64,000 bases of DNA from assembly GCA_051362555.1 (NCBI GenBank), contig CM120648.1, forward strand, positions 20,084,587 to 20,148,586, given 5' to 3'. This stretch comes from Lingula anatina (taxonomy: Eukaryota > Animalia > Brachiopoda). The notes under the pieces were generated by a model. It did no database searches. It was not told the DNA's origin and saw only the letters and a program-made list of their open reading frames with translations. Shown piece by piece: positions 1 through 64,000 of this stretch. Both the position numbers and the translations under genes were made by a program. The first letter of the stretch is position 1. Each line of letters starts with the position of its first letter.

Positions 1-1737
1 ACCCTCTGTACATTTTTGGATTAGATTCTGCACAACAATATGCCTCTGTCCAAAGTTTGTAAACAAGATAGATTTGGCTTGCTGATAACCTTGACTTGGG
101 GGCAAAATTACACAATCCTTTATGGCACTCTTTGCTTTCCCAGTGCAAAACTGTATCAAATAGGTCAACCTAACACAATAATCTTGAACCTGGTTTTCTA
201 CATTTATTTCAAAATTTCTCATAAAAGTTGGATAGTTAACAGGGTCCCCATCAAAGTACATAAACTCCCTTTTTGGCATATTAATGCCTTGAATCATGCT
301 AGCATACATAATAGCATCAAGTGAAGGTGGGTTGACATTCTGCAAAGGACCGTGCGCTGGCTGGGGCATACTCACTATGTTTACATACGGCTGCTGCGGA
401 GGTACACTGGTATCCCTATATGCTGGCTGAGTAATCGGAACTCTGGACCCCGTCCCATATGCTGGCTGGGTAACCGGTGCATATGCTGGCTGTGTAACCG
501 GCGCATATGCAGGCTGAGTGATCGGAACTCTGGACCCCGTCCCATATGCTGGCTGAGTAACTGGTGCATATGCTGGCTGTGTAACTGGTGCATATGCTGG
601 CTGAGTAACCGGAACTCTGGACCCCGTCCCATATGCTGGCTGAGTAACCCCTGCATATGCTGGCTGTGTAACTGGTGCATATGCTGGCTGAGTAACCGGT
701 GCATATGCTGGCTGTGTAACTGGTGCATATGCTGGCTGAGTAACCGGTGCATATGCTGGCTGTGTAACCGGTGCATATGCTGGCTGTGTAACTGGTGCAT
801 ATGCTGGCTGAGTAACCGGTGCATATGCTGGCTGAGTAACTGGTGCATATGCTGGCTGTGTAACCGGCGCGTATGCAGGCTGAGTGTTATTTACAGTTGA
901 ATTCAGTGTACAACTGGTGTCAGTCATAGAACAGGTAATGTATATAGGGTTGGCTACTGATACAGGATTATCACTAACCTGCACTTGTGGCAATGTTTGA
1001 TCATGGTAAACAGTTACTGTTGGCAACAATGGAACACTAACATTGCTTGTATCAAGTTTATTTGCATGTTCTTCTAAAATGTTGTCCCACTTTTCATATT
1101 CTTCCTCCCACAGCCTTGCTTCCAATTCTGCACAATCAACTTCATTTTTTACCTTTAGTAGGTTACACTGACTTTCACTCTCTTGTTTTTTGCGCTCTTG
1201 TTCCTGTTCATAGATCATTTGTTTATGCTTCATTTCCTCTTCTATGGAGAGTTGTTTGAGTTTCAGCCTGGCAACCTCGGCCTTTACCTTTGTCTCTTTA
1301 ATCTTCTCACTGACTCGACTACTGGCCTTTGAAGATCTTGAGGAACTAGAGCTGCCTTTGTGTGACGGGTCGGTTAAATGACGCTGTCTATGACGAGATT
1401 CATTCCACTCTAAAAGTCTTTGATCAAATTCAAGTTTATTTTTAACTACACTCTCATAAACTGCACTGGCCTCATTCAAATGTTCTGTCTGCTCTAGATG
1501 GCTTAAAACATCAGCATACTCTAACTGGATTGGTTTCAGCTTCTCAAAGGCTTCATTTAAGCTGTCCTTTTTCTTGATTACTGCCTGATAGTTATCAAAG
1601 TCAAGCATTAAGTTTTCCATTTCATTATAGAGTTTAGTCATCTGTCCCATATAAGCGGCTCTGGACAATTTCAATGTCTCTGCCCTTTCACCTAACACTT
1701 CTGTTCGCATTACTGGGGTTCTCACTCGCGCAGCCAT
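1..1737 (-). CDS. BEL/Pao LTR retrotransposon gag(-pol) ORF, 5' part; runs off the left edge of the window
   Basis: ATG at 1737 is in frame with position 1. Translation starts MAARVRTPVMRTEVLGERAETLKLSRAAYMGQMTKLYNEM and ends ...FDGDPVNYPTFMRNFEINVENQVQDYCVRLTYLIQFCTGKAKSAIKDCVILPPSQGYQQAKSILFTNFGQRHIVVQ, a typical BEL/Pao gag (DUF1759-like) motif set. I spot-checked the frame rather than reading every codon. Confidence 0.85.
   Translation of the reverse strand, partial: MAARVRTPVMRTEVLGERAETLKLSRAAYMGQMTKLYNEMENLMLDFDNYQAVIKKKDSLNEAFEKLKPIQLEYADVLSHLEQTEHLNEASAVYESVVKNKLEFDQRLLEWNESRHRQRHLTDPSHKGSSSSSRSSKASSRVSEKIKETKVKAEVARLKLKQLSIEEEMKHKQMIYEQEQERKKQESESQCNLLKVKNEVDCAELEARLWEEEYEKWDNILEEHANKLDTSNVSVPLLPTVTVYHDQTLPQVQVSDNPVSVANPIYITCSMTDTSCTLNSTVNNTQPAYAPVTQPAYAPVTQPAYAPVTQPAYAPVTQPAYAPVTQPAYAPVTQPAYAPVTQPAYAPVTQPAYAPVTQPAYAGVTQPAYGTGSRVPVTQPAYAPVTQPAYAPVTQPAYGTGSRVPITQPAYAPVTQPAYAPVTQPAYGTGSRVPITQPAYRDTSVPPQQPYVNIVSMPQPAHGPLQNVNPPSLDAIMYASMIQGINMPKREFMYFDGDPVNYPTFMRNFEINVENQVQDYCVRLTYLIQFCTGKAKSAIKDCVILPPSQGYQQAKSILFTNFGQRHIVVQNLIQKCTEG
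415..890 (-). repeat. 24-bp coding minisatellite within gag (PAYAPVTQ repeats)
   Basis: Tandem CCGGTGCATATGCTGGCTG(A/T)GTAA units, with an interspersed longer variant containing GGAACTCTGGACCCCGTCC. Confidence 0.9.
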
Positions 1738-1758
1738 GTCTATGACGAGTCAACTCAC

Positions 1759-2794
1759 TGTTGATAGGAACCCCTTGAACTCCAAGGAAATGTTTCACTT
1801 TATAGAGACAGGCAACAAGACGGGAATGTTGACGGGTTGAACTAATCTTTATTCTTGCTTTCTAACATCCAATCAACCATGGCGGGTTGAAATCAACCGT
1901 GAAACTAAAAGGAAACAAATAACAAAATAAATAAATGAATTCATGACAACTGTAAGAAACCAGTTAAAATACCTGTACTATACCTCAAATGTTCACAATA
2001 TCTTATCGTACAACTTTATTATACTCTCTTCTCTATTAACACACTCTACCAATCGGTTAGCTGAGGTTTGCGTGCCTGCAGATAGCACCATGACATTTAA
2101 GACATCCTTTAACTAAATACGAATGCGTGTTTACCTACACACACACATACATGAACCCACACTGTCATTTAAATAAAGTACATGAAACCTCTTCCCATGC
2201 ATAATATCTACATGACTGCAATTCACAATAACTATTGCATCAGCACTAAGTTCAACTGTTACTATACTATATAGCCTTTGGCAGCTTGATAATACCAAAC
2301 ACTTAATACACACTTGTCTATCTTCCACATTAAACGTATACAACCTTATAGATTAACATTGTTTCTTGGTTTAAACATAACACGGACATTAAACACAATT
2401 TAACTTCCTTGCCACGGATACATTTACACTCACTGACCTTCTAACAATTACTAAACTTGAGAACCCTGCACTACTAAATAACTCAAAAACATGAATTCAG
2501 CAAAACATTAACATCCAGTAAACCAAGTGTAAACATAAACTTACCATTGACTCCCTTGTCTCCTATTAATAGGTCCTGCTTGTCTATAACTTTCAAAATC
2601 TGGACCTGCCTGTCTCTTAAGTTCATAATGTCTGCTTCACATTGCATGGTAAAGCTAGCAGGTCACGTGACTACATCTGACCTATATGTGAATTGTGCTA
2701 GTTGTGCTACTGGCGCATTTTTGCACCTACAGGGTGGGTCAGGCACAGTGCTGTCGTTGGCGTGCACGGGTGCAGGAAAAAACAGTCCGTTACA
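1759..2794 (-). mobile_element. Probable 5' LTR of the BEL/Pao element
   Basis: On the minus strand it begins TGTAAC (2794) and ends ...TCAACA (1759), about 20 bp before the gag ATG. A minus-strand AATAAA lies near 1850. The outer boundary is inferred because the second LTR is not in the window. Confidence 0.5.
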
Positions 2795-4160
2795 GCAACG
2801 ACCTGGCCCTGCAATCGAGAAGTCACGGGGAAAAAAGCCAATGGTTTAGAATAAGTGATCGATTTGACAACAAATTATTACTGGTCATTATCTTAAAGGA
2901 TTCCTTTCTCTTCAAATTTGGCTTTAGAATATTAAAGTTTACTATTTAGTTTGATTTAGATTCTTTGGAATGGTGTCTGATGACATCGGTAGGCCCCTAC
3001 TATTGTTTCACAAGTTTATTCCTTTCTCTTCAGTTTTAAAGTCTTTAAAATGATGTTCAGGTGGGGATGGTCATAGTTCTCTATCCTTTACCAGCTACGC
3101 CACAGATCAAACTTCAATGGAGTCAATAGCAGATCCGGCATGGCGGCATGCATGTCATAGGCCTACTGCCCTTTCAACAAAAGCAAGAAGTTTTTTTTTT
3201 TCAAAAGTCAGGTCGCCACTATTGTTTAACCCAAACATGTTATTGCTTTTTTCATGCCCATCCCCCGTCGTAAGGAATAGTTTTTTCACGTTCCTTAAAT
3301 AATACAAGTTTTCGTTTTAATTGAAAAATTCGGACACCCTATGAAACTACCATGTTGCTATTGAGTGATCGACAGAAACGTATTATTCTCATCTAAATCG
3401 TTAACTTTAGGCACCTAACCTGAAATATTCGAAAGGTTAACCTTTCTCGCTGATAACAATACATCCATGGTTTAATAATTTTACTTGCTATCAAAAATAC
3501 CCAACAATAAACACGAGCATAAAAATCCCGCACACTACACTCTCTCCCCGAATGCACATGCGCACAACTTTTCGTAGCGACTTACAACATGTCGGAGGCA
3601 GTTGTAAATTTACGTGCATATTTACAAGCGTTTGTAACTTACAAAACTTCCAAAATACCAACTGACAAGAACGATCGGACTTACGTGAAAAGTTACAAGA
3701 ATTTGTAAGTTACAACCTTTCGAGAATACGGCCCCAGTTCTTAATAGATGGCGCAGCGAGTAGTTTTTAGAGGACATTGTGTTTTCGGTGCAAAGATGAA
3801 AAACCACCTTCGTCAGGGTTTACAATTGTCTTTTTTATGGATTATGCGATATTTTTCTATTTTTTCTTTTTACCTACACAGTTTGGCAATTTTTTTTCTC
3901 CTTGATTACATCGGCTTATAGAAATATAAATTAATTTTTTTGAAAAAATAAATGTAATTTTGAATTTTTACAAGTGTTAATTTCTATAAACATGTATGAT
4001 CAGGCTATTTTTAAATAAAAGAGAAAAATAACAGGAATAAAAGTTTCAGCAGAGTTTCGTTTTGTTGATATCGAATAAGAATTAAAAAATAATGGGGAAT
4101 ATTTACTGGTCGTTGATGCTGTTTCCCCTCTCAAGCTCTGGCTAAGCGTAGTGGAAACCA

Positions 4161-5210
4161 GGGGGCCAATTCCATAAGAGCATTCTAATTTAGCATGATA
4201 CTAGGTCTTAGAATGATTCTAAATCCCTAGGTGTATACTTGTTAGCAATCAACTAATTTCTATTCCATAAAACCATACAAAGAATCATTCTTACTAGTAG
4301 TTTGCTAAGATTTGGCTAGAATGGTGTCTTCATAGGAAAACCACAAAACCACAGGGTCAGTTTCGCCAAACAATAGGCAGTGACAGGGTGAAAGTTGAAC
4401 TGAGTGCAGGCTGAGGGAAGTAGTGGTCAAGGCATTCCCATGTATTCTATAAAAGCCCTATACAGAAAGTGGTCAAAATAGCAACTTCAGCTTCAGGAAA
4501 GATACAACGAAAGCCAAATTATTCCACACACGAAAATCTCTTTATAGCCAAATGCTATGAGGAATTTAAGGACTCATTAGATAATCAAAACAAGGATGCC
4601 AGCACCAATGCTAGGAAAAATAAAGCTTGTTAAAGCAAACTGAATCAGCACAAGGCAAGGTTTCCTAATGTTTTGAGATCTTTGGAAGACTTGAAGACAA
4701 AACTCTCCAAACTAAAAATGGAATCTCGTGCAAACAAAAAAATATTGAAATTGGAAATTGAACTTTTGGAACATAAACTTAATGCAAGCACACATAAAGA
4801 TGACACTGACCATTCATCATCACTGTATTTCAGTTTGTGACCAATACCATTTATCCACTGTCTGTAAAATAATTCTTAATGTAAATTGTAGGACATTTGC
4901 CTAAAACATTAAATCTGGTGTCAGATCATTAAATACAATGTTCTTTCTTATTTCATTCTCTCAAGCAAGAGTAAAGTTTAGGATCTATTTTGTATAAGTA
5001 ATGCACGTACTCTGTGTCTATTTAACTGTAATAAGGTAATAAGGCATGGTTTCTCCCGGTAGGGTGGGTAATGTCATTTTTTGACAATGTCAGTTTTCAG
5101 CAAAATGCCTTCTCTGGGAAATCTGTATCTTTTTACAAGTTCCACATCATCAAAAATGTTCAACGGATTCCTTCTATCCCGAAACACTCTCCTAGACATA
5201 TCTGTTAAAT
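4161..5210. mobile_element. Internally deleted PIF/Harbinger transposon relic (Myb/SANT ORF plus transposase N-terminus, convergent)
   Basis: GGGGGCCAATTCCATAAG TIR-like start at 4161. + strand ~4502-4740 reads RKPNYSTHENLFIAKCYEEFKDSLDNQNKDASTNARKNKAC*...RSLEDLKTKLSKLK (Myb/SANT-like, with a stop). - strand 5199 to ~5020 reads MSRRVFRDRRNPLNIFDDVELVKRYRFPREGIL, then after a frameshift HPTGRNHAL (HARBI1-like N-terminus). Confidence 0.75.
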
Positions 5211-5893
5211 ATATCCCGACTTTTTTCTTTTTTAAATAATATAATCTTATATAGAAATGAAAAAATGGGTTAAGGAATCAAAGCCGAAAACCTATTGAAT
5301 GATCAGAGAGAGAGAGAGAAAGTGTAGGTGTTTTGCTTTACAAATATCCCCAAGTAATATAATCTTATAGGCCTATAAAAATGAATTAAATGATTACCCA
5401 TGATATGATAGCTTTTTGTAAGATAAGAGAGAGAGAGAGAGAGAGGCGGGGCGGAATTTTGCTGGAATTTTTGGTGAACTTGACCTGGGTGTGGTGTGAA
5501 AAAAATGGACATCGGACTTCGGTCGGACTTGAAGAACAAAACAAACAAGCACAAAAGAAGCACGAACGTAATCTCCTCTCAACTCATCTAACACACTCAC
5601 GTGGTCAAATGCACCCCAGGTCAGCCTCCGGGGGTCATGTAGATACACCCCCGCACCGATAATCCCCTTTGGTAATTTTTTGTATTATGCGCATCTGGTG
5701 GTTAGCTGGTGGCAGGTTGCCGTTTATAACAGCCGGTGGACCACTGGTGTAGGGCCTACTGCTGGTGGTTAGCTGGTGGCAGATTGCCGTTGGTAGGCCT
5801 AATGTAGCTGGTGAACGGTCCACCGGTGACCCATTCGCGAGTTTCTCATCGTAATTGTTAAGTGTAGCTTTTTTTCAAATACGCGTATGCGTA

Positions 5894-6488
5894 GACTCGC
5901 CCTTCAAGAAATCGACGCCTTCAAGAAATCGACGAAAACCGGAAGTGCGTGTTTTTTTGCACTGTTTTTCCTGTCATGCCCACTGTGTTGTCAACTAAGC
6001 GTCTGATACAAAGTATCAAACGCGGTATTCACGTGCTTGCTTGAGATGCGTTCAGTACACTTTGTTTACACTGACAAGTCGAGGTCAGGAATGCACAATG
6101 TTTTTCTATGTAATTACGCAGTTTCAATTTTGATTAGTGAATTTTCTTTTATCTGCATGGTCATTTTCCGAACATTTGTATGAGCCACGAAATATTTCTC
6201 ATCGGAAAATCACCCAGCAGCTTTCCAAGTAGAAGCGAGTGACGTCATGACGCACTTCCGGTTTTCGTCGAGATCTTGAAGGGATAAGCGTTACGGTTTG
6301 CTGCACATTTAAAGCGTTCTGTCTCAAAATGTATTCAACTGCTTGGATTGAAATTTACAGAACTTATTCTTCACATGATATCACACATATGTGCTTAATT
6401 TGAGAGCTTTAGCTGTTATATGTTTTCTACAGTGCCCATTCAAAATTGAAAAAGAGCTATTTTCCGTCGATTTCTTGAAGGGCAAGTC
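5894..6488 (+). mobile_element. MITE with TA target-site duplication (family M1, copy 1)
   Basis: TIRs GACTCGCCCTTCAAGAAATCGAC / GTCGATTTCTTGAAGGGCAAGTC flanked by TA; near-identical copy at 38893-39501. Confidence 0.85.
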
Positions 6489-7639
6489 TATTGTAATAAC
6501 GTTACCTCATTTCGGCGGAAGTGTTTTTTTACCTTTGTTCACTCATTTGGGAGTGCGCAATTTTCTAGCATTTCATTGGCCTATAAAATTTACGTGACGT
6601 AGACCTACTGCACGCGACGGCTGCACGTGACGTCTGCGTCGACCACTCTACTCCGCCTGACTGCTGCCACTGGGCTTCGATTTCACTATATTTCATGTAA
6701 AATAGGTAAGCCTAATAATATTTAAATACACTGATTGACAGATCTTTTCAATGTAGGCCTACATGTAGGAAAAATGTTGATTTATAAAACAGCTTTTTAA
6801 AAAATAAATTCTGGAAATTAGAACATTGTTATTGAGTGGAAGAAACAAAACGCGAAAGCTCCACCTAGGCCTACTATAGCCCTATAAGATATAGGTATGA
6901 AAAAAATTGATTATAAGATTCGTCTTTTGTATTTGAAAGTTTGGTATTTTTGCCTCTTGAAAAGATCGAGTCAATTAAAAGGTATACATTTTCAAAGTGT
7001 ATATATTTTTAAAAAATAAAAATGTAGTTAATCAATGTGTTATGAAGGGTTTTCTGTGGCTTTTATTTACGTAAATTTCATTTTAATAACAATTTAATAA
7101 CAATTAAAATGGAAAAGACCCATAATAGATTTATGAATTATATTGATAACAATTGGAAAAAGTAAAGTTTGCATCTTAAAATAAACCTTGGAATATTACC
7201 AGTGAACATTGGCCCTTTTTCTTATGTGGTCTACCCTGAGTGTCAGAGCAACGTAAAAGCTAGCTTGCTAAATATACCTTGTGGTGGAGTCGCTTTTACT
7301 AGTAGGCCTACCTGGTATTGCTACTATGGGTTATATATGAAATCAAGATCGAGCTGGCAATACCAGAATCTAGAACCTAGGGTAATGTGGTCCTGCCTAG
7401 CTAAATATTATTATTAAAATATCGGCAAAACGTCTGACATATGTACAATGACTTGAAAACTGCGCTGCACTCCAACGAGACAGATGCGACTAATTGCTCA
7501 TTCAATTTGGTAGTTGTGCCGCCACCTTTATTTCTTATTTCAATTTATTAAACCCTTGACCCCAACGGCTCATCAGAATGGAATACAATGACAATATAAA
7601 GTCATATCAACGAACTACCACAACAACAAAAACTACTAC

Positions 7640-7794
7640 TGATACAAATAATAATAATAATAACAATAATTCATTATACTGACGCTAATCTTAGCTCCGA
7701 TGCACATTGTAGGTATTTCCCGAAGTTGTTTAATTGTGAGACATTGTTAAGTGATAATAATTTAATTAGTTTGAAGACTGCTAGCTTTTTGACC

Positions 7795-7800
<6 letters not shown>
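7640..7800 (-). mobile_element. Possible LINE 3'-end fragment
   Basis: Minus strand reads KKLAVFKLIKLLSLNNVSQLNNFGKYLQCA followed by a (TTA/TTG)n tail, resembling non-LTR ORF2 C-termini. Confidence 0.3.

Positions 7801-7871
<71 letters not shown>
7801..7871. repeat. (TA)n microsatellite
   Basis: Seen directly; others at ~13155-13247 (TA then TTA), ~25343-25422 and ~41189-41267. Confidence 0.95.
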
Positions 7872-7874
<3 letters not shown>

Positions 7875-8308
7875 GCCAGGGATCTTCTCTTGAAATAGTA
7901 TTTATTTCAAAACATGTAGGCTTTACACATCACGGTCTCCTCTGCATTCACAGCAGCGAGGCGGTCCGGCTCGCTAAAATTCTCAAGAGACTTGCTTAAA
8001 TTTGTAAAAATAAATAACTAAATAACTCTCGCTGAGATAAATTACTACTAACAGTATTTTTTTATTCAGGTTAACTAAAAATTATAAAGATGGTGAAGTA
8101 GCCATCCCTACGGATCATGTAGAAAGGTGATGAATAAGAAAATATATGGAAAAATTGGTCGTTTATAACTGACCAATATCTGAAGAAATAATACAGTTTA
8201 CATTAAAGTTGTTTTGTGTTTTGTGCGTTTTGGTAGTCATTTTAAGGTATTTTCATTAATTCCAATCAGATTTCTTTACCGATAAATTATTCGTATTATG
8301 GTTTTCAG

Positions 8309-9340
8309 AGATCGTTTCATCTTCACCACCCTCCTGCAGATAAAAGCTATGCTGAAGAATAACATTATTGTTCTTACAAGGTTAGAGCAAAGATTGAAAC
8401 AGAACAAAAGTCCTGATGACAATATTGTCTCAACTGACGAGTTTGCATTTCCTATGGAGACTAGAGAAGATGTGGCAAGGGTTGAAAACATACTTAAAGA
8501 TAAGCATAATGAAATTACTGGTAAGTAAAAAAAAATAATAGTGTGATTTAAATTAATGTAGTGATTGTTGTGCTGAAGCTACATATGGAAAAAATAATAA
8601 GTTGATTTTTAAAATAGTGGTTATTTGATAAATGATTAATATGACATTTTAATCTGAACACGTATCATTTGTTGTATGAATAGGGCCTATATATAAATGT
8701 GCTTTACTAATTAAGAATATTTTATATTTATTTCAAAGGTCAAACCACCTTGCCACACTGGGAGGGTTTTCCTCCAAGGAAATGGTACAGTGTAGATAGG
8801 ATCATGTCTACTATTTTTAAAACTAACATATTGCATGCCAGTGTAACTGGATTGGGAAGTGCGGAAAGGTTGCACTAAAAAACCTGGCCCTTACAAAAGC
8901 AGTGGAATGTTTGCATTTCGTAATGATCAAATAATGTTTGCTTAGATATATTTTTACATATTAATTGTATTATAATGATCCTGAAGTAAAATTACAGTTC
9001 AAAATGTAAAGGTTGTTTCTTCTGAACAACTTTGTCTTTTAAAGGTTTTTACATATATAATCTTAAGGATAAACGCATATCAACCTATTTCTGTCCTTTG
9101 GCGAGACCATTCCGTTTTGTAACTCCTTTTTGAACCATGTTTGCTTACTGTCCAATTTGGCACTGTTAAGATAGGAGTATTAATTAAGTTAAGTTTTTTA
9201 TATTTTCACAGATGCAGGTAGATCGAGAGCTACGGAGGCTGAATAAGACACATGCATCAAATTGTGGCTCAAAAATGCGCATGACAGGGATGGCGGCAGA
9301 AAATTGAGGAAAATAAAAACAAGGAAAAAAGGAGGTAAAT
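8309..9340 (+). pseudogene. Degenerate spliced DUF4806-like (transposon-associated) gene
   Basis: Three exon relics: ...FAFPMETREDVARVENILKDK (GTAAGT donor at 8521); NHLATLGGFSSKEMV..NWIGKCGKVALKNLALTKAV (~8739-8910); EAE*DTCIKLWLKNAHDRDGGRK (~9211-9340). Stops and frameshifts are present. Confidence 0.6.
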
Positions 9341-9752
9341 AAACACACTGGACAAAAGAAGTGTCACCCCCTGCAGAGTAATGAAAGTTATAATGCCTGG
9401 GTCTACTCTTAATATGACTATTGAGTATAAAACCGCTGTACTATGGAATTTTTTGTTTTTTTGTGTGAAATTTGATGTTTATAAAATGATACCAGGAGCA
9501 TATCATTCCAGAGTCATTTATCTCCCCCAAAGTATTGGTTCACTTTTATTGTCCAGTGTGTGTAACAAAAAAATAAAAAAAAAATAAATAAAATTAAATA
9601 AAATTAAATAAAAAACACTGTTAAAGGTGATAACTGTGAAGAGAAATATTAGTTTTACGCATATCTATTTTATCTGATGTTAAATAATCATTTTCCAGTT
9701 ACCTTTGTACGGCATTTCTTTTGTGCGTCTATAGTTTTGCTATGAAAAAAAT

Positions 9753-9825
9753 ACCGGAAGTCGTGTTGCGCAAAGGATTATGGTCTATATGAATAAGGCG
9801 CCATTTTCTTCAACAACCAGGAAGT
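9753..9825 (+). promoter_or_regulatory. Candidate promoter motif cluster (ETS, C/EBP-like, YY1)
   Basis: ACCGGAAGT 9753-9761, TTGCGCAA 9766-9773, GGCGCCATTTT 9797-9807 and CAGGAAGT 9818-9825, about 200 bp upstream of the NHL ATG. Confidence 0.4.
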
Positions 9826-10006
9826 AACAGGACGGAGATTGTGGGATAATGTTGAACATATTTGACAAAGAAAGAGATATGATCTGACCGACTTGTAGGT
9901 ATATGGAGCAAGTGTTTATGTTACTGTGATCTCCAAGCTGCAGCACCAGAAGTGAACATAAAGTTTAGCAATCGCTGACAGAAATATTACAGGATCTACT
10001 GTCGGA

Positions 10007-12330
10007 ATGGAAGCCATGTTAGGGCAGTCTAGACGAGGTGTAAATCCAAGATCAGGACAGGTGACAGTACAGACACAACCTCCATTAGCTGAACAGGAAA
10101 CAAATACAACATTAGCTACACATCCTAATGTTTTCTTAGAGAAGGCAGAATGTGTGCGTTCCTTCAGTGCTAAACTGGAAGATGATAGAAGAGGAATATT
10201 CATAACTGGGTTAGCCATAGATAAGGAACACATGTTTGTTGTGGATAACAACAGGACAAAAGTATTCACACATGAAGGACAATTTAAGTTTAACATTAAA
10301 GTAAACACACCATGGGATGTGGCTGTGTCACAGACTGGTCACCTGTATATAACATCACTGGGTAACAGATGTGTCCAAGTGTACTCCACCAGAGGTCAGC
10401 AGGTGACAACCATGGGTCAGGGTCTACTGGAGTATCCATGTGGTATTACACTGAACAGACAAGGTCATGTGATGGTTTGTGACAGAGTAAAGAAGTCCAT
10501 CTTCACATTCCATGCAGACAGTGGACAGCTCCTGAACACTATTCCACTCAGGATGTGTAGATACCCAGTGTACATCACAGTGAACAGTGTGAATGATAAC
10601 ATTGTGATATCAGACATGTGGGGACACTGTGTACATGTGCTGTCACCTACTGGTGATCATCTGTACAAGTATGACGGCAGCAGAGAAGGCAGTGAACTGA
10701 GTTCACCACGTGGAGTGTGCACAGACAGCTATGGTCACATCTTCATTGCTGACAATGATACAGGGCTCGACATTAGCGCCTGTCCGCCTGTCCGGGACAG
10801 GTAAAAATTCAGTTCGGACAGGTGAAGTTGCAGGGTTGGCTGTCCGACGGACAGGTCATGTTTTATGAGAAATTTGGATCAAAAATCTTTAAAAAATCAT
10901 TTTTTGTTGCATACTAACGTCTTTTTGCCTCTTCCTAGACAACATTGAAAAGAGTGACCTACTTTTGGCACAAAACACATGCAGTCGCAAAACGAAGTCT
11001 GAGCAAACTTACCGTCAAATTATGAAAGTGAACACCCTCCAGAACTTCATCGGACAAAATTTATTCACATATCAGGTTCACTACTGAACATTTATTTAGT
11101 TAAAATCTACGTGCTCTAGTAATAAAGACACTTCCAAAAACAGAAACTACACAAGTACTGTGCTGGAGCCAGATTGGACTGGATGAACTGGCTATATCTA
11201 GTTCGTTGTCAAGGCAACATACTGCCTGTCAATCAAACACGTGGTATGCTATCTACTCACTATAGAAAGTGAAATTTTTGGGACTGAAGATCTTGTTGAA
11301 ATGTTGTTTATTTGCCAAAATATAACCTGAAATTTTGTATGATGCTTTCTTTAATGACTCTAGCATCACCTCTGTTATTTACAGTTTAAAATTTAGTGCT
11401 GGAATATGATAAATTAACATTGCTCTCATATACCAGTGTTATATTGATGTAAGGAAGAAATAAGTAATAACAAATATGAGAATTTAAATAGAAAGAAGGG
11501 GAACCTTTTTATGCTGATTTTATTTAATTCATATATTTTTTAAAAATCAAACATGTGATAACCCCTTAAGAAGTTAAATTGTTGACATAAATATAAGTAA
11601 AGTATTATAAAATGAATATAAAATAATGAATAAATAAAATAATATATATAATTTTCATTGAACTTTATTCAAATATTATAAAATTTGAATATTTTTATAA
11701 AATTATTTTAACAGTACCACCTCCCCACTTCCCGCTCAGTTTTTTTTTTTTTTTTTTTTTTAGCTTTGGTTAAACTTCATGTGAATCTGTTATCAAATTG
11801 CAGACTTATAATTAGTAGACCCTGTACCCCAAATCCTAGGAGAAGCCCTGATGTTAAATATCAGACTTATATGCAAGATTAAATCTTCAGGAGTTTACAA
11901 GTATGAAAAAACAACTTTTTATCTGAACATAAATTCACTTTAAGGTGCATTTTCGGGGCTCATATGACTGAATGTTTTGGTAATATATACATTAATTTAA
12001 ATGTATGACTACACATATTAATTGACAAAGTTCAAAGGTATGAATAGAAAAAAATATTGGTTTTGTGGACAGGTTGGATTGAAAATCGGACAGGTCAAAT
12101 ATATGAGCACCTGTCCGAAGGACAGGTGCTCACAAAAGTTAGTGTCTAGCCCTGTGATAACCACAGGATAGTGGCACTGAGTCCACAGGGACAGTTTATC
12201 AGATACATTGTCACTAAGGATGATGGGTTGAAGTCTCTCAGGGTAGTAGTCATCAACCCTGCAGGTCAGCTGGTGGTGGGAGAGGGGAGAGGCAATGTTA
12301 AGACATTCACGTACATTGAACTGAAACAAG
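10007..12330 (+). CDS. Exon 1: NHL-repeat beta-propeller (TRIM2/3/71-like), interrupted by a DNA transposon at 10761-12154
   Basis: NHL blades PWDVAVSQTGHLYIT, PCGITLNRQGHVMVCD, PRGVCTDSYGHIFIADND. Removing the element and one TGATA restores ...ADNDNHRIVALSPQGQFIRYIVTKDDGL...VINPAGQLVVGEGRGNVKTFTYIELKQ, then a phase-1 donor CAAG|GTGAGT at 12330/12331. Confidence 0.9.
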
Positions 12331-13148
12331 GTGAGTAACATGTATTAACTGTGGATAGATATGATTATTATGAAAATTTTTTGAAAGTTAATTAGTCTTA
12401 CAATGTTTTTATTCATGATTATGTTTGCCTTTATTTCAATAAAAAAACTTTTAAGCATATTTAAATTCAGTGAGCACACAGCTGTGCTTTAGTAAAAATG
12501 TATGTAGAGTGGAGACATTTTCTATAGTTAATACTTTACTGTTACTGACCAATTTCTATGAACCCATTATAGTGATTAGGATTTTGAATAATGATGAAGA
12601 ACTCTTTTTAATGGAATTTATAGTATGCTTTATTTGTATTTTTATTAAGTCACAAGAAAAACATCTTATATTGTTTAATCCCTAAACTTCTTGTCCATTT
12701 GTCAGTGAAGAACAACTCAAGTCTCACAACAGAACAGTCCAATTCTTCATATTCTTCATCTTGTAGCTGTTCATGAAAGCTTAGATATACCTCAATATAT
12801 CTCAAATGTACTTTGTCAAGTTTCTTGATGTCTTACCACTTCTAGATTCAAAGACATTTCATCACCAGTTTGTTGTTAACACACACAAATAAATTAAATG
12901 TTGAAGTACTTTGGATGATACCTTATTTTCCTGACTTTGTGGATTGTTCTTTGCAAATAAAACTAGCAGACGACCATTTTTCATGAAATGGAACTACTTT
13001 TCACAGGAAGTAGTGTATTCATACACAACAGTGACCTTGGGTTTGGAATACAAAAAAATAGTACATGCATTCATACTGTCACAGCATGCAAATTATAATG
13101 AAATATACAAAACTAAACACATTTTTATGTAACACAAAAAGTTAAATG

Positions 13149-13247
<99 letters not shown>

Positions 13248-16200
13248 CTGGATAAAAACATTGATGAAATGGTTTTGACCACCTTTTTGGACTTTTTAAA
13301 CTTCATGCTGATGGACCCACATATTTATGTCAAAGGCCCGGACCAAATCTAGTCCCATGCATAAAAAGCCCAGACCCCATGTTTATTACGCCCTGGCTGG
13401 GCCCATTCTTAATGGTGTTTGTTTTGTTAACAGCATAGTGGGCAAGTTAATTGGCCAAGCTGCCAGTTTGTTTGTATGGCATGTGCAGGGGATGTCTTAT
13501 AGAATAATAAAATCAGACAGAATATGCTGTGATTCCTAAATAAAATGGATGGGGGGGGGGGGGGGGGTAGGAGACACCAAGGGGCTCATGATTATAAATA
13601 CCATATAGCATTAATAATGATGGTTACATCCCAGATATTTTGCTCCTATGAACAGTGTCTTTGATATCAGTCTATCGGCAATCTCCAATCATAAATTGTT
13701 AATTTATCAGACACTTGTAACATTAACCACATTTAATTGTTCACCCTGATTGTGAAACAGCTGTTTGCTCCAGATGTACTTAGTCTTCTCCAAATTAAAA
13801 AAAAAATTATGGATGTTGATAAAATTTATTCTGAACAGTCTATAAGCCAGGCAGATTCAGTACAATGGCATATGTATTTGTAGGTTGATAAGTTATTAAA
13901 TAAAGAAAAAAAAAAAACTTCATGTAATAATCATAATAGTGATACATAATACATGTATGATGATACATTTCACCACATTATGATGCAAACACCATCAAAT
14001 GGAAACAAAAATAAACTTGTTATTAAACCAACTCAACAAATGTTTGTGCCAAGCAGATATTTAGCATTGTACAATGTACATGTATTTCAGGAACTGCTCA
14101 GAATTATGCTGATTGCCATTTCAATTCTAAATTAAACAAACATCAACGTTGCCTACAAAACTGATACAACTGCACCAAATATCTCTTGCTATATGAAATA
14201 CTTGTTGAAATGATGTTTTCAATAGAACTTATATTTTGTTTCATTTTTATGTACAGACACAGATGTGTCTGTACATATTGCCATCACCTGCGTCTGTCGT
14301 CGCCGATGCCGATGGCGATGGCGATGGCGATGCCGATGCCGATGCCGTGCACTTTTCTTGTAAACACGATAAGTGGAGGGCAGTTTTACTTTTTGGCTTT
14401 ATATTTACAGAGCTGATGAATATTCATAAAACGCAGGTCAAGTTCGAAAATCAGCATGATCGGGCCATTATTGTAGAAGTTATGCTGTTTTTTCACTTTT
14501 CAGCATATTTTTCACATTTCCTCAGATTCAATTCTTAGGCATGTTAACAGTCTCATTATTAAACTAATAAGATACGTAAAAGTTTTTGTTTGACATTTCC
14601 TGCATCTTTACAACATTGTTAGTTGATTTTGTAAAAATGATGGTAAACTTGTTATCGTGTATTGTGTAATAAAGTTTCAAAAATGGAAATAAACTCATAT
14701 CATTGCAGTTTGTCAGATTCAATCATTCACTATGTTCAGAATCTCAGAATGGAAGAAATTGGACATTTAACACTGCTTTATTGATATTTTTCCCATCTCA
14801 TCAATTTTTTTAGTTGATCATATAAAAATGGCAGTAAACTGTTAATTTTGTTTTATGTTAAAAGTTGTTAAAAATGGAAAAAAAAAAAAACATTTCAGAA
14901 CAGTGCTGTCTTGTTTACATTTTGGCATTTTCAAGTTGTGACTTTAAAGTTCCATGGGCCTGAAGACCTTTGCTAGTCACATTTTCTGAATATCCATGAT
15001 ACTAATATTTTATTATTAAAAATTGATGGTCATTATGCTGTTAAACATTATGTAATATTGCATCAAAATTTGAAAAAAAAACTATTTTGGGCACTGCTCC
15101 CATGATGACCATTTAAGAAAAACCATGTCACTTACTGTTCTCAAACAGTACAGTAAATATATATATAGATGTGTCTGTACATATTGCCATCACCTGCGTC
15201 TGTCGTTGCCGTCATCGCCGTCACCGGCGCCGTGCACTTTCATTGTAAACACGATAAGTGGAAGGCAGTTTTACTTTTTGGCTTTATATTTACAGAGCTG
15301 ATGAATATTCATAAAACGCAGGTCAAGTTCGAAAATCAGCATGATCGGGCCATTATTGTAGAAGTAATGCTTTTTTTTCACTTTTCAGCATATATGGAAC
15401 ACTGTAAACACATTCCAAGGAAAACCGATAGGCCTGTTGTCATGAAACTCACAGGAGTAATCTATCTTACTAAAACGCAGGTCAAGTTCGAAAATCGGCA
15501 TGATCAGGCCACTATTTTAGTAGTTATGCTTTTTTTTTTCACTTTTCAGCATATATGCAACACTGTAAACACAATATACGAAAAACAGATAGGCCAATTG
15601 TCATTAAACTCACAGGAGTTGCCAATCCTGCTAAAACGCAGGTTGAGTTAAAAAATCAGCATAATCGGGCCATTATTTTAGAAGTTATGTTGTTTTTTCA
15701 CATTTCCTCAGATTCAATTCTTAGGCATGTAAACAGTTTCATTATTTAATTAATAAGATATTAAAAGTGTTTGTTTGACATTTCCTGAATCTTTACAACA
15801 TTGATAGTTGATTTTGTAAAAATGATGGTTAATTTGTTATCGTGTATTGTGTAATAAAGTTTCAAAAATGGAAATAAACTCATATCATTGCAGTTTGTCA
15901 GATTCAATCATTCACTATGTTCAGAATCTCAGAATGGAAGAAATTGGACATTTAACACTGCTCTATTGATATTTTTCCCATCTCATCAATTTTCTTAGTT
16001 GATCATATAAAAATGGCAGTAAGCTGTTAATTTTGTTTTATGTTAAAAATTGTTAAAAATGAAAAAAAAAAAAAAAAACATTTCAGAACAATGCTGTCTT
16101 GTTTACATTTTGGCATTTTCAAGTTGTGACTTTGAAGTTCCATGGGCCTTAAGACCTTTGCTAGTCACATTTTCTGAATATCCATGATACTAATATTTTA

Positions 16201-19200
16201 TTATTAAAAATTGATGGTCATTATGCTGTTAAACATTATGTAATATTGCATCAAAATTTGAAAAAAACCTACTTTGGGCACTGCTCCCATGATGATCATT
16301 TAAGAAAAACCATGTCACTTACTGTTCTCAAACAGTACAGTAAATATGTACAGATGTGTCTGTACATATTGCCATCACCTGCGTCTGTCGTCGCCATCAG
16401 CGCCGTCACCGGCGCCTTGCACTTTCATTGTAAACACGATAAGTGGAAGGCAGTTTTACTTTTGGGCTTTATATTTACAGAGCTGATGAATATTCATAAA
16501 ACGCAGGTCAAGTTTGAAAATCAGCATGATTGGGCCATTATTGTAGAAGTCATGCCTTTTTTCACTTTTCAGCATATTTCACATATTGGCATTTTCAAGG
16601 TGTGACTTTGAAGTTCTACATGCTTGAAGACCCATGCTAGTGACATTTTCTGAAAATCCATGATACGTATATTTTATTATTAAAAATTGACGGTCATTAT
16701 GCTGTTAACCAACATGTAATATTGCATCAGAATAGAAGAAAACAATTATGGGTGCTGCTGCCATGATGACCATTATGGGAAAACCATGTTACTTATGATT
16801 GCCAAATGTTCAAAAAAGAAATGCAGGACTAAAATGCAGCCTGAGTTGGAAAAGTAGTCTAATTGGCTTCTTTTTCTGGAAGTTATACATTTTCAAAGTG
16901 TGAACTTGAACTCCCATGGGCCTGAAGCCTTATGCTTGTTACACATTTTACTTACATTGGTATTACCTGTTGAGCATAATTAAAATTTGATGTTGAATTT
17001 GCAGTTTAACATAATGTACTTTTGCATCAGAATTGACAGTAGCCTATTTTGTGCATAGTTATTTCCTGCTTTTTGTCTGTACATTTGACAGCTTTGCTGC
17101 CTTGTTTTATTTAATCATGAGAAAAACATTCTAAAATGTTTAATCCCATTTCTTAGTATTATCATTATGCTTCACATATATATCAAGGCTGTTGCAATGT
17201 TTTTTTATGTACAGACACAGATGTGTCTGTACATATAGCCATCATCTGCATCTGTCGTCGCCGTCGCCGTTGGCGTGCACTTTAACCGTAAACACGATAA
17301 GTGAAAAGCCATTTTACCTTTTGGCTTGAAACTTACAGAACTGATGAATATTCATAATACGCCGGTCAAGTTCGAAAATCAGCATGATCGGGCCATTTTT
17401 AGGGAAGTTATGCTTTTTTTTCACTTTTTTCAGCATATATGCAACACCGTAAACACGATAAGTGAAAAACTGTATTACATTTTGGCTTGAAACTTACAGT
17501 ACTGATGAATATTCATAATACGCCAGTTAAGTTCGAAAATCAGCATGATTGGGTCATTTTTAGGAAAGTTATGCTTTTTTTTCACTTTTTTCAGCATATA
17601 TGCAACACCGTAAACACGATAAGTGAAAAACTGTATTACATTTTGGCTTGAAATTTACAGTACTGATGAATATTCATAATACGCCAGTTAAGTTCGAAAA
17701 TCAGCATGATTGGGTCATTTTTAGGAAAGTTATGCTTTTTTTTCACTTTTTTCAGCATATATGCAACACCGTAAACACGATAAGTGAAAAACTGTAATAC
17801 ATTTTGGCTTGAAACTTACAGAACTGATGAATATTCATAATTCGCCAGTCAAGTTTGAAAATCAGCATGATCGGGTAATTTTTAGGGAAGTTATGCTTTT
17901 TTTTTCACTTTTTTCAGCATATATGCAACACCGTAAACACAATATAAGAAAAACAGATAGGCCAATTGTCATTGTACTCACAGGAGTGGTCAATCTTACT
18001 AAAATGCAGGTTGAGTTCAAAAATCAGTATAATAGGGCCATTATTTTAGGAGTTATGCTGTTTTTTCACAATTCCTCAGATTCAATTCTTAGGCATGTTA
18101 ATAGTCTCATAATTGAACTAATAAGAAATGTAATAGTGTTTGTTTGATATTTCCTGCATCTTTACAACATTTTTAGCTGATTATGTAAAAATGATGGTAA
18201 ACTTGTTATCGTGTATTGTGTAATAAAGTGTCAAAAATGGAAATAAACTCATATCATTGCAGTTTGTCAGATGCATTCATCCACTATGTTCAGAATCTCA
18301 GAATGGAGGAAGTTGGACATTTAACACTGTTCTATTGATACTTTTTCCATCTCATCAATTTTCTTCATTGGTCATATAAAAATGGCAGTAAACTGTTTAT
18401 TTTGTTTTATGTTAAAATAGTGTTAAAAATGGAAATAAACCCATTTCAGAACAGTGCTGTCTTGTTTACATTTTGGCATTTTCAATATGTGACTTTAAAG
18501 TTCCATGGGCCTGAAGACTTTTGCTAGTCACATTTTCTGAATAACCATGATACTAATATTTTATAATTAAAAATTGATGGTCATTATGCTGCAAAACATT
18601 ATGTAATGTTGCATCAAAATTTGAAGAAACCCCTATTTTGGGCACTGCTCCCATGATGACCATTTAAGGAAAATCATGTCAATTACTGTTCTCAAACTTA
18701 CAGGAAAGAAACATGGGTCTAAAATACAGCTCCAGTAGACAATGCAGTCTGTTTGGTAAATTTTTCTGGCAATTAAACAGTTTTTTGTGAAAATTTAATT
18801 TTTTACTTATTGGCATTTCCAAGGTGTGACTTAGAACCTCCACGGGCTTGAAGACCTATGCTAGTCACATTTTCTTAAAATCCATGACAGGTATAATTTA
18901 TTATGAAAAATGGATGGTCATTATGCTGTAAAACATTATGTCATATTGCATCAAAATTTGAAGAAACCCCTATTTTGGGCACTGCTCACATGATGACCAT
19001 TTAAGGAAAGTCATGTCACTTACTGTTCTCAAACTTACAGGAAAGAAACATGGGACTAAAATACAGCTTCAGTAGGCAATGCAGTCTGTTTGGTAAATTT
19101 TTCTGGTAGTTAAGCAGTTTTTTTGTGAAAATTTAATTTTTCACATATTGGCATTTCCAAGGTGTGACTTAGAAGTTCCATGATCCTGAAGACCTTTGCT

Positions 19201-22200
19201 TGTCACATTTTCTGAATATGCGTTATACTAATATTTTATAATTAAAAATTGATGGTCATTATGCTGTTAAACATTATGTAATATTGCTTCAAAATTTGAA
19301 GAAACCCCTGTTTTGGGCACTGCTCCCATGATGACCATTTAAGGAAAATCGTGTCAATTACTGTTCTCAAACTTACAGGAAAGAAACATGGGTCTAAAAT
19401 ACAGCTTCAGTAGGCAATGAAGTCTGTTTGGTAAATTTTTCTGGCAATTAAACAGTTTTTTGTGAAAATGTAATTTTTATGTACAGACACAGATGTGTCT
19501 GTACATATTGCCATCACCTGCGTCTGTCGTCGCCGATGCCGTCGCCGATGCCGATGCCGATGCCGTCGCCGATGCCATGCACTTTCCTTGTAAACACGAT
19601 AAGTGGAGGACAGTTTTACTTTTTGGATTTATATTTACAGAGCTGATGAATATTCATAAAACGCAGGTCAAGTTCGAAAATCAGCATGATCGGGCCATTA
19701 TTGTAGAACTTATGCTGTTTTTTCACTTTTCAGCATATATGCAACCCTGTAAACACATTTTAAGGAACGCCGTTAGGCCTGTTGTCATGAAACTCACAGG
19801 ATTAATCAATCTTACTAAAACGCAGGTCAAGTTCGAAAATCGGCATGATCGGGCCATTACTTTAGAAGTTATGCTGTTTTTTCACATTTCCTCAGATTCA
19901 ATTCTTAGGCATGTTAACAGTCTTATTATTTTACTAATAAGATACATAAAAGTGTTTGTTTGACATTTCCTGAATCTTTACAACATTGTTAGTTGATTAT
20001 GTAAAAATGATGGTAAACTTGTTATCGTGTATTGTGTAATAAAGTGTCAAAAATGGAAATAAACTCATATCATTGCAGTTTGTCAGATGCAATCATTCAC
20101 TATGTTCAGAATCTCAGGATGGAGGAAATTGGACATTTAACAATGTTGTATTGATATTTTTCCCATCTCATGAATTTTCTTAGTTGATTGTATAAAAATG
20201 GCAGGAACCTGTTAATTTTGTTTATGTTAAAAAAATTGTTAAAAATGAAAAAAAAAACATTTCAGAACAGTGCTGTCTTGTTTACATTTTGGCATTTTCA
20301 AGTTGTGACTTTGAAGTTCCATGGGCCTGAAGACCTTTGCTAGTCACATTTTCTGAATATCCATGATACTAATATTTTATTATTAAAAATTGATGGTCAT
20401 TAAGCTGTTTAACATTATGTAATATTGCATCAAAATTTGAAAAAAACTTATTTTGGGCACTGCTCCCATGATGACCATTTAAGAAAAACCATGTCACTTA
20501 CTGTTCTCAAACAGTACAGTAAATATATATATAGATGTGTCTGTACATATTGCCATCACCTGCGTCTGTCGTGGCTGGCATTGCCGTCACTGTCACTGTC
20601 ACTGTCGCCGTGCACTTTCATTGTAAACGTGATAAGTGGAAGGCAGTTTTACTTTTTGGCTGTATATTTACAGAGCTGATGAATATCCATAAAACGCAGG
20701 TCAAGTCCGAAAATCAGCATGATCGGGCCATTATTGAAGAACTTATGCTGTTTTTTCACTTTTCAGCATATATGCAACACTGTAAACACATTTCAAGGAA
20801 AACCGTTAGGCCTGTTGTCATGAAACTCATAGGAGTAATCAATCTTACTATAACGCAGGTCAAGTTAGAAAATAGGCATGATCGGGCCACTATTTTAGTT
20901 ATGCTTTTTTTTTCACTTTTCAGCATATATGCAACACTGTAAACACAAAATAAGAAAAACAGATAGGCCAATTGTCAGTAAACTCACAGGAGTGGTCATT
21001 CCTGCTAAAACGCAGGTTGAGTTTAAAAATCAGCTTAATCGGGCCATTATTTTGAAGAAATGCTGTTTTTTCACATTTCCTCAGATTTAATTCTTAGGCA
21101 TGTTAACATGCATGTTTCATTATTTAATTAGTAAGATACGTAAAAGTGTTTGTTTGGCATTTCCTGCATCTTTACAACATTATTAGTTCATTATGTAAAA
21201 ATGATGGTAAACTTGTTATCGTGTATTGTGTAATAAAGTTTCAGAAAATGGAAATAAACTCATATCATTGCAGTTTGTCAGATTCAATCATTGACATTCA
21301 CTATGTTCAGAATCTCAGAATGGAAGAAATTGGACATTTAACACTGCTCTATTGATATTTTTCCCATCTCATCAATTTTCTTAGTTGATCATATAAAAAC
21401 GGCAGTAAACTGTTAATTTTGTTTTATGTTAAAAATTGTTAAAAATGGAAAAAAAAAAAAAATTCAGAACAGTGCTGTCTTGTTTACATTTTGGCATTTT
21501 CAAGTTGTGACTTTGAAGTTCCATGGGCCTGAAGACCTTTGCTAGTAACATTTTCTGAATATCCATAATACTCATCATTATGCTGTTAAACATTATGTAA
21601 TATTGCATCAAAATTTGAAAAAAAAAAACTATTTTGGGCACTGCCCCCATGATGACCATTTAAGAAAAACCATGTCACTTACTGTTCTCAAACTTACAGG
21701 AAAGAAACATGGGACTAAAATACAGCTTCAGTAGGCAATGCAGTCTGTTTGGTAATTCTTACTGCCAGTTAAACAGTTTTTTTGTGAAAATTTAATTTTT
21801 TCACATATTGGCATTTTCAAGGTGTAACTTTGAAGTTCCACGGGCTTGAAGACCCATGCTAGTCACATTTTCTGAAAATCCATGTATATTTTATTATTAA
21901 AAATTGACGGTCATTATGCTGTTAACCATTATTATGTACAGACACAGATGTGTCTGTACATATTGCCATCACCTGCGTCTGTCGTCGCCGATGGCGATGC
22001 CGATGGCGATGCCGATGCCGATGCCGTCGCCGTGCACTTTCCTTGTAAACACGATAAGTGGAAGGCAGTTTTACTTTTTGGCTTTATATTTACAGAGCTG
22101 ATGAATATTCATAAAACGCAGGTCAAGTTCGAAAATCAGCATGATCGGGCCATTATTGTAGAAGTTATGCTGTTTTTTCACTTTTCAGCATATTTTTCAC

Positions 22201-25200
22201 ATTTCCTCAGATTCAATTCTTAGGCATGTTAACAGTCTCATTATTAAACTAATAAGATACGTAAAAGTTTTTGTTTGACATTTCCTGCATCTTTACAACA
22301 TTGTTAGTTGATTTTGTAAAAATGATGGTAAACTTATTATCGTGTATTGTGTAATAAAGTGTCAAAAATGGAAATAAACTCATATCATTGCAGTTTGTCA
22401 GATTCAGTCATTCACTATGTTCAGAATCTCAGAATCGAAGAAATTGGACATTTAACACTGCTTTATTGATATTTTTCCCATCTCATCAATTTTCTTAGTT
22501 GATCATATAAAAATTGCAGTAAACTGTTAATTTTGTTTTATGTTAAAAATTGTTAAAAATGGAAAAGAAAAACATTTCAGAACAGTGCTGTCTTGTTTAC
22601 ATTTTGGCATTTTCAAGTTGTGACTTTGAAGTTCCATGGGCCTGAAGACCTTTGCTAGTCACATTTTCTGAATATCCATGATACTAATATTTTATTATTA
22701 AAAATTGATGGTCATTATGCTGTTAAACATTATGTAATATTGCATCAAAATTTGAAAAAAAACCTATTTTGGGCACTGCTCCTATGATGACCATTTAAGA
22801 AAAACCATGTCACTTACTGTTCTCAAACAGTACAGTAAATATATATATAGATGTGTCTGTACATATTGCCATCACCTGCGTCTGTCGTCGCCGTCATTGC
22901 CGTCGCCGATGCCGTGCACTTTCATTGTAAACACGATAAGTGGAAGGCAGTTTTACTTTTGGGCTTTATATTTACAGAGCTGATGAATATTCATAAAACG
23001 CAGGTCAAGTTCGAAAATCGGCATGATCGGGCCACTATTTTAGTAGTTATGCTGTTTTTTTCATTTTTCAGCATATATGCAACACTGTAAACACAATATA
23101 AGAAAAACAGATAGGCCAATTGTCATTAAACTCACAGGAGTGGTCAATCTTACTAAAACGCAGGTTGAGTTCGAAAATCAGCATAATCGGGCCATTATTT
23201 TAGAAGTTATGCTGTTTTTTCACATTTCCTCAGATTAAATTCTTAGGCATGTTAACAGTCTTATTGTTTTACTAATAAGATACATAAAAGTGTTTGTTTG
23301 ACATTTCCTGCATCTTTACAACATTGTAAGTTGATTATGTAAAAATGATGATAAACGGTAATAAAGTGTCAAAAATGGAAATAAACTCATATCATTGCAG
23401 TTTGTGAGATTCAATCATTCACTATGTTCAGAATCTCAGAATGGAGGAAATTGGACATTTAACACTATTCTATTGATATTTTTCCCATCTCATCAATTTT
23501 CTTAGTTGATCATATAAAAATTGCAGTAAACTGTTTATTTTGTTTTATGTTAAAAAATTGTTAAAAATGAAAAAAAAAAAAAAAAAACATTTCAGAACAG
23601 TGCTGTCTTTGTTTACATTTTGGCATTTTGAAGTTGTGACTTTGAAGTTCCATGGGCCTGAAGACCTTTGCTAGTCACATTTTCTGAATATCCATGATAC
23701 TAATATTTTATTATTAAAATTGATGGTCATTATGCTGTTAAACATTATGTAATATTGCATCAAAATTTAAAAAAAACTATTTTGGGCACTGCTCCCATGA
23801 TGACCATTTAAGAATAAAAACCATGTCACTTACTGTTCTCAAACTTACAGGAAAGAAACATGGGACTAAAATACAGCTTCAGTAGGCAATGCAGTCTGTT
23901 TGGTAATTCTTACTGCCAGTTAAACGGTTTCACATATTGGCATTTTCAAAGTGTGACTTTGAAGTTCCACGGGCTTGTTTATTATTGCATCAAAATTGGC
24001 AAAATGACCTCTTTTGCATCCCTTTTTCTGTTATTTTGTCTGTACATTTGACAGCTTTGCTGCCTTGTGTAATATTGCATCAGAATAGAAGAAAACACAA
24101 TTTTGGGTGCTGCTTGAGCATAATTAAAATTTGATGTTGAATTTGCAGTTTAACATAATGTACTTTTGCATCAGAATTGACAGTAGCCTATTTTGTGCAT
24201 AGTTATTTCCTGTTTTTTGTCTGTACATTTGACAGCTTTGCTGCCTTGTTCACATATTGGCATTTCCAAGGTGTGACTTAGAACCTCCACGGGCTTGAAG
24301 ACCCATGCTAGTCACATTTTCTGAAAATTCATGACACTTATATTTTATTATGAAAAATGGATGGTCATTATGCCGTTAAGCATTATGTAATGTTGCATCA
24401 AAATAGAAGAAAACACAATTTTGGGTGCTGCTGCCTTGATGACCATTATGGGAAAACTGTGTTACTTATGACTGTCAAACTTTCAAAAAAGAAACACAGG
24501 ACTAAAATGCAGCCTGAGTTGGGAAAGCAGTCTAATTGGCTTCTTTTTCTGGAAGCTATACATTTTAGTGTAATATTCATTATCTTTTTGGCATATTCAT
24601 TGTGGGACTCAGAGCTCCCATGGACATGAAGCCGAATGGTAATCATATTTTCTACATGTCCATCCTATTTATAGTCAATAAACAAAAATTGGTGATAATT
24701 ATTCTCTAATTTATTATGTAATGTTACATCAAAATTGACAACAATCTTTTTGCACTGCTACTGCAAACATTATGAAAAGAAAACTGTGCGACTCATTATC
24801 ATTTTTAACTTACAAGTACGATTTTTAGGATTGGCCTTCAGCTCATATGAGAAAACCAGCTCTATTGGATTATCATTTTTATTGAATTTATGCATTTTTT
24901 GTGAAATTTTCATTTTTCTCATTCTGGCACTTTCTAAGTATAAACTTGAACTCCGATCGGCCTGAAGCCTTATGCTTTTAATTTCATCTGTGTTACCTGT
25001 TGATGTTGACTGTGCAGTTAAACATAATGTATTATTGCATCAGGATTGGTAGTCTCCTATTTTGGGCATTATGGTTTTGTGCTTTTCTTAAAGTGTGACT
25101 TATGGGCCTAAAGACCTTTGAGTGGGTCAGTCTGTAAATTACCCTTGGGTATCACTAGATTAATTTCAGAGTTATAAAGTCATTTGCCTTAATAGGCCAT

Positions 25201-25339
25201 TAAATGAGATTACATAAAGCACACTTGTTGATATTTCCCTGTAAACGCCCAAAGGTAAAGCTCTCTGCTAGATTAATAATAAGGAAGCAGTGATAATTAT
25301 GCAGGTAAATTTTGTTTAATATTGCAAATAAGTTTTAAA

Positions 25340-25425
<86 letters not shown>

Positions 25426-28400
25426 AACTGGAAGATTAAAAGTTTGAATAGCATCTTCATTGGAATTATATTTACCTCAAGCTCTGCCAAGGAGGTCATA
25501 TTTTCACCCCCGTTTGTCTGTCATCCACATAACACAAAAAGTTATGGACTGATTTTGCAGAAATTTTCAGGAACTGTCGGAAGTGGGCCAAAGAGGACAA
25601 TGATTAATTTTTGGTGGTGGTCTGGAACAATAATCAATCAATTATCAATAATAATCAACAATTTCTGCCTTGACAGAGGTCTGCACTCTCAAAGTGCTTT
25701 TCTAGCTACGTTATGTTTTCCTTTATAATTTTTTCTCAAACACTTGCATTTGTGACTTTTAACTCTCATCTGCCTGGGGCTCTGCACATTTTCTGTATTT
25801 CCACATAAGCAGTTGTATTGTTTTTTATGTCTTTAAACATTATGTAATATTATTTTATGCACTGTCATCATTTTTCAAATATTGAGAGTTTCATAATGTG
25901 AATTTGAACTCTCATGGTCCTGAAACTGTAATTTTATTGAAGGGGTGGACCATCTTCTGGGTCTTCCTGAAGACAGTCAGGTTATTAAGTTTATATTGAC
26001 TGGTATCTATTTTTTTCTGTTGGAAGACCATCAAAATGGAGGATGGATCAACATAGATACTTTGTAATACTGTCAGAAAATATCTCTGGGTCCGCTCCTG
26101 TTATTGACCATGTTACCTGTTGTGCAAGATTAAAATTCAGTGTTGACTGACAGTGCTATTATAAGCATTATTTATTATTGCATCAAAATTGACAAAATGA
26201 CCTTTTTTGCATCTTTATTTTCTGTTTTTTGTCTGTACATTTGACAGCTTTGCTGCCTTGTTTTTTTTTTAACTAGTAAGCAAAATCTCTTACACTGCTA
26301 CAGCACATCATCTACTTGCTACAATTTTTACATCTGATGGTTTTTAAATTAAAGCTTACTGTCCCTGTGATTCATCAGCTGAGATTTTTTTTTTTGAATA
26401 AGTCATATTGTGTAATATTATTCTGTGTTGTTGTTAAAGGGATAACAATTGTTTGTATGATATCCATATTTACTAATAAATATATTGTAAACAACTCATA
26501 AAAATATAACAAATTATGTTTTACCACTAAAATGGCAGTCAACACATTTATTCGTACCACCAGCCTGTAAGTTGTTGGTACTCCTAATTTTATTCCCGAC
26601 CCGTCTCATACAGCTCCACTAGCTCCGCATTCTGGAGCTGGATACAAGTCACCATTCTCCTCCTAGACCCCAAGGACCCATGTCCCCATCTCTTGGATTT
26701 AGGTCACATATTATCTCAATTTGAACCCTTTTTTTTGGCTCAGTTGGTGCATTATCCTGGGCATGACGTTCGTTGAAACGCACCCTTGTCAAAATTTTTG
26801 AAAATTCGATGCCAAATATCTCTCAAACCAAAGGAATTATCGGAAAAATTACTATAGAATTTTGACCGAAAGTCATATTTGTAGATTCCAGATATGCCCT
26901 TGGATTTGACAGTTGACCTTTATCTCAAGGTCAAACAGGCCAAAATCTCCAAAAAATGGGGATTTAAAAAAAATATGTTTGTGCCAATTTTTAGAAACTA
27001 CACCGACCTAAGTGGGGGGATTACAATTTGGGACTTCTTCGGGAGTTTGGGGTCAATAGGTGCATTTTCACAGGAGAGGCAGCCGTTAGATGCCAAAGCT
27101 GAAAACTCTCTATTAAACCAGAACCCTAAATACAAGAGACCTCTTGTTTTTTGCATTTCGTAGAGCTTGTCAAGCTCAATTGATACGTACTGGGGTTGGA
27201 ATCCATTTTTTTGTTTGTTTTTGATATGTAGGTTAGGAGTTGTGCTATATAAAAAAGTACATTTCAATATTCAGTAGTGAAGCAAAATGTGAAATACTCA
27301 AAAACTGGCAGAGATACACCCATGGTTACTATTGACCTTGAATAAGAAGTCACATACTGGCAGCCAAACTGTGACCTTGAAATTGACCTTTGACCTAGTT
27401 TTTCATCTTAAACTAAGTCTTGCAAATTTTTTGCCTCTTTTATCTGCAAAAATGGCAGAGATACACTTTGTGTGCAAATCGACTTTGTGATTTATGAAAA
27501 ATGTCTGTATACTTCACTTTGTTCTTCAGCAGTGATTCAGTATCCAGATTACACACCCTTTTTATCTATCTGTCTATTTTACTCGAAGTTTGTTTTACCC
27601 TGATATAAATAACGCACCATAGTATTTTTGGGAATTTCTCAATTCAATTCAAAAATTTAATTAAGCTGCGATTTATCGACTTTTGTCATCGTGAAAATGT
27701 GAGATTTTACATAACACACTGTTACTCTCAAGCACATATGCAGGCATCCACCTCTCTAGATTTTCTCTCGTTTCCTCTCTGCTATCACTTCACAATAAAT
27801 ATAACGTCTGCAAACATCATCGTTCACCTTATCCATGAGTCCTTTTGTCAATCTGAAGCATAACATATGTATTACCAGGTGAGTTTAATGAACGGCTTCG
27901 CCGATTGTGTGAAAGTGGTAAGATTCCAGTATACCGACAGCGAGTAGCTATTGTTGGACCTTACGGTGTGGGAAAGACTCATCTCGCCAAGCGCCTCATC
28001 CATGAGGAATATATCAAAGAAGAAGATGCAAATACAACTGGCGTGAATATATACCGCCATAGGTGTGTTGTCCATAAAGCTGGCCGATCCTGTTGGATCA
28101 GAGGAAAAGGTAAGCAGAATATAGGAAAATGGTAGACACATATGGAATTTGTTTATAAAGAATACAAAGAACAGAAGATAAGACATTTTCAATTTTACCA
28201 CATAATTCACAATAAGGAATTATACATACATGTACGTGTGGGTGTCGAAATGTGTCCTTCCATATCTTAGTATGGTAGACGAGGGGCTGAGTGAAAAAGT
28301 ACCTAAATAAGTGGTGCCTTTGTATTGTTATCAATCATTTGACATACATGACACTTTACAATATACTACTATAGCCCATTGATTATTTTTTAACTGGGTA

Positions 28401-31400
28401 CAAACACGATAATTTCATTCTCTGTAAAAACACCATGCTTTATTTTACTCAATATTGAATTAAATTTTTCAACGGTGTAGCCTGATACGTACACTCAGAA
28501 AAGGTACATTTAGATGCAATGCTTGATCTAACTGTATGATCCTTCCAACTATTCTCAGATGATCCAAAAGACCAGTTTGCACAAAATATGGCAATTGGAG
28601 TACAGAATTCAGATACGTTTTGCCAGCCGGACTTAACAGTATTAGACCAAACGCCACTAGAGGAATCCCTACCAGATTCGGAAGTGAATATTAATAACAT
28701 GCTGACAAATAGAGGTATTGTACATGATTGTCTCGAATAGTTCATCTTGGTGCAATTTAAACAGATATTTGTACAATGTAGTTATTCTTCTTTTTTGCCA
28801 AGAGATTCCACCTTCTATGTTTTTTTTTTTCGTTGGCCATTCCACATATATGTGCCTTGAAGACAGCATCCCAAATTTTATTTTATATGTTTAAATTTTG
28901 TAAAGAAATTCCTTTCTAAATTCTTTTATCTTAGCCATGTTTTTGTTTACTTTAAAGTTGAGTCATTTTCTGCTAGAATGGTGTTTGATATTATTCTTCT
29001 CTTTATTCTACAGCCGCTCCCCCTGATGACAGTGAATTACCTGCCTCTCCTGACAAAACAGCAGGTAAATAGTGCACATGTAGTAAAACAAGATTCTCGT
29101 GTATTCTTAGCTTGCCGATTAGGTATGTGAGTGTCTACATTCTTATTTTCATCAAACTGGGACTTAGAACTCACACTGGCATGAAGCTCAGAGGTAATCA
29201 AATTTTCTTAAAGCAATAATAACTCTTCGTTTTGGCCAAAAAATGAATTTTCCTGGAGTCAACAACAATTTTCCCACACTTACCAATAGTTAATGAATCT
29301 ATTTTTATATTCAAAGTTAGTCCCTGGTTTTTTTTCAAAAAGTTTGGTTTTTAGTTAAAATCTCTTAAGAGATTTTACCACAGTATAGCCATCAATGGAG
29401 GTCACGTGATCTGAAGACAAGCTCAGATATCAGAATAATAGCTATAACGGCTGTTTTCGTCGTAAAACGGAATATATTATATTTCTATGAGTTATTCACA
29501 ATGTTTTTATTGTGAAATATAGATTTCATACGAAGAGTTATTATCCCTTTAATGTCCATGTTTTTAATAGAAGATAATTAAAATTTTGTGGTATTTATAC
29601 AGTTGACCATTATGTTATATTGCATCAAAAACCTACTTTGTGCACTATCACCATAACGTTATAAAAAGAAAACTGTTACCTATTTTTTTATTTACAAAAA
29701 TGGTTCTTAGGATTGACAAACAGCTTAAATTAGAAAACCAGCTCTTTTGAATTATTGTTTTAATCGAATTATGCATTTTTTGTGAAATTTCTATTTATCT
29801 CATTCTGGTGTGAGCTTCAACTCTCATGGGCCTGAAGCCTTATGCTTTTACTTACATCGTTATATACTATTGTGCATAATTAAATTTTGAGGTTGACTGT
29901 GCAGTTAAGCATTGTATTACATTAGAACTGACAGCCTCCTATTTTGTGCATTATTATTTTCTGCTTTTTTAAAATTGTGACTTAGATATTTCATGGGCCT
30001 GAATACCTTTGCTAGTCACATTTGGGTGACAAGCCTCTAATCTTCCATTGGGTAACTACTAGCAAAATTCAGAACTATAAGGTCACTTGCCTAAATTAAG
30101 TTTCAAGTGGCAATAAAATTAGACATGTTGAGATTCCCTGTAAACTCCCATAGGTTAAGTTCTCTGCCAGATAACAGTGTCCATAATAGGGAAGCAGTGA
30201 TAATTATGCAGATAAATGTTGTTTAATTTTGCAAATAAGTTTTCAAAAAATTATTTTGTATAATGCCAACATTAATGCTAGTTTGAAAAGCAGCTTTACT
30301 GGAATGTTTTGTTTTTAATTTTTTCAAACACTGAGGGTTTCAACTCAATTTTTAACTCCCCTCCACCTGAAGCTCTGCACATTTTCTGTTTTCCCACATA
30401 AGCAGTTGTATTGGTATTTATGTATTTCAACATTATGTAACATTATATTATTCTATGCACTGCTTTCATATGTCAGATATTGTGATTTCATTATGTGAAT
30501 TTGAACTCTCGTGGTCCTGAAACTGTAAGGCCACACTTTTTTAATTTTATGGATGACATCCTGCGCGCGCACGGATTTTCGCCCGTTCTCCAAAAAAAAA
30601 AAAAGCCCCCCCCCCCCAGCCCCCAACGAAGTTGGTTGTCGCAAACGTTGTTATTGAATTTGCAAGGAAATGAGCTTTCTGCGCATGCATATTTTCGCCA
30701 CGTGGAAATGCGGCCACTTTGCTGTCAAATTAATCTCTAGGATTACTTTCAAATTACACAACAATAAAAGTCATCAAGAGAACGGGCGCCATCGTTTTGG
30801 ATTGGTATGCCATTGCTATTGGGCATGGAGATATCACCTTTTTACAATTGTGCGAAAGGCTGGCGGCGGCCGAAACATTTCTGTGACATTCTGTATAAAG
30901 CAGCACATTAATACCAGGTTTTCTGTAGCGAAAAAAGGTCGACAAGTGCGTCGAGGTATTTGGTGGGCTGAAGGTCGGACAGGCCACCTGACAGTTTAGC
31001 TGCTTCGTGTGAGTTGAAGTTGACAAAATGGCATCGTCTGAAATGACCTTTAATAGATTTGGTAGTATTAAGCATATCTTTGCATCATTTTTTAAACATT
31101 TCTGTGAAGTGTTCAAAATGTTTTAATATTCTGAGAATACAAATAAAGACGCACTGTTTGATTGATATTTGTTTTATTGATTGCTATACCAAATGAATGC
31201 ATGAAATAACCTTAATAGATTTGGTAATATGAAGTATATCAATTCATGACTTTTTTTTTACATTTCTACGAAGTATTCACAATGCTTTAATATTTTGAGA
31301 GCATGGATAAAGACATATTGTTAGTTTGATACGTGTTTCTGTGGTTAAATTTGTGTTTCCAGCTGTGTACTGACAGCATTCCTTTACTTAAGCAGTTTTT

Positions 31401-34400
31401 TTTTTTTTGGACTGTTTTTTTTTTTTTTCGCCCTCTCGCACCGATTTTGGGGTACCCAGAGGATGTCATCCATAAAAATAAAAAAGTGTGGCCTAATCTT
31501 ATCATAGGGGCAGATTGGGATCGTCCTCAAGGTTTTCAGGAAGACGGTCAGATTTTAAAGTTTACATTGACGGGTATCTATTTTTATGTACAGACACAGA
31601 TGTGTCTGTACATATTGCCATCACCTGCGTCTGTCGTCGCCATCGCCGATGGCGATGGCGATGCCGATGGCGATGCCGGCGCCGTGCACTTTCCTTGTAA
31701 ACACGATAAGTGGAGGGCAGTTTTACTTTTTGGCTTTATATTTACAGAGCTGATGAATATTCATAAAATGCAGGTCAAGTTCGAAAATCAGCATGATCGG
31801 GCCATTATTGTAGAAGTTATGCTGTTTTTTCACTTTTCAGCATATTTTTCACATTTCCTCAGATTCAATTCTTAGGCATGTTAACAGTCTCATTATTAAA
31901 CTAATAAGATACGTAAAAGTTTTTGTTTGACATTTCCTGCATCTTTACAACATTGTTAGTTGATTTTGTAAAAATGATGGTAAACTTGTTATCGTGTATT
32001 GTGTAATTAAGTGTCAAAAATGGAAATAAACACATATCATTGCAGTTTGTCAGATTTAATCATCCACTATGTTCAGAATCTCATAATGGAAGAAATTGGA
32101 CATTTAACACTGCTCTGTTGATATTTTTCCCATCTCATCAATTTTCTTAGTTGATCATATAAAAATGGCAGTAAACTGTTAATTTTGTTATATGTTAAAA
32201 ATTGTTAAAAACTGAAAAAAAAAACATTTCAGAACAGTGCTGTCTTGTTTACATTTTGGCATTTCAAGTTGTGACTTTGAAATTCCATGGGCCTGAAGAC
32301 CTTTGCTAGTCACATTTTCTGAATATCCATGATACTAATATTTTATTATTAAAAATTGATGGTCATCATGCTGTTAAACATTATGTAATATTGCATCAAA
32401 ATTTGAAAAAACCTATTTTGGGCACTGCTCCCATGATGACCATTTAAGAAAAACCATGTCACTTACTGTTCTCAAACAGTACAGTAAATATATATAGATG
32501 TGTCTGTACATATTGCCATCACCTGCGTCTGTTGTCCCCGTCATCGCCGTCGCTGGCGCCGTGCACTTTCATTGTAAACACGATAAGTAGAAGGCGTGTC
32601 TGTACATATTGCCATCACCTGCGTCTGTCGTCGCCGTCGCCGATGCTGATGCCGATGCCGATGCCGTCGCCGTGCACTTTCCTTGTAAACACGATAAGTG
32701 GAGGGCAGTTTTACTTTTTGGCTTTATATTTACAGAGCTGATGAATATTCATAAAACGCAGGTCAAGTTCGAAAATCAGCATGATCGGGCCATTGTTGTA
32801 GAAGTTATGCTATTTTTTCACTTTTCAGCATATATGCAACACTGTAAACACATTTTAAGGAAAACCGTTAGGCCTGTTGTCATGAAACTCACAGGAGTAA
32901 TCAATCATACTAAAACAGGTCAAGTTCGAAAAATCAGCATGATCGGGCCATTTTTAGGGGAGTTATGCTTTTTTTTTTCATTTTTCAGCATATATGCAAC
33001 ACTGTAAACACAATATAAGAAAAACAGATAGGCCAATTGTCATTAAACTCACAGGAGTGGTCAATCTTACTAAAACGCAGGTTGAGTTCGAAAATCAGCA
33101 TAATTGGGCCATTATTTTAGAAGTTATGCTGTTTTTTCATATTTCCTCAGATTCAATTCTTAGGCATGTTAACAGTCTTATTACTAGTACCACCAGCGTG
33201 TACGCTGGCGGTACTCATGGTTTTAGTCCCGACCCGTCTCGTCCGGCTCCGCCGGCTCTGCCGGCTCCGTAAGCTCCGCCGGCTCCGCGTACTGGCGCCG
33301 GATACAAGCCACCGTTACCGCTTCTCCTCCTAGACCGCAAGGACCCCTGTCCCCATCTCTTGGATTTAGGTCACATATAACCTCAACTTGAACCCCCAGG
33401 TTTTTTTGTCTCAGTCGCTGCATTGACCTGGGCGTGACGCTCCTTGAAATGCACCCTTGTCAAAATTTTTGAAAATTCAATGCCAATTATCTACCCTACG
33501 GAAGGAATTATGGGAAAATTTTCTACAGACAGCTTTCCAAAAGTCATATGTGTAGATTTCAAATTTGCCCTTGGATTTGACCTTTGACCTTTATTTCAAG
33601 GTCAAACGGGCCAAAATTAAAAAAAAATGAAATTTTTTAAGAAAAAAAATATTATTTGCCCTGTTATTCAGACACCACACAGACTTAACCAATAATATTA
33701 TTGGAAAGTGTTACCCTTCAGGTCATCTTTCATCTCCATGAATTTGGGGTCAATCGGTGCATTTTCTTGGGAGTAACGGCCATAAGATGCCAAAACTGAA
33801 AACTGTCTCTAATTCGGGAACCGTTAATGCTAGAGACCCATTCTTTTTTGCATTTTGTAGAGCATGTAAAGCCCAACACTGAAAGTGGTCCCCGTTTTTT
33901 TGTATTCCAAACGGTTTTCGTGTTATGCTGTATTAAAAAGTACTTTGTGGTGGCACATTATTGTAACTCAGAATTGTAACATTTAGTCCCTTATATCTCC
34001 AAAACTGGCCGAGATAGGTCAATAGTTATTATTTAAGTTGAATAGGAAGTCATTTACTTGCAATCTAGATGTGAGCTTGAAATTGACCTTTGACCTACTT
34101 TTCACCATGAACTGAACTTTGCAAATTATTGTTCCCTTTTATCTCCAAAACTGGCAGAGATAGGTCAATAGTTACTATTGAACTTGAATAGGAAGTCACA
34201 TACTGGCAATTTAACAGTGACCTTAAAATTGACCTTTGACCTACTTTTCACCATGAATTGAACTTTGCCAATTTTCGTTCCCTTTAATCCCCAAAACTGA
34301 CAGAGATAGGTCCATAGTCACTATTGAACTTGAATAGGAAGTCATATACTGACAATTTACTATGACCTTAAATTTGACCTTTGACCTACTTTTTACCACA

Positions 34401-37400
34401 AACTGAACTTTGCAAATTTTTGTTCCCTTTTATCTCCAAAACTGGCAAAGATACGCCCATAGTTACTATTGAATTTGAATAGAAAGTCATTAGAGGCAAT
34501 TTATTTTGACCTTAAAATTGACCTTTAACCTACTTTTCACCATGAACTGAACTTTGAAAATATTTGTTCCCTTTTATCTCCAAAACTGGCAGAGATAGGT
34601 CCATAGTTACCATTGAACTTGAATAGGAAGTCATACACTGGCAATCTAAGTGGGACCTTGAAATTGACCTTTGACCTACTTTTCATCATGAACTGAACTT
34701 TGCAGATTTTCTTTCCCTTTTATCTCCAAAACTGGCAGAGATAGGTCCATAGTTACTATTGAACTTAAATAGGAAGTCATATACTGGCAATTTACTGTGA
34801 CCTTAAAATTGACCTTTGACCGTCTTTTTACTATGAACTGAACTTAGCAAATTTTCGTTCACCTTTATCTTCAAAACTGACAGAGATAGGTCCATAGTTA
34901 CTATTGAACTTGAATAGGAAGTACACTAGCAATCTGTGACCTTGAAATTGACCTTTGACCTACTTTTTATGATGAACTGCTTTTTGCATGTTTTCTGGCC
35001 TTTAAATCTGCAAAATTGGCAAAGAAATGCCCATGGTTGCTATTGAACTTGAATAGAAATTCATATACTATGATATTGAAATTGACCTTTGACCTACTTT
35101 TTCACCATGAACTGAGCTTTGCATATTTTCTTGCCTCTCATATCTTTAAATCTAGCAGAGATGTCCCCATTGTTTCCCCTAGGTTTTATCTTTTGTCAGC
35201 ATATATGCACCATTGACAACGTATTTCAAGGAAAACCAATAGGCCTTTTGTCTAGAGAATACAGGAGTGATCAAGGGTATGAAAATGCAAGTCAATTCAA
35301 AAATCTGCTTGATTGTATCATTTTTAGTCATATTTTTTTGCATATTTTGAGAACTCTTGTTGATTGCATCTTATAGAGCTTGTCAAACACCAGACTGGTG
35401 ATGGTGTCCCTTTTAGGAGGGGGGGGGGTCCATACGAATGCGCTTACTCCAGCTGGTGGTACAATATCCGGAGGCGGTATCGCCTCTCTGATCCTCTAGT
35501 TTTACTAAGAAGATACGTAAAAGTTTTTGTTTGACATTTCCTGCATCTTTACAGCATTGTTAGTTGATTTTGTAAAAATGATGGTAAACTTGTTATCGTG
35601 TATTGTGTAATAAAGTGTCAAAAATGGAAATAAACACATATCATTGCAGTTTGTCAGATTCAATCATTCACTATGTACAGAATCTCAGAATGGAAGAAAT
35701 TGGACATTTAACACTGCTCTATTAATATTTTTCCCATCTCATCAATTTTCTCAGTTGATCATATAAAAACGGTAGTAAACTGTTAATTTTGTTTTATGTT
35801 AGAAATTGTTAAAACTGGAAAAAAAAAACATTTCAGAACATTGCTGTCTTGTATACATTTTGGCATTTTCAAGTTGTGACTTTGAAGTTCCATGGGCCTG
35901 AAGACCTTTGCTAGTCTTATTTTCTGAATATCCATAATACTAATATTTTATTATTAAAATTGATGGTCATTATGCTGTTAAACATTATGTAATATTGCAT
36001 CAAAATTTGAAAAAAAAAAAAACTATTTTGGGCATTGCTCCCATGATGACCATTTAAGAAAAACCATGTCACTTACTGTTCTCAAACTTACAGGCAAGAA
36101 ACATTGGACTAAAATACAGCTTCAGTAGGCAATGCAGTCTGTTTGGTAATTCTTACTGCCAGTTAAACGTTTTTTTTTTTTTGTGAAAATTTAATTTTTC
36201 ACATATTGGCATTTTCAAGGTGTGACTTTGAAGTTCCACGGGCTTGAAGACCCATGCTAGTCACATTTTCTGACAATTCTTGATACGTATATTTTATTAT
36301 TAAAAATTGACGGTCATTATGCTGTTAACCATTATGTAATATGGCATCAGAATAGAAGAAAACACAATTTTGGGTGCTGCTGCCATGATGACCATTATGG
36401 GAAAACCATGTTAGGGGAGAGCGGGGTTGGTTGGAACAGTTTTCACCTTTTTTGCGATATCTCAGCAGTCAAAGCTTTGGGGACAAAAATAAAAAATCTG
36501 ATAGGGGAAAATTATATGCCGCACTTATCTATGAAATAAAACATCAAGTAGGTCTTTTTATTTTAGAGTAATAAATGCTCAAAGTTGGCTCCTAAAACGT
36601 TCCATCTCACCCCACCCGCGGGGTCAGTTGGAACAGGCAGTGGGGTGAGTTGGAACAAGAGGGCGAGTTGGAACGCTTGCATATAAATTCAAAGTATAAT
36701 TCATTTTAAGAGTAGGTTTATCTATATTAATTTCCCAACAAGTACGTGTTACTTTGTATTCGTATCTCCATAGTTTGTAAGCATTTTTTACGTTTACAAT
36801 TTGCTTTCAAATAGTCTTTTCGATGTATAAACCATATCCAGTTACACTTCATTTCATAATGATAACAAAAGTGGTGTAGTTTAAGAGAAAAGAAATTGAA
36901 CTCATATAACTCAACCTATTAACAACAGTATGTTAGACCTACAAATGAAAACTGTATCTCTTTCAACTCAACAACTCAGAATCAAAATCGCAGTTCTGAC
37001 ATATGTAGGCCCTACACTTGGTCAACCTTTGTACAGTCTTCATGTGACCACTTTAAACAAACAATGCATTTAACCCATTGCTCTTTTGGTCGGCTGTTAA
37101 TGAACGGCTCCCAACAAACCAGACGTGGCCACTCTTCTTCTGACTCAGAATCGCTGGTCATCTTTAATTTCCCTTTTCTTGATTTTCTCTATTGACTAGA
37201 AATCTTAAACTGTTTTTTATTTTTGTTGCGCTTGTCCTTTTTAATTTTGTTGGGCTTGGCCTTTTCTTTTTCGAGTAGCTCATTTTCAGGTGTGTCAGTT
37301 AGTACTGCACTGCATTGTTTTCTTCTTTTAATCTTTGGAATGCGACGGTGAGCCTTTGGAAAGGGTCTAATTATTGCTGGACTTGAGCTGTTTGGGGTTT

Positions 37401-40400
37401 TTCTTAAGTGAGCTTTAGTGTGCTGTAGCACCTCTTCCGGTGAGGGCAACTGAGATTTCAACTGAATCTTTGTCTAAGTTACGAGGTGAATGTTTGTCCT
37501 TTCTGGCGGATTTTGTACCGTCGTTCACTAAACATTAACAGCAACCCCCAATCCATTACACAAAACATTTAAAACCACATCGGCAGAATTGGTGTTGTAT
37601 AGTTTATCCATAACATAGGCTCTCAGCTAGAATATTTTCATTTTGCCGCGAAAAGCAGAGTAATAATCAACATTTCCTTCCACATCTAAAAGCAATTTAT
37701 CGCAAAAAGCAACTGTGGGCATGCAGACCCCTTTCGACCAAACAGCTAGGAACTGCATTTAACAAGCAATGACCCCCCCCCCCTTGTATCTTCTACACGC
37801 ATGTACATTCCGGCATCTTGGAGATGTTCTATCAGCTAGATTCCGTCTCCAGTTGGAGTTGTACTGGGTTACTACGTTACTACTCTCTTTAAAGTTGAAA
37901 TTAAAACATTTAGAGAGGTTTAAAAAATGAAAAACACCGTGCGGGGTGGGTTGGAACACCCCTGACAGTGTTCCAACTGGCCCCATGTCAAATGTTCCGA
38001 CCAGCCCCCATGACGTCATGGCCTACTTATGACACTGTATTTCTTTAACACGTGGGAAGTGATTAAAAAAAACAAAAGCCTTTTGAACATCAAGGTGGCC
38101 CTAAACGCTATGCACAATTTCAGTGATATAATCCTTATACTTTAGTTTACAGCACGATGAATGTCAAAAATATGAAAACTTACTTCGAGTAGCGAAAATA
38201 AGTTTTTTTCGCATAAAACTTTTACTGCATTTTCGAAACTTCCACAAGTTTACCGGATGAATGACCATGCCACGTGACATTTTTATGCTGAAGGAGCACA
38301 TGATCGGTCTTGTGATTTAAGAAATAAAGCCAATGTTCCAACTTACCCGCGTTCCAACCCACCCCGCTCTCCCCTACTTATGATTGCCAAACTTTAAAAA
38401 AAGAAATACAGGACTAAAATGCAGCCTGAGTTGGAAAAGCAGTCTAATTGGCTTCTTTTTCTGGAAGTTATACATTTTCAAAGTGTGAACTTGTTACACA
38501 TTTTACTTACATTGGTATTACCTGTTGAGCATAATTAAAATTTGATGTTGAATTTGCAGTTTAACATAATGTACTTTTGCATCAGAATTGACAGTAGCCT
38601 ATTTTGTACATAGTTATTTCCTGTTTTTTGTCTGTACATTTGACAGCTTTGCTGCCTTGTTTTTGTTGGAAGACCATCTAAAATGGAGGGTGGATTAACA
38701 AAGATATTTTAAAATACTGTCAGAAAATACATTTGGATCCACTCCTGTTATTGACCATGTTACCTGTTGTGCATGACTTAAATTCAGTGTCGATTGACTG
38801 TGCTATTACAAGTATTATTTATTTTTTTATCAAAATGAGAAATTAACCTATTTTTTGCATCTTTATTTATTTATTTATTTATTTTGTCTGTAGACTCGCC
38901 CTTCAAGAAATCCATGCCTTCAAGAAATCGACGAAAACTGGAAGTGCGTGTTTTTTGCACCGTTTTTCCTGTCATGCCCATCGTAAACACTGTGTTGTCA
39001 AGTAAAATGAAGCGTCTGATACAAAGTATCAAATGCGGCAATGACGTGCTTGCTTGCGATGCGTTCAGTACACTTTGTTTACACTGAGAAGTCGAGGTCA
39101 GGAATGCATTATGTTTTTCTATGTAATTACGCAGTTTCAATTTTGATTAGTAAATTTTCTTTTATCTGCATGGTCATTTTCCGAACATTTGTATAAGCCA
39201 CGAAATATTTCTCATCGGAAAATCACCCAGCAGCTTTCCAAGTACAAGCAAGTGACGTCATGACGCACTTCCGGTTTTCGTCAAGATCTTGAAGGGATTA
39301 GCTTTACGGTTTGCTGCACATTTAAAGCGTTCTGTCTCAAAATGTACTCGACTGCTTGGATTGAAATTTACAAAACTTATTCTTCACATGATATCACACA
39401 TATGTGCTTAATTTGAGAGCTTTAGCTGTTATATATTTTCTACAGTGCCCATTCAAAATTGAAAAAGAGCTATTTTCTGTCGATTTCTTGAAGGGCAAGT
39501 CTACATTTGACAGATTTGCTGTCTTGTTTTATCTGGGTACAAACACGACAATTTAATTTTCTGTAAAATAAGTCTTCTTTATATGACTGAGGATTATTTT
39601 TCTTTTTGCCAAGGGATTCCACCTTCTATGTGTTTTTCGTTGGCCATTATACCTTATGTGCCTTGAAGACTGGGCACTTGATACCAATTATACTTGATCT
39701 TATTAGACGCATTTTCGATGTAATTTATTTATTTTTATACAATATTTATACAATATCCCAAAGTTATATGTTAAAATTTTGTAAAGAAATTCCTTTATCT
39801 TAGCCACGTTTTTGTTTACGTTAAGATTGAGTCATTTTCTGCTGGAATGGGGTTTGATATTCTTCTTCTCTTTATTCTACAGCCGCTCCCCCTGATGACA
39901 GGGAATCACCTGCCTCTCCTGACAGAGAAGCAGGTAAGTAGTGCACATGTAGTAAAACAAGATTCCGTCTTTTGCTCAGAATCTGCGAGTGTTGTTCTTA
40001 GCTTGTCGATTAAGTATGTGAGTTCCTGCATTCTTATTTTCATCAAACTGTATTAATAATGTTACATTAAAATTGACTATACCTTACAATTTTAATTGAT
40101 TTTAATTAATGTTAAAACATTCAGTGTTTATCACCCCGTTATGTTTTGAGCTTACCCACTTGTATTCATCAGAGAGGATACATTTTTAAGAAAAAATTTT
40201 TTTTTTGCAAATTGCCGTTAAACCTTCAGAAACAGACGAAAGCTTCTAATTTATTTGATAACTGTTTCACAAAGTTAATTGACACTAAACACATTCAAAT
40301 TTTGTGAATAATTACGATACTTTTTTATGCTAAAAAGTTTTATTTTAACTGCACTGTTTATTGTACAGTCCTTTTCAAAGGTGAAAGTGGATCTCATACC

Positions 40401-40556
40401 TCTGGGGAAGAAAACATGAGTAGTATAAGAATGTTGACGATATGTCGATGTATGAACAGTCCCTGACAAATGAAATAAATTAGATTGAAAGCAAGTCTAT
40501 AAAGATTAAGGTCTAGTCTCTCTCTCTCTCTCTCTCTCTCTCAAACCCCCCCCCCC

Positions 40557-40588
<32 letters not shown>

Positions 40589-41185
40589 TTTGAAGAAGGC
40601 ACATCAGCTGAAAACTCAATCGGGCGCTTGATACCAATTATACTTATTACATGCATTTGCAATCTAATTTATTTATTTTTATACAATATTTATACAATAT
40701 ACTGCGGGATTAATACGATGATTTAGATGAATATGCACGCATTGCAATACATAACAATATGCATTATGCTAAAATCAGTTAGTTCGGCCATAGCTTATTG
40801 TATTCTTCGCAGTGGCAGAAAGGGACCATCTAGATGATATTGACAAGGAGCTATTGGAAAAAATTGAGAAAATTGCCAGAGGAGAAGATGTGGAGCCAGA
40901 GAAACAGGTCACAATTTGGGATTTTGCAGGACAGGATGTCTACTACACCACGCACCAAACATTCCTCTCAGAGCGGATCATCTACTTGTTGGTATTCCGA
41001 CTTGACCAGGACCTCGATGATAAAATCCGTGTATACAGGGGAGAGAAGACACTGAAAGGTATTGTTGAGCTTTATGTATATATCTTTACATGTATAAGCT
41101 ACTCAGGGCCCTCATGTAAATGGCCTGTCAGCTGTGTGTAATTTCTTTATTAAAAGACCCACATTTTTAAATCTCTCTATTGCTC

Positions 41186-41268
<83 letters not shown>

Positions 41269-44200
41269 CATTGAGTTTTTAGTAGTGTTAATTGTACCAC
41301 CAGCGTTAGTGCTGGCGGTACACATGGTTTTAGTCCCGTCCGGATCGGTCCACCGGCTCCGCCGGCTCCTGCGGCTCCGCCGGACGGCTACCGTTACCAC
41401 TTCTCCTCCTAGACGGTAAGGGCCCCCGTACCCATCTCTTGGATTTAGGTCACCTATAATCTCAACTCGTTCTACGTAAAATTTGGGCTTTGTCGGTATT
41501 GGGGTCTAGGTGTGGCACTCATTGCAATGCACCCTTGTCTAAAAATGGCAAAATTAAATGCTAATTATCTACCCTACGGATGGAATTATGGGAAAAATTT
41601 CTACAGACGGCTTTCCAAAAGTCATATGTGTAGATTTCAAATATGCCCTTGGATTTGACCTTTGACCTTTATTTCAAGGTCAAATGGGCCAAAATTTTCA
41701 AAAAAATTAATTTTTTTACGAAAAAAAAATTATTTGCCCTGTTATTCAGACACCACACAGACAAAATATATAAGGCTTGGCAAAGCAGACAACATGTGGT
41801 CAAAAATGACATTATTTCATCAAATTTGAACTTCTGGAACTTCAGAGCACCTCCCATTTCAAGAATTTTGACCAAAATGACCTTTTCTTTATTTTAATTA
41901 ATTTTTTCTGTAGGAAATTTATGGCACATTATGGTAACTCCAAAATTATAACATTTAGTCCCTTATATCTCCAAAACTGGCAGAGATAGGTCCAAAGTTA
42001 CTATTGAAGTTGAATAGGAAGTCATATACTGGCAATCTTACTGTGACCTTGAAATTGACCTTTGACCTACTTTTCACCATGAATTGAACTTTGCAAATTT
42101 TGCTTCCCTTTTATCTCCAAAACTGGCAGAGATAGGTCCATAGTTACTATTGAAGTTGAATAGGAAGTCATATACTGGCCATCTAAATGTGACCTTAAAA
42201 TTGACCTTTGGCCTACTTTTCACCATGAACTGAACTTTATGAATTTTGCTTCCCTTTTATCTCCAAAACTGGCAGAGATAGGTCCATAGATACTATTAAA
42301 CTTGAATAGGAAGTCATATACTGGCAATCTTAATGTGACCTTAAAATTGACCTTTGACCTACTTTTCACCATGAACTGAACTCTGCTAATTTCTTTCTCT
42401 TTTAACTCCAAACCTGGCAGAGATAGGTTCATAGTTACTATTGAAGTTGAATAGGAAGTCATATACTGGCAATCTATATGTGACCTTGAAATTGACCTTT
42501 GACCTACTTTTCACCATGAATTGAACTTTGCAAATTTTGCTTCCATTTTATCTCCAAAACTGGCACAGATAGGTCCATAGTTGCTCTTGAACTTGAATAG
42601 GAAGTCATCTCCTGGCAATCTAAGTGTGACCTTGAAATTGACCTTTGACCTACTTATTATCATGAACTGAACTCTGCTAATTTCTTTCTCTTTTAACTCC
42701 AAACCTGGCAGAGATAGGTCCATAGTTACTATTGAAGTTAAATATGAAGTCATATTCTGGCAATTCACTGTGACCTTGAAATTGACCTTTGACCTTCTTT
42801 TCACCATGAACTGAACTTTGCATATTTTGCTTCCCTTTTATCTTCAAAACTGGCAGAGATATGTCCATGGTTACTATTGAACTTGAATAGGAAGTCATAT
42901 ACTGGCAATCTTACTGTGACCTTGAAATTGACATTTGACCTACTTTTCACCATGAACTGAACTTTGCAAATTTTGCTTCCCTTTTTTCTCCAAAACTGGC
43001 TGAGATAGGTCCATAATTACTATAGAACTTGAATAGGAAGTCATACACTGGCAATCTAAATGTGACCTTGAAATTGACCTTTGACCTACTTTTCACCATG
43101 AACTGAACTTTGCACATTTTGCTTCCCTTTTATCTCCAAAGTTACGCTGTATCAAAAAGTACATTGGTGGTGAAAGCAAAATGTGCAGTACGGTAATGGA
43201 TAATAAATTTTGAACTCCAGAAAAATAAATCATAAGGCTTGGCAAAGCAGACAACTCAAGGTCAAAAATGACATTATATCATCAAATTTGAACATCTCGA
43301 ACTTCAGAACACCTCCCATTTCAAGAATTTTGACCAAAATGACCTTTTATAATAATAATAATAATATATTTATTTAAAGTCTAAAATCCATAAAATATGT
43401 TCTGTAGACTTTACAAACTAAAAACCTAAAACACAGTAAGATGAATTGAATTAATAAAATTATGACTTAATAGTCTGAGTTAAGATAATGATGCCCAGTT
43501 AATATTTCCGAGTTATAAAATGTTCTTTAATAAAATTTGTGAAAAAGGTATGTTTTTAAAGCTTTTTTAAAATCCTTCACTGAGCTAATGCTTCTCAAGT
43601 CTAGAGGTAATTTATTCCACTCATGTGGTGCTGCGTACTGGAATGATTTTTCGCCAAAAGATTTTAGTCTTGCGTTCTGTGGTTTTAGTAATAATTGATC
43701 CTTAGATCTTAAGGTACGGTTTGGTGTGTAATGAGATACAAGATCACAAATAAAATCTGGTGCAAGTCCGTAAAAAGCCGCATGAGCATGAGTTAAAAGT
43801 TTGAATAAGATCCGGGCGTTTACAGGTAGCCAGTGAAGTTGTTTTAATATCTTTATTTTAATTAATTATTTCTGTAGGAAATTTATGGCACATTATGGTA
43901 ACTCCAAAATTATAACATTTAGTCCCTTATATCTCCAAAACTGGCAGAGATAGGTCCATAGTTACTATTGAAGTTGAATAGGAAGTCATATACTGGCAAT
44001 CTTACTGTGACCTTGAAATTGACCTTTGACCTACTTTTCACCATGAACTGAACTTTGCAAATTTTGCTTCCCTTTTATCTCCAAAACTGGCAGAAAGGTC
44101 CATAGTTACTATTGAAGTTGAATAGGAAGTCATATACTGGCAATCTTAATGTGACCTTAAAATTGACCTTTGGCCTACTTTTCACCATGAACTGAACTTT

Positions 44201-47200
44201 GCAAATTTTGCTTCCCTTTTATCTCCAAAACTGGCAGAAAGGTCCATAGTTACTATTGAAGTTGAATAGGAAGTCATATACTGGCAATCTTAATGTGACC
44301 TTAAAATTGACCTTTGGCCTACTTTTCACCATGAACTGAACTTTACGAATTTTGCTTCCCTTTTATCTCCAAAACTGGCAGAGATAGGTCCATAGTTACT
44401 ATTAAACTTGAATAGAAGTCATGTACTGGCAATTTACTGTGACCTTGAAATTGACCTTTGACCTACCTTATGATGAATTCACTTTGATTGTACCATTTTA
44501 AGTTATGTATATTTTTTGCATATTTTGAAAATTCTTCTTGATTGCATTTTTACAGCTTGTCAAGCACAAAACTGGTGGCTGTGTCCCTTACTTTGTGTAT
44601 GTGGGGGTCTATACGAATGCGCTTGCTCCAGCTGGTGGTACAATATTTGGAGGCGGTATCACCTCTCTGATCCTCTAGTTTTAAATGGTTCCGATGAGTG
44701 TTTTAGATTTTAATATTGTAGTAATTTTAAGGATTTTAGTTATATTATCCATTGTAAGCCGCCCAATAAGAAACATTATTATTATTATTATTATATTAAT
44801 TGGCGCTATTTTTTAGCAATGCTGAGGAGAAAACACTGATTAATATTCATCTTTGCAATTACCTCAAGGCTTTATATACATTTTTCAGAGTTTATTATGT
44901 TTTGGTTAAACTCAATCCATATGCACACTATTGGAAAATTGAGGGAAGAAGACAAAAATGCCATGCCATACGTCTTGATTATTGGAACTCATAAGGACAT
45001 GTTATGCGCACAGGTGAAAACGCTTTTCTTATCACAATTATTCAATTACTACCATACTTATTCTATGTATAATTTGTATCCCTTCAACCATATCACGATT
45101 CCTGACGAGTGACTTAATTATTTAGAAACTTTTCACTATGTGACTATTTGTGGATGGCATGATTTAATGTTGGGGGAAAAGGGTGTTCCTTGCCCCCTGT
45201 ACTCCATCCTAATTTTATATGTTCATTGCAACATACCCCATTTCTCAACTTGAACAAAGTGGACTATATCATATACACACATACACATACACACACCCCG
45301 GTAAATGTTTTCCTTTACACTGACAATTTAACATTATTATATGGTAATGAACAACAACTACAAAAATGTCTTAACTAGTTTTTATTCATAGGGCGACGTT
45401 GAAAAGATTTTTGATAAACTCAAGAAGTGTCTCGACGACAGGCAGGTACTCAAGGACCACGTCTACCGATATTTTGCCATAAGCAACTTGGCCGAAGATG
45501 ATGGGGAGTTCGCTGAAATAAAAAAAGCGATCGAAGATTTGTGCGGTTATAGCAGCAACAGTATTGCTACCGTTCAACATCTTTCAGTGAATTGGATTAA
45601 ATTGGAAATGAATTTGGCAGAGAAGAGTGAAGAAACCCCCATCATATCTATTGAAAAACTGAGGGAAATGGCAAAAAGGGTAGGACTCCCTGATGAAGAA
45701 TTACAAGAAAAGTTCATTCCTTACCATCACCGTCAAGGCGACATCCTACACTTCAAAGTTGATGGACTGGAAAATGTCGTCATAATAGATCCACTTTGGT
45801 TAGCAGATGTGTTTTCTGCCATCATGACCAATGCCAGCAGTCAACCTGGAGGCAGTCACTTTGATCTCCTGAAAGACGATCTGAAAAGAGGAGTGCTCAA
45901 TGAGGAGGTATTTGATGAATATCTAAAACAAATCAAAATGGCCGAAAAAAAGACTGAAATCATTCAACTTATGCTGCATTTCGACTTGATGTTAGAAATA
46001 TCCCAGTCAGTTGAAAACCCTCTGCCCGGGTCTGGAAAGAGAAGATTCATCGTGCCCAGTATGCTGGTATCCAATAACAGTGTAAATAACGCCTTGTCTG
46101 AGACGGATCCACAGAAACATTTGCTTATCGCATTCCCTCACATTCTGTTTCCTACCGGGTTGTTTCATCGTCTGATCATCCGTCTTCTTAGGAAGTATAG
46201 AGCTCAGGAATATAAACATAACATTCCAGTTGTTGGGTTTGACCATGCCTCCTTCCGTTTGGGAGACGAACAATCGGTGCTCCATCTCGCCATTGAAGAA
46301 AGGGCCATGAGAATGATGATAACAAATGCTACTGGAAACAAACCAAAACCTGACATATACTCCAACGCACGGGAAACCGTTGAAAAAGAACTGTCAACTC
46401 TTAAGGACACGTACTGTCCCAGGATGCAGTTAGGCTTTTGCATTCGGTTAAATGACAAAGGAAAAGATATTCCAATAAAAGCAGAAGACGTCCAAGAAAA
46501 CGATGAGATATGTAGATCTGTAGAGGACACTGAAATGCCAATCGATGTGACACCGTATCGTGTTTGGTTTTCAGGTAAGCATTAAAATTTTAGGTAGTTT
46601 TACTGTGAACAGACATTATGTTCCTGAATATAATTAGGGGTAATGTAGTCATTGAAATCGGTGATACTTTAACTGATGTAAATGCAACTAATAATATTGG
46701 GTGATGTACTATGATGTACATGAAGAGAATTAATATTTCAAATTGTTGCCAATAAACCAAACTTTATATATTTTAAAATAATGTAACTTGATAAATACCC
46801 AAAGGTATTTTTTATAATCCCCGAAAATGATATCTTTACAGATCTTATCAGCATTTTTCCCCTTGGCAAATTTTTGCCCATCGCCTTTGTTAGAACAGTA
46901 TAAATATCGCCCATAAAGTCATGCAATTTATATTTTAATCATTCCAACAAAACGAGTTTTACATGGGCATCAACGTCTGTGTGAGGGTAAGACTGTTGCA
47001 GTTCTATGTGCCGAACATTTTTATGTACAGAAACAGATTTGTCTGTACACATAGCCGTCACCTGCGTCTGTCGTCGCAGTTGCCGTAGGCCGTCACCATT
47101 GTCGCCGTTGCCGTGCACTCAGCAATAACACGATAAGTGGAATACCATTTTACATTTTGTATTCAAATTTGCATATATGCAGCACTGATAACACAATATA

Positions 47201-50200
47201 AGAAAAACAGATGGGCAAATTGCCATTATACTCACAGGATTGGTCAACCTTTCTGAAACGTAGGACGAGTTTGAAAATCAGCATAATCTGGCCATTATTT
47301 TATAAGTTATGCTGTTTTTTCACATTTCTTCAGATTCAATTCTTAGGCATGTTAACAGTCTCATTATTTAACTAATAAGATACCTAAAAGTGTTTGTTTG
47401 ATATTTCCTGCATCTTTACAACATTGTTAGTTGATTATGTAAAAATGATGGTAAACTTGTTATCATGTATTGTATAATAAAGTGTCAAAAATGGAAATAA
47501 ACTCATATAACTGCAGTTTGTAAGATTCAATCATTCACTATGATAATGTTCAGAAACTCAGAATGGACTAAATTGGACATAAAACACTGTTCTATTGATA
47601 TTTTTATGAAAATGGCAGTAAACTGTTAATTTTGTTATATGTTAAAAATTTGTTAAAAATGAAAAAAAAAATGCATTTCAGGACAGTGCTGTCTTGTCTA
47701 CATTTTGGCATTTTCAAGGTGTGACTTTGAAGTTCCATGGGCCTGAAGACCTTTGCTAGTCACATTTTCTGAATATCCGTGATACTAATATTTTATTATT
47801 AAAAATTGATGGTTATTATCCTGTTAAACATTATAATTCATTCCTTACCATCACCAGCAAGGCGACATCCTACACTTTAAAATTGATGGACTGGAAAATG
47901 TCGTCATAATAGATCCACTTTAGTTAGCAGTTGTGTTTTCTGCCATCATGACCCCGACCAGCATTCACTCTGGATGTAGTCGTGGGAGTCCTAAAAGAGG
48001 AGGTATTTGATGAGTATCTAAAAGAATTTAAGATGGCTGAAAAAAAGACTGAAATCATTCGACTTATGCTGCATTTCGACTTGATGTTAGAAATATCCCA
48101 ATCAGTTGAAAACCCTCTGCCTGGACATGGAAAAAGAAGATTCATCGTACCCAGTATGCTAGTATAAAATAACAGTGCAAATGAGACAAATCCGCAGAAA
48201 TATTTGCTTATCGCATTCCCTCATATTCTGTTTCTTACTGGGTTATTTCATCGTCTGACCATCCGTCTTCTAAGGAAGTATAAAGCTCAGCAATATAAAA
48301 ATAACATCCCAGTTGTCGGGTTTGACAGCACCTCCTTCCGCCTGGCTGATAAACAGTCGGTGCTGCATCTCGCCATTGAAAATAAGTCCATGAAGTTGTT
48401 TATAACTAACGCCACTGTACTCCCTCCAAAGACTCACGTGTACTCAGAAGCAACAAAAACAGTTGAAAACGAGTTGACAGTCCTTCGGGATACATACTGC
48501 CCCAGGATGCATTTTGGCTACAGCATCAGGTTTAACATGACGGACCCAATATTCCAATAAATGCGCATGGCGTCCAAACGGGCGATTCCATATGTGTGTA
48601 TGTAGAGAACTCTGACGTGTTGGTAGATTTGAGGCCATATCGCGTTTGGTTTTCCGGTGAGCAGTTTGAAATATCACGTAGTGTTGTTGTGAATAGACAT
48701 TAGGCCCTATGCTATTTTAACATAGAACATGCATTCCGTGTTAATTGGTTCACAGATCTTAACATTTTAAAAGATCCCTGATTACACATCATGTAATATC
48801 TGAAAACAGATACCATAAGAAAATTTAGGTTTGATTAGTTTTAATTTTCAAAATAATTTATCTGGAAAAAAGTATTAAGGATATTTCTGTTTTGTACATA
48901 TATTTTTGAAAATATTGATTTTTTACACAAACACTAATGACATACAATGTTAGTTATTTCGTATGAATACTCAATTGTATATGCAATAGACTAAAAAATG
49001 CTCAATTAGAAATTAATGGGAAAATTTATATTAATCTACCCTTCTTAAATGAACTAGGTACTTGTTTGTAACATTTTTATTAGAAACAAAAGGCACGATA
49101 TCGTATTCAGATTTTACTCAAACATGTTATGAATTAGCAACCTGTGATAACAAGTCATTAGAAACATGTCAGTGAAAAATAAAACCAAAATTAACAATCA
49201 TTTCGGAATGACACTTGGATTTTGAAAGGAAAAGTACGGCGTATGATAGGACATAAAGTATTTTGATGGGGCCCTAGAGGCCAAGTACCAATATATAATA
49301 TATATTAGGCCAATCTTACCATTTTAGCAGCCCCAGAGAATCAAGACCGTCGTGCAGCCAAGTGTCCTGAAAACGAGGCAAGTTATGAGCTTTTAAATAC
49401 GTTTGTGTCTAAGTACTGCGCAGCAAACACAGAACGTTATTATAACGTTACCATATCATATGTCCAAAAACATTTTGGTAACATTATAGGAACGTTCTGT
49501 GTTTGCTGACCATTATCCTCACTTGCACAAGTTTTAGTAAGACCATGAAATTAAATGTACTTGTATATACACAATCATAAGAAAAATTGGATACACTTAG
49601 GCATAAATGAGCACTTTTCACTCTGTTACACTTGCTATACGACCTCCGATATTTCTAATGATAAATTTCACATAAAGAGGGTGTATGTGTGCGTTTCAGT
49701 ACAAGAACGATTCCGAACCAAGAGGTCGTGCACTCATTATCAACAACAAGACATTTTCCGTGGACTGGCTTCCAGAACGTGATGGTACCGAGGTAGATGT
49801 TGTTGCCTTGAGGAAACTATTCCGTTACCTCCATTATGAGACAGACGTTATCAGTAACCTGACTGCACATGTGAGTTCATTAATAAGATCATGGTGTGTT
49901 TGTAATAAAACGAACATCGTGAAAGCCAAATGGCTTTTAGGTTTCAAAGACTAACATACTTTTTGGTGATATCTCAATATATTTATCAGTGACACAAAGA
50001 TGATACAATTGATACTTGAACCTTTTGGTTCAAAACAGGTGTACGTTGTCAAACAAACTTTTCGGTCACATTTTATTATGTTTATCTATTTCACTGCAAT
50101 ATATTTTTCTACTAAAATGAAGCTTTTCACTCGTTTCTGTTCATTGCATGTATTTGTATTTATATGAGAGATGTACGGTACACTGAATAGTTATACAACA

Positions 50201-53159
50201 TTGGTCAAAAAGGTTGTCCCACCCCTATTTCCATGTACTTTAAAAACCAACCCCATAAAAACCTGGGCCAAATCCCCCATCTTGTTTAAGAAGAATCGGA
50301 CAAGTCTTTTCAATTTTATAGACATTTCTTTACATCTGTAGAAATCACAGTGAAACAGTCGAATCGAGGGGTACCTCTTATAAATTTAACTAAATGGTAT
50401 AAAATGTGTATATTTTCACCACTATTTTGTTTTTTTTTTTTTAACCATGAATCATCTTAGACACGGTATCCGTAATAAAAAGCACTATTTCTAACAGTTC
50501 ACAGCTGTGAGGTGATCATTTGTAAATAAAAGTACATGGAAATGGGGGTGGGACAACCTTTTGACCAATGTTGTATACAAACAGACATGGCGTACAATCT
50601 ACAAATATACCACCATATGTCCGTCCTCGGTGGCTACTGCCTTTCACATTCTCTGTTAGCGTCAAGTATGAATTGATGCTTTACGCTGTCGTTGATAACC
50701 CAATTCCGTACGTACCACGTCTCTGCAGTCATTGCATGCTATTTCGTTTGAAGTACACTATGTTTTTATGTCACTTCTTCTTTTATTTTAATGTGTAAAG
50801 GAAATGAAGGAAGAAATAGAACAAGAAAGTCAAAGAGACGATCACAAGATCTATGATTCTTTCATCTTGTTTCTACTGAGCCATGGTACCGAGGGTGCTG
50901 TTTATGGAACGGATGGCTATCCTTTACCCTTCAAATATATCAAAGCCATTTTGAATAACAGGAACTGTCTTGGCCTGTCGGGCAAACCGAAAATGATATT
51001 TATTCAGGCTTGCCAGGGAAGTAAGTTATGGAATGTATTACACAAGCTTGAATACCTGCGATGAAAATAACATGCAAAATTATTCAACAAATGTATTGAG
51101 ATATTAAACTGTATTAACAGTTTGTCTCCTTTAAATTATATTCAGCCACACGAAACGAATGACGCTTAGTATTATGTAATTGTTTAATTAGTTAATACTG
51201 ATATCAATTCTAACTTATATGTAAACATGTAATCCACATAAGGGTGTATGGGGTATTTCATTTTTTTTCCATATTTGCCCAGAGATGTTGGACAGTGGGA
51301 CACTGCTGGACGGACAAACAGTTCGACAACCACAGCAAGCACCACCTGCAGCAAACCTTGGCGATGAGGTATCCGATGCGCCACACGAGATTCCAAAGCC
51401 ATCCAATGATCCGACGATGTCCGATTTTCTCGAAGTCCATGGGACTTCACCAGGTACTTTAACCGTGTTTCTTTGTATGCCATTTTACTTAGGCCTTACA
51501 AATGTGTTTTTCATCAGAAAAAAAAATCAAAATGATAAGGTGCACGTGGTGATGCTGGGATTATGGCATTTTGCCTCAGGTAGAAGATGGTGTGCATTTT
51601 GTGGTCTTTCGACATATTGTGGAGAACTATATTGTACGTGTATACTTTAAAATGCTCACTACATTACTGCACCAGTAAATACTGAAAATGGTGCATGTAT
51701 TTTTATACAGTATCAAATAAAATATATGTGCCAAATTTAATTAAAATTTACGTACATTTTTGCCATAATGCTTTTAAAAATGCGTTCAAGATCACTACGA
51801 AAAACGAAAGTGTGTCGAGACGTTACCTAATTGTATTTGGGAAGCTGTCAGACGATTTCTTTCGAAAAAAGACTTTGTATCTTATGCAAATGTTGAGAAA
51901 AAAACATGCCGTTTATGGAAAATTCAATTATCAAAATTTAAACTACGTAATTCGACAGATTTTAATTTAATTTAATTTAAAAATCGCTATCGTGTATTTC
52001 TGACATTGAATTCTCAGTGTGCACAAAGTGTAGGCATCGAAGGCATTCATGAATGTCGACACGTTTGATTCTTTGAATCAGACGCTTCATGTTACTTGAT
52101 AGCGCAGAGGCACGCCAGGGAAAACAGAGGAAGAAAAACAAGTTCTGATTTTTCTTGATTGAAGGCTTCGATTTGTTGAAGGGCAATTCTGTATGGCCTG
52201 GTTTCCAAAGATCGTGTGGCAGGCATATCAGCAAAACAAAATGCATCGCCAAGGACCCGAATGCCATGGCAAAATGTTTTAAGTTTACTTTGTTATTTTG
52301 ATACAAATAAGCTTCCGGTTGACATAGATTTGACTGGTCTCCAACTTTCCATGCTGCACTGTGCCTGACCGAAAAAAAAAACCCCTTAAAATGAGTAGTG
52401 ATTCAGTGTTCCAATGATGCCTGCGATGGCTAGAAACGTGACCCGTATTATTGGCCTTTTGGAGATCATTTCAGGTCGGTTCACTGTAACACTATCGGCA
52501 AATGTACTTTACTAATAGTTCCTTGATCTATGCGATTTATGAAATTTGCTTTTCCGCACTCTCAGTGAGACTAAGTACTGTTATATTAACAAAATAAAAA
52601 TAAACAGTACCGTTGCATCTACGAGTAAATAATACGTTAAGGCTTCAGTATTTTCTGTTTCAGATTACGTATCTTGGCGACACACGGGAAAGGGAACATG
52701 GTTTGTTCAATCCATTGTCGATACATTTTATCGTGAAGCACACAAATATGACGTTTTACAAATGTTGGTGAATGTAAGTACTGAAATAACATGAACTATA
52801 TTATTTTACATTGAAAGTGTGTTAAATTCATTAGAACACCAATCAAATATAAAACATAGCTGCCAGAAGAAGTGACTTGACGTAAGAGGTGACTTATGTA
52901 AATACAGTCCAACAGGCACAGACTTTTTAAGAACCAGCGAAATGCTCTTCTGTTTATTTTGACAGTTTAATCAGAACTGTTCACTTTATGTAATATTTTA
53001 TTTCACCAGGTCAATCACGCGATCTCTCAAAAGCAAACAATAGAGGGCAACAAACAGGCACCAGAGATAGTTACCAGCTTACGAAAGAAAGTTTTCTTCA
53101 ACATAACTCCAGGTAAGCAAAAAGAGTCGCATCTTCCCGAGGTGTATTCGGCCGAATAA
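10007..53159 (+). CDS. Multi-exon NHL-Roc-COR-caspase (Roco-caspase fusion) gene, ~1279 aa excluding the TE insertion
   Basis: Exons 10007-10760+12160-12330, 27879-28109, 28559-28714, 29014-29064, 39883-39933, 40813-41058, 44889-45013, 45392-46574, 49328-49377, 49700-49870, 50801-51020, 51283-51453, 52664-52773, 53010-53159. All junctions are phase-compatible (GT-AG, one GC-AG) and total 3840 nt. Confidence 0.7.
10761..12154. mobile_element. Non-autonomous TIR DNA transposon (hAT-like CAGGG ends), 5-bp TSD TGATA
   Basis: TIR CAGGGCTCGACATTA versus reverse complement of the right end CAGGGCTAGACACTA; TGATA at 10756-10760 and 12155-12159; subterminal GGACAGGT repeats at both ends. Confidence 0.9.
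14243..26260 (+). mobile_element. Tandem/nested array of Helentron-associated HINE-like elements (family A)
   Basis: Repeated heads TTTTTATGTACAGACACAGATGTGTCTGTACA (subTIR plus inverted repeat) followed by a (GCCGAT/GCCGTC)n microsatellite at ~14248, 15166, 16347, 17207, 19479, 20535, 21934, 22850. Tails GTCTGTACAT plus hairpin CAGCTTTGCTG plus T-run at ~17075, 24040, 24220, 26232. Internal tandem repeats, e.g. 17290-17940. Confidence 0.8.
25471..25705 (+). mobile_element. Short HINE-like element (TTACCTC..GCCAAGGAGGT family)
   Basis: 5' ..CTCTGCCAAGGAGGT, 3' CCTTGACAGAGG plus hairpin GCACTCTCAAAGTGC plus CTAG end. Confidence 0.55.
26554..27470 (+). mobile_element. Truncated, diverged HINE family B copy
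   Basis: GTACCACCAGC head with homology to 33184-35499; 3' end missing. Confidence 0.7.
27879..28109 (+). CDS. Exon 2: Roc GTPase N-terminal half (G1 P-loop, G2)
   Basis: (G)EFNERLRRLCESGKIPVYRQRVAIVGPYGVGKTHLAKRLIHEEYIKEEDANTTGVNIYRHRC...; acceptor TACCAG, donor AAG|GTAAGC, phase 1-1. Confidence 0.88.
28559..28714 (+). CDS. Exon 3: Roc insertion region
   Basis: TTCTCAG|AT..., open 156 nt DDPKDQFAQNMAIGVQNSDTFCQPDLTVLDQTPLEESLPDSEVNINNMLTNR, donor AGAG|GTATTG, phase 1-1. Confidence 0.7.
29014..29064 (+). CDS. Exon 4: 51-nt Pro/Asp-rich micro-exon (AAPPDDSELPASPDKTA)
   Basis: Strong polypyrimidine tract plus TACAG acceptor; CAG|GTAAAT donor; phase 1-1. Confidence 0.7.
30529..31493. mobile_element. 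PIF/Harbinger-type (Tourist-like) MITE, TAA TSD
   Basis: TAA|GGCCACACTTTTTTAATTTTATGGATGACATCCT ... AGGATGTCATCCATAAAAATAAAAAAGTGTGGCC|TAA; a related empty site CTGAAACTGTAATTTT lies at ~25920. Confidence 0.85.
33184..35499 (+). mobile_element. Complete HINE family B element with internal ~146-bp satellite
   Basis: SubTIRs GTACCACCAGC / GCTGGTGGTAC, 3' hairpin GAGGCGGTATCGCCTC, CTAG end; inserted at a T-rich site in HINE-A with no TSD. Confidence 0.85.
36414..38374 (-). mobile_element. Internally deleted pogo/Fot1-like (Tc1/mariner superfamily) transposon, TA TSD
   Basis: TA|GGGGAGAGCGGGGTTGGTTGGAAC ... GTTCCAACCCACCCCGCTCTCCCC|TA. Minus strand keeps the transposase C-terminus IIRPFPKAHRR..RRKQCSAVLTDTPE and a PHD-like WVKCIVCLKWSHEDC..YICQNC. 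Confidence 0.85.
38893..39501 (+). mobile_element. MITE family M1, copy 2, inserted in a HINE-A 3' subTIR
   Basis: Host motif GTCTGTACATTTGACAG is split as GTCTGTA|element|TACATTTGACAG, showing the TA TSD. Confidence 0.9.
39883..39933 (+). CDS. Exon 5: duplicated 51-nt micro-exon (AAPPDDRESPASPDREA)
   Basis: Paralogue of 29014-29064 with intact TACAG acceptor and CAG|GTAAGT donor. Confidence 0.7.
40813..41058 (+). CDS. Exon 6: Roc G3 region
   Basis: ...KQVTIWDFAGQDVYYTTHQTFLSERIIYLLVFRLDQDLDD, the hallmark Roc motif; phase 1-1. Confidence 0.92.
41291..44678 (+). mobile_element. Complete HINE family B element with 146-bp satellite arrays
   Basis: Same subTIRs and 3' hairpin as 33184-35499; internal duplication and a nested LINE fragment. 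Confidence 0.85.
43349..43850 (-). mobile_element. 5'-truncated L2/CR1-group LINE 3' end
   Basis: Minus strand LKQLHWLPVNARILFKLL...GLAPDFICDLV..YTPNRTLRS...FGEKSFQYAAPHEWNKLPLDLRSISSVKDFKKALKTYLF with a (TTA)n tail; interrupts the HINE-B motif GACCTTTT|CTTTATTTTAATT. Confidence 0.85.
44889..45013 (+). CDS. Exon 7: Roc G4 region
   Basis: EFIMFWLNSIHMHT...PYVLIIGTHKDML (WLxSI and GTHxD Roc motifs); phase 1-0. Confidence 0.9.
45392..46574 (+). CDS. Exon 8: Roc G5 plus COR domain
   Basis: YFAISN...NWIKLE...FIPYHHRQGDILHFKVDGLENVVIIDPLWLADVFSAI...IIQLMLHFDL...RFIVPSML...FPTGLFHRLIIRLL are COR signatures; donor TCAG|GTAAGC. Confidence 0.92.
47022..47836 (+). mobile_element. Diverged, truncated HINE family A copy
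   Basis: TTTTTATGTACAGAAACAGATTTGTCTGTACA head and homologous body; abuts the COR pseudo-exon. Confidence 0.75.
47837..48656 (+). pseudogene. Degenerate tandem duplicate of the COR exon (3' two-thirds)
   Basis: Aligns to 45713-46574; stops TAG 47921-47923, TAA 48165-48167 and TAA 48558-48560; ends PYRVWFS with donor CCG|GTGAGC. Confidence 0.9.
49328..49377 (+). CDS. Exon 9: COR-caspase linker micro-exon with a GC donor
   Basis: TTTTAG|CAG NAGNAG acceptor; AAPENQDRRAAKCPENE; GAG|GCAAGT donor bridges phase 1 to phase 0 exactly as required. Confidence 0.7.
49421..49508. mobile_element. Mini-MITE (88 bp)
   Basis: 18-bp TIR CAGCAAACACAGAACGTT / AACGTTCTGTGTTTGCTG. Confidence 0.75.
49700..49870 (+). 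CDS. Exon 10: caspase large-subunit N-terminus
   Basis: YKNDSEPRGRALIINNKTF...ERDGTEVDVVALRKLFRYLHYETDVISNLTAH; phase 0-0. Confidence 0.93.
50196..50573. mobile_element. Tc1/mariner-type MITE, TA TSD
   Basis: TA|CAACATTGGTCAAAAAGGTTGTCCCACCCC... / ...GGGGGTGGGACAACCTTTTGACCAATGTTG|TA. Confidence 0.85.
50801..51020 (+). CDS. Exon 11: caspase catalytic His and Cys
   Basis: DSFILFLLSHG (His codon 50882-50884) ... LSGKPKMIFIQACQG (Cys codon 51011-51013); donor GGAA|GTAAGT. Confidence 0.95.
51283..51453 (+). CDS. Exon 12: caspase inter-subunit linker and small-subunit start
   Basis: KMLDSG...DEVSDAPHEIPKPSNDPTMSDFLEVHGTSP; phase 1-1. Confidence 0.88.
51740..52190 (-). mobile_element. Old diverged relative of MITE M1
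   Basis: Reverse complement AGAATTGCCCTTCAACAAATCGAAGCCTTCAA...AAGCGTCTGATTCAAAG resembles the M1 5' end; the left boundary is approximate. Confidence 0.55.
52664..52773 (+). CDS. Exon 13: caspase small subunit
   Basis: DYVSWRHTGKGTWFVQSIVDTFYREAHKYDVLQMLVN; phase 1-0. Confidence 0.93.
53010..53159 (+). CDS. Exon 14: caspase C-terminus
   Basis: VNHAISQKQTIEGNKQAPEIVTSLRKKVFFNITPGKQKESHLPEVYSAE*; AATAAA at 53158-53163; alternative donor CAG|GTAAGC at 53112/53113. Confidence 0.88.
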   Translation, partial: VNHAISQKQTIEGNKQAPEIVTSLRKKVFFNITPGKQKESHLPEVYSAE

Positions 53160-53350
53160 TAAAGACTCGAGATCAAAAGTAAGCAAAAACAACGAGTCCA
53201 AATTTTGCGGAGAATCTCACGTGCCACGCAAGTCCTGTATGCGAAATTACGAGTTCGCATGCACGTATGTAAGCACGTACGGAGGATACTAAACATTTCC
53301 AATAGATTCTACAAATAATCTTTGTTACGCTTTATTCTACAAATAATCTC

Positions 53351-53413
53351 AAGTTACGCTTGCGGCCTCGCTGTTTAAATAATCTTTAAACAGCGAGGCC
53401 GCAAGCGTCACTT
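53351..53413. repeat. Long inverted repeat (24-bp perfect stem, 5-nt loop)
   Basis: ACGCTTGCGGCCTCGCTGTTTAAA-TAATC-TTTAAACAGCGAGGCCGCAAGCGT (53356-53408). Confidence 0.9.
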
Positions 53414-53750
53414 GCTCCCTTCGCAAGGAGTTTGCAAGTGAGACTTGCGTGGTCCAAGATGCACGTCGCAAGCAATGAAAAAGAAAGTGCCCTTTGCGTG
53501 TTGAGTACTGCGCACGCCCTCACATCTATGACGAATTAAGTCGAAAACACGGCGGGACTGCGAGAATAATAGTTGTGCTCACGACGCATGCTGGTATCTC
53601 TACAATTTCGTTGTCCAACAATTTTCAAAAATTTTGAATTTTGCTCAATTCAGATTCTAATGTGCCTCCAAAAGACAAGGGAAAGAAGTTTAAGAGCAGA
53701 AAAGAAGGTTGGAGGAAGATAACAGAAAAGCGCTTTAGCACTGCTTTTCT

Positions 53751-56700
53751 ATTGTACCACCAGCGTTAGCGCTGGCGGTACACATGGTTTCGGTCTCGTC
53801 CGGATCGTTCCGCCGGCTCCGCCGGCTCCGCCGGACGGCTACCGTTACCGCTTCTCCTCCTAGACGGTAAGGGCCCCCGTACCCATCCCATGGATTTAGG
53901 TCACCTATAATCTCAACTCGTTCCACGTAAAATTTGGGCTTTGTCGGTATTGGGGTCTGGGTGTGGCACTCATTGCAATGCACCCTTGTCTAAAAATGGC
54001 AAAATTAAATGCTAATTATCTACCCTACGGAAGGAGTTATGGGAAAAATTTCTATAGACGGCTTTCCAAAAGTCATATGTGTAGATTTCAAATATACCCT
54101 TGGATTTGACCTTTGACCTTTACTTCAAGGTCAAATGGGCCAAAATTTTCAAAAAAATGAAATTTTTTACGAAAAAAATTTTTTTTGCCCTGTTATTCAG
54201 ACACCACATAGACTTAACCAATAATATGATTGGAAAGTGTTACCCTTCAGGTCATCTTTCATCTCCATGAATTTGGGGTCAATCGGTGCATTTTCACGGA
54301 AGTAGCGGCCATAAGATACCGAAACTGAAAACTGTCTCTAATTCGGCAACCGTTAATGCTAGAGACCCATTCTTTTTTGCATTTTGTAGAGCATGTAAAG
54401 CCCAACACTGAGGGTGGTCTCGGTTTTTTTGTATTCCATACGGTTTTCGAGTTATGCTGTATCAAAAAGTACATATTGGTGGTAAAAGCAAAATGTGCAG
54501 TACGGTAATGGATAATAAATTTTGAACTCTGGAAAAATAAAACATAAGGCTTGGCAAAGCAGACAACTTGTGTTCAAAAATGACATTATTTCATCAAACT
54601 TGAACTTCTGAAACTTGAGAGCACCTCCTATTTCAAGAATTTTGACCAAAATGACATTTTCTTTATTTTAATTAATTTTTTCTGTACGAAATTTAAGGCA
54701 CATTATGGTAACTCCAAAATTATAACATTTAGTCCCTTATATCTCCAAAACTGGCAGAGATAGGTCCATAGTTACTATTGAAGTTGAATAGGAAGTCATA
54801 TACTGGCAATCTTACTGTGACCTTGAAATTGACCTTTGACCTACTTTTCACCATGAACTGAACTTTGCAAGTTTTGCTTCCCTTTTATCTCCAAAACTGG
54901 CAGAGATAGGTCCATAGTTACTATTGAACTTGAATAGGAAGTCATATACTGGCAATATAAATGTGACCTTAAAATTGACCTTTGACCTACTTTTCACCAT
55001 GAACTGAACTTTGCAAATTTTGCTTCCCTTTTATCTCCAAAACTGGCAGAGATAGGTCCATAGTTACTATTGAACTTGAATAGGAAGTCATATACTGGCA
55101 ATCTAAATGTGACCGTAAAATTGACCTTTGACCTACTTTTCACCATGAACTGAACTTTGCAAATTTTGCTTCCCTTTTATCTCCAAAACTGGCAGAGATA
55201 AGTCCATAGTTACTATTGAACTTGAATAGGAAGTCATATACTGGCAATCTTAATGTGATCTTAAAATTAATGTTTGACCTACTTTTCACCATGAATTGAA
55301 CTTTGCAAATTTTGCTTTCCTTTTATCTCCAAAACTAGCTGAGATAGGTCCGTAGTTACTATTGAACTTGAATAGGAAGTCATATACTGGCAATCTAAAT
55401 GTGACCTTAAAATTGACCTTTGACCTACTTTTCACCATAAACTGAACTTTGCAAATTTTGCTTCCCTTTTATCTCAAAAACTGGCAGAGATAGGTCCATA
55501 GTTACTATTGAACTTGAATAGGAAGTCATATACTGGCAATATAAATGTGACCTTAAAATTGACCTTTGACCTACTTTTCACCATAAACTGAACTTTGCAA
55601 ATTTTGCTTCCCTTTTATCTCCAAAACTGGCAGAGATAAGTCCATAGTTACTATTGAACTTGAATAGGAAGTCATATACTGGCAATATAAATGTGACCTT
55701 AAAATTGACCTTTGACCTACTTTTCACCATAAACTGAACTTTGCAAATTTTGCTTCCCTTTTATCTCCAAAACTGGCAGAGATAAGTCCATAGTTACTAT
55801 TGAACTTGAATAGGAAGTCATATACTGGCAATATAAATGTGACCTTAAAATTGACCTTTGACCTACTTTTCACCATGAACTGAACTTTGCATGTAAAGCC
55901 CAACACTGGAGGTGGTCTCGGTTTTTTTGTATTCCATACGGTTTTCGAGTTACGCTGTATCAAAAAGTACATATTGGTGGTAAAAGCAAAATGTGCAGTA
56001 CGGTAATGGATAATAAATTTTGAACTCTGAAAAAATAAAACATAAGGCTTGGCAAAGCAGACAACTTGTGTTCAAAAATGACATTATTTCATCAAACTTG
56101 AACTTCTGAAACTTGAGAGCACCTCCTATTTCAAGAATTTTGACCAAAATGACATTTTCTTTATTTTAATTAATTTTTTCTGTACGAAATTTAAGGCACA
56201 TTATGGTAACTCCAAAATTATAACATTTAGTCCCTTATATCTCCAAAACTGGCAGAGATAGGTCCATAGTTACTATTGAAGTTGAATAGGAAGTCATATA
56301 CTGGCAATCTTACTGTGACCTTGAAATTGACCTTTGACCTACTTTTCACCATGAACTGAACTTTGCAAGTTTTGCTTCCCTTTTATCTCCAAAACTGGCA
56401 GAGATAGGTCCATAGTTACTATTGAACTTGAATAGGAAGTCATATACTGGCAATATAAATGTGACCTTAAAATTGACCTTTGACCTACTTTTCACCATGA
56501 ACTGAACTTTGCAAATTTTGCTTCCCTTTTATCTCCAAAACTGGCAGAGATAGGTCCATAGTTACTATTGAACTTGAATAGGAAGTCATATACTGGCAAT
56601 CTAAATGTGACCGTAAAATTGACCTTTGACCTACTTTTCACCATGAACTGAACTTTGCAAATTTTGCTTCCCTTTTATCTCCAAAACTGGCAGAGATAAG

Positions 56701-58957
56701 TCCATAGTTACTATTGAACTTGAATAGGAAGTCATATACTGGCAATCTTAATGTGATCTTAAAATTAATGTTTGACCTACTTTTCACCATGAATTGAACT
56801 TTGCAAATTTTGCTTTCCTTTTATCTCCAAAACTGGCTGAGATAGGTCCGTAGTTACTATTGAACTTGAATAGGAAGTCATATACTGGCAATCTAAATGT
56901 GACCTTAAAATTGACCTTTGACCTACTTTTCACCATAAACTGAACTTTGCAAATTTTGCTTCCCTTTTATCTCAAAAACTGGCAGAGATAGGTCCATAGT
57001 TACTATTGAACTTGAATAGGAAGTCATATACTGGCAATATAAATGTGACCTTAAAATTGACCTTTGACCTACTTTTCACCATAAACTGAACTTTGCAAAT
57101 TTTGCTTCCCTTTTATCTCCAAAACTGGCAGAGATAAGTCCATAGTTACTATTGAACTTGAATAGGAAGTCATATACTGGCAATATAAATGTGACCTTAA
57201 AATTGACCTTTGACCTACTTTTCACCATAAACTGAACTTTGCAAATTTTGCTTCCCTTTTATCTCCAAAACTGGCAGAGATAAGTCCATAGTTACTATTG
57301 AACTTGAATAGGAAGTCATATACTGGCAATATAAATGTGACCTTAAAATTGACCTTTGACCTACTTTTCACCATGAACTGAACTTTGCATGTAAAGCCCA
57401 ACACTGGAGGTGGTCTCGGTTTTTTTGTATTCCATACGGTTTTCGAGTTACGCTGTATCAAAAAGTACATATTGGTGGTAAAAGCAAAATGTGCAGTACG
57501 GTAATGGATAATAAATTTTGAACTCTGAAAAAATAAAACATAAGGCTTGGCAAAGCAGACAACTTGTGTTCAAAAATGACATTATTTCATCAAACTTGAA
57601 CTTCTGAAACTTGAGAGCACCTCCTATTTCAAGAATTTTGACCAAAATGACATTTTCTTTATTTTAATTAATTTTTTCTGTACGAAATTTAAGGCACATT
57701 ATGGTAACTCCAAAATTATAACATTTAGTCCCTTATATCTCCAAAACTGGCAGAGATAGGTCCATAGTTACTATTGAAGTTGAATAGGAAGTCATATACT
57801 GGCAATATTACTGTGACCTTGAAATTGACCTTTGACCTACTTTTCACCATGAACTGAACTTTGCAAATTTTGCTTCCCTTTTATCTCAAAAACTGGCAGA
57901 GATAGGTCCATAGTTACTATTGAACTTGAATAGGAAGTCATATACTGGCAATATAAATGTGACCTTAAAATTGACCTTTGACCTACTTTTCACCATGAAC
58001 TGAACTTTGCATGTAAAGCCCAACACTGGAGGTGGTCTCGGTTTTTTTGTATTCCATACGGTTTTCGAGTTACGCTGTATCAAAAAGTACATATTGGTGG
58101 TAAAAGCAAAATGTGCAGTACGGTAATGGATAATAAATTTTGAACTCTGAAAAAATAAAACATAAGGCTTGGCAAAGCAGACAACTTGTGTTCAAAAATG
58201 ACATTATTTCATCAAACTTGAACTTCTGAAACTTGAGAGCACCTCCTATTTCAAGAATTTTGACCAAAATGACATTTTCTTTATTTTAATTAATTTTTTC
58301 TGTACGAAATTTAAGGCACATTATGGTAACTCCAAAATTATAACATTTAGTCCCTTATATCTCCAAAACTGGCAGAGATAGGTCCATAGTTACTATTGAA
58401 GTTGAATAGGAAGTCATATACTGGCAATCTTACTGTGATCTTGAAATTGACCTTTGACCTACTTTTCACCATGAACTGAACTTTGCAAATTTTGCTTCCC
58501 TTTTATCTCAAAAACTGGCAGAGATAGGTCCATAGTTACTATTGAACTTGAATAGGAAGTCATATACTGGCAATATAAATGTGACCTTAAAATTGACCTT
58601 TGACCTACTTTTCACCATGAACTGAATTTTGCAAATTTTGCTTCCGTTTTATCTCCAAAACTGGCAGAGATAGGTCCATAGTTACTCTTGAACTTGAATA
58701 TGAAGTCATATACTGGCAATTTACTGTGACCTTGAAATTGACCCTTGACCTACCTAACGAAGAACTTAAATTTGATTGTACCATATATATTTTTTGCAAT
58801 AGTTTAAAAATTCTTGTTGATTGCATTTTTACAGCTTGTCAAGCACAAAACTGGTGGCTGTGTCCCTTATTTTGTGTATGTGGGGGTCTATACGAATGCG
58901 CTTGCTCCAGCTGGTGGTACAATATTCGGAGGCGGTATCGCCTCTCTGATCCTCTAG
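53751..58957 (+). mobile_element. Expanded HINE family B element with higher-order satellite repeats
   Basis: Both ends intact; 146-bp monomers; blocks start at 54391, 55889, 57387 and 58009. Confidence 0.9.
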
Positions 58958-59379
58958 TTATTTAATAATTTAACAAAACCATCGTTGCCTGAAGAAAAGA
59001 CATAGCTGCGTCATCTTAGATTAAAACTAACTTTGCCTTAAGTAAATAAATAAAAGGGCGTATAATATAAATACGGTAACTACAGTAGGAGAACAATATT
59101 AATTTTGCACAAACATTACTTAAATTTACAAGGCATAGCTGTAGGCCTACATACTGTTAAGCTGCACGCAAAGTCTGAGATCGACTTCGAGTAACGCCCT
59201 TTATTTTCCCCAATATATTTCGAATAAAATGTGTCAATTATGTGTCCCAAGAGGGTGGTGCATCTTGAAAAAAAAAATAGCATAATAAAAAGGGTTTTGA
59301 ATCACGATTTGTGTTTACAAAGCCCAGGGAATCTTTGCTTTGGGGGAGTAGTGTTTTTGCAGAGTATTGGTAGGCGGGA

Positions 59380-59490
59380 GCATCAGTGGGGGGAAGTATC
59401 GATGTGGGGAAGTAAAGAAGCGGGGGAGTATCGGTGCGGGGGAGTATCGGTGCGGTGATGTAAAGAAGCGGGGGAGTATCGGTGCGGGGA
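59380..59490. repeat. GGGGAGTATCGGTGC short repeat cluster
   Basis: Tandem copies; a reverse-complement match lies at ~5641-5667. Confidence 0.6.
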
Positions 59491-59917
59491 CATATAGGCA
59501 TTCTAGACAGGGGCGTACTCGGCCAATATAAAAATTTTAACTTCGTCTTACGATTTTGGAGCGCCTGTTCTAATTTTTAAAAGCGAGGCAATGGAACCAA
59601 ACAATACGAATCTCAAAAAAATTGATATTTTTTAATAGAGGTTATAGCCGGGCGTACATCAAAAGGCGGCTCGTTTATTATTGTGATATGTAATAATAAT
59701 TTATGTAAAAGATACGATATAATAGGTTCTTGTCGATTAGCTTTATTGATTTTTTAAGTATTTGGAGACTAAAAACACAATTTAAGCTGAATGGTTTCAA
59801 ATCGAGGCACCACGTATTTTAATACTGTTAAAACCATGTAAAAGGTCAAGGACGTTTCAGATCGCTGACAGTGCGCGTGCGCCATCTGGTGTTAAGTCCG
59901 CGAATGACCGTTTGCAC

Positions 59918-59988
59918 CAACTGATTGTTGAGTTGCTGTAACTGATTATTGAGTTGCGATAACTGATTGTTGAGTTGCGGTAACTGAC
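59918..59988. repeat. 21-bp tandem repeat
   Basis: AACTGATTGTTGAGTTGC(T/G)GT-type units, about 3.5 copies. Confidence 0.75.
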
Positions 59989-60499
59989 TTTTGAATCGTT
60001 TATTGAATGTTAGATTTTGACGAATGATTAAAATGACCAAAACTAATTTAGTAGAATTAAGTTTAGATAGTTAAAGTAGGTTTTGGTTGTTAAATAGTGC
60101 TGATAGATTGTTGAATTGACGTTTGCATTTTTTGCGTGAATGGCGTTCCATAAAAGACTCGAAATCAAAAGTAAGCAAAAAGAACGAACCTGGAACGTGT
60201 TAAGGTACAAACAATGCTGCCAGTCCTGCTGAAGATCTCATCCTTTTATCAAATGTCTCAAATCTCCAACCCAGTTGCAGACCCCACCTACAAAATTGTT
60301 TCCCAACTTCAATAAATTATTCCCAACTAAAGCTGGAACTTCAAGGTTATGATCTTCATAAGGTTATTTTTCTCATCAATGTTATTTCTGTGTGTTTCCA
60401 CCTAAATTGCACCACAATTCCTAGCATTCACGCACCTCACATTCATTTATCAGTACTTACTCCTCCTGAAGTGATTTGGGACTACATTGAATCAGGTTA

Positions 60500-61620
60500 T
60501 CCTTAGGGCGGATTGCTGGCACAATTTAGTCTCCTTCTTACAGATTTCAAATATTCAATGTTACATGTTGTCCCTAAATCTGATCTTCACAAAACTTGTG
60601 TAATTTACGATCTTTTTTTTATCCCAACCTGGTCTCGGTTGATTCTAACATTCCAAGAGAGTTCTCTGTGGCACAGTACGACTTCATTGATGCTGTTATC
60701 GCACATGTCCAACATTTTGTTCGTGGTGCTCTTTTAGGTATATCTTATATTCAAGATGTTTTCCACATTTTACCGATTATCAACTGCGTCCATCCTTTAA
60801 AGGCCCAGTGGGTCACCTGTGACCCACACGTTTGACACGTCCCCACCCACACCACACAAAATGAATCCACTTCATTTTGCCATTTCCTATTCCTTATGTA
60901 CTAGTTTATCCTTGTTGACCAATTAGAAACTAGATCATTATCCTTCACTTCACTCAAATATGTCTGCCTCCATAAGAAGGAGTTAATGCTATTGTCTAGT
61001 GGGTTTTTATGTGTCTGTATTGTCATCTCAAGATAAATAATAATTTCAGTATTCTGGCTTTTCATTCTAAATACAATAGTCTTAAACCACACAGAAATGT
61101 TTTATACAGTTGTTAGCTACGCTTCCAGGTTTAGATTTATTTTTTATGTTGTTATTGTAATAAAAAGAGGTTTGTGATATCTTGAAACTTAGTCATTTGT
61201 TTACCTCTAAAGCCCAGTGGGTCACCGGTGGAACATAACCAAAAACTAGGTCAATGTTGCCCAAAACATTTTTTTCAACATTTATTGATAAATATGCTTA
61301 TTACAACCCTATTACCTAGGCATTAAACTTTTCATGCAAGAAAAAGTTGTCTTGGGCCTTTAAGGGTTTTTCCTGGAGTGATCTGTTTTATTATGAGAAA
61401 TGTTTGCCAATAGGTGCAAGTTGTTCGTGCCAGATTTTTTAATCTATGAGTAAAGCTATGCAATGGATAATGTTGGAGAGATTTCATGATTCGGCCATGT
61501 CCCGTATACTAGATGATATCTGTTTCATTGGACCTCAAAATTCCAAGAAGTGTCAGGTTGATTTTTCTTGTGTTATGCACATGGATAAACATTTCCATTA
61601 ACGCAGTAAAAAACTTTACT
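60500..61620 (+). mobile_element. DIRS-like (tyrosine recombinase retrotransposon) reverse transcriptase relic
   Basis: GRIAG..VVPKSD..YPNLVSVDSNIPREFSVAQYDFIDAVIAHV..IQDVFHILPI..H, then after the MITE GFSWSDLFYYEKCLPIGASCSCQIF*..ILDDICFIG. Confidence 0.75.
60801..61359. mobile_element. TTAA-duplicating MITE (Kolobok-like AGG ends)
   Basis: TTAA|AGGCCCA ... TGGGCCT|TTAA, splitting the DIRS RT at the H..GFSW motif. Confidence 0.7.
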
Positions 61621-61756
61621 CTGACCACTTGTTTAACGTAAACAATCTTTACTCTGACCACTTTTCTTTATTTTATCTCATCGAAATAGATTCAATACAA
61701 ATGAAACCTTGGATAGGCTTTTAGGGTTTAATCTGAAATAAAATTTCAGGCATCGG

Positions 61757-61900
61757 TCAAACGTGTCTAATTTGGTTCAGTTTTGTTGTGGGATATGGTT
61801 GATTGGGCGAGTAATGACCCACCCACTTATTGTCCATGTGGTTCAAGTATGGTGATTTTGATGACCAAGGTAACTGCTTACTCCCTTGTTTCATTAAGTT
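61757..61900 (-). mobile_element. Tc1-like transposase C-terminal relic
   Basis: LPWSSKSPYLNHMDNKW resembles WPSxSPDLNPIENLW. Confidence 0.4.
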
Positions 61901-62461
61901 ATCTGCTATTAGAGGTTCTCTGTTCGAACCAGTAATCTCATTGTGCAACCTTACATTACTCCTAATGTGCCCCCTAGTCATGCGATTCCCAGATTATAAC
62001 TTACTTTGATGTGTTTAGGATCTTATTATTTTTTTACTATTAAAAATGATAATTTTCAGTCATATGCACTTTACCTCATTTGCCTTTGAGCAAAAACAGA
62101 GCTGTGTTCTGCTAATGATCATTTGGCTACATAAAACAGCAATTTAGATAATTGTGTTTATGTAGGGAATGTCTACATCAGTGAGATTTAAGTCATCCAG
62201 CTTTTTAGCTGCTTGATATTTACCCGCATTGTTACGTAGTGCAGTTTAAGCAGCTACACTGGAAGATTACTTGCTTCGTTATTTCATTTTTATTTGGACA
62301 CATTCCACCTTCCCCCATCACCCGCCTTAGTCCTTGTGTTTTTCTCTATTTTTTTCTTTTTTCACTAACCAGAGTCTCTATTTCTGCGCCAATAACTATT
62401 GTGGTTTCATATCTATTTTATTCTGAATTAATCTTGGTTGCACCCATTAAACTATATTATT

Positions 62462-64000
62462 ATTAGTACCACCAGCGTGTCCGCTGGCGGTACTCATGGT
62501 TTTAGTCCCGACCCGTCTCGTACAGCTCCGCCGGCTCCTGCGGCTCCTGCGGCTCCGCTGGCTCATGCGGCTCCTGCGGCTCCGCAGGATGGCGTGGGAT
62601 ACAAGTCACCGTTACCGCTTCTCCTCCTAGACCGCAAGGACTTGTGTCCCCATCTCTTGGATTTTGGTCACATATAATCTCAACTTGAACCCCCTGGTCT
62701 TTTTGTCTCAGTCGGTGCATTGGCCTGGGCGTGGCACTCGTTATAATGCACCCTTGTCTAAATTTTTGAAAATTCAATGCTAAATATCTCCCATACCGAA
62801 GGAATTAAGTGAAAAATTTCTACAGATGGCTGACCGAAAGTCATATGTGGAGATTTCAAATATGCCCTTGGATTTGACCTTTGACCTTTATTTCAAGGTC
62901 AAACGGGCCAAAATTTTCTAAAAATGGGAATTTTTTGCTAAAAAATTATTATTTTATGCCGATTTTCAGAAACTTCACAGATCTTACTTATAATATTATG
63001 GACAGGTGTTACCCTTAGGGTCTTCTTTCATCTTCGTGAGTTTGGGGTCAATCGGTGCATTTTCACGGGAGTAGCGGCCATTAGATGCCAAAACTGAAAA
63101 CACTCTCAAATTCTGGAACTGTTAATGCCAGAGACCTGTTGTTTTTTGCATTTTGTAGAGCTTGTCAAGCGCAACACTGAAGGTGGTGTCCGTTTTTTGT
63201 TTTCGATACGGCTTAGGCATTGTACTATATCGACAGTTCAACATCCAATATTTAGTGGTGAAAATAAAATGTGAAATACTACAAAATTAGCAGAGATACG
63301 CCCATAGTTACTATTGAACTTGAATAGGAAGTCATATACTTGTAATCTAACTGACCTTGAAATTGACCTTTGACCTACTTTTCATGATGAACTGCACTTT
63401 GCAAGTTTTCTGATTTTTATATCTCCAAAACTGGCAAAGATATGCCCATAGTTACTATTGAACTTGAATAGGAAGTCATATACTTGTAATCTAACTGTGA
63501 TCCTAAAATTGACCTCTGACCTAATTTTCACCATGAACTGAACTTTGCAAATTTTCTAGCCCTTATATCTCTTAAACTGGCAAAGATACGCCCAAAGCTA
63601 CTGTTGAACTTGAGTAGGAAGTCATATACTGGCAATCTTACTGTGACCTTAAAATTGACCTCTGACCTACTTTTCACCATGAACTGAACTTTGCAAATTT
63701 TCTCTCCCTTATATCTCGAAAACTGGCAGAGATACGCCATTAGTTACTATTGAACTTCAATAGGAAGTCATATACTGGCAATCTTACTGTGACCTTGAAA
63801 TTGACCTCTGACCTACTTTACACCATGAACTGAACTTTGCAAATTTTGGTTCCCTTTTCTCTCTAAAACTTGCAGAGATATGTCCATAGTTACTATTGAA
63901 CTTGAATAGGAAGTCACATACTGGCAATTTACTGTGACCTTAAAATTGACCTTTGACCTACTTTTTACCATGAACTGAACTTTGCAAAATTTTGTTCCCT
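62462..64000 (+). mobile_element. HINE family B element (different subfamily), runs off the right edge
   Basis: GTACCACCAGC head, GGCTCC repeats, ~146-bp satellite monomers from ~63290. Confidence 0.85.

What the first reader, a model, noticed from the sequence alone, without database searches (positions are those of the whole stretch)
27879..53159. Roco GTPase (Roc-COR) fused directly to a catalytically intact caspase with no death-fold prodomain
Seen: 13 phase-compatible exons encode Roc G1 GPYGVGKT, G2 TTGVNI, G3 WDFAGQ, G4 GTHKD and G5 FAISN, then a full COR, then after a 17-aa linker exon a complete caspase (LSHG, QACQG, SWR). No CARD/DED/DD-sized segment lies between COR and protease. 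Known: Roco proteins (LRRK1/2, DAPK1, MFHAS1) use Roc-COR as a nucleotide-regulated dimerisation switch, usually coupled to a kinase; initiator caspases are activated by induced dimerisation. Inference: the GTPase cycle itself may control caspase dimerisation, making a one-polypeptide death or immune switch with no apoptosome, DISC or inflammasome adaptor. I know of no characterised protein with this architecture, though unstudied predictions may exist in invertebrate genomes.
Basis: partly seen in the sequence, partly recalled or inferred. Interest (0 to 1): 0.93.

Follow-up and report, generated by a model that had tools for sequence, protein, structure and literature searches.

The report
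Roco GTPase swaps RNase for caspase
In a lamp shell (brachiopod), thirteen exons read in frame as an LRRK2-type GTP switch joined straight to a cell-death protease with its catalytic residues intact; near-identical sister genes end in an RNase-type domain instead, so this is likely a recently recombined copy of a mix-and-match immune alarm, although a transposon splits its predicted sensor exon and the join to the protease was not seen in RNA.

Summary
Observation confirmed: 13 exons join into an open 970-aa Roc–COR–caspase frame with all named motifs and no death fold. The nearest proteins are from Lingula anatina. (1) The likely first exon, an NHL propeller at 10007–12330, is spliced to this Roc exon in RefSeq sisters and varies mostly on one face. 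Here a 1,394-bp transposon splits it. (2) The intact COR exon is 96–98% identical to genes that end in a HEPN RNase-type domain. The caspase's usual COR survives only as a broken copy in the next intron, so this copy is likely a recent effector swap. (3) RNA reads from sister copies show this COR type spliced mainly to HEPN; no caspase junction was listed. The architecture is not unique: it exists as RefSeq predictions in Lingula and Owenia, an Owenia ROC-caspase is mentioned in print, and bacterial Roc-COR-caspase proteins were predicted. This scan has already noted several paralogs in the same genome. I found no functional study. Likely mechanism: sensor, then GTP hydrolysis, COR dimer and caspase activation by proximity. 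This allele may be damaged.

The parts
10007..10760 (+). NHL beta-propeller exon, 5' piece (Met at 10007; AG acceptor before 9993); likely N-terminal sensor
   Evidence: Pfam NHL E 1e-14; 85-90% identical to P0167, P0169, P0011; closest solved structures TRIM3/TRIM2/TRIM71/Brat NHL
10761..12154 (.). 1,394-bp insertion with short terminal inverted repeats and a 5-bp target duplication, splitting the NHL exon; read-through stop at 10802-10804
12155..12330 (+). NHL exon, 3' piece, phase-1 donor at 12330, compatible with the acceptor at 27879
   Evidence: RefSeq sisters P0167 and P0169 join this end to the G1 exon
27879..28109 (+). Roc exon with G1 and G2
   Evidence: 97-99% identical to P0167-P0169
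28559..28714 (+). Roc insertion exon
29014..29064 (+). 51-bp insertion exon, copy 1
   Evidence: P0169 has both copies
39883..39933 (+). 51-bp insertion exon, copy 2
40813..41058 (+). Roc exon with G3
   Evidence: 45 RNA loose ends match its 3' end at 29 of 30 letters
44889..45013 (+). Roc exon with G4
   Evidence: joint to 45392 in 40 reads of run X4
45392..46574 (+). G5 plus COR-A and COR-B exon (intact; sister of HEPN-ending genes)
   Evidence: 96-97% identical to P0153, 98% to P0007 over its last 89 aa
47837..48656 (+). Broken second COR copy (5' part missing, stops at 47921 and 48165, two frame changes), of the type that precedes this caspase in P0158/P0161
   Evidence: 92-94% to P0158/P0161 over its two main pieces
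49328..49377 (+). 17-aa linker exon, GC donor
   Evidence: 100% identical in P0158, P0159, P0161
49700..49870 (+). Caspase exon 1 (S1 Arg in RDGT)
50801..51020 (+). Caspase exon 2 (LSHG, QACQG)
   Evidence: (100% to P0158)
51283..51453 (+). Caspase inter-subunit linker exon (candidate self-cut site EVSD/A)
52664..52773 (+). Caspase small-subunit exon (SWR)
53010..53159 (+). Last exon with stop
   Evidence: 95% to P0161

Best explanation
The 13 exons encode an open Roc-COR-caspase frame with no death fold, and the gene is likely a recently recombined member of a Lingula family of one-chain immune receptors built as variable sensor, Roc-COR switch and swappable effector. Shown: the frame and motifs; near-identical sisters carry an NHL propeller in front; the same COR type ends in HEPN in sisters; a broken caspase-type COR copy lies just upstream of the caspase exons. 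Inferred origin: unequal recombination put the front of an NHL-Roc-COR-HEPN gene before the back of a COR-caspase gene, and a shared phase-1 intron keeps the frame. Inferred working: a ligand on the propeller's variable top face, or clustering, would drive GTP hydrolysis. The GDP-bound or empty Roc-COR would pair through COR-B, as reported for C. tepidum Roco and proposed for LRRK2. The two tethered caspase domains would then dimerise, self-cut and trigger death or inflammation with no adaptor. GTP-bound would be the off state. This allele likely makes the full protein only if the transposon in the NHL exon is spliced out.
For: Open frame and intact motifs. COR-B and caspase folds in the sister model. 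NHL-to-G1 join in 2 of the 4 proteins found with the G1 exon (P0167, P0169). NHL 85-90% identical between copies against 97-99% for the next exon; 20 of 22 hypervariable columns fall on the d-a and b-c loops, which are 60 of 249 columns (Fisher p 4e-12; columns chosen after seeing the alignment). Those loops form the ligand face of NHL propellers (PMC4015489, passages). On the COR tree the window groups with HEPN-ending P0153 (100/100), and one clade of the four caspase-ending rows is rejected (p-AU 1.5e-6). Caspase is 95-96% identical to P0158/P0161 while COR is 75-78%. RefSeq P0159 models the same COR-end-to-linker join. Roc-COR-caspase also occurs in P0002, P0006, P0049 (Lingula) and P0012 (Owenia), with His and Cys kept in all four. 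HEPN sisters keep an R-x4-H motif in 7 of 7. Monomer-GTP/dimer-GDP model: PMC6337361, passages and section 11.
Against: RNA: the 32 loose ends at the COR donor in run X4 give a HEPN-exon consensus (9 of 30 letters match the caspase linker), and no caspase-linker row was listed. Agreement was only 0.74, so a minority partner is possible but unidentified. The reads carry other letters at 46527 (35 of 35) and 46118 (46 of 46), so they come from other copies or alleles. The other three runs gave 10-19 reads. The NHL exon reads into a stop at 10802 in this allele, and no Met lies between the insertion and the P-loop in the known exon pieces. RefSeq models are predictions. No biochemical data exist for any member that I could find. 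No ligand is known.
Confidence: 0.55

Rival explanations
1. This copy is a decaying pseudogene of the family. The transposon stops translation inside the NHL exon, so the open Roc-COR-caspase frame is a young remnant and no protein is made. The family mechanism may still hold for intact sisters.
For: Stop at 10802-10804; broken COR copy and many repeats in the locus; no reads with the window's own letters at two COR positions in run X4; the last propeller blade lacks a Pro kept in the three sisters.
Against: All 13 downstream exons keep frame and splice signals. The caspase has only 6 private changes against P0158 and P0161, none at the catalytic or S1 motifs. A consensus-like donor at 10800 with an acceptor at 12167 would remove the insertion in frame, though many chance GT/AG pairs are also in frame.
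Confidence: 0.35
2. The intact Roc-COR and the caspase are two genes. The caspase belongs to the broken COR copy and is now orphaned or silent. The intact COR ends at the stop just inside its intron, or the order is an assembly join of near-identical paralogs.
For: The caspase's usual COR type is the broken copy. Sister transcripts splice this COR type mainly to HEPN. The family has many near-identical copies, which assemblers can collapse.
Against: No HEPN exon lies in the window. The linker acceptor is the next phase-1 exon and keeps the frame. RefSeq P0159, 96% identical to this copy, models the same join.
Confidence: 0.2
3. The fusion is real and expressed, but Roc-COR does not act as a dimer switch. 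It holds the caspase back in cis, or carries it to a membrane or partner, as GTP state tunes the kinase in DAPK1 or LRRK2.
For: The Roco mechanism is debated, and LRRK2 dimers form also without Roc-COR (PMC6337361, passages). The strand-6 position at the caspase two-fold is Val as in caspase-3 rather than Phe as in caspase-9 (alignment; role recalled), so the caspase may dimerise on its own.
Against: The cassette replaces a CARD, and the other effectors in the slot are proximity-activated (established knowledge). The linker is short and flexible.
Confidence: 0.2

Closest known systems
Owenia fusiformis ROC-prodomain caspase CAH1787638.1 (Horkan et al. 2024, PMC11463336; passages, section 11, supplement rows and part 13 read)
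   Same: Caspase with a ROC region in place of CARD/DED, placed in the caspase-Y group; lophotrochozoan.
   Different: The paper names ROC only (no whole-word 'COR' in its main text), proposes interaction with kinases, and lists Lingula XP_013381226.2 and Owenia CAH1786849.1 with no prodomain. It describes no NHL sensor, effector swapping or test.
Prokaryotic LRR-AP-GTPase(Roc)-COR counter-invader proteins (Kaur et al. 2021, PMC8195603; section 15 read in full)
   Same: Fast-evolving N-terminal sensor, Roc-COR core, variable C-terminal effector including caspase and TIR; several paralogs per genome with different effectors; predicted only.
   Different: Animal, spliced gene; NHL propeller rather than LRR; true Asp-type caspase motifs; effectors exchanged at a shared phase-1 intron.
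Lingula RefSeq predictions P0158/P0161 (COR-caspase), P0159, P0153/P0007/P0001 (COR-HEPN), P0167/P0169 (NHL-Roc), P0002/P0006/P0049 (Roc-COR-caspase)
   Same: Together they hold every part of this gene at 85-100% identity.
   Different: None of those retrieved holds the whole NHL-Roc-COR-caspase chain. This copy joins a HEPN-type COR to the caspase cassette and has a broken NHL exon.
LRRK2 / DAPK1 / C. tepidum Roco
   Same: Roc-COR tandem; profile match to LRRK2 E 2e-40 and to C. tepidum Roco E 3e-33; COR fold Z 19.3.
   Different: No kinase; about 140 extra residues between G2 and G3; protease output.
Apaf-1/caspase-9 apoptosome and NLR inflammasomes (recalled)
   Same: Works like them: propeller or repeat sensor, nucleotide switch, caspase activated by proximity.
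   Different: GTPase rather than STAND ATPase; no death-fold adaptor; one chain; dimer rather than ring is predicted. Apaf-1 was not detected in Lingula (PMC11463336, passage).

Membership tests
Roco proteins | Roc GTPase with G1-G5 motifs | tested here: met
Roco proteins | COR (A and B halves) directly after Roc | tested here: met
   Pfam COR-A on the window exon; COR-B by fold on sister P0161, residues 1-318 to 3dpt, Z 19.3, rmsd 3.3
Roco proteins | GTP binding, hydrolysis and nucleotide-linked monomer-dimer cycle | not testable with these tools
   needs purified protein
Caspases (C14A) | His-Cys dyad (SHG, QACxG) and Asp-pocket Arg/Gln/Arg | tested here: met
   RDGT, LSHG, QACQG, SWR present; roles of these residues recalled; alignment to caspase-9
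Caspases (C14A) | Large and small subunits with a cleavable Asp-bearing linker | tested here: met
   disordered linker 469-509 in sister model; Asp sites listed; cleavage itself untested
Caspases (C14A) | Protease activity | not testable with these tools
   needs assay
CARD/DED initiator caspases | Death-fold prodomain | tested here: not met
   23 residues between COR and caspase; the upstream domain is an NHL propeller
LRRK/DAPK Roco kinases | Protein kinase domain | tested here: not met
   the 13-exon frame is fully accounted for by Roc, COR and caspase and ends in a stop
Prokaryotic AP-GTPase counter-invader proteins | Fast-evolving N-terminal LRR sensor | tested here: not met
   NHL propeller instead, though also hypervariable
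Prokaryotic AP-GTPase counter-invader proteins | Variable C-terminal effector across paralogs of one genome | tested here: met
   HEPN, caspase, RHIM-like, Death or none in Lingula paralogs
NLR / Apaf-1 (STAND) | NACHT or NB-ARC ATPase | tested here: not met
   Roc is the best family; NACHT and NB-ARC give only sub-threshold P-loop scores
TRIM-NHL proteins | RING/B-box/coiled-coil before the NHL | not tested
   an acceptor precedes the Met at 10007; RefSeq sisters start at that Met; no upstream exon was sought

The most novel reading that the evidence does not exclude
Lingula runs an NLR-like immune receptor family on a Roco GTPase. Propeller sensors diversify on one face, and RNase, caspase and death-adaptor outputs are exchanged by recombination at one intron. 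This locus is a swap caught in the act, with the displaced COR still in the intron. The caspase fires in the GDP-bound or nucleotide-free dimer, so it could also respond to GTP depletion. The transposon in the sensor is spliced out in frame (10800>12167) and leaves 13 new residues in a ligand-face loop, creating a new specificity instead of killing the gene.
Probability: 0.2. Interest if true: 0.85.

Novelty: new variant of a known kind. Interest (0 to 1): 0.58.

Why it matters
If right, animals have a second way, besides STAND ATPases and death-fold adaptors, to turn sensing into caspase activation, in a lineage where Apaf-1 was not detected. A caspase fused to Roc-COR would also give a direct enzymatic read-out of the debated Roco monomer-dimer cycle that underlies LRRK2 biology. 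This locus adds a snapshot of how effectors are exchanged. Its value is lowered by prior mentions of the architecture, by several paralogs already noted by this scan, and by the damaged sensor exon.

Tried and rejected
No whole genome is held, so paralog DNA and dN/dS were out of reach. The run search listed no RNA holder; nine raw-read runs were offered by species label. The caspase exons and the NHL exon were not covered by any read lay, so their junctions stay untested. A predicted homodimer of the COR exon gave no verdict (score 0.00 in two runs, alignment not used). A single-sequence model of NHL protein P0167 was unusable (pLDDT 40), so the top face was assigned from repeat position, not from a model. 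The ESM Atlas gave only leads under 0.9. The 35-row COR tree finished only in quick mode; a 9-row careful tree replaced it for the swap test. A HEPN exon or the 5' part of the second COR copy was sought in the window and not found. The splice scan had an off-by-one error and was redone; 237 in-frame GT/AG pairs exist, so frame alone is weak support for a rescue splice. Pfam found nothing on five repeat-derived frames. Rejected: a hidden death fold between COR and caspase; a start at 27879; uniqueness of the architecture. Paper searches found no functional study of a Roc-COR-caspase and no description of NHL-Roc-COR genes. One search was swamped by unrelated lymphoma papers, and subscription papers on Lingula immunity are not in the library.

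Full report
Observation. Using homologues to place the small exons, 13 exons from 27879 to 53159 join with matching phases into 970 aa with a single terminal stop. Eleven donors are GT and one is GC. Pfam supports Roc, COR-A and Peptidase_C14 on single exons. Between the end of COR and the first caspase strand lie 23 residues. The region after COR-A has no Pfam hit in the window, so I folded the sister protein P0161 with a 31-row alignment (mean pLDDT 82). Residues 1-318 match the C. tepidum COR (Z 19.3, rmsd 3.3, 268 aligned) and 333-591 match caspases (Z 30.5, rmsd 1.8, 218 aligned). No death fold is present.

Source and prior existence. The nearest proteins are from Lingula anatina, up to 100% identical per exon. 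The representative search gave 756 COR relatives; the best 150 were listed. Among 157 stored proteins, 4 have a caspase after COR: P0002, P0006 and P0049 (Lingula) and P0012 (Owenia). One more has an N-terminal caspase fragment and one is caspase only. The caspase-exon search added P0158, P0159 and P0160, and a cluster look-up added P0161. P0012 carries an N-terminal Bcl-2 domain (E 5e-23) and P0006 a weak one (E 0.003); their COR regions are 43% identical, so one Roc-COR-caspase layout is shared by a brachiopod and an annelid. Pfam scans of the remaining relatives show Death, DED, CARD, TIR, HEPN, GT4, OTU, trypsin, ankyrin, LRR, Ig and Neuralized domains around the same core. A kinase was listed for one protein, but lists were cut to five families for the largest proteins.

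The missing front. Exon 27879 opens in phase 1 and has no Met before the P-loop. Of 4 proteins found with this exon, P0167 and P0169 (97-99% identical) carry an NHL propeller joined directly to it, P0005 carries HEPN, and P0168 has an unassigned start. The window holds that NHL exon at 10007-12330 with a phase-1 donor. A 1,394-bp element with short inverted ends and a 5-bp target duplication splits it at 10761-12154, and read-through stops at 10802. A consensus-like donor inside the element (10800) and an acceptor at 12167 would restore the frame, but 237 GT/AG pairs do so by chance and none is tested. Across four copies the NHL is 85-90% identical, against 97-99% for the next exon. Of 22 columns with three or more residues, 20 fall on the d-a and b-c loops (60 of 249 columns; p 4e-12; columns defined after seeing the alignment). 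These loops are the top, ligand-binding face of NHL propellers (PMC4015489, passages). This pattern is typical of immune sensors (inference); the ligand is unknown.

An effector swap. The intact COR exon is 93-98% identical per segment to P0153 and 98% to P0007 and P0155 at its end; all three continue into HEPN_DZIP3. The caspase exons are 85-100% identical to P0158 and P0161, whose COR end is only 55-56% identical to the intact exon. Their COR type is present in the window as a broken copy at 47837-48656: 92-94% identical over its main pieces, with two stops, two frame changes and no 5' part. On a 9-row careful tree the window pairs with P0153 (100/100), and one clade of the four caspase-ending rows is rejected (p-AU 1.5e-6). 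P0002 has a COR 74% like the window's but a caspase only 43% like it and 52% like that of P0049, whose COR is 23-25% like either. The same linker-plus-caspase cassette follows a CARD in XP_013403374.2 (supplement of PMC11463336, by eye). The simplest reading is unequal recombination between clustered paralogs, with the frame kept by a shared phase-1 intron.

RNA. One lay succeeded, on 44690-47010 with 4 of the 9 offered runs. X4 gave 485 reads; X1, X3 and X7 gave 10, 18 and 19. X4 shows the joint 45013>45392 (40 reads) and 45 loose ends that match the 40813-41058 exon at 29 of 30 letters. At the COR donor, 32 loose ends give a consensus that translates to the HEPN exon start of P0153 and matches the caspase linker at 9 of 30 letters. 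Agreement is 0.74, against 0.97 for the upstream loose end, so a minority partner may be hidden; it is not identified. Every read differs from the window at 46527 (35 of 35) and 46118 (46 of 46), so these reads come from other copies or alleles. The result goes against a simple 'this COR always leads to caspase' but does not test this allele. RefSeq P0159 (96% identical) models the same COR-end-to-linker join, but it is a prediction.

Mechanism. Shown: the domain order and intact motifs. [quoted passage not shown] Recalled: initiator caspases, HEPN RNases, TIR, death folds and RHIM are activated by proximity; the HEPN sisters keep R-x4-H in 7 of 7. Inferred: sensor engagement promotes hydrolysis and COR pairing, which brings two caspase domains together; they self-cut in the inter-subunit linker (EVSD/A is the best candidate) and stay tethered. 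GTP-bound would be off, the reverse of a Ras switch. I give 0.55 to this reading, 0.35 to this allele being a pseudogene (compatible with the family mechanism), 0.2 to Roc-COR and caspase not being one transcript, and 0.2 to a non-dimer role; these overlap.

Comparison and novelty. Horkan et al. 2024 mention an Owenia caspase with a ROC pro-domain (PMC11463336; passages, section 11, supplement rows; preprint passages). Kaur et al. 2021 predict bacterial LRR-Roc-COR proteins with at least 24 swappable effectors including caspase (PMC8195603, section 15; PMC7159879 passages). An Aplysia survey notes ROCO domains in TIR and death proteins (PMC9334734, passages). My searches found no functional study and no description of NHL-Roc-COR-caspase. 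Supplements of PMC8195603 were not read and may list animal examples. The gene works like an apoptosome or inflammasome in one chain and is a true Roco and a true caspase, but it is not an NLR or a CARD/DED caspase. After my reading was formed, the scan's notes showed at least eight related Roc-COR-caspase findings in this genome and one in a feather star; they are unchecked and not independent support. What this window adds is the visible swap and the damaged sensor. Verdict: new variant of a known kind, interest 0.58.

Noticed in passing
window 10761-12154: Single-copy (in this window) non-autonomous-looking DNA element with short terminal inverted repeats and a 5-bp target duplication, sitting in a top-face loop of the NHL exon; it carries a consensus-like splice donor 40 bp inside its left end.
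   Followed up: partly
window 1-1749, - strand: 583-aa open frame with internal 8-aa repeats whose C-terminal part looks like a BEL/Pao retrotransposon Gag (recalled; no Pfam hit); runs off the window.
   Followed up: no
window 33987-35130, 41959-43140, 43923-44466, 54733-58753, 63283-64000: Arrays of a 146-bp tandem unit, and a second family of about 160-bp and 337-bp units at 14.2-24 kb; they fill the long introns and could promote unequal crossing-over.
   Followed up: no
window 29014-29064 and 39883-39933: A 51-bp Roc-insertion exon is duplicated with its flanks; P0169 has two copies, P0001 one.
   Followed up: partly
window 43530-43865, - strand: Fragment resembling the C-terminal part of a LINE reverse transcriptase (recalled; no Pfam hit).
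   Followed up: no
P0012 (Owenia) and P0006 (Lingula): Bcl-2-like domain, Roc, COR and caspase in one predicted chain, shared by an annelid and a brachiopod.
   Followed up: partly
P0002 and P0049: Roc-COR-caspases with SACQS in place of QACQG: Cys kept, the S1 Gln replaced, so specificity may differ.
   Followed up: no
   Followed up: no
P0004: Roc-COR paralog ending in a RHIM-like motif (Pfam E 0.007, below cut-off).
   Followed up: no
window 45002-45313 and 46562-47010: A few RNA reads in runs X1, X3 and X4 lie in the introns beside the COR exon; some RefSeq models also read into these introns.
   Followed up: no
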